This document shows, piece by piece, positions 1-64,000 of a stretch of DNA of 64,000 bases; position 1 is the first letter of the stretch; each line of letters opens with the position of its first letter. Source of the stretch: Amoebidium appalachense (taxonomy: Eukaryota > Protista > Ichthyosporea); the NCBI GenBank assembly GCA_963693365.1, contig CAVNZM010000009.1, forward strand, positions 4,165,146 to 4,229,145, in the 5' to 3' direction. Under the pieces are notes generated by a model, which saw only the letters and a program-made list of their open reading frames with translations, was not told the origin of the DNA and made no database searches. The translations under genes and the position numbers were made by a program.

Positions 1-453
1 AGAGAGAGAGAGAGAGAGATAGAGATAGCAAGAGGCTCTGAGAGAGCGTGTATGGCTGTGTGTGCATGCATTGGTTTGATTCTCCCCCGCCGCAAAAAAA
101 AAAATAAACTAAAAGAGGATATGGGGTGTGGGTTGGTGGTGGGTTCAATTCTGGGTTGGTTTGGAAGAAGGATGGGGGGGTGGGGGAGGGGGGCTGGGGG
201 GAGGGGGGGAAAGGGGGGGGGGGGGGGGGGGGGGGCATGTAACCAAGTTTGCAGAGAATCTCCTTAGGGGGGAGGGGGGAGGGGGGGGGGGAAGGACGGA
301 CCAGAGCTATTCCGGGGGGGGGAGGGGGAGGTGGGGGAGGGGGGAAGGGGGGGGGGGATGGAGGAGGAAGGGTGGACATGAAGGTACGGGGGGAGGCGCG
401 GGGGTGTAGTGTGGGCAGGGGAGGAGGAGAGGAGGGGAAGGGGTGTTGCTGAC

Positions 454-1149
454 CTCGCATGCATGTGTGTACATGTAAGGGGTGAGGGCCGGCTTGGGCA
501 AAAGATACTGCGTGTTAATGGACTTGTAGGGCTCAGCATACCACCATGGGTGCTTGCGGGTAGTGGCGCTCCATCCTGTCATATGACCATATTAGGAAGT
601 GCTTCCATATTTGGAAGTGGAGCAAAGCTACAACTCTAAAAATACGGGTTATATAATGCAGGGATGGGCAAGGAATATTGGAAAGCGAAGAGTGAAGAGA
701 AAAAGGATGGTTTGGGAGAAGAGAGAACCTACGGAGGAGGGAAAGGGGAAGACAGGGAGGGGGAGGTGGGTTATATAGCTGTGCATGCATAGGTGTGAGA
801 ACACAGGCTTCTTCTTTTTTTTTGTTTGGGGGGGGGGGGGGGGGAGGGGAAAGGAGCAAGGGAGATGGGGGGGGGGAGGGGGGTTGCACACACCGTTCAT
901 GGAGATAAGCACGGGGGTAAAACACTTGAACTGAAGATCACGGGTGAAGACCTCGGGGGATCCATCGAAAATTCCGTCTACGTCCGAGGATCCTGATTGG
1001 TCCCCTGTCCACGTGACCGCATACCTTTGCGTTCCCGCCCACCCCATTACCGTCCACACCATTCCACGTGTTTTGGAGTTTTCGGTGAGTCCTCTGTGCA
1101 CCCGCCATATCATTGGCTAATAGCGAGTAGAGCTTGCCTGGTCCCGTCC
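454..1149 (-). pseudogene. Glycoside hydrolase family 31 gene fragment (spliced, degraded)
   Basis: Exon ~895-1149 encodes 'GWAGTQRYAVTWTGDQSGS/SDVDGIFDGSPEVFTRDLQFKCFTPVL'. Exon ~454-640 encodes 'MTGWSATTRKHPWWYAEPYKSINTQYL..LTPYMYT', with a GT donor at 453. There is an apparent frameshift near 1100, and the segment usually found between GDQSGS and DVDGIF is missing. Confidence 0.75.
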
Positions 1150-2233
1150 TAAAAGGGAATGGTGGATGTTAGCTAGTACCTTAAGAGTGGGGACAGGCCC
1201 CCGGTGGGAGAAGGGGGAGGGAGGGGGGGGAGGGAGGGGGGGGAGGGGGTCAGGGGATGGGGGAGGGGGGAAGGGAGGGGAGAAAGGAAGAGAAAGGTCC
1301 CCGGTGGGAGAAGTGGGGGGGAGCGGGGGGAGGGGAGGAGGGGGGAGGGGGGAGGGGGACGGGGGGGAGAAAGGAAGGAAGAAAGGGAGAGAATGAAGAT
1401 CGATAGATTCGGAGACTGTGAAAAGAAAACATGCCGACGGGGACTGTGAGGATTGTTGGAGACCTTGCTTTCATTTTTTGCGCCTCAAAGGTTTTTTTTT
1501 TTTTAATCGTTGTTGAGATGGAGACTAGATCGAGTCAGGACGGTCGCAGAGTCTCAGACAATCGATTCTGAGGGAAAGCTGAGTTGAGGAATTCACTCCG
1601 AAGGGAAAATGACAACTATACTATTTTATAGATCTGTAGCGTGGTTCATATATGTTCAATAAATGCAAAATCGGTTATAAAACGATTTTCTGCACTAATT
1701 TACCTGGCGAAACACGGGGTGAACGTTCATCATAGTATATATGTGTTCGTGTCTCAGATAGATACATACATGTGTTGAATCCGTGTAGAGTTAGCTGCGT
1801 GGTACGCGTGATCACATGTACACGAACAATGGGTCCGAGTCACAGGTCATGATCAAAATGTGCCACAACAAGTGTCACACAAGTTACGCATATGTGCCAA
1901 ATTGCCCTGCATGCGCAACAAGCTATTCAGGAAGCCTTGATGTGCAATCTAGCTTTGCCTAGCTTCAGTAGCTATTATAATAATAATCAACTGGTTGGAA
2001 GGTAGACAAATTGGATATCATTTTTAGTATTTTTCTTGTGGGTTGTGATCGATCGAGGGGACCGGTGGGGGGGGTGGTGATGAAAAGTGGGGGAGGGGGG
2101 GGGTGATGAAAAGTAGCTCTAGTTCCTGCATGGCCGGAGTTTCCTGCGCCTCATGCATATGTACATATATCCCAAGGAGGTCTCTTGTTAACAAACAGAC
2201 CCGGCAAACAAGCCCGGCGGGTATCAGCCCCCC

Positions 2234-2264
<31 letters not shown>

Positions 2265-3356
2265 AAAAAAAAAAAAAAAGATAGAAAAGAAAAAAAAACC
2301 TAGATTTTTGTTGCTTCCTACCAGGTGCTATGCTCAGCAAGGTACCTATGCACAAGAAGTTGCATAAAATCAAATACCCACCCATGTGGCAAAAAAGGGT
2401 ACCCATCCCCCCCACCCCCCCCCACTGGAAGCCAAGGCTTACTCAGCCCCATCCACTCGTATTCAATTCGCGCGAAAATCTTGGAACCTGCACTATAAAT
2501 ACCTAGTTTTTTGTTGTTTCCTTTTAAGAAAATAAAAGAAAGAAAAAAGGCCTACCACATTATGTTATGCATTCTGTGTACGGCCGTGAGCTCAACTGTT
2601 CCTCCGTATATTTCTTTGTCAGGGCGAAGTATCGCACAGGTCCCTCATGCTGGCGAACGTCTGAGAAGGAAAGAAAAAGCAGTGAAGGAAGGCATAGAAG
2701 GGTGCTGGTGGACCAGGTGGTGGTGGTGGTGGTGGTGGTGGTGGTAGTGGTGGTGGTTGTTGTTGTTTGGGGGGGGGGGGGGGGGGGGGGGGGGAGGGGG
2801 GCTAAATGGAGCATCTCCACCTCACCCTCTATTCCCCCCCCCCCCCCCCTCCCCCCTCTCTCTTCTCGAGGATCCCTCCTGTAACACCTCCCTCCTCTTT
2901 CTCTCTCTCTCTTTCTCTCTCCCAGGCCTCCTTTTCTTCCACACTCCTCACCCACCTATCCACTTCTCGTCACCCTGCACAACACTTTACCATCATTGAC
3001 TTCCTTCTTAATACGGTCGATTTCCTCACGGCCCAACTTTGTTTCCAATACCTGCACGCTCACGTCACACACATCATACAACCACCCTCCCAACCTGGTT
3101 AATTAGCTCCTTTTCTTTCTTTCTCTCTTCCTTTTTTTTTTTTTTTTTTTTTTTTTTTTGAAGTTGTCTTAGATACTGTGTCTGTAAGATGTGTGGCTTT
3201 AGCGGCCATGGCCGTGTAGTAGATTACCATTAATAAGGGGTGGCTCTCCTCTGTGTTATGATACACACACACCAGTTTAACCGGTCATGTATCGCCAAAT
3301 GTAGTTTGATAGACCACATAATACCGCAACACACACACGTCACATTCACAACAGAC

Positions 3357-3499
3357 ACCCAGAAAGATAGCCTACCTGTAAATCACAACATCCTTGATTT
3401 TATACTAAACACGCGTAACTACGACCTGTTTATTAGATGTATTGATTGGCTTGAGAAACACATCACTACAAAATTATAGCGCACGCGCACACACACACA

Positions 3500-3532
<33 letters not shown>

Positions 3533-3786
3533 CCAGCTGATACCGAGTGTCCCGAGGGGAGCCCCTTTAAAAAAAAAAAAAAAAAAAAAACGGGGAACCC
3601 CAACTAATTGATTTCTCCTTGTAGTCTTTATGGTGTCTCGTAGAGAAAGTAAACCCTGATATATAGTCACCACCCGACATCTATGTACGTGATCATGATA
3701 TACCGCTGAGGGGATATTCCGAGCAAAACCCGCCCCCATACCTGAGACTGGTTCTCTTTGCCTCGAGTAAACAGCGTAAACCCCAT
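3357..3786 (+). repeat. Dispersed repeat, copy A (copy B at 56021-56596)
   Basis: Colinear near-identical sequence 'acccagaaagatagcctacctg...cctcgagtaaacagcgtaaa' with internal (CA)n and poly-A tracts. Confidence 0.9.
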
Positions 3787-4358
3787 GTACATATATCATG
3801 CATATGGGGCACATGTTGTGTTTCCGGATTGGCCGGAGGGAGCGGCCAATAAAGTGCAATGATCCCCCCCCCCCCCCCCCCCCCTTTCTCTCTTTCCCAG
3901 AGTGCACGTGTTGACCCAGGGTTGCCTCCTGCCAATTTGTGGTTCGGATGTGAACGTACCCTTCCGAAGTACGTCTAGACCTACTGATTATGAAGATGCA
4001 GAGTAACCTCAGCCATACGTATGTATGCATGCCCGGGCCATACTTACAGCTCACGTTTAGATATCACCGGAATCAACCAGGCTGGAATCTCGAAGGTTGC
4101 GAAACCCATATAAGGCAGTAGTGCAAAACATACCGTGGACAATGATTGGCTATCTTGATTATCTATTCCTATTGGTGGCCTAAATTCGTTAGATCTAGCT
4201 TCATATAATTGGTTCGAAGGATCTGGGTGCAAGCCACCCCGGGTATATAAACCCGCTTTGCCAGTCAGTCGAACATGCCCAACAACTCAAAGCATACAAA
4301 AAAACAAGGCACGCCTACCAGCCAAAGCGCGCTCAAGCGTATTTAATACACCCTCAAA

Positions 4359-4789
4359 ATGGCCGCCCAGATACTTCTCTCGCCCTCACCATCGCCACCG
4401 CTGCCACCGTCGCAGCCGCCCACGGCCAGGCACCCGATTCCTGCACCATCACCAGAGTCGGCATGCTGCAATACGTCGACCTGGCCGTGCAAAATCACGC
4501 CACAAAAAACACAGAAACGCTGAGAGTCTACCCCACAGCCGTAGGAGATAAACATGTAGCGCAGGCAACCATTAATGCCCCTCACAAGACAAATGCCACT
4601 GCTAGTTACGTCTTTTCATTCACCGATTTGGTGCACGTGCCTCGATCGCGCGATCCCCACGTCGGCTCCAACCCCGGCTATGATCGAACGGTTGGCTGGC
4701 TGGGCCACAAGGAAGCGGTATACAGCATGGGATTTTGTCTCACGAAGAGTAAATTTGATGGTCTCTTCCCCGCCGGCACGGAGGTCTAA
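4359..4789 (+). pseudogene. Small secreted-type protein, frameshifted in its signal peptide
   Basis: TATA box GGTATATAAA at ~4242 and ATG at 4359 (MAAQILL). A 2-nt slip in ctctctc joins it to 'ALTIATAATVAAAHGQAPDSCTITRVGMLQY...' (ORF 4463-4789). Intronless. Confidence 0.4.
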
Positions 4790-5710
4790 GAGGATGAGCA
4801 GCGGTCGAGCCCCTACACCCTCGCCACATACACCATGAAGGACTCTGATCTCAACCTGAGCGGGTTTGTGCTGGCGATGAGCTAGTTTGACCCCATCGAG
4901 TATCCAAACGCCTTAGGCTCTGCTGCCACACACAGCACTGCCCCTCTGACGCAGTGCATTGTTCCTGACGTGATCCTGTCTCCGTAAAGCGATTGATTAT
5001 GTAATAACGTTGTTTGGGTGGTGACCGAACACTTACTGTAGAGTTACAGTTATTGTCACCAACCTTCTTATGATGTGAATTCGTACCAGCACACCACTGG
5101 CTTACTGTATTGCTTCCCTGCCAGAAAAGCTGAGACAAAAAGTTTACAACCTGAGCTAAGTTTGTATTAGTAGTTAAGATTGGTAAAGGTGTGTTAGCCT
5201 AGCTGAATCCACCATTAGTAGCACTCTAACCAGGGTACATGTTCGTATTGTTATTATAGGGGCACAGCCTGGGAACAAAACGGGATAAAATGAAAAAACA
5301 AAAAAATTGATGTGGATATCATAAATCAAACCAAAATGTCGCCCAAATTCCAGTACTATCAGTTTGCTGGCCATGAATGCATTGTTGTAGTGGATAATGA
5401 TGATTTGTGGACTAGAAAAACGTAAGCAAGCATTGCCATCATACATACATACAAGGAAGGCGTGCGATTATCAGTTATAAAATGAACAGATCTAGAGTTG
5501 CGGTCCCTTAAAAAGCAATAAACTTGTAGCTGTTGAAATGAATTGCCAGGCACGTATACATAGTAATGTAGTAATGCTAGTGCAATCTACAACATGATTA
5601 ATCTAGGCGACACGAAAGCATTGAGCGAGGACCGGCAGAACCTTTACACTCGTTACATCACTGACTTATGTAAATAAGAAATTTGCCATAGATAAATGCC
5701 GTATTATCAG

Positions 5711-5748
<38 letters not shown>

Positions 5749-5962
5749 CCCCCCCCTCCCCCCTCCCCCCGACTTCTTCCCCCGTTTCCCTCGCCAAAGA
5801 AGACCACTACCAACCTACAACCACCAATACCCCCGCCAGCCCGCCAGCCCGCCAGCCCGCCTGCCCATCCGCCGCCCGCTCGCCCGCTCGCTCGCACGCA
5901 CACACGCATGCACACAAGCTCGCGCGCACGCACGCGCGCGCGCACGCACCCACACACGCACG

Positions 5963-5993
<31 letters not shown>

Positions 5994-6614
5994 CCAACCA
6001 TACACACAAAACATCCACAATTCAGCTTTTAAGCCCACCCTTTCGTATTCTGTAAGGCTCTCTTGAGAGGCAGCGGGGGGGGGGGGGGGGGGGAGGGGGG
6101 GGGGGGAGGGGGAGGGGGGAGGGGGGGACGAATCAGACTCAGCTTACTGAATTACTCTTGAATATTTGGTTTACGTTGAAAACTTTCGAAAACGCCCAGA
6201 TTATTGAACAAACAAATTCACCTAAATAGCATCATTCTTCCTCGTAGACGGAAAAGTCACTTCACGTTTCGAATAGAAGTATAAATTCAATGGCCATTAT
6301 AAAGGCTATACCGTTGTTACCCACATCTGCCTCTGTACCCATTTCTATCTCATGTGGACTGGTGTGTGTTTTGCTGCTTGCAAAATTGCTTCGGAATCCA
6401 TGTCGTTGGTATGAGGCAGTTAGGCTCACTGCTAGCAGAGTGAGGTCTGAGAAAAGTGATCTGGAAATTGGGCAGAGGTCTTGGAAGCAGGGCAAAAGCC
6501 GTGGCAACGGGGCGGAGAGCAAAGGGGTGGGGGGTGGGGGGTGGGGGGGTGGGGAGTGGGGGGGGCAGAATAAAACAGCGAGAAAATAAGGTGTGTGTGT
6601 GTGGGGGGGGGGGG

Positions 6615-6715
6615 GTCGTCATCTCTAATTAAAATCCAGGTCGTCAAATTTGACTGGTCCAGGCCAAAGTGTCGTCATCTCTAATTAAAATCCAGGTCGT
6701 CAAATTTGACTGGTC
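6615..6715. repeat. 45-bp direct duplication
   Basis: gtcgtcatctctaattaaaatccaggtcgtcaaatttgactggtc occurs at 6615-6659 and 6671-6715. Confidence 0.9.
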
Positions 6716-6843
6716 TAGGGGGAATATCGGGCAGGCCAAAATGCACCCCCCCCCCCCCCCCTACTACCCTGGGTGACAGGGGGGTCAGAGGGTTTGTATG
6801 ACGTGGTGGGAGAAACACAGTGTGTGCGCGGCGGCGGCGGCGG

Positions 6844-6880
<37 letters not shown>

Positions 6881-8224
6881 TTAACAATCATTGTCGTGAC
6901 CTTAGCTTATGACATGTTTTGGCCGGAAAAAGATCATGTCTACTGTTACCAGTTTTTTTTCATCTTGGTGCAAATGATGTATTCGGGGGGGACCAGGGGG
7001 GGGGGGGGGGGGTTGTGGTATAATCATTATAGTGTCATGAGCTTGTTGCTTTGTGTGTTGGTCGAAAAGAAATCATGGCCAATGATAGCAGGATTTTACC
7101 AACTCGTTGCAAATGAGTGGTTTGTATGTATTTATCATGCCAATGGCATTGCATTTACCTTACAGAAGCCATAATACACCATTATGATTTAGTCGTAATC
7201 ATCTTGTATTCTTAATCATTCTTACATCACAATGTTAAAGTGGGTTTACATAGACTAAGTACCGCTCACATGGAATAAAACCCCGGGCCCCCCTCCGGCG
7301 GACAGCATATATATTTTGTATGTTTTAGTTGTCACTACGTCACAAAGAACCATACACAGCATCCAATTCATGTTATATTCGTAAATATCTTCTATGCACA
7401 ATTTTCAATCTTGATCTTATACTTGACACCTACATGAAATAAACCCAGACAGCATGCAACCAGCACATTCATGGTGTATTTAAATACGAGCAGGCATTAA
7501 GTCCTTCATTCCAGTTCAAACGATAATGGCATGTTGGCAGCAAAAAAAAACAAAAAAGCCCCAAAAAACACAAAAAAAACACCGATATCCACAAGGTCGT
7601 CTACACTACATCCACAGTTGACTTTGCATACGTCAGTTTGCGGGAGCCCACGCCTACCAGTGGTTCCTGGGCGGGCACATACACCATGAAGTTGAGATGC
7701 ACATCCTGTTGTAATATGTAGTATCTACATATTGTAAGATCTTCTCAGTTCGTGTTATGTTTTCGTTCATTTACTTAGTGTAAAAGATGTGCTCCTTGTA
7801 CGTAAATTATGACATCGATCTCCAGTGTGTTTGAGTACTTGTAATCGTGTTGTGTAGCCGGTTAGAAACATCACCTCTTTCCTCGTTACTTTTCACCTCA
7901 TTACTTTCTTATAGCTGTGACCTAATTATTTTAGACATAGATCTGATTTCCGACTGGTCGGAAATCATGTATGGATTTGACATAAGGGAAGTTCAGATAT
8001 TTATGCGAGATCGAAATAAATTGAGTTCAGTCGTGTCTAAACATTGATGTCTGTTGTGTACACTACTCCGATCGTTCCGTGTTTTGTTGTTGTGTGTCTG
8101 TGGTGTTTTCACACTGCACCACTGTGTCTCTGCTTCCGTCCCAAATACTTATACAATTTTACACATTCTTAATGCGTGCCCAATTCAACTTAACATACAA
8201 TGGGCACCAGCCTTCGCATTCGCC

Positions 8225-8571
8225 ATTGGACTGCTCCCCCTAGTTGAACAGTTTGGGGGGACAGTTGTAAGGGTTTTTCGGGTCGGACCGAAGGCCCGGG
8301 GGCCGCCAGGCCCGGGGCCCCGGGGACCGGGGGCCCCCCCACCCACGCGGGCCACGCGCGCGCCCCGGGCCGGGGCCCCCGGGGGGCAGTTAGCAGGCCC
8401 TGCTAACTGCCCCCCGGGGGCCCCGGCCCGGGGCGCGCGCGTGGCCCGCGTGGGTGGGGGGACCCCCGGTCCCCGGGGCCCCGGGCCTGGCGGCCCCCGG
8501 GCCTTCGGCCCGACCCGAAAAACCCTTACAACTGTCCCCCCAAACTGTTCAACTAGGGGGAGCAGTCCAAT
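8225..8571. repeat. 347-bp near-perfect palindrome (foldback element)
   Basis: Arms 8225-8397 and 8399-8571 are reverse complements with a 1-nt centre at 8398 and two visible mismatches. The arm is homologous to 60925-61065. Confidence 0.97.
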
Positions 8572-8853
8572 ATTGCTTCGCTCTGTCCAGTAGATCACTT
8601 CCGAAAATCTATCACGTGACGACCTTTCCCGATTATTCTTCCACAATTCATTTTCTATCATTTTCTATCACTATCAGACAGTTCTCCAATATTAGAACAG
8701 AAAACGGTCTATACCCAGATGGCCAGATGGCCAGATCAAATTCAGTGTGTGCAAAAATGTGGATAAAACGGGATAAAAACGGGAGCCAAAATGATCTGGC
8801 CATGTGGCCATGTGGCCATATAATAGCAAATCACTAGCTTGTAAGACACACAC

Positions 8854-9150
8854 TGCCACCACTGGGGGGCCTGGTTCCGGGAGGGCAGGGGGCACGGGGG
8901 CAGGTGAGGCATGCCGGCACGGGGGGCCTGATGCCACCACTGGGGGCCTGGTTCCGGGCAGCAGGGGGGGCACGGGGGCAGGGGAGCAGGGGAGCAGGGG
9001 AGGCAGGGGAGCAGGGGAGACTGGCATGCCCCTCACAGCATGAAAAAATGTTATGTATGCATATGGCCATGGTCACGTATACTAAGAGACTCCACTGGGG
9101 CCTGGTTCCTGGAGGATGGGGGGATGGGGGGCCGGGGGGGATGGGGGGCA
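8854..9150 (+). repeat. G-rich repeat cluster at the left edge of the viral segment
   Basis: Three copies of ccactgggg(g)cctggttcc (~8859, ~8937, ~9092) and tandem gcagggga units; G-quadruplex-prone. Confidence 0.7.
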
Positions 9151-9185
9151 GAGGAGCGTGGACAAATATTATGTATGCATAGTGT

Positions 9186-10376
9186 ATGTTGCCTGTGCAG
9201 CAGGTTATCAACAATGAGAATGTGCATGAGGCGCCACAGTGGTGTAAGTTTCTGGTGGCTTTAGGCATATACGAACCAATGCAGCTAGTACAGTGGTATG
9301 AGGAGAATGGCAATGGCCAAGGGTATGGACTGTTCTGGTACGATAAGAACGACGAGCCTGTGATAGACACGTGGAGTGAAGCCAATGAGATCACGCAGGT
9401 GGGGGTGGATACGATAAGCATGGGCGGATGTGATTGGCGTTTCTCCGAGGAGGACATGGCGTGGGCAGCACGTGTGGGGTGGGTGTGCGAGAAGTATGGC
9501 TACCTGCGACTGTTCCTGCCGGGCTGGAACATGCACGTGGCCGAGGCACCACAAGCGCACCAGCTGGTGTGCTATTTCCAGGGCCTTATCACCATGGGCC
9601 CGGACACACAGATAGATCACCGCAACCAAGTGGCTTCCGACAACCGGCGGACCAATCTCTGCCTGCGGCCAACAGCTTATAATAAGCTTAAAAAGCGAGT
9701 TGCAGGGCAGCCATGCCGGTTTGTGAACACGCGTGCCGATGGGCGCTTCGAGGTGCGGCTGCCTATGGTGCACAAGAAGGGCCGGTACCGGTTTTCCTGG
9801 TTCAAGCTCCTGTTCAATATCCAGGCTGATCCCCATCGCTATGCGAACTCGCTTCGTGGCCGCATCGTGATATCGGCAAGACCTTACTTTGCGTTCTACA
9901 ATGCCAGCATCCGGCTGTACTATTCGATCCTCTACGGCTGTGACAGCATCACGTTCTGGTTCTCCGGCCCTGCAGCCCGTTCTCTAGGGCTTCAGAACAA
10001 CGTGCCCAGTCAGAACCCATTTGCCGGTCGCCCTGTGCTATTGGTCCCCGCCGGGGGGCAGCAGGGCGTGGTGTCGCCCGGGCCGTATGGGCACGCAACA
10101 AGCATGCTGCAAGGCATCCCGTACACACGCGACACACCGCCCAAGCGGCTCTTTGTGCACCTAGACATCAACAACACCCGGGTCAAGGGTAACGTGCATG
10201 GGTTGCGCCCACTTGCCGTGGTGCCGACACGGAAGGCGGTTGACGACGTTTATGAACCGGTCATGCCCATCTACACGTCGTTGGTCGGCTGCGGGCCCGT
10301 TAGCACCGTCGGAGTGTCGATCGAGGACGAGTACGGCACACCCATAACAGGGGAGTACACAGTCATGCTGCGGTAA
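9186..10376 (+). CDS. HNH-type domain fused to a Polinton/PLV-like minor capsid (penton) domain
   Basis: The N-half has the HNH motif 'HQLV..QIDHRNQVASDNRRTNLCL..N'. The C-half 'FEVRLP..GRY.F..' to 'LFVHLDI..LAVVP..YEPVMPIYTSL..VSTVGVSIEDEYGTPI' matches the single jelly-roll penton pattern. AATAAA follows the stop. Confidence 0.6.
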   Translation: MLPVQQVINNENVHEAPQWCKFLVALGIYEPMQLVQWYEENGNGQGYGLFWYDKNDEPVIDTWSEANEITQVGVDTISMGGCDWRFSEEDMAWAARVGWVCEKYGYLRLFLPGWNMHVAEAPQAHQLVCYFQGLITMGPDTQIDHRNQVASDNRRTNLCLRPTAYNKLKKRVAGQPCRFVNTRADGRFEVRLPMVHKKGRYRFSWFKLLFNIQADPHRYANSLRGRIVISARPYFAFYNASIRLYYSILYGCDSITFWFSGPAARSLGLQNNVPSQNPFAGRPVLLVPAGGQQGVVSPGPYGHATSMLQGIPYTRDTPPKRLFVHLDINNTRVKGNVHGLRPLAVVPTRKAVDDVYEPVMPIYTSLVGCGPVSTVGVSIEDEYGTPITGEYTVMLR

Positions 10377-10401
10377 AAATAAAGTCTGTGCCAACGATCA
10401 A

Positions 10402-11364
10402 ATGATGCGTCTAGTGATATCGGCCATGCTGTGCGCGTCTACGGTGCAGTGCAAGAGGTCGCAGTGCCCGGCCGGGTCCGCGCTCCTGTTCTATCGAAGC
10501 TTCAAAAACGTACCGGACGGACCCTACGCCGTCGAGGTGTTGCGAAACGACGTGCCCAACGTGACGCTGGCGACCGGTGATGTCAGGAACATGATGATGG
10601 CCCATCAGGGAAGCCTGCGCATGAAACTGCCGGCCGGCTGTGTCGGCACCCAGGAATGCTCGTACCAGTGGAAGGTAGGCCTGGACCGGACTTTGGAGGC
10701 CATGTACGCATACAGCGTCAAATTCGAAAGCACGTACGACTTTGCCAAGGGTGGCAAGCTGCCCGGACTCTGCGGAAACACGTGCCCGACGGGCGGGCAC
10801 GACTCGTCGCTGGGCTTCAGCGCGCGTAACATGTGGCGCAAGAACGGCGAGCTCGTGAGCTACCTGTACCTGCACAGTAAAAAGGAGAGAATGGGGCGGG
10901 ATGTGGTGTGGATGAACGCCACGAGCGGCAAACCGCTGCGGCTGCCCACGGACAGGTGGGTGTTCCTTTATTTCTGGGTCCGACTGAACACGATCGGCAA
11001 GAACGACGGGCGGCTGGTTGGATTCTATAACGGCGAGGTTGCGGTCAATATCAAGATCGACTGGCGCAGGAGTGACGACGTGTTCATCGACACGTTCTAC
11101 TTTTCCAACTTTTACGGGGGCGGGGACAGCAGCTGGGCGCCGGACAGGGACATGTACATCCGGTTCAACGACCTCCAGGTGTGCACACGGGACGGATTTG
11201 GGTGGCTGAAGTACTACCAGGCGCCCCCTAAAAGCAACACCACGACGGCAGAAGAGGTCGGGAAGGATGTTGTGTCACAGACAGTGCCGGGCCTGCCAGG
11301 GCTCACGAAGCCAGCCCCCGCACGGCCATACGGGGCGTGCGTAATCCCCATACCAGAGCCCTAG
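10402..11364 (+). CDS. Secreted polysaccharide lyase, PL14-like (chlorovirus vAL-1/alginate lyase type)
   Basis: Signal-peptide-like N-terminus. Motifs 'YSVKFESTYDFAKGGKLPGL', 'GFSARNMWR', 'NDGRL' and 'FYFSNFYGGGDSSWAP'. Confidence 0.85.
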   Translation: MMRLVISAMLCASTVQCKRSQCPAGSALLFYRSFKNVPDGPYAVEVLRNDVPNVTLATGDVRNMMMAHQGSLRMKLPAGCVGTQECSYQWKVGLDRTLEAMYAYSVKFESTYDFAKGGKLPGLCGNTCPTGGHDSSLGFSARNMWRKNGELVSYLYLHSKKERMGRDVVWMNATSGKPLRLPTDRWVFLYFWVRLNTIGKNDGRLVGFYNGEVAVNIKIDWRRSDDVFIDTFYFSNFYGGGDSSWAPDRDMYIRFNDLQVCTRDGFGWLKYYQAPPKSNTTTAEEVGKDVVSQTVPGLPGLTKPAPARPYGACVIPIPEP

Positions 11365-11365
11365 T

Positions 11366-11905
11366 TTAGTCTACGCCAAAAGGTTTGTACTTCTTGAATG
11401 CCTTGCTGCGCCCATTGACGTAAAGGGAGTCGGGCTGCCGCAGCACGACACCCTCGCCTCCCGCGCTGGTGATGCGACGGAACATCCTGTAGAGCTCGCC
11501 GCTGTTCTTTACACGTCTATGCCGAACCACACGAATGGTCTTTGCTTTGAGTCGCGACAGCGCCCTTATACGTTTAGCAAACGGACCCCCTATTGCCGGC
11601 AGGTCAAAGACCATGAAGCGCACCTTCGGCCACCATTTGTTTTGCGTGTTTCGAACTATGCCGACAATCCGCGGCCGCGTCCCGTAGCCCGCAAACAGCT
11701 CGCCGTCAAGGACACGTTTGGGAAACCCCCTCGTGAACCAGGCAGGGGCGGGGATGCGTTTACCATGGCGAGTCCAAAGGTTGCGGCCGTCCCACAGGCA
11801 GCGGAGGCCGTCGTACTTCTCCGACGCGTACCAACCTATCATATCCTCCAACGGTCGGCTGTGGCTGTCTGTTTGCAGTCGGCGGCCCAGCATAGGCTTC
11901 ATCAC
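11366..11905 (-). CDS. Minimal ATP-dependent DNA ligase (adenylation domain only)
   Basis: Motif I 'SEKYDGLR', III 'LDGELF', IIIa 'FMVFDL', IV 'EGVVLR', V 'KYK'. The ORF ends before any OB-fold domain. Confidence 0.85.
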   Translation of the reverse strand: MMKPMLGRRLQTDSHSRPLEDMIGWYASEKYDGLRCLWDGRNLWTRHGKRIPAPAWFTRGFPKRVLDGELFAGYGTRPRIVGIVRNTQNKWWPKVRFMVFDLPAIGGPFAKRIRALSRLKAKTIRVVRHRRVKNSGELYRMFRRITSAGGEGVVLRQPDSLYVNGRSKAFKKYKPFGVD

Positions 11906-11915
11906 TGACAGGGCG

Positions 11916-12632
11916 CTACAAAGCCGTGACCGTTGTGACCGAACGGCTGTGAATGTGCTGTTCCAGCATGCGGCAGGTCTCTGTGAGTGCAGGGTAGAAG
12001 GCGTCCTGAAGGTGCTCGGTCATTACACGTTTGCGGTTCGACTTTCGGCACAATAGAAGAGCTTCGGTTAGCACACACTCGGTGAACGACTGGATTATGC
12101 AGGCGCACGCGATTCCGCTGATAACACTGACCCGCCACTTGACGGTAGGGTCAAGGGCCAGGAGGGTGTTCCGAAATCGTGAAGGGGGGAACACCAGCTT
12201 ACATCTACGTGTGATGGTGGTACGCGTACCGACCGAAAGGTTGTTATCCTCGTAGAGTGCGAGGCTCTCCTGGATGCGCGACAACATCCCCCGCACCACA
12301 CTGTCCGACAGGAACACGCGAGCGGCACCGACTACATGCCGAAGCTTCACGGTTACGTGGCGTGCGTCACCCAGCATGTGGACAATACACATGCCGAGTT
12401 TCTCCTGCAGCGCGGTCTGGAACATGTTGAGGTAGTCCAGCGCGTGCTTGTTTATCGCCAGGGTCGACATGCGTTTCAGCAAGCGGTATGTGTAGGCATT
12501 GTAGGATTTGCACTTCTCCCGGGGAGAAAACGACTCCGGGGACGGAAACGCCGTGTCGGGGTAGTAGCACGGTAGCACCTCGGGCAGGCAGTTCAGCACG
12601 CCGTTGTTCTGGGCAGGGCATGGTATCTCCAT
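11916..12632 (-). CDS. Fused histone H2B-H2A doublet
   Basis: H2B-like 'KSYNAYTYRLLKR..INKHALDYLN..TVKLRHVVGAARVFL' followed by H2A-like 'TRRCKLVFPPSRF..RVS..ACIIQSFTECVLTEA..RKRVMTEHLQ'. Confidence 0.75.
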   Translation of the reverse strand: MEIPCPAQNNGVLNCLPEVLPCYYPDTAFPSPESFSPREKCKSYNAYTYRLLKRMSTLAINKHALDYLNMFQTALQEKLGMCIVHMLGDARHVTVKLRHVVGAARVFLSDSVVRGMLSRIQESLALYEDNNLSVGTRTTITRRCKLVFPPSRFRNTLLALDPTVKWRVSVISGIACACIIQSFTECVLTEALLLCRKSNRKRVMTEHLQDAFYPALTETCRMLEQHIHSRSVTTVTAL

Positions 12633-12653
12633 GTTGGTGCGAGAGATTTATTT

Positions 12654-13151
12654 GTGGCCCCCAATAACGCTTCAGCCACGCAATCCGCCCGCTATGTAAT
12701 GTCGTCGATGAGGCTCTACGCCGCAGAGAGGGAGGTCTACACGAGGGGCGTGCTTCGCTCACGGACGTATGTGGACATTCCCGCCAACATTGTGGGAACA
12801 CGGGACGATACATGCGCGAGGTACCCGCTGTGCACGCCCGAGACCATGGATGAGTGGCAGCAGTACAGATACTGTGGGAAGGGAGCTCATGAAACCGGCA
12901 GCCTTGCAATGGAGGTAGACATGTGGAGCGACATCCGCCGTCAGGAGGATCTGGTGAACACGATGTCGGCAAGGCTCGGTGGCCCGTTCATCAGGTATCC
13001 CGTACAGGAAAGCATCTGCACCTTCGGCAGCCCGTCATCCGACACCCCGCGCTGGTTTGCCGACCGTATGGACAGGTACATCAACCTGCCGTCCGAAGCT
13101 CCGGTTGGTCTTTATGTCTCACACCCCGAGATGCAATTGATCTTTCTTTAA
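12654..13151 (+). CDS. Hypothetical viral protein (true ATG probably downstream of 12654)
   Basis: 165-aa ORF filling an intergenic slot; no recognised motif. Confidence 0.5.
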   Translation: MAPNNASATQSARYVMSSMRLYAAEREVYTRGVLRSRTYVDIPANIVGTRDDTCARYPLCTPETMDEWQQYRYCGKGAHETGSLAMEVDMWSDIRRQEDLVNTMSARLGGPFIRYPVQESICTFGSPSSDTPRWFADRMDRYINLPSEAPVGLYVSHPEMQLIFL

Positions 13152-13208
13152 CCTCCCCCGCCCGCAACCCAAAAACACGAATAAATATTTTCTATACCAA
13201 AAGGTAAA

Positions 13209-13565
13209 ATGGGTGAAACCAAGTCCAAGAAGAAGGTCGGTATCCGCAAGCAGTGGAAGCTCCTGTGCGAGTACGCCGTCGCCCACGACGGGGACATCGA
13301 CAAGATGGGTCTTGACGACCCGCTCTTTGAAGGCGGACCCACAGTCGGCCAGTTCCTGTTGCGCCACTACCTGAACCGCTGCATCGCTCCGTTCATGAAG
13401 GCCCAGGCTAAGGCCCCCCAAGCCGAGGCCGAGTCTGCCTCTGCCCCAGCAGCACCCGCCCCCCCAGCACCCGAGGAAGCCCCCCCCTGCCCCCCCGACC
13501 AATGCGACACCCGACACCAGTGGGGAGAAGCGCCAGGCCCAGGCGGACCCGCCCGGAGCGCCTAA
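13209..13565 (+). CDS. Hypothetical viral protein with Pro/Ala-rich tail
   Basis: ATG-initiated 118-aa ORF with GC3-biased codons, preceded by TTTTCTATAC. Confidence 0.6.
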   Translation: MGETKSKKKVGIRKQWKLLCEYAVAHDGDIDKMGLDDPLFEGGPTVGQFLLRHYLNRCIAPFMKAQAKAPQAEAESASAPAAPAPPAPEEAPPCPPDQCDTRHQWGEAPGPGGPARSA

Positions 13566-13747
13566 AAAAAAGGCCCGCAAGATAGCACCGAAACCACCAG
13601 CTGGTATAGTGCTTCATGCGTAATCGTGTGAATCGCCCGGTGGGTGACAACAACATCAATAAAACAACCATACCCAACACCCGAATCCATACAGACACAA
13701 CTTGGCCAAAGAGTATAAATAACCCCTTCGCATAGGCAGTTCCCTCA

Positions 13748-14327
13748 ATGGCTCTCTACCCCGAGTACCCCAACCCAAGCCACATTGCCCCTCCCCTGCC
13801 CGACCAACGTGTATCACCGGGTACTGTGGTGTCCGTGAATCCCGTCAACCTGACGCAAAGCGTATGCCACTACTGCTGCCACCCTTTCACGGGGCCTCTG
13901 GTCGCAATACCAATACGATTCAAGATGGAAAAGGGACTGTTTTATTGTACACCCAATGTGTTTTGTTCTTTCGCGTGCGCCCGGGCGCATCTGAAGGTGA
14001 TGCCGGGGTACGTCAAAGCCCGCGCCCCCTCTTTGCTGTCGATGATGTACCGAAGAATGGGGGGGCAGCTGGAAAACGTGGCCGAACCCCGCCCCTCCGC
14101 GATCTGTGCTCAAGCTGTTTGGGGGCAACATGGACATCGAGGAGTTCCGTGCGGCGTCGCAGAAGGGGGCGCATCCCGTGCAGCTGTCGAGCTGCCCGTT
14201 CGTGCTGGAGGAGCTATACGTCGTGTCCAGACACGCCATCAAGGAGGGGCCCAGACGGCCCGCCCCGCTCCCCGCACCCCCACGACAGACGGAGGCCAGC
14301 ATCATGGGGTTCCTGACAGCACGGTGA
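13748..14327 (+). pseudogene. VLTF2-like late transcription factor with a +1 frameshift
   Basis: 'CHYCCHPF..IP..FCSFACA' in frame 1. Removing one C at 14087-14090 continues into 'PAPPRSVLKLFGGNMDIEEFR', a VLTF2-type C-terminal motif. TATA box at 13714. Confidence 0.8.
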
Positions 14328-14489
14328 CGCAACTAGAAGGGGGACCCGTCAAGCTTGCCAACCGGATTGACCTTGATGAGACTCCAGTTGTGGTCGGACG
14401 GCACACTGATGTAGCGTGGATCTCGCCAGAAGCTGCACTGTCGTGGAATCCACCTGTTTCTGGCTTTCACGCACGCCTTGTACCCACGC

Positions 14490-15005
14490 CTAGCTGAACG
14501 TCCCCATGGCTGTCTGCGTCTGGTCGCTCGAGGCATTTGTCTCTGGAACAAATAAACCCAGTGGATTGACGCTTGGGATTTCATAACGTGGCAGAATCCA
14601 CGGGACCAGCAACCCCAACCCCTCCAGCGGCACAAACCCCCTCCTGAGAACCAGCCCCGATCCCAGGATTACGTGCACGTGCTCGCCCCTCGCCAGCGTG
14701 TTCGCAATTTCAAGAAGCTTGACGGTATCGAGCTCAAAGGCGGTGCCCTCGAAACGTTCGCTGACCCGCCGTAGGGCCTGGAGCGCGCGCAGCAGCAGGT
14801 CGTCCCCGTTAAGGTGTAGGTGTATCACGGACGGGCTGTTGATGAACCGGTGGGTCTCCCAGCGGTACACGGCACTGCGGGCCATCTCGACGTACATGCG
14901 GCCTTCTAGGTGCGCCGGCAGACGTGCGGCACATCCGTGACTCCGGTAGAAGGCGACGGCAGCCTGGTAGGCCAGCGAGGTCTCAGAAGAGCGGAGTGTC
15001 ATCAC
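14490..15005 (-). CDS. Hypothetical viral protein (possibly frameshifted C-terminus of 14983-15543)
   Basis: 171-aa ORF overlapping the upstream ORF by 23 nt. Confidence 0.45.
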   Translation of the reverse strand: MMTLRSSETSLAYQAAVAFYRSHGCAARLPAHLEGRMYVEMARSAVYRWETHRFINSPSVIHLHLNGDDLLLRALQALRRVSERFEGTAFELDTVKLLEIANTLARGEHVHVILGSGLVLRRGFVPLEGLGLLVPWILPRYEIPSVNPLGLFVPETNASSDQTQTAMGTFS

Positions 15006-15543
15006 TGAGCTTGGTCAGCAGCTCCTTGTACTTTATACGCGACGGCGGCTGCGGCATGACCTTGGCGAGCTTGCTGTCGATGAGGGCCTCCAGCTGGCGA
15101 TCGCGCTCGCGCCTGCGCTGCTCGCGCTCCTCGCCCTGCTGGTCACGGGTGGCCTGCAGGGAAGTGGTGTGCTTCTCGAGCATCTCGCGCTGCTGCTGCA
15201 CCTGCTGCTCGAGGGCGGCGATGTGCTCGCGGGCCTTCTCGTACTCCTCGAGGCGCTTGTCGAGCTTCTCGTAGTTGGTGCGTGCCTGCTCCCAGTACTC
15301 GGCCTTCATCTTCTCCATGCGGTCGGCAAGCTCGGTTTTGGACACGATCTGCTGCTCCAGCTTCTCCTGCGTCTCCTTGACCCAGCGCTCCAGCTCCTTG
15401 TTGCGGCGGTCGTAGGCCTCGAGGTCGGTGTTCTTCTGCAGGATGGCGCGGCGGTACTCCTCCTGTGCGGCCTTGAACTCCTCCTGTGCGGCCTCGAACT
15501 TCTTCTCCATCATCTTGGCATCCAGAATAGCTCCGATGTCCAT
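14983..15543 (-). CDS. Coiled-coil viral protein
   Basis: 186-aa E/K/Q/R-rich heptad ORF with strong GC3 bias. Confidence 0.7.
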   Translation of the reverse strand: MDIGAILDAKMMEKKFEAAQEEFKAAQEEYRRAILQKNTDLEAYDRRNKELERWVKETQEKLEQQIVSKTELADRMEKMKAEYWEQARTNYEKLDKRLEEYEKAREHIAALEQQVQQQREMLEKHTTSLQATRDQQGEEREQRRRERDRQLEALIDSKLAKVMPQPPSRIKYKELLTKLSDDTPLF

Positions 15544-15578
15544 TAGTAGAGGGACACAGAAAATAAAAGTGCAGGTTT

Positions 15579-16283
15579 TCAGTCCTCGTTGCCGTACGAC
15601 TGGAACTTCCTGTCGCCCGCCCGGAAGCGGATGGACGGCTCGGCCCGCCAGTAGTAGAGCTTGTCCTCGGGGCGATTTGACTTGTGGGTGCGGTCCAGGA
15701 CCAGGATGCCGTAGTTCTGGGTGTACTCATTCAGCAGCTCGTTGAACTCCCTGAAGGACTCGATGAAGCCGAAGAAGCTCTCCCACAGCTTCCGGCGTTC
15801 CAGCTGGCTGTCCTCGGCGAACACGAAGAGACAGTTGATGTTGTTGCGGTACTCGGGCGGGATGCTCTTTGCGTACTGGATGCTCATGAGGTAGAACCAG
15901 TTGAAGTGGCGGCCGTTGAAGAAGATCTGGCGGATGGTGGGGTCGGTCTTGAGCTGCTTGTCGTATATGACGTCCTCGGCGATGCAGAAGATGTTGGGGG
16001 AGGTGCGCTTGGTCCAGCTCTTGACCCTGTCCTTCTGGCGCTCATAGAGCTGGCGCAGCTCGGTGGGACGGAACTCGTTGTAGACGAACGCCTTGTTGAG
16101 GAAGCGGCCCCAGAACTGGTTGCCGTCCTCGGTGGCGCTCATGGCGATGCCGGCGCTCAGGTACTTGCGCTTGTGGTAGAGGACGTTGGCCATGGCGATG
16201 CTCTTGCCACTGCCACGGGGCCCGACAAAGACGCACACGGCCTCGGGAGGGATGGTGTTCGGGTAGAACGGCTGGAGCTTCAT
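15579..16283 (-). CDS. A32-like genome packaging ATPase (FtsK/HerA superfamily)
   Basis: Walker A 'GPRGSGKS', Walker B 'FCIAEDV', arginine finger 'FFNGRH' and sensor 'MSIQY'. ATG at 16283. Confidence 0.92.
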   Translation of the reverse strand: MKLQPFYPNTIPPEAVCVFVGPRGSGKSIAMANVLYHKRKYLSAGIAMSATEDGNQFWGRFLNKAFVYNEFRPTELRQLYERQKDRVKSWTKRTSPNIFCIAEDVIYDKQLKTDPTIRQIFFNGRHFNWFYLMSIQYAKSIPPEYRNNINCLFVFAEDSQLERRKLWESFFGFIESFREFNELLNEYTQNYGILVLDRTHKSNRPEDKLYYWRAEPSIRFRAGDRKFQSYGNED

Positions 16284-16560
16284 GTCTGCAGTAGGGCGAG
16301 AAATCATCTGGGTGAGGCACGGGCGGGTGAGGTTGGGAGATCCGCACAGATGCTTCTAAGGGACATCAGCCAATCATAGAGGAGTGGTGGTTGTAGCCAC
16401 CGGTCGTCACGTGACTTGCATGTCTGGTGTAGGGCGAGAAATGAAGTGGATGCCCCCTGGCCCAACATGTATAAAAGGCGCCTGTCGTCAGTTGGCACCA
16501 GTTCGAAGCTTTGATGGTAGAACATATAGAACTAAACAAATATTATCTATCCCCACTGTG

Positions 16561-18071
16561 ATGACCTCCATCAACCATCCACCTCCCTACGCAACCGTGG
16601 CGCCTCAGCCCTGCACCGGCACCGTGCCCGCCCTACCTGCTGTGACCAAAAGGGTTGTGATGCGCGATGGGCGTCTGCTAAAGGAAGGGGAATTGTTTGA
16701 GGTGTTGGATGACCAGGATAATGTAATGACATACGGTGAAGTGAGAAAGGGTAACACTACGTGGGTAAATGCAACTTTCATTGGAAAGGGCGAAGGTAAA
16801 ACATGGAGCCACTGGTTTGAGTTAAAAGGTACCAAGACCTTGTTGGCAAACATAGAAAACAACATCGCGCAGCCACTCGATCCCGAGGCTGGCCCTCCCC
16901 ACCATAGTACCCAGCCGCGCGTCCGGGTTGGTCGTCTCCCCACCATAGTACCCAGCCGCGCGATCCCGAGGTTGGCCCTCCCCATCGTAGTACCCAGGAG
17001 CCTGAGGGTGATCCAAAAAACAGCGTAAAAGGCTCAAAGACAAACGAATTTCCAAGCATCATTGACTACCAGAGATTAAAGTATCAAGGACCAAACGCAG
17101 ACAAACTACGTGGCACATGGGTGCATGTCGATGTTGCTGCTGCCTTCGCGCAGCATATCAGCCCCACCTACCACGCCAAGTGGTGCTCCATCCAGGGCAA
17201 GGCTCTCTCGGGCGACCACGCTGCGGTGGCCGACGTGCTGCGGGAGACGGACAATGCGGCAGGGACGGAGTCAGTCGGCCAGATTGCCACTCGGCCCAAG
17301 CGGGCTGCCGGGTCTGGGGGTGCGGTTCGGGGGAAACGGGCTAAGCAAGAGGTTATCGTGTACCAGCCCCACCAGTTGGAGTACTACACAGTGGTCAACC
17401 AGCTGCCGCTTAAGGATGCCATTGCAGAGTTGTCAGCCTATGTGGATGTCTACGAACGGGTAATGGTCGCAAAAACACCCGAGGCTCTGGCGGCTGTTAA
17501 GCGTGCGGAGGAATGTGAACGAACGGAGGAGGCCAAGCGCGCTACAATCAGAGCCGCGATGGAGGAGGCAGAGCGGACCCACAAGCTGGACATGGAGAAG
17601 GCTGCTGTAGCACACGAGCAGAAGCTCGAAGAGAGGCGCCTGGTGCACGAGCAGGCACGCGAGGCACAGCTGCTCATCAAGAACCTGGACGAACGCTTCT
17701 ACCTAATGCGAGGGCTCAACGAGGAGATGACGGCCAGCGCCCGTCTCGGCCCGTGCTTTTATTTCGTGGACTCCCTCGACACCACCATCATGTTCGGCTG
17801 CACAGGCAACAACATGGCCCGTCGGTACAAGCGCGATAAGAACCGCCGGGTCATTCTGAACAACGTGCTGCTGGCGGTCCCTTGCAAGGACAGGGACCAT
17901 GCCTACGCCATGGAGGTGTTGTTCAAGACACTTGTCCGTGAGCACGCCAAGACCATGCGGATCAGCGACTGCGAGGCGCTCGTCAACAACTACGACCTGT
18001 TCAAGCTCGTCATCAAGAAGTGGAATGAGGCAGCCCAGGAGGAGGAATGGCCGGCGGTGAAGCTGGCGTAG
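16561..18071 (+). pseudogene. KilA-N plus GIY-YIG/T5orf172-like protein, split by a 1-bp deletion
   Basis: KilA-N start 'WVNATFIGK..KTWSHWF' lies in one frame and 'RGTWVHVDVAAAFAQHISP' in another. The shift falls in the 41-bp second copy of a 42-bp (QPxDPExGPPHHST) repeat at ~16912-16952. C-terminal 'CFYFV..IMFGCTGN..RY'. Confidence 0.75.
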
Positions 18072-18509
18072 GGTATACAAACAGATAGAATAGCAACGAC
18101 TCAGATGTGAGATATAGGTGCTGCTCAATACCCGCCTTGGGGATCCCCAAGGCAGCTCCAGAGTCAAACAACCGTGTTTATTTTTCTTTTCTTTTTTCGC
18201 TTGATGTGCATCCATTTGTTCGTCTGTCTAGCCAGGAGCTTCCAGGCAAACACCTTCTTCATACGGGCCATATACACCCAAACCCAAATAAGAAGCCTCT
18301 AATAGCACGGACCACGCTGAAACAGTTTCCGGGGCACCGCTGAGCAGCCGACCGACTTCCCGTTTCGATAGCACTTGCGTTTGTTCTTGAGCTCGGTCCT
18401 CTTGGACCCAAGCTCCCTTCACAACCTGACGACCTTCCACTTGGGGCTTTTCGTTTTCTTCCTTGTTGCCATTGACGTACCCAACCCAAAATATACAAAA
18501 CACCCCCCT

Positions 18510-19076
18510 CTACTGGCACTGCACGCGCTTCTCCCTGATGGCCGCCGTGATGCCGTCCAGGTCGATATCATCGGACAGCTCGATCGGCCTGTTCGGATGC
18601 AGGAGCGCGTTGGCCAGCAGCACCACAAACGCCCGGTGCCCCACGCTGTACGGCCTCGACCGGTCGAGCGCCACAATAAACACAGCCTCGTCCGACTCCT
18701 TCTTGACCACGAACGACATGAGCGACCCCTCGTTCTCCACAAACGCAATAACCACGGCTCCGGCCTCGACCTTGCTCACGAGCCTCTGCAGCTCCATGAG
18801 CTCGCCGGGGCTGTCGGAGATCAGCAGCTTGGAGAACAGGCTGAACTGGATGCCCGTGAAGCTGTTGAGCGCGCGCAGCAGGAACTTGCCCAGCGAGTAG
18901 CTGTTCTCCACCAGCAGGCTCTTGAGCGAGATCATGGTCTCCTCGCGGTCCGGCCGCGGCATGCTCTCGAGCGCGGCGGCGGCGTCGACCGAGTCATACA
19001 CGCACTCGTACCAGCTCTTGTATCCGGTCACGGGGAGGGCATACTGGTGCCATTCGACATAGAAGCGCATCGGCAT
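18510..19076 (-). CDS. Hypothetical viral protein
   Basis: ATG at 19076, strong GC3 bias, no recognised motif. Confidence 0.65.
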   Translation of the reverse strand: MPMRFYVEWHQYALPVTGYKSWYECVYDSVDAAAALESMPRPDREETMISLKSLLVENSYSLGKFLLRALNSFTGIQFSLFSKLLISDSPGELMELQRLVSKVEAGAVVIAFVENEGSLMSFVVKKESDEAVFIVALDRSRPYSVGHRAFVVLLANALLHPNRPIELSDDIDLDGITAAIREKRVQCQ

Positions 19077-19116
19077 TGAGTAGGGGGCAGATAATTGTGG
19101 GGGGTGGAGCAAAAGG

Positions 19117-19790
19117 TTATGGGAAGCGGATGGTCGGCCAATTTTCCTGTCGTGCTAGGTCGTTCCATGCCTCCATGACCACTCTGAATCCTGTGTAGTT
19201 GTTGGCAAGCTGTTCCTGGTTACCCGAGAACCGCCAATCCGGGGAACTTCTTTCCGGCAAGAAGTTCCTTTTGCATAGAGTACAGGTACCCAATGGGGCA
19301 CACGTGACCCATTTCTCTACAAACAAGGTACATCCATACGCAGCAAACCACACCCACAGACAACCACACCCACAGACCGGAGAACACGTTTGCCCATCCC
19401 TCACAGCTTGCTGGCAGCTCGCTCCAATTGTTCGGCCTGCAGCTGCTGCTGCCACAAGCTGAACAGCAGCGAGTCCGTCTTGCGTGTGCATGCCAGTAGC
19501 CCATTGACCCGACAAGACACGCTGGTCCCGCCCACGCCCACACAGCCGTTGCTGAAGCACAGCGTCTTGCCGTTGCTGCCCTTGAGCAGCGACAATAAAA
19601 GGAGAATAGGGTTGACGTGTCGCCCCGTTCTGTTGCGATTGGGGAGAAAAAGATGAATTGGGGTATGGTTTTCTGATTGATTTTAGGAGAAGGAGTGGAA
19701 TCGATTAACCTGTTCTCTATGAAAACGTGGACCAGATGGTGACAGAATTCGGCGACTTCTCTCTGGTTTGGTAAGAAAAGGGTTGTGTTG
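19117..19790 (-). pseudogene. Degraded paralogue of the KilA-N/GIY-YIG family
   Basis: C-terminus 'NNYTGFRVVMEAWNDLARQENWPTIRFP' matches 'NNYDLFKLVIKKWNEAAQEEEWPAVKLA' (ending 18071) and 'NDYELFRSVMEKWNSCAIEEGWSTLALA' (ending 19954). TATA box at 19823-19832. Confidence 0.55.
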
Positions 19791-19953
19791 ATCAGAAGTG
19801 TTGATCTGGAGAATATGTTACGCTTATATACCTGCACCCCCCCAATCTTGTTCTGGTGGAAGAACTGTCCTCGGAACTGACCTTGGTATCTTCTTTATGC
19901 TGGCGTAACCAGTACACGCGCTCATTAGCGCTAGCCTCTGACCAAGGAGTGTC

Positions 19954-20457
19954 CTAGGCAAGCGCCAAGGTCGACCAGCCCTCCTCAATAGCGCAGCTGT
20001 TCCATTTCTCCATCACAGATCTGAACAGCTCATAGTCGTTACCGATGATTTCAGACCCATCAATTTGCATGGAACTTGCATACTTGTGCATCAACGACTT
20101 GAATGCCGCTTTCATGCGTGCAGCGATTTGCTTGTTCTGGGCCGGGATGGCAAGCAATACTGAGCCATTGATAACACGTATGGGCCCAGAAGGGGGGTAC
20201 TTTCTGTCCAGGCCCTTGCCCGTGTAACCAAAAGCAATTGTGTTGTCAGGTAGATTTATGAAGTAAAAACAAGCACCATGTCTTGCCGCAGAAGTTTGGT
20301 CTGTATTTAGACCGCTTATGATATGGTATCGTGCGTCGAATGAGGGGTTGAGGGCATCCAGGTCAGCCCGGATGGCCTCTACGTATTTTCTATACTGGCG
20401 CTCAAGCTCACGTTTTCTCCTCAGAACCTCCAAATTCATGATCGTGTCTAAGTCCAT
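19954..20457 (-). CDS. GIY-YIG-like paralogue (C-terminal domain only)
   Basis: 'GACFYFINLPDNTIAFGYTG..RKY..LLAIP' aligns with the C-terminus of 17121-18071. TATA box at 20497-20506. Confidence 0.7.
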   Translation of the reverse strand: MDLDTIMNLEVLRRKRELERQYRKYVEAIRADLDALNPSFDARYHIISGLNTDQTSAARHGACFYFINLPDNTIAFGYTGKGLDRKYPPSGPIRVINGSVLLAIPAQNKQIAARMKAAFKSLMHKYASSMQIDGSEIIGNDYELFRSVMEKWNSCAIEEGWSTLALA

Positions 20458-20537
20458 AGCGAATGCAGAAATGAACAAATAAACAGATATTGATCGCTTT
20501 TATAGGTTGAGTGCCCTGTCATCCACAGAAAACCAGA

Positions 20538-21878
20538 TCACACCAACCGAATATCATCCTCTCCGTAAACTTCCTTGAACGCATTTGAGACGCGTACATA
20601 GTCCGCGGCAAACATCTCCCGCTTGTTCCCAACAGCACACCTCACCGGCTTCAGTTGGTTCTGCACCAGCTTCTCGAACTGCTCGGCCTCCTTCTTGTTG
20701 CGGTGGGGCATGCACAGGATGATAAGCTCCTTCATGTCATGGGACCAGAGGTCATACTTGTAGCGTTCGAATAGAGAGTTCCCTGTGTGCCCAATCTTGA
20801 TGTAGCCGTCGATGTGCAGTGCGTACACACATGCCCCTGCCGCCGCCTTGAGAGACCACTCGAAGTTCAGCTGCCGCCAGGCCACAAAGTGCACATCCAG
20901 TCCCTTGAGCTCGGCCTTCATCTCGCGCACAGCCTTGACCATGGCAAGCGTGGAGTCGATACCCCGCTGGATTGTGTCCTGTTTGGCCTTCTCGGTACGC
21001 TCAGCCTCCTCGGCGCGCTTCACAGCGGCGAGCGCTTCGGGGTTGTCATTGGTACAGAAATCGCGATGTACAGTAACCACAAAGTGGTGCAGCTGCTTCA
21101 TGGCCGTGTCAAAATCAACCCCGGGTTTGAACCAGCGATCCGGATCGAGCATGGCATCCAGTGTGCTTCGTTTGACCACTGCCGACTCTGCGTCCTCTTC
21201 TCGCTCACGCTTCCGGGATCCCTCGTCCATGTCGATGGTCACGGACTGAGTCTTGCATCCATCACCTCGTCCCTGGTCGGCAATGCGGATTAACTCGGGG
21301 AAGAAGTCCATCTGGCCCAGGTGCGACTTGACCATCACCCCGTCCCAGAACTGGCGCAGGTCGGGAAAGCAGTAGCGCAGAAAGGGGGCGGTCAGCTCGA
21401 AAGCCATCCAGGTGCCACGAAACATCTCGAGGATGGGTGTCAGGCCATGAGTTGCAAATGCACAGACAACAGAGTTATCGGGTTGAGAAACTGTAGGGAG
21501 CTTCTTGATGTTGGCATAACCCGACCGTATCAGCCAATCAGAGGAGAGTAGGGCCTCCCCTATTGTCCTCCCCTTGTTCATCAGCGATGCAACATCTTGA
21601 ATCTTGCGGGCGTTATCCCTTTTCCAATCTATGGGATTCTTCTTGACCCCCGCCTCCTCCGCCCCCTTCACCGCCGAGTACCCCGCGTTGAAAAACACGT
21701 GCCCGTCGAACTTGCTGAGCCACGTGAGCACCCTCTGCCCGTCGGGCGCGTAGAACGGGCGCACCCCGGGCCAGTCGGGCACGGACGAGGTGTCGACACG
21801 CGCCTCATTGCCAGGAGCGGGCTTCCAGGTGGGCCCGATGACGGGAGTGGAATAGGGCGGGGGGTTGTACCGTGCCAT
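20538..21878 (-). CDS. KilA-N-like plus GIY-YIG/T5orf172 protein
   Basis: 'FFNAG..KKNPIDW..RGTWMAFEL' and 'CVYAL..YIKIGHTGNSLFERY..EAEQFEK..REMF'. Shares 'PEALAAVKRAEE.ERTE.AK' with the 17121 ORF. TATA box at 21911. Confidence 0.75.
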   Translation of the reverse strand: MARYNPPPYSTPVIGPTWKPAPGNEARVDTSSVPDWPGVRPFYAPDGQRVLTWLSKFDGHVFFNAGYSAVKGAEEAGVKKNPIDWKRDNARKIQDVASLMNKGRTIGEALLSSDWLIRSGYANIKKLPTVSQPDNSVVCAFATHGLTPILEMFRGTWMAFELTAPFLRYCFPDLRQFWDGVMVKSHLGQMDFFPELIRIADQGRGDGCKTQSVTIDMDEGSRKREREEDAESAVVKRSTLDAMLDPDRWFKPGVDFDTAMKQLHHFVVTVHRDFCTNDNPEALAAVKRAEEAERTEKAKQDTIQRGIDSTLAMVKAVREMKAELKGLDVHFVAWRQLNFEWSLKAAAGACVYALHIDGYIKIGHTGNSLFERYKYDLWSHDMKELIILCMPHRNKKEAEQFEKLVQNQLKPVRCAVGNKREMFAADYVRVSNAFKEVYGEDDIRLV

Positions 21879-21970
21879 GGCGCAGGTGGTTTAGACTGGC
21901 GTTTGTCGCCCTTTTATACCTTCTGGTAGGGTGGTGGTCGTGTACCGGACACGAGGCAAGAAAACAAACC

Positions 21971-22123
21971 CCCCAAAGCCCGAGGAGGAGAGTAGCGTGG
22001 GTGCTACTGTCCTCACTGAGGAGAGTAGCTCGTGAGGTATTGTCCTCCCCGAGGAGAGGCGCTCGTGAGCGCAGGTCCTCCTTTGGGGTCTACATAGAGG
22101 AGTAGGACCATCCCTACTGTCCC
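21971..22123. other. Array of 33-bp-periodic stem-loops closed by an outer stem (structured element)
   Basis: gagga...tcctc hairpins at 21985-22014, 22018-22047 and 22051-22080. Outer stem ccccaaag (21971) / ctttgggg (22081). A fourth weaker hairpin at ~22097-22123. Confidence 0.7.
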
Positions 22124-22128
22124 ATTCT

Positions 22129-22386
22129 CTACAAACCCCCCTTTGTGATTTCCAGCGCCAGGATCAGCAGCAGCAGCAGCACGATGAAGTCAAGGCGCCT
22201 GAGCACGGGGTCACGAGAGAACCAGCGCCCCCCGGGCTGGGTAGCCCCACGTAGGTAGCCTATGCCTGGACCACCGTGTGTGCGCGCCACGCGGCCTGGA
22301 TGCCGCTGCACGTCGGTGGTGATTGGCGGGAACAGGGCGTCCAAGGGATTCTCCACGTTGAAGTTGACCGAGTTGTACAGACTCAT
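22129..22386 (-). CDS. Small viral membrane protein
   Basis: ATG at 22386; C-terminal hydrophobic stretch 'FIVLLLLLILALEI'. Confidence 0.6.
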   Translation of the reverse strand: MSLYNSVNFNVENPLDALFPPITTDVQRHPGRVARTHGGPGIGYLRGATQPGGRWFSRDPVLRRLDFIVLLLLLILALEITKGGL

Positions 22387-22388
22387 TG

Positions 22389-23276
22389 CTACAAGCGCCG
22401 TGCAAAATCTGCGAGAGTGCCCGAAGCCACATGGACAATGACCTCGTTTTGCCGGCCCTGGATCCACACGCCCTCCGTGACCTGCTGCGGGGGCGGCATA
22501 CCGCGATCAAGCAGCTGGCCCTGCACGCGCACGGTCTCGCTGCGCAGCCAGGTCACGGTGGCGGATGGGTGGGTGGCGGCTGCCTCGTCGAGCATCTCCT
22601 GCAGTCGCCGGATGTTGGTCTGGACCTCGAGCCGGTAGCGGCTGCCCTGGTTGCAGATGCTGCGGAACTCGTCGAACAGCCGCGACAGAGAGATGTGGGC
22701 CTCAACGGACACGTTTGAGTAGGGGTCAGCTGCGTGCAGGCGCTGCAGCTGTTCGGCCATTCGGTTCACCAGGTCGGCAAGCATGCGATCCACAAGCACC
22801 ATCGCGTCGTGCTCGATCACGGCGGCCATCTTGGTGCGCGTGAGGTTCTCGGTGCGCAGACGCACACACAGCGCAAACGCAAAGCCGGTGCGCTGGTCCA
22901 GGCGCGCGAGCTCGGTCGCAGTAAAGGGGGTGTTGGCAAACGGGTCACGGAGGTTGCCGGTCTTGCTGATGTAGTCGGCCAGGGTGGCCGCATCGCATCC
23001 GTAGACGTGGCCAGCCCGTGTGTACCTGAAGCAGTCGCGGGGTAGCGGCTCCAGAGAGAAGGGGTCGGTGTCGTTGGTAAGGTTTGGTGGGCGTCTGCGC
23101 AAGAAGTCCAAGACACGGAAAACACGCAGGAATAGCAAATGCAGGGCGGGCACGGCCTGCACAATAGCCACAAGTTCGGCATGCCGCTTGTGTGTGGGCA
23201 GGGCAAAGCCACCGTAGCGTCTGGCGATATAGCAGATCATCTCCTTACGCACGTTTGCAAGCCTCTCCTCCGCCAT
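22389..23276 (-). CDS. Viral protein with U-box/RING-like domain
   Basis: 'DPFSLEPL..YGCDAATLADYISKTG..DPFANTPFT..EL' is a U-box-like pattern. ATG at 23276. Confidence 0.6.
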   Translation of the reverse strand: MAEERLANVRKEMICYIARRYGGFALPTHKRHAELVAIVQAVPALHLLFLRVFRVLDFLRRRPPNLTNDTDPFSLEPLPRDCFRYTRAGHVYGCDAATLADYISKTGNLRDPFANTPFTATELARLDQRTGFAFALCVRLRTENLTRTKMAAVIEHDAMVLVDRMLADLVNRMAEQLQRLHAADPYSNVSVEAHISLSRLFDEFRSICNQGSRYRLEVQTNIRRLQEMLDEAAATHPSATVTWLRSETVRVQGQLLDRGMPPPQQVTEGVWIQGRQNEVIVHVASGTLADFARRL

Positions 23277-23298
23277 ACCAGCACGCGCGAATAATCGA

Positions 23299-23520
23299 TC
23301 AGAGCCTGGAGCCCACAAACACGTCGATGTCGTGCCGGGAGAACGGCCTGTTTCTGTAGCGGCGTGTCAGCTCGGCCTCCAGTCTGCGAGTGGTGGTGAC
23401 ATCCACCCTGCTGCGGCTTTTATACTTACGCATTACGGCGTTGAAAACACGCTGGAGGTTGCGGTTGCCAGTCAGGCGCAGGAGCCCGAACCGTCTGAGT
23501 TTGCGCTTAGCCAGGGGCAT
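23299..23520 (-). CDS. Small highly basic protein
   Basis: 'MPLAKRKLRRFGLLRLTGNRNLQRVFNAVMRKYKSRSR...' (73 aa) fills an intergenic slot. Confidence 0.45.
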   Translation of the reverse strand: MPLAKRKLRRFGLLRLTGNRNLQRVFNAVMRKYKSRSRVDVTTTRRLEAELTRRYRNRPFSRHDIDVFVGSRL

Positions 23521-23534
23521 AGTGCCAGCCCCAA

Positions 23535-26500
23535 TTATTTGCAGGCGAGGACATCTGCAACTGAGGGTTTGGGAACGGCAGCTCGGGCGGCTGTGCCTGG
23601 TAGGCATACGACGGCTGCGCGTGGTAGGCAATAGCCCAGGCGGACCTTGCGGCCGCCTGAGAGGAAAACTCCTGATCCTGCACGGTTACACCAGGCCTCA
23701 GATGGGACCTGTCGGTATTGATTGATGGGCGGGACCCCAACTTGTTCCGAAGGGACGTAGGTCATCTGTTGAAGCGGGAATCCGGGGCTGGGAAGCCGGC
23801 GCTTTGGCGAAATCCAACGCAGGTTCGACGGTGCCGCGTAGGCAACACCCATCTGGGGCTTTGGCAAAATCCTACGCAGGTTTGACGGTGCCGCGTAGGC
23901 AGCACCCATTACGCTGGGGCTTTGACTCTGCTCCGTGGGTTGCTGCTTATGCCTACGAGCATTTACCCCGTCGGACGAGTCCATATCCCGCTTGCGCTTC
24001 TTTGATATGGGTGGCGGCGGGGCGGGCTCCCCCACCATGCTCGCTGGGGTAGGGGGGTTGAACTGGTCAAACCCAGTACGTATCAGACTGGAGGGCTGTA
24101 TAGGCCTACGAACGTCCACCTGGCCCGAAGAGTCCATGATCCGCTTGCGCTTCTTTGATTGCCGTAGCAGCGGAGCGGGCTCCCCCACCATGCTCGCTGG
24201 GGTAGGGGGGTTGAACTGGTCAAACCCATTGTGCACCGGGTTGGAAGTCTGGTCCACGCTCATCGGGCTTGAGTCCACGTCCATGCTCGCTGGGCTCGCG
24301 GGGGGAAACTGGTCAAATCCATCACGCATTAGACTGGAAGTCTGGTCTTAGCTCATCGGGTCTGGGGTCGGAGTGTTGAACGGGTCCATAGGCTGGTCGA
24401 TTTCCATGGGTGTTGTGGGATGTTGAGCAGCAACAGCAGGGATATCAGTTCCCGCTTGAAGTGGAACTTCTTCGTTGGGTACCCGTCCTGGATGGGAAGA
24501 ACCGGGTATGTCGGCGCCTTTCTCCTTAGCGGTGTCCTTTTGTTTCGCGCGCTTTTCGTAGATTGATGCGAACAGACCATCAAACTCGGCAGGGTTTGGG
24601 GTCTGCACACGGGCTCTACGCAGATCGTTGAGCTGATCGCGGGTGGTGAAGCTCTCTTGAAGCTCGGCCTTCAGCTCGTTGTTAAGGGCGCCCAGCACAG
24701 CCCTTGCACGTATGCGAGCAGCCGCAAGGACATCCGCGTTCTGCGACAGCGACTCCGGAAGCACGGGCATGGCGGGATCTTCGAGCTTGGCCGGCTTGTG
24801 CTTTGCAGGGCGTTGCGTGGCCACCAGCTCCTTACGCTGCCAGGCCTTGGGGTCGGTGCTGAAGAGCTCCCACCGTTGGTCGCTAACGGAAGGGGCAACG
24901 CGCGCGTAAGCACGCACCAAATCGTCCGAGCCGTGGCCCCTGGACAAGGTGTCCGTCACGGACGCGCGGCCTGTAGGCGTGAGCCGCCACAGCGCGCCTG
25001 CATGGGTGATGAAGCATGCGGGGTTCTGCAGTATGCTGTCGCGCAGGCGGCGTAGCTGGAAGAGGGGCCAGTTGGGGTTGTCGGGCCACTTGAGGGGCTT
25101 GTCCTGTGGGTTCGTAACCTTAAGTACGCGCGTGTAGATGGTCCCCTCGGGGGCGAAGAAGCCCATGCGGTCCTTGCGGATGTTTGCATTGCGGGTGATG
25201 TTGACTGGCAGGCCGTACCCGCACTTTTTCAACCAGTTGACGACATAGTCCGGGTTTTGCTCGATCAGGGCGCAGCCGTCCTGGATCAGCTTGCGCAGGT
25301 GGTAGTAGGTTTTGGGATAGTGGGCGCGCACATGCTGCTTGACGAACCCGATAGCCAACTCGGCAATGTTGTATTTGGAGTTGTACGGCGGCAGCCACTG
25401 GAACCGCCAGCGCTTGCGCACGGCCAGCTGCTTGATTTTGTCTTTGTTTTCCTCGGTGTTGTGCACGGGGGCATTGTCCATGCACAGAATGGCACCGTCG
25501 GTGCGGGGATCGGCGGCCAACACATGCTCAAGAAAGACACAGAAAGTACGCCCGTCGAGCTCGTCCGGAACCAGCTCCTTCTTCGAGAGCGGGGCCTCTC
25601 GCTCCCGGCCGTTTGGAGCAAGATGCCGGTAGTTGAACAAAGGGTCGTCCGAGGGCCGTGGGCTGAGGATCAGGTACTTAACAACGGCACGCATGGATCC
25701 GTCACTTTCCGGCTTGGGAAACCCCACGGCTATCAACAGCTTGGTGCCTATGCCGCGAAGCTTGGGCTTGGGCGTCTTGTGGTGCGAGCCGCGGTGGCCC
25801 CACACACGCCCTGGCGTCTCGTCAAGGTACACGGAGGCCTCGTCAAGGAACACAAGGTTCCGGCGGCTGTCCTGTAGGTACGGCAGACGCTCAACCTCAA
25901 AGTACTGCGTGGCGGCGGCTACGGACCGCACAAAGGTGTTGGTGGGGTCGCCCTCGCCGCGACGGTACGTCAGCCCGAGGCGCCTGCGCCACTTGTTGAG
26001 CGTGGACACTGCCACGGTCATGCGCTCGGCCTCGGAAAGCCCCGGGACGGCGTTGTAGGCGGCGATGAGCTTCTCGCTGGTCAGGCTGGGCACCTTCGTG
26101 GTGAGCTCGTACAGCACGATCTTTTGCACGTCCGTCAGCTTTGTCGACTTCTCGTTTGCCCTTCCAAGGTTGAAGCCCTGGCGGCTTCCAAGCTCACCGT
26201 GCTTAATTGCATGCGAAATGACCCGGCGCACCGTCTGTGGGCTTATCTTCAGCCGTTGCGCAATGACGGTAGCCTTCTCGTCCCGAAGGTGCCCCAGCAG
26301 GATGGCGTCGCGAATGTCTTGCGTGTACGCCTTTCCGCGCCCCAGTCGCCCGACGGGCTGCTGGGCCGTTGTCAGTGTGTGCACTTCGATTTCAGCAGGC
26401 GGGGCCTTTGCAAGCGGCTTCTCTGCGTACCAATGTCCCCCCTGCACCAGCAGCAGCCGGGCTCCATCGGGGCCCTCTACCCAGATGGCCCCCTCTGTTG

Positions 26501-28263
26501 AGTCTGGCCCGCCATGGGAGACCGTGTTGTCGGGGAGAATGCCCAGGGTGAAGGGGGTCTTGTGACCTTACGGTGCCCCGGGTCGGTAGGGGTTCGTAGA
26601 CAACTGAGCGGACCGGCGATGAGCTGTCCGGTGCCTCGACATTGAGCAGGTCACCTGTGGACTCCAGGGGTTTCATACGCTGGCGCTCTAGCTGGTACAA
26701 CGCAAGCGGGGATCGCCCGTCTGGGGGTTGCGGGTAGAACCCAACAAAGGTGGCATTGGACTTGTAGACAACAGGCCTGCCCGTGTGCTCCACAACGTGC
26801 ATGGCAACAAACATTGTGCGGGGCACGTAACGGTCAAGCCGCAACACGAGGTACGTGAGGGGCCGGAAGTGGTTCGATATGTTTGGATCCACAAACACAA
26901 TCCCGCACACTGAATCGGTGATGTCGGTGGTTGTGTTTACGGCAGCAGTCGGCTGCCGGGGCTTCCCAGCGGTGTACAGCCCTGAAAGCTGCTCCCGCTT
27001 ACGCGCGGCCCATGCGGCGACGGCCGTGCGTGCGTTTTCTGTTGACACGCCCAGTGCATGCGCAACTGTTGCGAGCTCCTGGGCGGTCCAGTCTGCGGTG
27101 GTAGGCGCAGGTCCCTCTGCCCTCCGTCTAGTGGAAACTGCACCAATGATGCGTCTGCGGACGTCGTCGTAGCCCTGCCGGACCTTCCCTTCCCCTCCGC
27201 TGGTGCTCTTTTTCACCTCGTCAAAGAAACGGTTGTGCATCTCGAACTCCTTCTCGCTTGCGCGGGTTTCACCTGGCCGAGGCCGTCCCCTAGCGAGCTG
27301 AAGACCTCTTGCATTTTCCAGCGGCAGATCAGTATCTTTAGCGAGTGCTTCGAGGATGGGCTTCGCCCGCCCGTAGAACTCCTGCTGTGAAAGATCGCTG
27401 GCGACGCTCATGGTCAGGTCCTTGAGGGCCTGCCGCATGGTTTCGCGGTCTGCACCTGATGCGCGCAGCTCACGGGCCAACTTCGCGCGCTCGGCTATCA
27501 AGGTCTGAAGCGCGTGTTTGTAGGGGTAGGCACGCTCGTCGTCCGGGCGGTCGACCCCTTCCACGAATTCAGGTCGGGGAAGCCCGGGCACCATCAGGGC
27601 CAGGGCCTCGAGCATGTTGGCGTCCCCGGCATCCTCTGACTGCTCGACTCTGTCTTCTTTTTTTTGCATGGCGGCATTCGTTTTCCGTATGCTTTGCCCT
27701 TCTAGTCGCTGAGCCTCAGCAGGCGCAGCGTACGCCATTCGCATGCGCTCCGGATGGTCTGGCCGGGCAGGCTGACGGCCAGGGTGGTTTTTCCATGCCT
27801 TGGTAAACAGGGATTGACCAGTCGAATCTGTTACACCCTCAAGCTTGACTAGGCGAGGTGTGGTTGTGCGCACATACACCTTGTCCAGGACTCCCTGGAC
27901 AACTTCGGCGGTTTTTCGGTCCTCGTCTGGAGGGCCGGGAGATGTGGCAAGATCTTTCCCCGCAAGCTCCTCCCACCATGTTGCGGATTGGGGAAGCGGT
28001 GGGGCGGACGAGGCTGGTGCGTACATGGGGTCGCGGATGCGGAACCGTAGATTCAGGCCGCTGTCCCTTGCCTGTTTGTCAGTGCCCGTGTTGTAGGACG
28101 GGTGCTGCCGATCTTGGACGAGCTGTGCGAGGGGAAAGGGCAGGTCGGCCAGAGGTTCAAGATAGAAGCGGCCGGGATACTCGGCACTTGGCCAGGCCTG
28201 GGCCACGACTTTATTGGACTGGGTGTCCAGTACAATATATCCCGGCGTACGTGACCGGTCCAT
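23535..28263 (-). pseudogene. Giant (~1,575-codon) gene with an internal IS630/Tc1 DDE transposase, broken by one frameshift (~26570) and one stop (24348-24350)
   Basis: HTH 'IAQRLKISPQTVRRVI' and catalytic 'FLDEAS', 'MDNAPVH', 'LPPYNSKYNIAE' (DD38E). ORF 23535-24329 is in frame after the stop, and 'PMS*DQTS' mirrors the repeat 'PMSVDQTS'. The transposase frame stays open upstream to ~26566, overlapping ORF 26392-28389. Confidence 0.7.
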
Positions 28264-28282
28264 GCACCAGGCACGGAAAATT

Positions 28283-29065
28283 TCAAATCGGGCAGAGATG
28301 GAAGGCGAGGACACCCAAGTCACTGACGGCGTACTCGAAGCGTATGAGCTTATTGCTGGACATGTGTATCCTGACGTAGCTGCTGACACACGCCCCCTTG
28401 CAGAACGCGCTTAGGTACTTGACCATGAACTGGGCCTTGACCTTCTCTGCCGGCACCCTCTTGAACTCCACACCCGTCGCCTTCCCCCTCCGAATCTTGA
28501 GCGCGTCCTCTCCCTTTTCAGGGATGTCGATCCTGCACTTGCCCAGCGCTCCAAGCGCACGTAGGCGCAGCGTGCGGTCAGCGACAGTAATCTTTACAAC
28601 GTTGGACACGGCCTGAATGTCGCGCAGGTAGCGTGCAAGCTCCTGTGCGTCGATAATGAAAATGCAGTCGTAGTCGAGCAAGGGGGCGTCGAGAATAGGG
28701 CGGACCTCCTTGACCAGGGTCATGTTGTACACAATGCAGCTGCTGTCGTCAGTGGTCTCCATTTTGACCTGCAGTGTGTCGTCGGTGGCGGTGAAGGCGA
28801 TGCTGTTGAATCGGTGGGCGGCGGCGTTTTTGACAATCTTGTACAGGTTCTGGATCTCAAAGGTGGCGGTAACATCTTCGGAAACGTCAAAGATCTCGAA
28901 GTCGGGATTCAACTTCATGTAGACGTACGCCTTTTTGGCATTGTCGACAGCGGGCAGCACAAAGCCCTCCTTTGCACTAAAAAGCACGGTGACCTCCCCG
29001 AGTATGTCCTTGACGCTGTCAATTGCGCATTTGAATGTGTTGACTTGTACTGTTTTGACGAGCAT
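28283..29065 (-). CDS. PCNA: Viral PCNA sliding clamp
   Basis: 'FKCAIDSVKDILGEV..F..EG..AVDNAK', 'FMVKYL..FCK' and 'Y.VSDLG.L.FHLCP'. 260 aa, intronless, TATA box at 29103. Confidence 0.93.
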   Translation of the reverse strand: MLVKTVQVNTFKCAIDSVKDILGEVTVLFSAKEGFVLPAVDNAKKAYVYMKLNPDFEIFDVSEDVTATFEIQNLYKIVKNAAAHRFNSIAFTATDDTLQVKMETTDDSSCIVYNMTLVKEVRPILDAPLLDYDCIFIIDAQELARYLRDIQAVSNVVKITVADRTLRLRALGALGKCRIDIPEKGEDALKIRRGKATGVEFKRVPAEKVKAQFMVKYLSAFCKGACVSSYVRIHMSSNKLIRFEYAVSDLGVLAFHLCPI

Positions 29066-29154
29066 GATGGGGCGACTGGCGCCTGACGAGCCGGCAATGC
29101 CGTTTTTATACCCTTGGGGGCCGGGGGGTTGGGGCTTTTTTCTATACACCCGGT

Positions 29155-29982
29155 ATGAGTTCTGGATCGCTGGACCGCACGCTGCTGTATATGGGCATCA
29201 TCGCAGCAGGCGTCTACTATTACAACAAGAGGGCATCGGCTTGGCAAGGCGGACCGTACCAGCCGGCCAACCGCGAGCCAGACCAGCCTCCCGCGGGTAC
29301 CAACGACCCCGGCACGTGGTGGGGGTTGCAGCCCTGGGACAGCCCTTTTGACCGGGACGTTGCGCTCGCATACAGGGACAGCGCGAGGGCGTTTGACGAC
29401 CAGAACGTTGCCATGGGCAACCAGGAGTACTTTGGGGACGAGGAAGACGAGTATGTGCTCGGGTACGACGAATACGCTACGGCCGACGATGGGGGCACGG
29501 TTGTAAACACGGGCAACGGGCCGGTCATGGTGCCGCAGGCGCCTCCGCCTACGCGGACGGTGCAACAGGCATCGGTGGTGCCCTCGGGTACACCGTCAGC
29601 GCTCATTGGTGCGCCTGCACGGCCGGCAGTGCACCCCAACCTTGTGGAGACTGTGCATCGGGCAGGGACGAATGTCAGCAACTCAACCATGGACGCGATT
29701 TCGGAGATCCGGGGCACGGGCCTATTTACGGGTAGCGAGATGCGTCCGCGCGAGCGCCTGAGCGTGGCCAAGCTGACGCCGCAGGAGGTGCTTGCGGCCA
29801 CGACGCGCCCGCGCAACGTTGCGGCGCCGGCGGTGTACAAGAAGAACGGCAACCTGCAGCTACGTCCGGACCCTACTATCCACAGCGCGGGCCTGGACAA
29901 CCTCCCGTCCATCAGCACACAGCGCGACCTCAAGCAGCGTGAGTCATTCTCGAACGAGCTTGCATCGACGCTGCTTTTTTGA
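29155..29982 (+). CDS. Membrane-anchored virion protein, PBCV-1 P11-like
   Basis: N-terminal TM 'LLYMGIIAAGVYYY'. C-terminal 'KKNGNLQLRPDPTI..STQRDLKQR' resembles the conserved P11 C-terminal motif. Confidence 0.55.
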   Translation: MSSGSLDRTLLYMGIIAAGVYYYNKRASAWQGGPYQPANREPDQPPAGTNDPGTWWGLQPWDSPFDRDVALAYRDSARAFDDQNVAMGNQEYFGDEEDEYVLGYDEYATADDGGTVVNTGNGPVMVPQAPPPTRTVQQASVVPSGTPSALIGAPARPAVHPNLVETVHRAGTNVSNSTMDAISEIRGTGLFTGSEMRPRERLSVAKLTPQEVLAATTRPRNVAAPAVYKKNGNLQLRPDPTIHSAGLDNLPSISTQRDLKQRESFSNELASTLLF

Positions 29983-30023
29983 ATAAACAGACGCTGTGCA
30001 TTGAACCCACCCCCTTTCAGGAT

Positions 30024-31462
30024 CTACGCCCCCGTAATCTTTGCATGCTCAAACACGTACGCGTGCACGTACTCCTCCGGATCCATCCCTTCCCCGCCGC
30101 CCACAGCTAACGTGCCCCGCTGCCGCTTGGCGCGGCCTCCCAGCACCTTGCCAAGCAAACCGCCCAGTTTCTTTACGCTGACTGCGGCCGGGTCCTTGCC
30201 GTTGCGGACCGCCCATGTGCGCATGCGCTCGGCCAGCCCGCTCGTGGTCACGTGAGCGCCGTCGGCAACGACGAGGTCCTCGCACCCATCGGCGCCGGTC
30301 GCGATGTCCCTCAGGAAGACCAAATTGTCGTCGAGTGTGGCGATGCGCAGCTCCCTCTTGAGGTCGGTCACGGGCGGCGGCGGCAGCACGGGCGGCACGT
30401 CGGGCACGGACACGAGCAGGTCGTGGATGGCCTGCAGCACCTCGGGGTCGCTGTGGTGTTGGTGAAACGTGGCAAAGTAGGCCGTGTCGCCGACACGCGC
30501 GTTGCTGACGGCCATGCACGCGTAGCGGCGGTCGCTGGGCTCGACAAGCACGGGGTTGCTCTCGTTGGTCAGCAGCACGTAGCGCTCGCACGCACGCACG
30601 GCCACGGCATCCTGACCTTTCTTCTCGAGGATGTTGGACGACTCGGTGATGAGCGACTTCATGATGTTGTTGACCTCACGCGAGTTGCTGAACAGCACCT
30701 CGTCGACCACCACCAGCAGCTTGTTCTGCAGGTGCGCATTGAAGTGGTTCTGGATGCGGTCGCGCCGGTTGACGTACACGGAGTGCTCGGCACCCATGGC
30801 GTCGATGAGCGCCTGGAAGAAGATGTTCTTGCCCGCCCCCTGCTTGGACACGAGCAGCAGCGCGCTGCCGGGCTTGGACGCCGGGTGCTGGAACAGGTGG
30901 CCCATCCATAGCATCAGGTAGTCAAAAAGCACGGGGTCGCCGCCGCACAGCACGTCGCGCGCGTGCGAGACGAAGGGCGCCACCAGCTCGTCGCGCCGGG
31001 CTACGGGCATGTTGCTCAGCGTGAACCGGAACCCGGTGAACAGGTTGAACGTGCGGTAGGGCCCGACGGACTTCTTGTTCACCCCCGTGCGCGGGTCCGG
31101 GCTGGCGGGATCGAACACCAGGCGGTCGTACATGAGGATGTACGGGCTGTTGAGGTAGTCGCGGCCGCGGTGGGGGGCGACGGGCTGCTGGTTGGGGCGG
31201 TCGGCCAGCAGCGGGAAGTGGAACTTGGCGAGCGTGTCCTGGATGTCGCGCTTGCCCAGGATGCGGTGCTCGTACTTCAGCCTGTCCTGGCACCACTGCT
31301 TGAGGATGTACGTCGAGCAGCCCTTGACGTGGGCGACATTGCTGCGCAGGTAGGCGACGGCGAGCTCCGGGGTCCACTCGTGGTCCAGGCAGGCATCGGG
31401 GATGAAGGGGTTCCGAAGTGCGGGCCGGCGGCGGTGTCTTCGAAGGCGAGGTAGTCGTCCAT
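30024..31462 (-). pseudogene. SF3 helicase (D5/NrS-1-like helicase domain), frameshift near 31415
   Basis: Walker A 'SKQGAGKN', Walker B 'LVVVDE', sensor 'LLTN', and 'DRRY'. The frame is open from ~31412, while the ATG at 31462 is one base out of frame. TATA box at 31504. Confidence 0.85.
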
Positions 31463-31665
31463 GTTACCAGGGGGCGGAATGAAAGGACGGGAGCGGGGAG
31501 GGGCTTATATACCTGGGGCCCCTGGGATTGGGCACACTAAAAAATCTGTTGGACTGGCTTTTATACCTACTGGCGTGGTTGAGTTCCCAACTGTATTCGG
31601 GAGGTATAAAAAGCAACCCCTTATGGTCTGTCGTCTCACTTCTTCAAATTCGCCGTATCTGCAAG

Positions 31666-32358
31666 ATGGACCTTGCTTCTACCATGGAGACCCTGACACA
31701 GCAATTTCCGGTGTTGAAGAATGCAGCAGTGCGAACAGACCCCGCTACCAACAAAGTTAGCGTTCTGGACATCATGGCGTTGGTACTTGGGAATCGCAAT
31801 GCAGCGCACCAGTCATGGCTACGTATGGTCAAGGAAAATGGCATACGAACTGGGCTAACCAATCAAGATCGTCTAATGGGTGTGGTCAACATGCGCTTAC
31901 CTGGAATGAGCAAGCCAACACCATTTGCTACCCTCAACACAGTTCGCGAGATCGTGAAGGCTCTAATACCAGGCTGCAAACTGTCCATTGATAAAAAGCA
32001 GTACTGGATGCATGTGTTTGATTTGGCCGACCTCCCTATAGTACTGCTGCAGACATCGGCCGAGAGCGAGACCATTAACATCATACGGCAGTGCACATCA
32101 TGTTTCAAAAGCAAGCCCCAGTTCTATGTCAAGCCCTACCGAGTGGACCTTTTTTTTCCAGAACTCAACCTGGTGGTGGAGTGTGACGAGCACAATCATG
32201 ATGACCGCGATCCGACCTATGAGGAAGAGCGCCAGAACCACATCACCAAGCAACTGGGATGTAGGTGGCTACGGTACAACCCATATGCAGACAACTTTAT
32301 TGTGTACCGGGTCATCAGTGATATTCTGCAGTTGGCTATGCTTCTGCTTGTCAACTGA
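31666..32358 (+). CDS. Bro/antirepressor-like N-terminal domain plus DUF559 (Vsr-like) nuclease
   Basis: 'YRVDLFFPELNLVVECDEHNH..ERQ..I..LGCRWLRYNP'. N-terminus is paralogous to the 32639 ORF. TATA box at 31603. Confidence 0.75.
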   Translation: MDLASTMETLTQQFPVLKNAAVRTDPATNKVSVLDIMALVLGNRNAAHQSWLRMVKENGIRTGLTNQDRLMGVVNMRLPGMSKPTPFATLNTVREIVKALIPGCKLSIDKKQYWMHVFDLADLPIVLLQTSAESETINIIRQCTSCFKSKPQFYVKPYRVDLFFPELNLVVECDEHNHDDRDPTYEEERQNHITKQLGCRWLRYNPYADNFIVYRVISDILQLAMLLLVN

Positions 32359-32399
32359 CAGTATACCGGCATTCCATCAATCGCGGTGACTCAGTAAGG

Positions 32400-32570
32400 T
32401 CGATTTGATTGGTGGAAACGGTGGGGTTGGTGATGTATGACGTCATCGAGATGAATTCGGCCAATCACATCAATCTTACTGCCAGTAGGATTGAGAATCG
32501 CAAAGCGGCTTGCTGCTCATGAAATTCGTCACGACTTGCCCGTTCGGCAATTTGGCGAAGGTATAAAAGG
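32400..32570 (+). promoter_or_regulatory. Pol II-type promoter: CCAAT boxes, TGACGTCA, TATA
   Basis: tgattgg (~32406), atgacgtcat (~32437), ggccaatc (~32459) and GGTATAAAAGG (32560). Confidence 0.55.
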
Positions 32571-32638
32571 AGTCGCGCGCGTCTGAATCATTCAGTCCAC
32601 CCAAGGAGCCCTTCCAGCAACACGGATCCCGCATCAAC

Positions 32639-33463
32639 ATGGACAACCCTACCCCAGCCAGCATCAACATGGACAGCCTCGCCAAGCAGTTCCCCATGTT
32701 CAAGAACGCCGGTATGCGAGTCGACCAGGCTACCAACAAGGCCAGCGTTCTGGACGCCATCGCGCTGGTGCTGGGGAATCGCAATGCCGCACACAAGGCT
32801 TGGCATGACATGAAAATGACCAGTCAGAGCGCTGCAATCGTCAAACCTACCGGCAGTAAGGTTGACTTGACTGGGCAGAACTTACTTGATGACGTCATCG
32901 ACATTCGCCTGCCAGGCATGAGCAAGCCCACCCCGATGGCCCCCTTCAAGACCCTGCTCGAGATCATCTACCTGCTGCCCGGCAAGCGTGCGCACGAGGT
33001 GCGCCGCACCAGCGCGGCGTACATGTCGCGTCTGCTCGCCGGCGACCTGTCGCTCATCGACGACATCGAGGCCCGCTACACCAACAGCACGCCCGAGGAG
33101 CGCGAGTTCTTCCGTAACGGCGTCGAGGAGACCACCGAGCGCGCGGCCAAGCGCACGGCCCGCGAGGCGCAGCTGGAGGAGCTGGTGGCCGAGAAGACCA
33201 AGCTGCTGAAGGTTGCCATGGAGCTGATGGACGAGCAGCGGCTGACCATTGCGCTGCGCAACGGGGCCATCCGCCAGATGCGCGAGCAGATCAACTCGGA
33301 CCCCCACACGCTCAACGAGCGCGTGCTGCCCGATGACGTAGGCAAGTGTGCACTGGACGTCGGATGCGAGGTGCTGCGCGCACGCCTGAGGAGGGTACTT
33401 AGGACTTTTGAGATTTGGGTGTTTTCTATGGAAATGCTCGGTTATCCCTTGTATATTTTGTAA
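32639..33463 (+). CDS. Paralogous Bro/antirepressor-like protein, probably truncated at the virus/host junction (~33.35 kb)
   Basis: Shares 'QFP..KNA..R.D.ATNK.SVLD..ALVLGNRNAAH' and 'RLPGMSKPTP' with the 31666 ORF. Composition turns AT-rich after ~33390. Confidence 0.65.
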   Translation: MDNPTPASINMDSLAKQFPMFKNAGMRVDQATNKASVLDAIALVLGNRNAAHKAWHDMKMTSQSAAIVKPTGSKVDLTGQNLLDDVIDIRLPGMSKPTPMAPFKTLLEIIYLLPGKRAHEVRRTSAAYMSRLLAGDLSLIDDIEARYTNSTPEEREFFRNGVEETTERAAKRTAREAQLEELVAEKTKLLKVAMELMDEQRLTIALRNGAIRQMREQINSDPHTLNERVLPDDVGKCALDVGCEVLRARLRRVLRTFEIWVFSMEMLGYPLYIL

Positions 33464-33851
33464 AAATGTATATTGTATCTCTATTAGGCACACTAGGACC
33501 CAAACTAGGATGTGCATGGAATGCGACCCAAACATCTTTGGAAGCATCCAATTATATATTTATCAACGTTTTAACTGTTGGGTGTCCGTTTGCAAACAGC
33601 GATATAAGTTCCTTCGACCACATAGCAAGCCACGATAGCGCATTATCTTTCAGGTGAAGTATCACAGTTCTTGAGGGGTAGCAAACAAGCGACATGCTGG
33701 TTAATGAACGGAGCTGGGTACGGTAGTTCCACAACAGCAATTTGGAGTTTTGCAATTGTATGGGCATTGTTTAATGCACATTGTGAATAAAACATGAGAT
33801 AAGTCTTACACAATACATCCTTAAACAGGGTGCTTTACAAATTCCAGCTAA

Positions 33852-34113
33852 CTGACCGACATGATGTTCACGACTATTACAGGCAAAGAAGCCCAATGTA
33901 ACATAATAGAGCTGAAGAACGCTCTCAATCAGGCAGGCCATCCTGTGACTTTGGAAAGAGTTCAAAGGAGAAGTGGTATGACTCCTGACCGACATGATGT
34001 TCACGACTATTACAGGCAAAGAAGCCCAATGTAACATAATAGAGCTGAAGAACGCTCTCAATCAGGCAGGCCATCCTGTGACTTTGGAAAGAGTTCAAAG
34101 GAGAAGTGGTATG
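33852..34113. repeat. 133-bp tandem duplication
   Basis: ctgaccgacatgatgttcacg...gagaagtggtatga occurs at 33852 and 33985. Confidence 0.9.
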
Positions 34114-34380
34114 AGCATCAGTCTACACGTGAAACATCACATACAATATACAAAGTAAAGGGTTATACAATACAACCTATCTAACTTACTATCACATCAA
34201 TCACAACTTACCATCACATTCCAACGCTAACCCATGAAGACAAACAAGGAAAGATTGCCTCCTCCACTTCGCTACCCATTCATTAATTCAAACAGTATGG
34301 TTCAAAAAAGTATATAGTGTGGTAGAGCATGCCTAAGGATCGGATTGAGGTTAAAGCTTTAAGATGTTGTGGTCACCGTG

Positions 34381-42336
<7,956 letters not shown>

Positions 42337-42496
42337 ATATGAAACTTCAAGATCGATCTATTTGAATGTGTCAGGCAATCGACCCGCAGATTATCAATCC
42401 GATGAATCTGGTTATTTCCATAATTTAGAAAAATACATTTATTTGGAATTTAGTCGTTAATATGGAGGTGGGAAGGGGGATAGGGTCGGCGAAGTG

Positions 42497-42533
<37 letters not shown>

Positions 42534-44009
42534 TCAGCAATCTTGTTGCGGCATCCAAAAGCTGTCGTAAACTACCCGACGACATCGGAAACCCCTCAAC
42601 ACCTCCAAAACTAACCCCTAATACATATCATTGCTCCCCGACGTCCAATGGATGTGTCGTAATATGCTCGATCCGATACTCGATGCACCAATGGATGTAC
42701 ATAGAACCCCGCGAGTGCATATCCAATGGGTGTGCAATGTAGCCATCTAACCGACGTGCAATAGATCCAACATACGACGTCCAGTCGGTGGGTATATGAC
42801 GGCGGCCAGGGGGCATTCAGACAGTCGTAACACCGTCTACGGGAGGATCAGAACGCCACCCTGTGGACGATCTTATGCATGTCTATGGTATGATGTAAAG
42901 CCATATAACGGAGCACTGTAAACGCATCGAATGTATGGTATTAATACCCTCTTGATCAAATACGTATGACTATCACATGTATGTCTATCGTTTGTTGTAA
43001 AGCAATGCAATTGAGCACTGCAAAACCATCCAGTTGATAATAAAAATAGATCGAAATCCAATCGTTCAGACGCCCTTTCCGACATCCGAAACACAACCAG
43101 TGGATATACCATGGGTGGGTTTGTGCTAACCCATGACCTATCATAAGATGTGATTTGCATCCTACTACAGATTACATTACGATGTTGTAAACAGATGCAT
43201 AGGAGGACATTACGACATATAATGTAGATGACGCATATTAATACATTTGACGTCGTAACGTACACTTGCATATGTTGTAAGGGTGTGCTATGCACATGCA
43301 CAATGTGCTTTTTGGTGCGTGATAAACCCATCCTTACATGCATAATGGCATGTTCAATGTATGATAATGATATCATACATCATACGTCATAAAATTACTG
43401 TAAGGACACATACAATATGACATCAGACGGTAAGAAGAGCGCATAAAGATAGTTTCTTTGCGTCTCGCTCCACAGGAGCAGAGACGGATACCATATGTAC
43501 TTTTTTGTCTCGCTCCACTGGAGCAGAGACCACGCCTGACAGTTTACATATTTTTAAGTCTAGTTCCACAGGAGCGAGACTGCAATACAACAAATTTCTA
43601 TGTCTCGACTCCGGAGTCTGCTCCAGACTGCACTAGACACCAAAACATATCAAAAAAAGAAGAAAAAAAAGAGGGTGGTGGGGGGGGGGGGGGCTTCTAT
43701 CATCCCACTAGTCCTCATCCTCATCCTCCCCACCCTCATCTCCTTCCTCCCCCCCAGCCGGGAGGGGGGGGGGGGGAGGAGTATAAAAGAGCAGCAACGA
43801 ACATAAACAAAACTCAAAACAAGCAGACTATTATGCGGGTTTCTAAGAAGCCCCCAACATCATTAAACTAAACACATGCTAATCCCTTGACAGAAGAGTA
43901 ACAAGGAGTGTGTGTATGTGTATGAGGCCCAAAAAAAAAAAAAAAGGACGCCCAACATGACAATATAAGGGGGGCACTCTTACACCAAACCATACCATAC
44001 CAAATGCCG

Positions 44010-44265
44010 GCAGAGTAATTAACAGGACAAAGAGCCGGTACCCACCTATGGGTGCTAAACATGCACATGATCATTCATGTGCTATAAGAGCAACACAGAA
44101 ACGAAACACGGAAACAACAGCAGCCATAGGACAAAGAGCCCCAGACCCACAGGGTCTTGCCTCCATACTTTATTTACCTTAACAGGACAACGAGCCGGTA
44201 CCCACCTATGAAACGAAAAACGGAAACAACAGCAGCCATAGGACAAAGAGCCGGTACCCACCTCT
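44010..44265. repeat. Short dispersed direct repeats
   Basis: aggacaaagagccggtacccacct and acggaaacaacagcagccataggacaaagagcc recur two to three times. Confidence 0.7.
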
Positions 44266-44644
44266 AGATGATAACGTAGCCTTATAGCTGCTGATGACTT
44301 CATGGGCCAACCTTGCCAAAACCTGTAAAGGAACTCGAGCTAAGAATTAGCTCATCCTACTTGCGAGAAGTGGGGGGGAGGGGGGGGGGGGGGGGGGAGA
44401 GGGGGGACTGAGGGGGCTGACTGAGAGTGGCAAAAAAAGAGTCGACAGAACCAACCTCAAACATAGTAAGGACGGAAACCCGGACCAGAACTTATGAAGT
44501 CTAGAGAAGCAGAAAATAGCTTGAACGATCGGTGGAGGGGATGATGGCTATAGTGCTAACAGCAAAAGTAGTGCCCACAGTCGCTGGTTCATGAACGTGA
44601 AAGGCAACGTGCATCTGCAGCCAGCAGACACACGCACACGCACG

Positions 44645-44683
<39 letters not shown>

Positions 44684-44805
44684 AGACACAGACCAGACAG
44701 ACAAACGCCATATGCACAAAAGCAGGCAACACAAAACTAACCTTCAAGAAGAAGCTGCAGCATGCAGTATGGTCCAAAACAATCAGCACGGTGGCTGCGC
44801 CATCT

Positions 44806-44922
44806 GCGGAGGGGATCTGTGACCAGGCGCTGCGGGAAGGGAACTGCGACCAGGCGACCTGCGGGAAGGGACCTGCGACCAGGCGACCTGCGGGAAGGGA
44901 CCTGCGGACCTGCGGGAAGGGG
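44806..44922. repeat. GC-rich minisatellite
   Basis: Four to five imperfect copies of gcgaccaggcgacctgcgggaaggg. Confidence 0.75.
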
Positions 44923-45269
44923 GAAGAAATGGAGAAAACAACGTGCGCACAGGCTTAAATGGAGAAAAAATTGCAAACCGGATTGGGATTTAGCCAATCA
45001 CTATTCGCCGGGCCTGATTAGTAAAAAGATAAAAATAGATTTCGGCTCGCGCGCGCGCGTGCATCAGCTTGGTGCCCTTAGAGCTACCCTTAGTCACAAC
45101 TATCAGACTATAGTTACGTGTCCTCCACTTCTTTGTTCTTGACCATTTTTCGGCATGAAAGGGTTTCTGTTACTTCTTGCTGTCCTTCTTAGCGTGCTTG
45201 CTTGTCTTTTTTTCAACATGGGTGTCACTGGCGCTTTCGACTTCTTTGAAATCACACACACACACACAC

Positions 45270-45303
<34 letters not shown>

Positions 45304-45986
45304 GCACACACACTCACACATGCACACTGCACACACACACACACACACACACACAGGCGCGCACACACAGGCACGCACACACACACAGGCGCACACCTAC
45401 ACAACACACACAGCACATGCACACACAAGCGCACACACGCACACACCCTGTTATCCCTGATCATGATGCCCCCTCCCCCCTCCCTCTTCCCCCCCGCGCA
45501 CCCCCCCCCCCCCCCCCCCCCCCCCCCCCACCCACCCCACCCACCCACCTACAAAGACGAAAACATTGTACATGTATTGCATACACAAATATACTCGCAC
45601 ATATACATACACACATTCACTTTAATCTTTCAGGCTACATGTGCAATATACATTAATTATGCACAGTCGATAGAATTCGTTGTGAACCCCCCCCCCCCCC
45701 CCCCTCCCCCCTCCCTCGTTCCCCCCATATGCAATGGGGATAATATTGTTTCCCGCTATTAATTAAAAAATCACCGTTCTAATTTCCTAAGACCGAACCA
45801 CTTGTAACACCGACAGTTTCGGTTGTGTGGAACCCCCCCCCCCCCTCCCCCCCCCCCCCCCCCCCCCCCCCCCAACCCACCCACCACCTTACCAATATTG
45901 AGGTGTACACTGCCCCCACATCCCCAACTGTGTGCTGAATATCCCGTGCTAGGAAACCAATAACGTGAAAGTAACACATGCCGCAT

Positions 45987-48750
45987 GTGGGTAGTTATTG
46001 AAAAAACCAATAATGTCTAGGTACATACTATGTACATATACTATGCTACAAAGGGGGTTCTATACCAGCTACAACGTTGTGTTTTTTTCGTGTGACCCTC
46101 GTACTCCAGGGGCACATTCACCACCCCCCCCATAAACTTTGTGGTAAAGGTCTCGTGCTAGAAGCTGTTCTGTGGGTAGTTATTGAAAAAACGAATAATG
46201 TCTAGGTAACACATGTACATATGCTATGCTACAAGGGGGGTTCTATTCTACAATGTTGTGTTTTTTTTGTGTGACCCTCGTACTCCAGGGGCACATTCAC
46301 CATCCCCCCCATAAACTTTGTGGTAAATCTCTCGTGCTAGAAGCTGTTCTGTGGGTAGTTATTGAAAAAACCAATAATGTCCAGGTAACACATGGACATA
46401 TACTATGCTACAAGGGGGGTCTATTCGAGCTACAACATTGTGTTTTTTTCGTGTGACCCTCGTACTCCAGGGGCACATTCACCATCCCCCCCATAAACTT
46501 TGTGGTAAAGCTCTCGTGCTAGAAGCTGTTCTGTGGGTAGTTATTGAAAACACCAATAATGTCTAGGTAACATACTATGTACATATACTATGCTACAAGG
46601 GGGGTTCTATACGAGCTACAACGTTGTGTTTTTTTCGTGTGACCCTCGTACTCCAGGGGCACATTCACCATCCCCCCCATAAACTTTGTGGTAAAGCTCT
46701 CGTGCTAGAAGCTGTTCTGTGGGTAGTTATTGAAAAAACGAATAATGTCTAGGTAACACATGTACTTATACTATGCTACAAGGGGGGTTCTATTCGAGCT
46801 ACAATGTTGTGTTTTTTTCGTGTGACCCTCGTACTCCAGGGGCACATTCACCATCCACCCCATAAACTTTGTGGTAAATCTCTCGTGCTAGAGGCTGTTC
46901 TGTGGGTAGTTATTGAAAAACCAATAATGTCTATGTAACATATGTACATATACTATGCCACAACGGGGGTTCTATACGAGCTACAACGTTGTGTTTTTTT
47001 CGTGTGACCCTCGTACTCCAGGGGCACATTCACCATCCCCCCCATAAACGTTGTGGTAAAGCTCTCGTGCTAGAAGCTGTTCTGTGGGTAGTTATTGAAA
47101 AAACGAATAATGTCTAGGTAACACATGTACATATACTATGCTACAAGGGGGGTTCTATTCGAGCTACAATGTTGTGTTTTTTTCGTGTGACCCTCGTACT
47201 CCAGGGGCACATTCACCATCCACCCCATAAACTTTGTGGTAAATTTCTCGTGCTAGAAGCTGTTCTGTGGGTAGTTATTGAAAAAACCAATAATGTCTAG
47301 GTAACATACTATGTACATATACTATGCTACAAGGGGGGTTCTATACGAGCTACAACGTTGTGTTTTTTTCGTGTGACCCTCGTACTCCAGGGGCACATTC
47401 ACCATCCCCCCCATAAACGTTGTGGTAAAGCTCTCGTGCTAGAAGCTGTTCTGTGGGTAGTTATTTAAAAAACGAATAATGTCTAGGTAACACACTGGTA
47501 CTTATACTATGCTACAAGGGGGGTTCTATTCGAGCTACAATGTTGTGTTTTTTTCGTGTGATCCTCGTACTCCAGGGGCACATTCACCATCCACCCCATA
47601 AACTTTGTGGTAAATCTCTCGTGCTAGAGGCTGTTCTGTGGGTAGTTATTGAAAAACCAATAATGTCTAGGTAACATATGTACATATACTATGCTACAAG
47701 GGGGGTTCTATGCGAGCTACAACGTTGTGTTTTTTTCGTGTGACCCTCGTACTCCAGGGGCACATTCACCATCCCCCCCATAAACGTTGTGGTAAAGCTC
47801 TCGTGCTAGAAGCTGTTCTGTGGGTAGTTATTGAAACAACGAATAATGTATAGGTAACACATGTACTTATACTATGCTACAAGGGGGGTTCTATTCGAGC
47901 TACAATGTTGTGTTTTTTTCGTGTGATCCTCGTACTCCAGGGGCACATTCACCATCCACCCCATAAACTTTGTGGTAAATCTCTCGTGCTAGAGGCTGTT
48001 CTGTGGGTAGTTATTGAAAAACCAATAATGTCTAGGTAACATATGTACATATACTATGCTACAAGGGGGGTTCTATGCGAGCTACAACGTTGTGTTTTTT
48101 TCGTGTGACCCTCGTACTCCAGGGGCACATTCACCATCCCCCCCATAAACGTTGTGGTAAAGCTCTCGTGCTAGAAGCTGTTCTGTGGGTAGTTATTGAA
48201 ACAACGAATAATGTATAGGTAACACATGTACTTATACTATGCTACAAGGGGGGTTCTATTCGAGCTACAATGTTGTGTTTTTTTCGTGTGACCCTCGTAC
48301 TCCAGGGGCACATTCACCATCCACCCCATAAACTTTGTGGTAAATCTCTCGTGCTAGAGGCTGTTCTGTGGGTAGTTATTGAAAAACCAATAATGTCTAG
48401 GTAACATATGTACATATACTATGCTACAAGGGGGGTTCTATACGAGCTACAATGTTGTGTTTTTTTCGTGTGACCCTCGTACTCCAGGGGCACATTCACC
48501 ATCCACCCCATAAACTTTGTGGTAAATCTCTCGTGCTAGAGGCTGTTCTGTGGGTAGTTATTGAAAAACCAATAATGTCTAGGTAACATATGTACATATA
48601 CTATGCTACAAGGGGGGTTCTATACGAGCTACAACGTTGTGTTTTTTTCGTGTGACCCTCGTACTCCAGGGGCACATTCACCATCCCCCCTTATAATTTG
48701 TGGTGAATTTCTCGTGGTAGAAGCTACTCTGTGGGTAGTTATTGAAAAAA
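45987..48750. repeat. Tandem satellite, ~183-bp monomer x ~15
   Basis: gtgggtagttatt recurs every ~180-186 bp from 45987 to 48731, with near-identical intervening sequence. Confidence 0.97.
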
Positions 48751-48811
48751 CCCGATGCTTATAAGTAACGCATGCACAAATTGTCATCATAGCATTATAC
48801 TACCACAGTAG

Positions 48812-49323
48812 TTGGTTGACAATCGAGTGATACAGCATGGTGACAGGATACGAATTCACCGAGGACTCACTCAACGAGATGAACGAGCGTTACAGAACGT
48901 ACGTGTCTGCCCCCCCCCCCCCCCCCCCCCCCCCAAGCCCCCCTGTCTTCCCTCCTTCCCCGCTAAGACCCCCCCCCCCCCCCCCCCCTCCCTGCACGTG
49001 TCTAGGTGTATAGATCCTACAGGTAATGATGGCAGAACTTTCGCCATTTGGTAATGGACTCCGTGCCGCTCTAGTGCATTATATTGTAAAGTAATATCAC
49101 CTACAAAAAACGCAGGTTCGGCAAAGCTGCGTACGAGTGCTTCAAGGACTCCACCAAAAACGAACTCAAAACATCGAAATTCCATGCTGGTGTGCATTAT
49201 TCTGACGACTATCGCCTCTTTGGCCCGGTGGAGTCAGCTGAGAGCTGGGAGCGTGCACACAAATACTACTGCAAGATGCCGTATCGTATGACCGACAAGA
49301 ACTCTGCATTGAATATTTTGCAG
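48812..49323 (+). pseudogene. Plavaka/CACTA-like transposase C-terminal remnant, copy 1
   Basis: 'SKFHAGVHYSDDYRLFGPVESAESWERAHKYYCKMPYRMTDK' fits the K.H...H...R.FG...E.AH...K..Y..T pattern; interrupted by short introns. Confidence 0.5.
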
Positions 49324-49610
49324 TTGAGTACTAGTACTCCAAAATATGGTGAAATCTACGATATCCGGCGAGCATGTTTGTATGTCGTAGTCCACATGTC
49401 GACGATATTATGTATCGTCTTACGACCGTTTGTACCGTACGATATATCGTTTTACGACAGTAATATGGATGGTATTGTTACAGTCTTGGGGATGGCCCAT
49501 GGATATACATAAGGCGTGTTATGGATTATGTTTCGACATCTTTATTACACCTACTAGACATGTGAACCACCGAAAGGTGGATACTACAAGATGGATACAT
49601 TTGCACGGTT

Positions 49611-49870
49611 AATAACGTGCAGGGGATTGATGGGGCCCCAACCAAATTTTGCAGTAGGCAGTGTCTCTGTGTGGGTGATGTAACAAAACCGGTCGGACTG
49701 TCCCCCCATTTCTGTGGGAAAAGTTATTGACCGTTGTACGTCCATATTATGCAAAATGCGCTGTAATACATAGGGAAAGGGGGGAATAACGTGCAGGGGA
49801 TTGTTGGGAGCACAACCAAACTTTGCATTAGGCAGTTTCTCTGTGTGGGGGGTCTAACAAAACCGGTCGG
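49611..49870. repeat. ~90-bp direct repeat pair
   Basis: aataacgtgcaggggattg...taacaaaaccggtcgga at 49611 and ~49785. Confidence 0.8.
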
Positions 49871-50014
49871 AATGGGGGGATATCACCACTTTCATTCCGC
49901 GGCCACCTGATGAGCCTCATCCGCTTTCCATGAGGCGTGCAAAAACAAATTCACATGTCAGTCACAACGGTTGCGCCCGTTAGATAATCTCCTGTGATCA
50001 TTAAGATGACCGTA

Positions 50015-50195
50015 TGGATTTTGGTATGTGATCACTATAATGATCGTATGAGGCATAGAATGAGATCATTATGATGATCGTATGGGGGTATAACTAGCGA
50101 TCCTTATGGTGGTCGTATGGGGCATATAATGAGATCATTATAATGATCGTATGGGGGTATAATTAGCGATCCTTATGGTGGTCGTATGGGGCTTC
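50015..50195. repeat. Minisatellite, ~32-bp units with ~65-bp dimer
   Basis: Recurring atgatcgtatggggg / atggtggtcgtatgggg. Confidence 0.75.
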
Positions 50196-50244
50196 TATGA
50201 AAAACTACTCCGGGGGTCATTCATTCCCAGGACACCCCTACCCC

Positions 50245-50306
<62 letters not shown>

Positions 50307-51449
50307 GTATACTATATATATATACATAAAACTATTGTACTTATACATTATAAAAACCCCAACTTATATATATATATATATATACTGTATATATATATAT
50401 ATATATATATGATATATATATACTATATGATATATATATATATATACACATAAAACTATTGTACTTATACATTATAAAAACAGTATTTATTATTGCAGAA
50501 TTCGCCGTTTCTTATTAGTTTACAGACGTCGGAAACCTCATATTAAGATGCTCAGAATCGCCTTCACAGTATGCTTTGTTTTCGACGTCGACGATGCCCA
50601 TCATGTTAGCCTACACAGTATACATACGTAGAACAGGCTTACGACGTCCATAGCACATCTATAGCATTGGAATAGGTGCTACATTTGGTTAATGGACGGT
50701 GTAAACGCATGCACAGCATGTCCATAGGATGGCGTTGGCATATACACATGAGGGTCGAGAAATCAGTGGACCTCTTTATTACCCTGTAACATGCTTGTCG
50801 ACGTCGACGATGGGTTTTCAGCTTTTCCATCCATTAAAATGTCGAGGGTACCAAACGCAGCCACTCAGGTATCGTAAACTACTCCGAACCCGTCGTCGAC
50901 GTCGTAGAGGGGTTTCCGATGGGGGGGGAAGATTGCTGATGTTAGCCGTACACCACAAAACCCCATCAAGCCCCACCACTTTCCCCACCCGGCGGGTACG
51001 CTTTTCCTATATGTGCCTTCATATGGCTAGGTGCACTTTTGTTGCCACCCACGAACCAATGGCCTGGGAGCATCCATCTTTTGGGAATTGCAGCATATAG
51101 GTCACTAGGGAGGTGTGGGCCAAGTTACAGGGCTGCAGCCAAAATACCAAAAACCCCCCCCTACGTTTACACCCGCGAATGTTATTTTTCCTACATGTGC
51201 AACATCAACTACTCAGGGCACCACCAAATAATGAATAACACGTGTTCCACGTGCAAGTAGCAGTTGACACTTGGTACAAAGTAGCATATGGTTGCTAGGA
51301 ACGTGTGCACCAATTTTTAGCCGTGCACCACAAAACCCCACCAAGCCCCCCCACTTTCCCACCCGGCGGTCCCCCCCCCCCCCCCCCCTCACCCTTCCCC
51401 TTTTCCCCCTCCCCCCCCCCCCCCCCCCCCCCCCCCCCGTCCACCAACA

Positions 51450-54265
<2,816 letters not shown>

Positions 54266-56020
54266 ACTAAACTATATTTTTTCTTTTTTTTTTTTCTTCC
54301 TCTTTTTATCTATTTCTTGCCCTTGATTTGTGGAACCGAGTATAACGTGGTTGTGTAACTTTGTGCCGTGGATAAGTATTACTTATGTGATAGATATAAG
54401 ACCAGACATACATTATTTATCAATGGTGGTCATTAGCTATCATATGGTTATGCGATGGATCGGTAAAGATGTATAATGTTTATCCGGAAATGCCTTATTA
54501 CATATCAAATACACCCTAATAGATATGCTACAGATATACAGTACCAAAATTATGCAATTAATCCAGTGGATATACCCTAGAGATGTAGCTACAGATGTAT
54601 CTGGCTATCTGTATGGGTATCAACCCAGATAGGCTGTTATAGTGATATTTTGAGTATTAGATACGGGTGTAAATGGATATCCCAAAACATGTATGTTTGT
54701 TAAGTGTTAGGCATTAGGTTGGGCATCTACTTTGATAGGTTTGTTTTTCATGCATTAGGTATCAACATAGGTGCCGAGTGCATATGTAGGTGTATATGTA
54801 TCCGCATATCATGTTGGATATTAAGCTTAGATATTGTGAATGGTGATGCATTGTATATGAATATCGACATATATTGGATGGGTAAGCAGGGGTGCATATG
54901 GATAGCCGTTGGAGATCGGTATGGGGGTCTATTGTGATATGTATTTTCGTCATGCATTGGATATTAGTATTAGGGTCTAGTGGATGGGCAAATGCAGGTG
55001 TATCAAGATATCTGTATGGATGTTAAGCCTAGATAACCAGTATAGCTATCCATTGTGTCTTAGTATGATTGTCTATTGGACATCAGCGTGCGGGTGTATA
55101 TGGATAACCGTCAGAGCCATATTTGGTGATCTAATTGGATATGTAGAATCGTCATGCTTTGGTTATTATAGGAGGGTCTAGTGGACAAGCAAATGCGTAT
55201 GTATCTGGATATCGGAATGGATATCCATTGAACGTATCCAATATGGGCATGCATTGTTCATTAGCCTTGGGGTCAAGTGCACATGTATTAGCGATCCATC
55301 TGGATATTTCAATGGATATCCAATATGGACATCCACTATAGACCACCATTGGATATACTTGTTAGGTGTATTGCATGTCTTGCGACAGGGATATCTTGAT
55401 ATCTGTATGGGGATTTTGATCGGATATCCGTGTCAGTCATGTATTGGATATGTTGTTACTGATCCAGTCTAATACACAGCTAAGCATCCAAATGGATATC
55501 CAGAATGTTACATATCCATATAGCTATCCAACGGAGGAATGCAGTTGAAATTCCATCATTGGATATCCAGCGTCGATATCCATTGTGGGCATCTGTCTAA
55601 TATCCAATACATGCCGAACCAACCAGATGGCGTTTGATGTCTGCATTCATATGCATCTAATGTGTATTTAATGGCCATTATAGGTGCACTTATGTATCCA
55701 TATAAGCATTGATTGCATATCCAGATATGTGATATCACAACGATGCCCAATGGAGGTACAGCATGGATATCCATATGTGATATCTTTTGGGGGTGTAATA
55801 TCTTGATCACTATCTAAGCATGCAACTACATATATATTGGACATTGGTTGGAGGTCAGGAGGAAATAGACATGTTGTATATATCCAGTGGATGGTATTGA
55901 TATGTTCGACTGAAACCATCCTACATATCGTGTGTATATCCAAAGGATATCCATTAATATACAGTTGCATATCCTAGATGGGTTTGATATGTTTTGGATG
56001 TTCGCGCAAGATTGCTGATG

Positions 56021-56596
<576 letters not shown>

Positions 56597-56777
56597 ACCC
56601 ATGTCTCTCATAACTGTGACACTGTGTTTTACGTGCCTGCGCATCATGTGTGGTCCGTACGCCCAACAGTGTAACCCCAACATACACAAGAAATCATACA
56701 ATCACACACCGGTCCCACCTTCCGTGTGTCTATTTGTCCCTAGGCAACATCCCGTATACAGTACGTGCAACCCGTCC

Positions 56778-56814
<37 letters not shown>

Positions 56815-57668
56815 TCGCCCCTCGCCCCTTCTCCTCCCCCAAATCTCTCTCCTTCAAATTCACACCCAGGATAAACCCAGGATAAACCCTCAATCCCCCT
56901 TCATCGCCACCACCTCCCCCTCCCGCACTATCACTCTCCCCCAAACCCGACCTCTGTGTTGTTGACGTGTTCCTCCCGGGCAATCTCCGTGCGATTCGCG
57001 CCGTGAACGCAGGTGAAGACCTATTCCTCTTGATCGTCGAATCAGCGACCGAGGGCCTCCCAAGCTCCAAATCAGCAGAGTTGCCCTGTGTGTGTCTCCT
57101 CGTAGGAGGGGTGGCACCCGCGTCGGCGCGGTTTCTCTCCCTCGATGTTTTCTCCCCGAAATGGATGTATTCCTGTTGAAGCCTTTGCATGATTCTCTTC
57201 ATCTCCCGCCTCGAAGGCGTAACTTCAATCCCCCCCGCGCGCGAACCAAACCCATCCTCGTTCCCTGCCATCCCTCCTGAACCAGAGCCCATTGCACCCG
57301 AGAGGAACCCCAGGCTGCGTGGTTTCACCCTGGGTGATGGGTGTGTGTGCACGTCAGGTGTGCGGCTGTTGGGGGCCTATCTGCCGTGTGTTGCTGCACG
57401 TATGGCTATAACTTCTCCTCAACCTCCTTTTGTACCCTCACTAGAAGGGTCTGTACACTCTCTGGCCCAATTTCGTGCCTCTCTTGGCCCAGTCCGTTCA
57501 AGCCGTTGGAGCTGCAAAGGAGGGGGAGGAGGGGGTGGGAGTGGGGGGAGGGGCGGGGGGGGGGGGGGGGAGGGGGGGGGGGGGGAGAAGGGGCAGGGGG
57601 GAGGGGGGAGAGGGGAGGAGAGTTAGAACTTGTTATAGAGTACGAAGACAACGTCAGCGGGTGCCCTC

Positions 57669-57725
<57 letters not shown>

Positions 57726-57858
57726 TATGGGTGCGTGTTGATAAAATCTACCAATGTGCGTCGTGGCTGAATACACATCCACCCACCCACCTCCCCACCC
57801 ACCCTTCTCTCCCCACGCACACACACGCGCGCGCGCGCTCACCTACGCACACGTGCGT

Positions 57859-57927
<69 letters not shown>

Positions 57928-58041
57928 GGTGTCCGTGTGTACGTGTGTGTGTGTGTTTGTATGTGTGTACGTGTGTGTGCGGCGCCTGTTTTGTGTGTGT
58001 GCGCACGCGCCGAGTGTGTACACTGTTTGTGTGTGTGTGTG

Positions 58042-58073
<32 letters not shown>

Positions 58074-60181
58074 CATTTGTATGTGTGTACGTGTGTGTTC
58101 GTAGGTGCTGCACACTACAGAGATCCAGCACATAAAAGTTTACCAAAGCAGCAGGAAAGTTACAATACCTTGGTAGAGTGTGCAATACCTAGGCCTTGGT
58201 AGAGGCACCCAAAGGGGCAGAGGTGAACACTACTTCTCTGCACAACGTCTGCCTTTGTCTAGCACGAGGTCTCGTATACATGCATGCATTCATGCTCTCG
58301 CGTGTCTGCATGTTCCGGCATGAACTTCATACGCCTTGACGAGTACATGCAACCCTCTCAACAGGTGAATGATTTCTCAAGTGTGCCCTTCTCTACGTGT
58401 GAGTATCTCGGTGTGGACACGTGCGGTGGGGTGTATCTTGGTGACGAACAGGGCTGTTGGCGACAACCACATGAGGTGCATGCAGCCCCTACCCTGCACA
58501 CCACCCTCAGCCACGTGTTTCATGACCAGGCCACCACAGCCACTACGAGGCGACCATGGGCTGGAGCACCACTGTCACACACACACACACACACATTCAC
58601 ACGCACACACACACACACACACACACACTCTCTCTCTCTCTCTCTCCCTCCCCCTCCCCCCCCCCCCCCCCCCCCCTCCTCGCCATTCAGCCTCGCACAA
58701 CCATCTTCACACAATAACCCCTCATTAAGTTCCGGTTTGTGTGTAGAATCTAGAGTCATTGCCCGAGGAGATCTGTGTGACTGAAGATAGTGAGCCGAGG
58801 CGATGCGGTTACCCACTTGAACGAGCCTTTCAGCAGACCAGCGCACTTGAACTTGGATGACGTGGAATAAAGAAAACAAAGAAGATAGAAACATGACCTG
58901 AAAGGGGGGGGCGGGGGGGGGGGGGGGGGATCAAACAGTTTTTCCACCCGCGTTTCGTCATCAGAGACCTAAAGAATGGTTCCGTCACAAAGACCTCAGA
59001 TGCCATTGCGAGCTACTTCATCTGGCCATCGTATTTGCAAAGGTTGCTTATGCTAGCAAGAACTGTAGGTGGATGTTTGGACTGAAGGAGGGGCCTTGGC
59101 ATACAGATGCCAACGGGAATTCCTCCCTATAAGCCATCTGTGTGCTTTTCCTATCTCCAGCATATGACGTAAGGTCGAGAACGCCCTGGACATCAATAGC
59201 CGTGCTTGAATGTCTCCAAGTAAGTGAAGGTCAAAGCCATGCCTAATGTGATTGTACTCTTCCACGGGTATGGTTAACACGTGACTGAAAGGACAGCGAA
59301 AAGAAGTGGCACATCATGCAGGTGCTGTGGGGGTGCAAGTCGTAAACATACACAAAACGCATTTATTCTCACATAAGGATTTACTGTACTGGCAAGACTT
59401 TCTCTGTCACAGTGGCTGTGTGCAAGGAGTTCACTGGTTTAAAGCAACCTACGTTCCAGCTGTATTGTGCACCCTTGTACATTTTGACAGCTAGCCATGC
59501 AAACCAGCCCCAACAAAATCCTCCTCTAGGTCATCTTGCAGAAGGCCACCTGTGCCATCGGAAAGGAAAACAGCACCAGCATGCATGAAAAAAAAAAAAA
59601 AAAATGCTAGCCATCCAATCCTGCAGCCCAAACGAGCCAATAGAAAGAAGCTGGTCAGGCAGTGAAACGTTATTAGAGGCGAGGTATCTAGCTGTGAAAC
59701 AATCTGACAGGTACGTCGGAACTGCGAGCACGTGCACAAGGTACCCACAACCAGTCACAGCGTGTCTCTGACAAGAGCCCCGAGCACCGAAAGGGCACAG
59801 TAACCAACAGGGACTTGAGCACATCCAACATCTCGATCACTGTATGGGTAGACACCATCACCAGGCCCTGCCAGTCCACCTCAACACCCCCCATGCATCC
59901 CTATTCACCACGCTACCTATTGCTCAACCGCTAGACATCCTTCGGCACGATGTCGTCAACAAGTTGCTGGTTGATCCCTGCAGCTCGGCAAGCGCATTCA
60001 AAGCTGATGCGTTGCTCTTCAGTGTGAAACACGCCGTCGGGATCGGGAAATGCTAAAACTTCAAGGAACTGGTGATGGTGCATGGACGAAAACGCCATAA
60101 GGTTCTTGAAAGCGCTGATGACAATCTTGCGTCTCTCTTCGGTAGGGATAGCTTTGGTAACCTCGCCCAGAAAATTCCCGA

Positions 60182-60736
60182 CTACGGGCGAACTCGGTTA
60201 GTGCCTCGGTTGTTGTAATTTTTTTTTTGCGCTGCAGATTCTCCCTGGGTTGTCCGCATTCTCGCCCTCTGTTCATCAGCAATGACCTCGAGCACAAAAC
60301 GCACCGAGAGCTTCTGTTCTTGCAACTTGGAGTTTCTCAGCTGGTTCTCGAGGGTGTTGACTCTGTCCTTCGCAGCCCCAACTTCATCCTTCGCAGCCCC
60401 AACTTCATCCTTCGCAGCCACAACTTCATCCTTCGCAGCCACAACTTCAGCCTTCGCAGCCAACGCCTGGCTAAGAGCTGCGTCCTTCGCAGCCACAACT
60501 TCAGCCTTCGCAGCCAACGCCTGGCTAAGAGCTGCGTCCTTCCCAGCCAACGCCTGGCTAACAGCTGCCTCCTTCTCGAAATACAACCGCCGCCAGAACT
60601 CAACTGATGAAGGATCAGAGGTAGTCAGGGTACTAAGGGCACGTGTGCGCCATGAGGCCACAGTACTCACACTACTGATCGTGCATGCGGCGTGGCGCAA
60701 AAGATTGCGCGGTCGCATAAGCAAGGAGACAGCCAT
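60182..60736 (-). CDS. Coiled-coil protein with 7-aa (AAKDEVV/ALSQALA) repeats; possibly pseudogene
   Basis: 184-aa ORF built on 21-bp tandem units at 60367-60570. Confidence 0.45.
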   Translation of the reverse strand: MAVSLLMRPRNLLRHAACTISSVSTVASWRTRALSTLTTSDPSSVEFWRRLYFEKEAAVSQALAGKDAALSQALAAKAEVVAAKDAALSQALAAKAEVVAAKDEVVAAKDEVGAAKDEVGAAKDRVNTLENQLRNSKLQEQKLSVRFVLEVIADEQRARMRTTQGESAAQKKNYNNRGTNRVRP

Positions 60737-60924
60737 TCTTCCAAAGATGTAGTTAGTGCTTTGAAAAGACTACCGTCGATCAGTTACACACTACTGTACA
60801 ATGGGCGGGTCAACGTTAGCTCTAAATGTGGCTGCGTCATCGGATTCGAGGCAATCCGATCTTATTACCAATAAAAGCCGATGCGATCGCGGTTGTCCAA
60901 TCAAGAAGTCCCAATCCCGTAATT

Positions 60925-61186
60925 TTGGACTGCTCCCCCTAGTTGAACAGTTTGGGGGGACTGGTGTAAGGGTTTTTCGGGTCGGGCCGAAGGCCCTATT
61001 GGGCCGCCAGGCCCGGGGACCGGGGGCCCCCCCACCCGGGACCGGGGGCCCCCCCCACCCACGGAGGCCCGGGGGGCCACGGGGGCCCGGCGTTAGTTTA
61101 CCGGGGGGCCACGGGGGCCCGGCGTTAGTTTACCGGGGGGCCACGGGGGCCCGGCGTTAGTTTACTACTAACGCCGGGCCCCCGTG
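60925..61186 (+). mobile_element. Terminus of an element related to the 8.2-kb palindrome, with 3x32-bp repeats and a hairpin
   Basis: ttggactgctccccctagttgaacagtttggggg... matches 8226 onward. 32-bp units at 61069, 61101 and 61133; 20-bp perfect stem 61142-61161/61167-61186. Confidence 0.85.
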
Positions 61187-62021
61187 CTTTTGACGGCAGG
61201 CACCAGCCTGGCCAGCAACCGCTACTTTCTCATTTGATTCGACCGTTGCTTCTTCCCTTAGGGCACTGGTACAATCAACGGACTTTACAACGGTGTGAGC
61301 AATGCCGTTGGTTTGGCCAGCGACCCAGCAACGTGTAACCAACGGTGCAATCACTGATGATGACAATACGTGTAATCAAACGTGCAAGTAGCGCAGTAAA
61401 CGTTGTATCAACGGGGCAAGGTAATGTGTAAGCAACGCATTTGATTGTTAAGCAACACGTTGATTGTACACCCACAATATACATATCCAATGGGTGAGCA
61501 ACGTTGTAAGTAAAAAGCAATCACTGCAGCAAGCCACGTGTAAGTAACGTCCATTCAAGTGTGTAATCACCGGCAGCGGCTACACCGACAGCAACGCAAT
61601 AAAACACACCCTTCACTGCACAGTGACCAGTGAAAGAATGGAGGAACCAACGTGCAAGTGCAGGAGTGGGGGTGACCCGGTCCCCCCCCCCCCCCCCCCC
61701 CCCCCCCCGCGCGGACCGCTTTTCACCCACCCACCCATCGTCTGGGTTCTGCTCACTTTAGATAGACACTTCATACTTCGTTTTTGTTTTATTCACGGAA
61801 GAGACCCGTACAACTGTGCACGTATGCACTTCAATAAATACACACTAGCACCACTGTATGATACAGATACACCAGCACCACAATCCCAAACCCGTGTTAA
61901 GAAACACGTATAACACATGTGCCCCTCGTGTTCAACAACACGCTATAGCTGTTAAGTATCAAGAGATTTTTTTCGTGACGCTGCAACCAAAAAGAGAGAC
62001 AGGATAGACACATGCATGCAA

Positions 62022-62848
62022 TCATTCATCATCCTCTACAGCAGCGGCCTCTACAACAATCCCACACATTTTCATATACTCTTTCACTTCCTCCAAAGGC
62101 ATAGTGGGTTTCCGTGCGTCCTCCAGCCGCTTCTGCTCCTCGGCTGTGAGGGGCTTGCCGTGCTTCTCGCGCATGAGGAGGCCCCCAATGTAAAGGGCCT
62201 CCTGCTGCTTGAACCTAGCCTCCTCCTTGGCCGCCTCGTCATCACTGGGGGGTGGGCTCGGGAAGCTCTCCCAGTCGAGCCTGATTTTCTTGCAGCGGAG
62301 AACTTTCTCATAAAACTTCTTGTCCCCCTTCTCGACCAGCTTGTAGAGTGCAGCGTTGGCAACCACCTTGCGTCGCAGGCGCTGCAGACAAATCATATTT
62401 AGAGCCCGTTACACTTCGCGCCACCATGCTTCGTGACAGAAGTAGATCACAGGCATGGCTTGTCAGGGAAGAAACAGGTATCGGATATCAAACCTTGTCA
62501 AGCACCGGTATAAAGAAGTTTCACTAAACCGAACAAGAACAATAAAGCCCTTCATCATCTAGTACACGTGCCCAAAGACAAGAGGCAACTCACATCGTTC
62601 TGGGTGTTGTACTTCTGGCGCTTGCGCTCAATACGGCGGGTCTCCTCCGCTGACATCTTATTGGCACGGCATCTCATGGTACGCAACGTTTCCCCGATGG
62701 AAGATGACAGCTGCTTGTCCGTGATGCTGGCCGCTTCACCAGTCAAGTGCCCCCGCGCAGAAATGTGGTTGCGCACAGCAGCGACAAACACACCCTTGTC
62801 TGCCTTGTCCATCTTGCCCCAGGTGAAGTCGAGAACATTCTGATCCAT
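62022..62848 (-). CDS. Unknown spliced gene, exons ~62022-62385 and ~62594-62890 (possible transposon accessory protein)
   Basis: Two protein-like ORFs on the same strand separated by a plausible GT..AG intron; no recognised domain. Confidence 0.4.
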
Positions 62849-64000
62849 GTCCTGAAGATGCGCTCTTACGGCGTTGCTAAGGGTGCCCTGAGAAATAGAT
62901 GCGTTAGCTCTCTGTTTTTAAAAGAGGGAAAGCGCGGAAAAACAGGCTACTCAAAGACACACCAAAGCTCACCGGTCTCCATCACTATCGAAGGCACGCC
63001 AAAGCTTTTACTTATGGCATAGCTACCATTCACAAGGCACCCCAAACACGGAGGAGCAGCGACCATAGAGCACAGCAGCAGCAGAACGGCTATTTTTAAC
63101 ATGTCATAAAAGTAGGAATTTCCATTCAAAAGTGGGGGAGGGGGGGGGGGGGACAGTAACCCCTCTTGTATTTATAGCTCAGACACTGGTACAATGATAA
63201 AAGGACTCATCCAGCCACTCACCGTAGGAAGTTCGATCTTTGTCTTGCCATTAGCAGGGATCTTTGGTGCTGGAGCTGGAGCTTGCTGCAGCAGTGAGCT
63301 GAGAGAGCAGTCTGAACGGCAGCCTGGACCATCTCGGCAATGCGCTCTGCCAAGGTGTTGTTCTCCTGCAGTCAACGGGTGTGTCACAATTGGCATTCTG
63401 AATGACGGACCCATTCGCTTCCATCACAACACTTCCTCCAAAGTGAACAAAACACACCAAAAAATTAAAGGGGGGAAGGGGGGGCAACCGTGTACATGCA
63501 AGGGAGATGACTGACAAAACACAAAACGTAAAATCTAGGTAGGGTTTACAGCGGCCTATGCAACCGAATGACCGTATCTTTAAGTTTCTGCATACCCTTG
63601 GCACGGTGTAAAAAAGAAACCCTCACCTCACGGACGATCTTCTGGAACGTGCTCATTACGATGGTCAACGTCTAGACGGCTGGGAAAAGACACACTAACG
63701 CTACACAGGACAGAGGGTAGCTGCAAGAAGAAAAGTCGTGGACACCCTTGTCACACAGTAGCCTTTGTGACCGGGTGGAATAACTACGTCTTGTACGGAC
63801 CTTTTTATAGTGCAGCCTTCAGCACCGGTAGAGCCTATGGCCAACCGCAGCTGGTATACGTTGCTCTCCACAAACTAGTATGGCGTGGTGCATGTGTGTT
63901 ATGTGCGCCATTTTGTTGGTTTGCAAATATGCATGCAGCCTCTAACATAAACACTAAAATGTCAACCACATGTGCTAAGAACGCCCGCCAAAACAAACTG

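What the first reader, a model, noticed from the sequence alone, without database searches (positions are those of the whole stretch)
9186..33400. Compact endogenous virus with a hybrid giant-virus / Polinton-like gene set
Seen: about 22 intronless, packed genes in ~24 kb of otherwise microsatellite-rich host DNA. Known: A32 ATPase, VLTF2, PCNA, P11-like protein and histone doublets are Nucleocytoviricota traits, whereas this style of penton is typical of Polintons/PLVs. Inference: the dense clustering of core functions, TATA-driven genes, absence of RNA polymerase genes in this segment and a resident DDE transposase suggest a small, nucleus-replicating, self-integrating lineage rather than a random fragment of a large giant-virus genome.
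Basis: partly seen in the sequence, partly recalled or inferred. Interest (0 to 1): 0.92.

Follow-up and report, generated by a model that had tools for sequence, protein, structure and literature searches.

The report
Decaying nucleus-dependent giant-virus insert
A 24-kb block of viral genes (DNA-packaging ATPase, sliding clamp, helicase, fused H2B-H2A histone) is assembled inside a eukaryote's repeat-rich DNA and has many diverged relatives in public sequencing runs; it is most likely a truncated, decaying piece of an unnamed, probably nucleus-dependent giant-virus lineage rather than a new giant-virus/Polinton hybrid.

Summary
The block is real: 25 intronless loci, 89% coding, no microsatellite arrays and CpG o/e 0.93, against 3.4-4.4 arrays/kb and 0.70 in the flanks. 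Confirmed by profile: A32 ATPase, PCNA, H2B-H2A doublet, primase-less SF3 helicase, ligase core, PL14 lyase, HNH, KilA-N/T5orf172 and an IS630-type DDE domain. VLTF2, penton and 'P11' rest on recalled motifs only. The ATPase is nucleocytovirus-type (best named: Pandoravirus 29%, Medusavirus 27%) and sits in an unnamed environmental clade (71-78%). No major capsid, PolB, VLTF3, HUH, rve or tyrosine integrase, terminal repeats or target-site duplication were found, and 7 of 25 loci are frame-broken. Four public runs hold many diverged variants with swappable nuclease cassettes, and 23 of 38 coding differences fall at third codon positions. TATA boxes precede 9 of 25 genes, mostly replication, transcription-factor and nuclease genes. 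Best reading (0.6): a truncated relic of a repeatedly endogenised, nucleus-dependent nucleocytovirus, like the published Amoebidium insertions. The 'hybrid' claim is weak. A small virus integrating by its own DDE protein stays open (0.2). Host, junctions and full genome size were not established.

The parts
9186..10376 (+). HNH endonuclease (N-terminal) in frame with a penton/minor-capsid-like C-terminal region (about residues 172-396); the first residues may be host-derived
   Evidence: Pfam HNH_3 E=7e-5; penton only a lead: Atlas 0.85 to unnamed viral clusters, 0.83 to a Sputnik V18/19 cluster; motif match is from recall
10402..11364 (+). PL14 polysaccharide (alginate-type) lyase
   Evidence: PF21294 E=1e-35; PDB alginate lyases and chlorovirus vAL-1
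11366..11902 (-). ATP-dependent DNA ligase, adenylation domain only (178 aa)
   Evidence: PF01068 E=9e-10; PDB minimal ligases E=1e-27
11916..12632 (-). H2B-H2A histone doublet
   Evidence: Residues 42-211 align to engineered H2B-H2A single chains, best E=5e-6
12699..13151 (+).
   Evidence: No Pfam hit; one chance PDB hit at E=0.72
13209..13625 (+). Unknown ORF with a frame break
   Evidence: Three-frame reading
13748..14316 (+). VLTF2-like late transcription factor, frame break near 14090; TATA box 35 nt upstream
   Evidence: Motifs recognised from recall; no profile hit; TATA
14490..15543 (-). Two unknown ORFs (170 aa; 186-aa coiled coil)
15579..16283 (-). A32-type packaging ATPase, intact, 234 aa
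   Evidence: Pox_A32; model pLDDT 82.6; all named top-50 Foldseek hits are nucleocytoviruses; 6 environmental relatives at 71-78%
16560..18071 (+). KilA-N plus T5orf172-like nuclease cassette, broken in a 41-bp tandem-repeat tract; absent from some family members
   Evidence: KilA-N 24.1 bits; contigs in 3 of 4 runs join 16421 to 18115
18510..19076 (-). Unknown ORF, 188 aa
   Evidence: no family
19117..21878 (-). Three paralogs of the T5orf172-like cassette (pseudogene 19117-19600; 19954-20457; 20538-21878)
   Evidence: PF10544 21 bits; mutual BLAST E=1e-5 to 1e-35; joint 19841-20542 in 4 of 4 runs
22129..24329 (-). Small membrane protein (22129-22386), 295-aa unknown, 73-aa basic protein (29% K+R), repeat-rich ORF with a frame break
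24348..28263 (-). Probably one ~1,300-aa gene broken near 26570: unknown N-terminal ~560 aa, HTH, IS630/Tc1-type DD38E domain with intact triad, unknown C-terminal ~300 aa; no flanking TIRs
   Evidence: DDE_3 E=3e-13; NF033545 IS630 E=2e-28, below its cut-off by 0.3 bit; triad spacing and TIR scan; no in-frame ATG before the HTH; no Atlas hit for the N-terminal part
28283..29065 (-). Viral-type PCNA, intact; TATA box 46 nt upstream
   Evidence: PCNA_C E=1e-19, PCNA_N E=5e-7; 3 close relatives at 46-78%, then 33% or less
29155..29982 (+). 275-aa ORF with an N-terminal hydrophobic stretch, function not assigned
30024..31462 (-). SF3 (DUF5906/VapE-like) helicase without a primase domain, frame break near 31420; TATA box 50 nt upstream
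   Evidence: PF19263 E=2e-19; phage primase-helicase C-termini 28-31%
31666..33390 (+). Two genes sharing a 52%-identical N-terminal domain; the first ends in a DUF559 PD-(D/E)XK-like nuclease, the second runs into AT-rich non-viral sequence near 33390
   Evidence: GC drop
8225..8571 (.). Foldback repeat just left of the element (host MITE-like, not a viral terminus)
   Evidence: 98.6% palindrome; one arm recurs at 60921-61037 at 87%
33490..35360 (.). Probable host transposon abutting the right end: CTAGG/CCTAG sub-terminal motifs, 133-bp tandem duplication, methyltransferase fragment
   Evidence: 14 motifs, 12 of them within 35158-35360

Best explanation
This is a block of nucleocytovirus-type genes assembled within eukaryotic DNA, most likely a truncated and decaying endogenous copy of an unnamed, probably nucleus-dependent virus that likely integrated many times into this host lineage. 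Inferred working of the parent virus: after entering the nucleus, host RNA polymerase II reads the TATA-bearing genes first (PCNA, SF3 helicase, the VLTF2-like factor, the nuclease cassettes). VLTF2 and PCNA (a PCNA homolog is a late transcription factor in vaccinia; recalled) then switch on the TATA-less genes (A32 ATPase, penton candidate, H2B-H2A doublet, lyase, membrane proteins). Clamp, helicase and ligase core serve replication by a polymerase encoded elsewhere or by the host. The histone doublet would condense viral DNA, A32 would package it, and the lyase would attack a cell-wall polysaccharide. Insertion was likely by host break repair of nuclear viral DNA, since no termini or target duplication are seen. 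Afterwards the copy likely lost its capsid and polymerase genes, took frame breaks and was bounded by host repeats. The DDE protein is more likely a resident selfish gene than the virus's integrase. Shown: gene content, composition contrast, TATA distribution, frame breaks, lack of termini, family of variants. Inferred: expression order, replication site, integration route, parent genome size.
For: Composition contrast and intronless packing. ATPase is nucleocytovirus-type; ranks 1-2 are Pandoravirus neocaledonia (29%) and Medusavirus stheno (27%), the neighbourhood reported for Amoebidium insertions (PMC11244446, section 7). An H2B-H2A doublet is known from clandestinovirus and marseilleviruses (PMC9145170, passages). 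PCNA, VLTF2 and ligase without RNA polymerase match the skiavirus/ariadnavirus set. All 10 stop-free frames of 300 aa or more in 8600-35400 belong to assigned genes, none an MCP or PolB. No terminal repeats. 7 of 25 loci broken; one run holds a contig identical to the window across one break, while contigs of two other runs carry an indel there. Runs laid 2205, 3330, 317 and 98 contigs spanning identity classes from 99+ to under 90%, with joints that skip nuclease cassettes and one contig with different sequence past the helicase. 23 of 38 coding differences lie at third codon positions, P=5e-4, as expected if copies diverged as replicating viruses. Published Amoebidium insertions also never carry a full core set.
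Against: Six or seven core-type genes in 24 kb is denser than I would expect from a slice of a 370-kb medusavirus (inference). An A32 relative (P0005) and a PCNA relative (P0022) both sit on ENA contigs of 3317 nt, hinting at a compact core block; that they share one contig was not shown. The ATPase's named hits are all only 27-29% identical and rank 3 is an iridovirid, so placement is weak; the tree has no labelled references and puts the clade on a long branch. The helicase lacks the primase that canonical D5 has, as in some mriyaviruses. The Amoebidium paper found no histones in its insertions and JmjC genes in 39% of them; here there is a histone and no JmjC. The DDE triad is intact and the gene is packed 18-19 nt from its neighbours like a native gene.
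Confidence: 0.6

Rival explanations
1. A compact (roughly 30-70 kb) nucleocytovirus lineage that integrates itself with a ~1,300-aa IS630/Tc1-type DDE protein and lives as a multi-copy provirus family; this window holds one clipped copy.
For: High density of core genes; intact DD38E triad and HTH inside a large gene with no TIRs of its own; many variants under purifying selection; primase-less helicase and no polymerase in the segment; possible A32-PCNA adjacency in a relative. Integrase-bearing 20-30 kb nucleocytovirus-like groups exist (Zora, VC134, VC218; 10.64898/2026.06.19.733378, part 3).
Against: No TIR or TA duplication at either end; no MCP; IS630-Tc1 genes are documented passengers in giant proviruses; the DDE gene has no TATA box, unlike the other DNA-handling genes; PCNA and histone are not mentioned in the mriyavirus paper or the PLV framework (0 occurrences).
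Confidence: 0.2
2. Chimeric assembly: DNA of a co-cultured, persistently infecting nucleocytovirus joined to host contigs through repeats at both ends.
For: Both ends abut repeats; no junction-spanning contig is listed; persistent circular skiaviruses co-sequence with protist cultures (10.64898/2026.07.28.741200, passages); the element shows no CpG erosion.
Against: Seven broken loci, including helicase and VLTF2-like, fit decay better than a live virus; one break is matched exactly by a contig in a run, though that run may be the source of the assembly. The right-end gene grades into non-viral sequence mid-frame. Many 85-99% variants in each run suit many insertions.
Confidence: 0.1
3. A true composite: a Polinton-like virus fragment (HNH-penton end) recombined with or inserted next to a giant-virus fragment.
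For: The penton candidate's nearest named cluster is Sputnik V18/19 (0.83) and one of the top three clusters is mostly Preplasmiviricota; it lies at the very edge of the block. Hosts with both giant-virus and adintovirus insertions are known.
Against: The top Atlas cluster is commonest in Nucleocytoviricota; scores under 0.9 are leads only; composition and gene spacing are continuous across the block; no other PLV hallmark is present.
Confidence: 0.05
4. An endogenous member of Mriyaviricetes.
For: VLTF2-like gene, SF3 helicase without active primase, PD-(D/E)XK-like nuclease, Sputnik-like penton candidate, no polymerases.
Against: No HUH endonuclease, RuvC, VLTF3 or MCP in this copy; PCNA and histone are foreign to the described set; ATPase hits are Megaviricetes.
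Confidence: 0.05

Closest known systems
Amoebidium giant endogenous viral elements (Sarre et al. 2024, PMC11244446)
   Same: Intron-poor, gene-dense, polymorphic, multi-copy insertions with incomplete core sets; A32, D5-type helicase, PCNA and integrase-type domains; placed near Medusavirus and clandestinovirus; host with CG methylation.
   Different: That paper found no histones in the insertions and JmjC genes in 39%; this copy has an H2B-H2A doublet and no JmjC. Host identity here was not established, so this may be a related case or one of that kind in another host.
Mamonoviridae and 'Manesviridae' (medusaviruses, clandestinovirus)
   Same: Nucleus-dependent; medusaviruses lack RNA polymerase; clandestinovirus has an H2B-H2A doublet; Medusavirus stheno A32 is the second-ranked structural hit.
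   Different: Only 27% ATPase identity; 369-670 kb genomes with PolB and full histone sets; none described as a multi-copy provirus family in the papers I read.
Skiavirales / 'Ariadnavirales' (SmDNAV relatives)
   Same: Keep A32, VLTF2, PCNA, sometimes ligase and HNH while lacking RNA polymerase and mostly PolB.
   Different: 190-252 kb; lack D5-like helicase; one preprint says they lack histones, the other reports H3 in two genomes; no sequence link was tested.
Mriyaviricetes and Zora/VC134/VC218 groups
   Same: Compact nucleocytovirus-related gene sets with VLTF2, SF3 helicase and Sputnik-like penton; some related groups carry integrases.
   Different: Defined by HUH, Mriya48, MCP, VLTF3, RuvC, none found here; their integrases are rve or tyrosine type, not IS630.
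IS630-Tc1-mariner selfish elements of giant proviruses (Chlamydomonas GEVE; brown-algal EVE 22)
   Same: IS630-type DDE gene inside viral DNA.
   Different: Here no Fanzor partner or TIRs were found, and the DDE domain appears embedded in a ~1,300-aa protein.

Membership tests
Nucleocytoviricota (Megaviricetes-type) | A32-type packaging ATPase of nucleocytovirus type | tested here: met
   All named top-50 Foldseek hits are nucleocytoviruses, TM up to 0.85; 10 of the 50 carry no name and the library may hold few PLVs
Nucleocytoviricota (Megaviricetes-type) | Late transcription factors VLTF2 / VLTF3 | tested here: inconclusive
   VLTF2 by recalled motif only, no profile hit; no VLTF3 hit among 29 proteins
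Nucleocytoviricota (Megaviricetes-type) | Double jelly-roll major capsid protein | tested here: not met
   Absent from this copy; the copy is truncated, so this does not speak for the parent virus
Nucleocytoviricota (Megaviricetes-type) | Family B DNA polymerase and D5 primase-helicase | tested here: inconclusive
   No PolB in the window; SF3 helicase present without primase
Mamonoviridae / 'Manesviridae' | Monophyly in MCP-A32-VLTF3 trees | not testable with these tools
   No labelled references could be put in the tree; structural rank only
Mamonoviridae / 'Manesviridae' | Full set of core histones | tested here: inconclusive
   Only H2B-H2A in this truncated copy
Mriyaviricetes | HUH endonuclease | tested here: not met
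   No hit among the element's proteins
Mriyaviricetes | MCP, VLTF3, RuvC core and 35-45 kb genome | tested here: not met
   None found in 24 kb; no termini
Polintons / Polinton-like viruses | pPolB or TVpol-helicase, and rve or tyrosine integrase | tested here: not met
   the only integrase-like domain is IS630-type
Polintons / Polinton-like viruses | Terminal inverted repeats with target-site duplication | tested here: not met
   Only scattered 10-mers shared between the ends; no BLASTN match
Polintons / Polinton-like viruses | Single jelly-roll penton | tested here: inconclusive
   Atlas lead 0.83-0.85; no homologs; model pLDDT 31.6
IS630/Tc1/mariner transposon | HTH plus DDE catalytic triad | tested here: met
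   D-121-D-38-E
IS630/Tc1/mariner transposon | TIRs and TA target duplication around the gene | tested here: not met
   Only short chance 9-11-mers
Amoebidium-type GEVE | Gene-dense, intron-poor insertion with incomplete core set in a multi-copy family | tested here: met
Amoebidium-type GEVE | Ichthyosporean host and dense 5mC over the insertion | not testable with these tools
   No genome held; 1 of 125 flank frames passed a Pfam cut-off (GH31); no rRNA or tRNA; no CGC-specific depletion

The most novel reading that the evidence does not exclude
An undescribed lineage of small-genome, nucleus-replicating Megaviricetes that carries its own PCNA and H2B-H2A doublet, runs a two-tier promoter system on host polymerase II, and integrates with a ~1,300-aa IS630/Tc1-type DDE protein, forming a large, recently active provirus family in a cultured eukaryote. 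It would be the first nucleocytovirus I found reported with a Tc1-type integrase (searches found such genes only as passengers) and a size intermediate between mriyaviruses and giant viruses.
Probability: 0.2. Interest if true: 0.85.

Novelty: new member of a known kind. Interest (0 to 1): 0.5.

Why it matters
As a relic it adds an unnamed nucleocytovirus lineage with a host link: its ATPase has only short environmental relatives and under 30% identity to named viruses. It brings a divergent H2B-H2A doublet relevant to viral histone evolution, and a clean sequence signal of host-polymerase-driven early versus late genes. How giant viruses integrate is an open question; a family with many recent, independently diverged insertions makes it testable by reading junctions. 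If the DDE protein proved to be the integrase of a compact virus, that would be a new integration route for the phylum.

Tried and rejected
No whole genome was held, so syntenic copies, MCP and PolB could not be sought in the assembly. IMG/VR scans with the ATPase, its close alignment, PCNA, DDE region, helicase, histone and the 31666/32639 domain found no relative; the wide ATPase alignment gave 14 loci at 28-32% sharing at most one weak other hit with the element. Both metagenome scans were blank; genome contigs gave one 29% locus with no other shared gene. None of 4 window proteins was in the exact-sequence collection. Penton: two homolog searches blank, PDB blank, single-sequence fold unusable and its fold search meaningless. 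Atlas had no usable hit for the 623-aa ORF. PDB had no hit for the DDE protein. No RNA holder listed. Run X18 covers 24 of 30 bins and none of 23910-27893 (the DDE gene), with no contig joining across; summed depth is also lower there in the other runs; neither is used as evidence. The foldback at 8225-8571 was considered as a viral hairpin terminus and rejected because its arm recurs at 60921 in host DNA. Host placement failed: only a GH31 exon passed a Pfam cut-off among 125 flank frames. Six answered look-ups of earlier findings returned nothing. The Amoebidium supplement tables held none of five terms; 4 of 18 PDF pages were pictures and I read part 1 of 2, so gene lists of those insertions were not seen; bioRxiv supplements were closed.

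Full report
Observation. Between about 9190 and 33390 the window is a packed, intronless block: 25 loci on my curated list, 89% coding. It has no simple-repeat arrays in 24.9 kb, against 3.4 and 4.4 per kb in the flanks. CpG o/e is 0.93 inside and 0.70-0.71 outside after masking, and GC is 0.59 against 0.46-0.49. The right flank carries a multi-exon gene with AG/GT ends, so the surroundings are eukaryotic. The host could not be identified: no genome is held, there is no tRNA or Rfam match, and only 1 of 125 flank frames passed a Pfam cut-off.

Gene content. Profiles confirm an HNH nuclease, PL14 lyase, ligase adenylation domain, histone, A32 ATPase, KilA-N and T5orf172 domains, an IS630-type DDE domain with HTH, PCNA, a DUF5906 SF3 helicase and a DUF559 nuclease. 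The histone is an H2B-H2A doublet. VLTF2 is recognisable only by motifs I recall (blanks). The penton is an Atlas lead at 0.83-0.85, under the tool's 0.9 bar, with no homologs and a failed fold. 'P11' had no hit. All 10 stop-free frames of 300 aa or more belong to assigned genes, so no major capsid protein or PolB is hidden; no VLTF3, RNA polymerase, HUH, rve or tyrosine recombinase was detected. Seven of 25 loci have frame breaks, including the VLTF2-like gene, the helicase and the large DDE gene. The HTH-DDE frame has no ATG before the HTH, so it is probably the tail of one ~1,300-aa gene starting at 28263; its D-121-D-38-E triad is intact and it has no TIRs.

Promoters. GTATAWA occurs 11 times against 0.86 expected; 9 sites lie within 130 nt upstream of a start on the same strand, a zone covering 6.7% of positions. 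They precede the VLTF2-like gene, PCNA, the helicase, four nuclease-cassette genes and one unknown ORF; a ninth gene has a CTATAAAAG variant. A32, the penton candidate, histone, lyase and ligase have none. I infer an early class read by host polymerase II and a late class needing viral factors. No expression data were available.

Ends. The two ends share no direct or inverted repeat beyond chance 10-mers. The left end abuts GC-rich modules and a foldback that recurs in host DNA. The right-most gene runs mid-frame into AT-rich sequence followed by a probable host transposon. The ends therefore look secondary.

Relatives. The ATPase has 6 environmental relatives at 71-78% on contigs of 5 kb or less, then a gap to 42%; with cluster members they form a supported, long-branched clade of 10 of 34 rows in an unlabelled tree. 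PCNA shows the same pattern. A good ATPase model (pLDDT 82.6) retrieves only nucleocytoviruses among the named top 50, led by Pandoravirus neocaledonia (29%), Medusavirus stheno (27%) and an iridovirid (27%). This fixes the type but not the family. An A32 relative and a PCNA relative lie on ENA contigs of the same length, 3317 nt; if it is one contig the core block is compact there.

Family in sequencing runs. Twenty of 24 listed runs, from 3 named studies plus 9 rows naming none, hold part of 9000-18900, at most 56% of its words. Laying four of them on 13950-33840 placed 2205, 3330, 317 and 98 contigs in identity classes from 99+ to under 90%, covering 30, 30, 30 and 24 of 30 bins. Contigs join across the KilA-N cassette (16421-18115) in 3 of 4 runs and across 19841-20542 in 4 of 4. 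One 2542-nt contig matches the helicase but carries 1531 other bases beyond its stop. One run holds both a 97%-identical contig of depth 110 and a window-identical contig of depth 5. Depth is not a copy number and one run may be the source of the assembly, but this pattern fits many diverged copies with interchangeable nuclease cassettes. Of the 40 best-supported differences (1153 more not shown), 23 of 38 coding ones are at third codon positions (P=5e-4): the copies diverged mostly under selection, as viruses, before insertion.

Comparison with print. Sarre et al. (PMC11244446; abstract, passages, results sections, part 1 of 2 of the supplement PDF) describe 132 polymorphic medusavirus-related insertions in Amoebidium, none with a full core set, enriched in PCNA and integrases, but without histones. 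Skiaviruses/ariadnaviruses keep A32, VLTF2 and PCNA without RNA polymerase at 190-252 kb (10.64898/2026.07.28.741200, passages; 10.64898/2026.08.29.747986, parts 1-2 of 4 and passages), so missing RNA polymerase does not imply a small genome. Clandestinovirus and marseilleviruses have H2B-H2A doublets (PMC9145170, PMC11500106, passages). Mriyaviruses are defined by HUH, MCP, VLTF3 and RuvC, and minor capsid homologs span mriyaviruses, medusaviruses, marseilleviruses and Sputnik (PMC11253617, passages), which removes the basis for 'hybrid'. Integrase-bearing 20-30 kb nucleocytovirus-like groups exist (10.64898/2026.06.19.733378, parts 1-3 of 5). IS630-Tc1 genes in giant proviruses are reported as passengers (10.1101/2024.09.03.611062 and PMC11890097, passages). 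I also saw part 1 of 6 of PMC12455990 and PMC13289167 and passages of PMC13533422; none describes this gene set in what I read. Ten library searches found no description of this lineage; the library lacks most subscription papers and bioRxiv supplements were closed.

Verdict. It works like a nucleus-dependent nucleocytovirus and is best filed as a truncated, decaying endogenous copy from an unnamed lineage near the medusavirus/pandoravirus part of Megaviricetes (0.6). It fails the tested defining features of Polintons/PLVs and mriyaviruses. A compact virus integrating through its own DDE protein remains possible (0.2) because of the core-gene density, the intact triad and the size of the family. 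A chimeric assembly gets 0.1. Novelty: new member of a known kind; interest 0.5.

Noticed in passing
window 8225-8571 and 60921-61190: 347-bp near-perfect foldback whose ~120-bp arm recurs 52 kb away at 87% identity, there followed by a 32-bp tandem repeat; looks like a GC-rich host MITE family.
   Followed up: partly
window 33490-35360: Probable non-autonomous host transposon with 14 CTAGG/CCTAG motifs, a perfect 133-bp tandem duplication (33852-34114) and an N6/N4 methyltransferase-like fragment.
   Followed up: partly
window 45986-48752: Satellite of 182-bp units (365-bp higher order), about 15 copies at 93%.
   Followed up: no
window 36030-42000 (-): Multi-exon host-type gene with microsatellite-filled introns and no Pfam family in any exon tested.
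   Followed up: partly
window 649-1113 (-): Exon of a glycoside hydrolase family 31 gene, the only flank frame passing a Pfam cut-off.
   Followed up: no
window 60182-60736 (-): Intronless ORF with 21-, 33- and 54-bp tandem repeats encoding an alanine/lysine-rich coiled coil.
   Followed up: no
window 8690-9190: Short inverted TGGCCA-rich repeats and three copies of a GC-rich ~55-bp module directly left of the first ORF; the ATG at 9186 probably lies in this non-viral sequence.
   Followed up: partly
window 32639-33390: In run X18 contigs over this gene are far deeper than over its neighbours and one continues past 33388 in other sequence, hinting that the gene moves on its own.
   Followed up: no
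window 11366-11902 (-): The ligase ends right after the adenylation domain, with no OB fold; whether it can seal nicks alone is unclear.
   Followed up: no
proteins P0023/P0171: A PCNA 69% identical to the window's lies on short NCBI-source records (551 and 1126 nt), possibly transcripts of a related virus or host.
   Followed up: no
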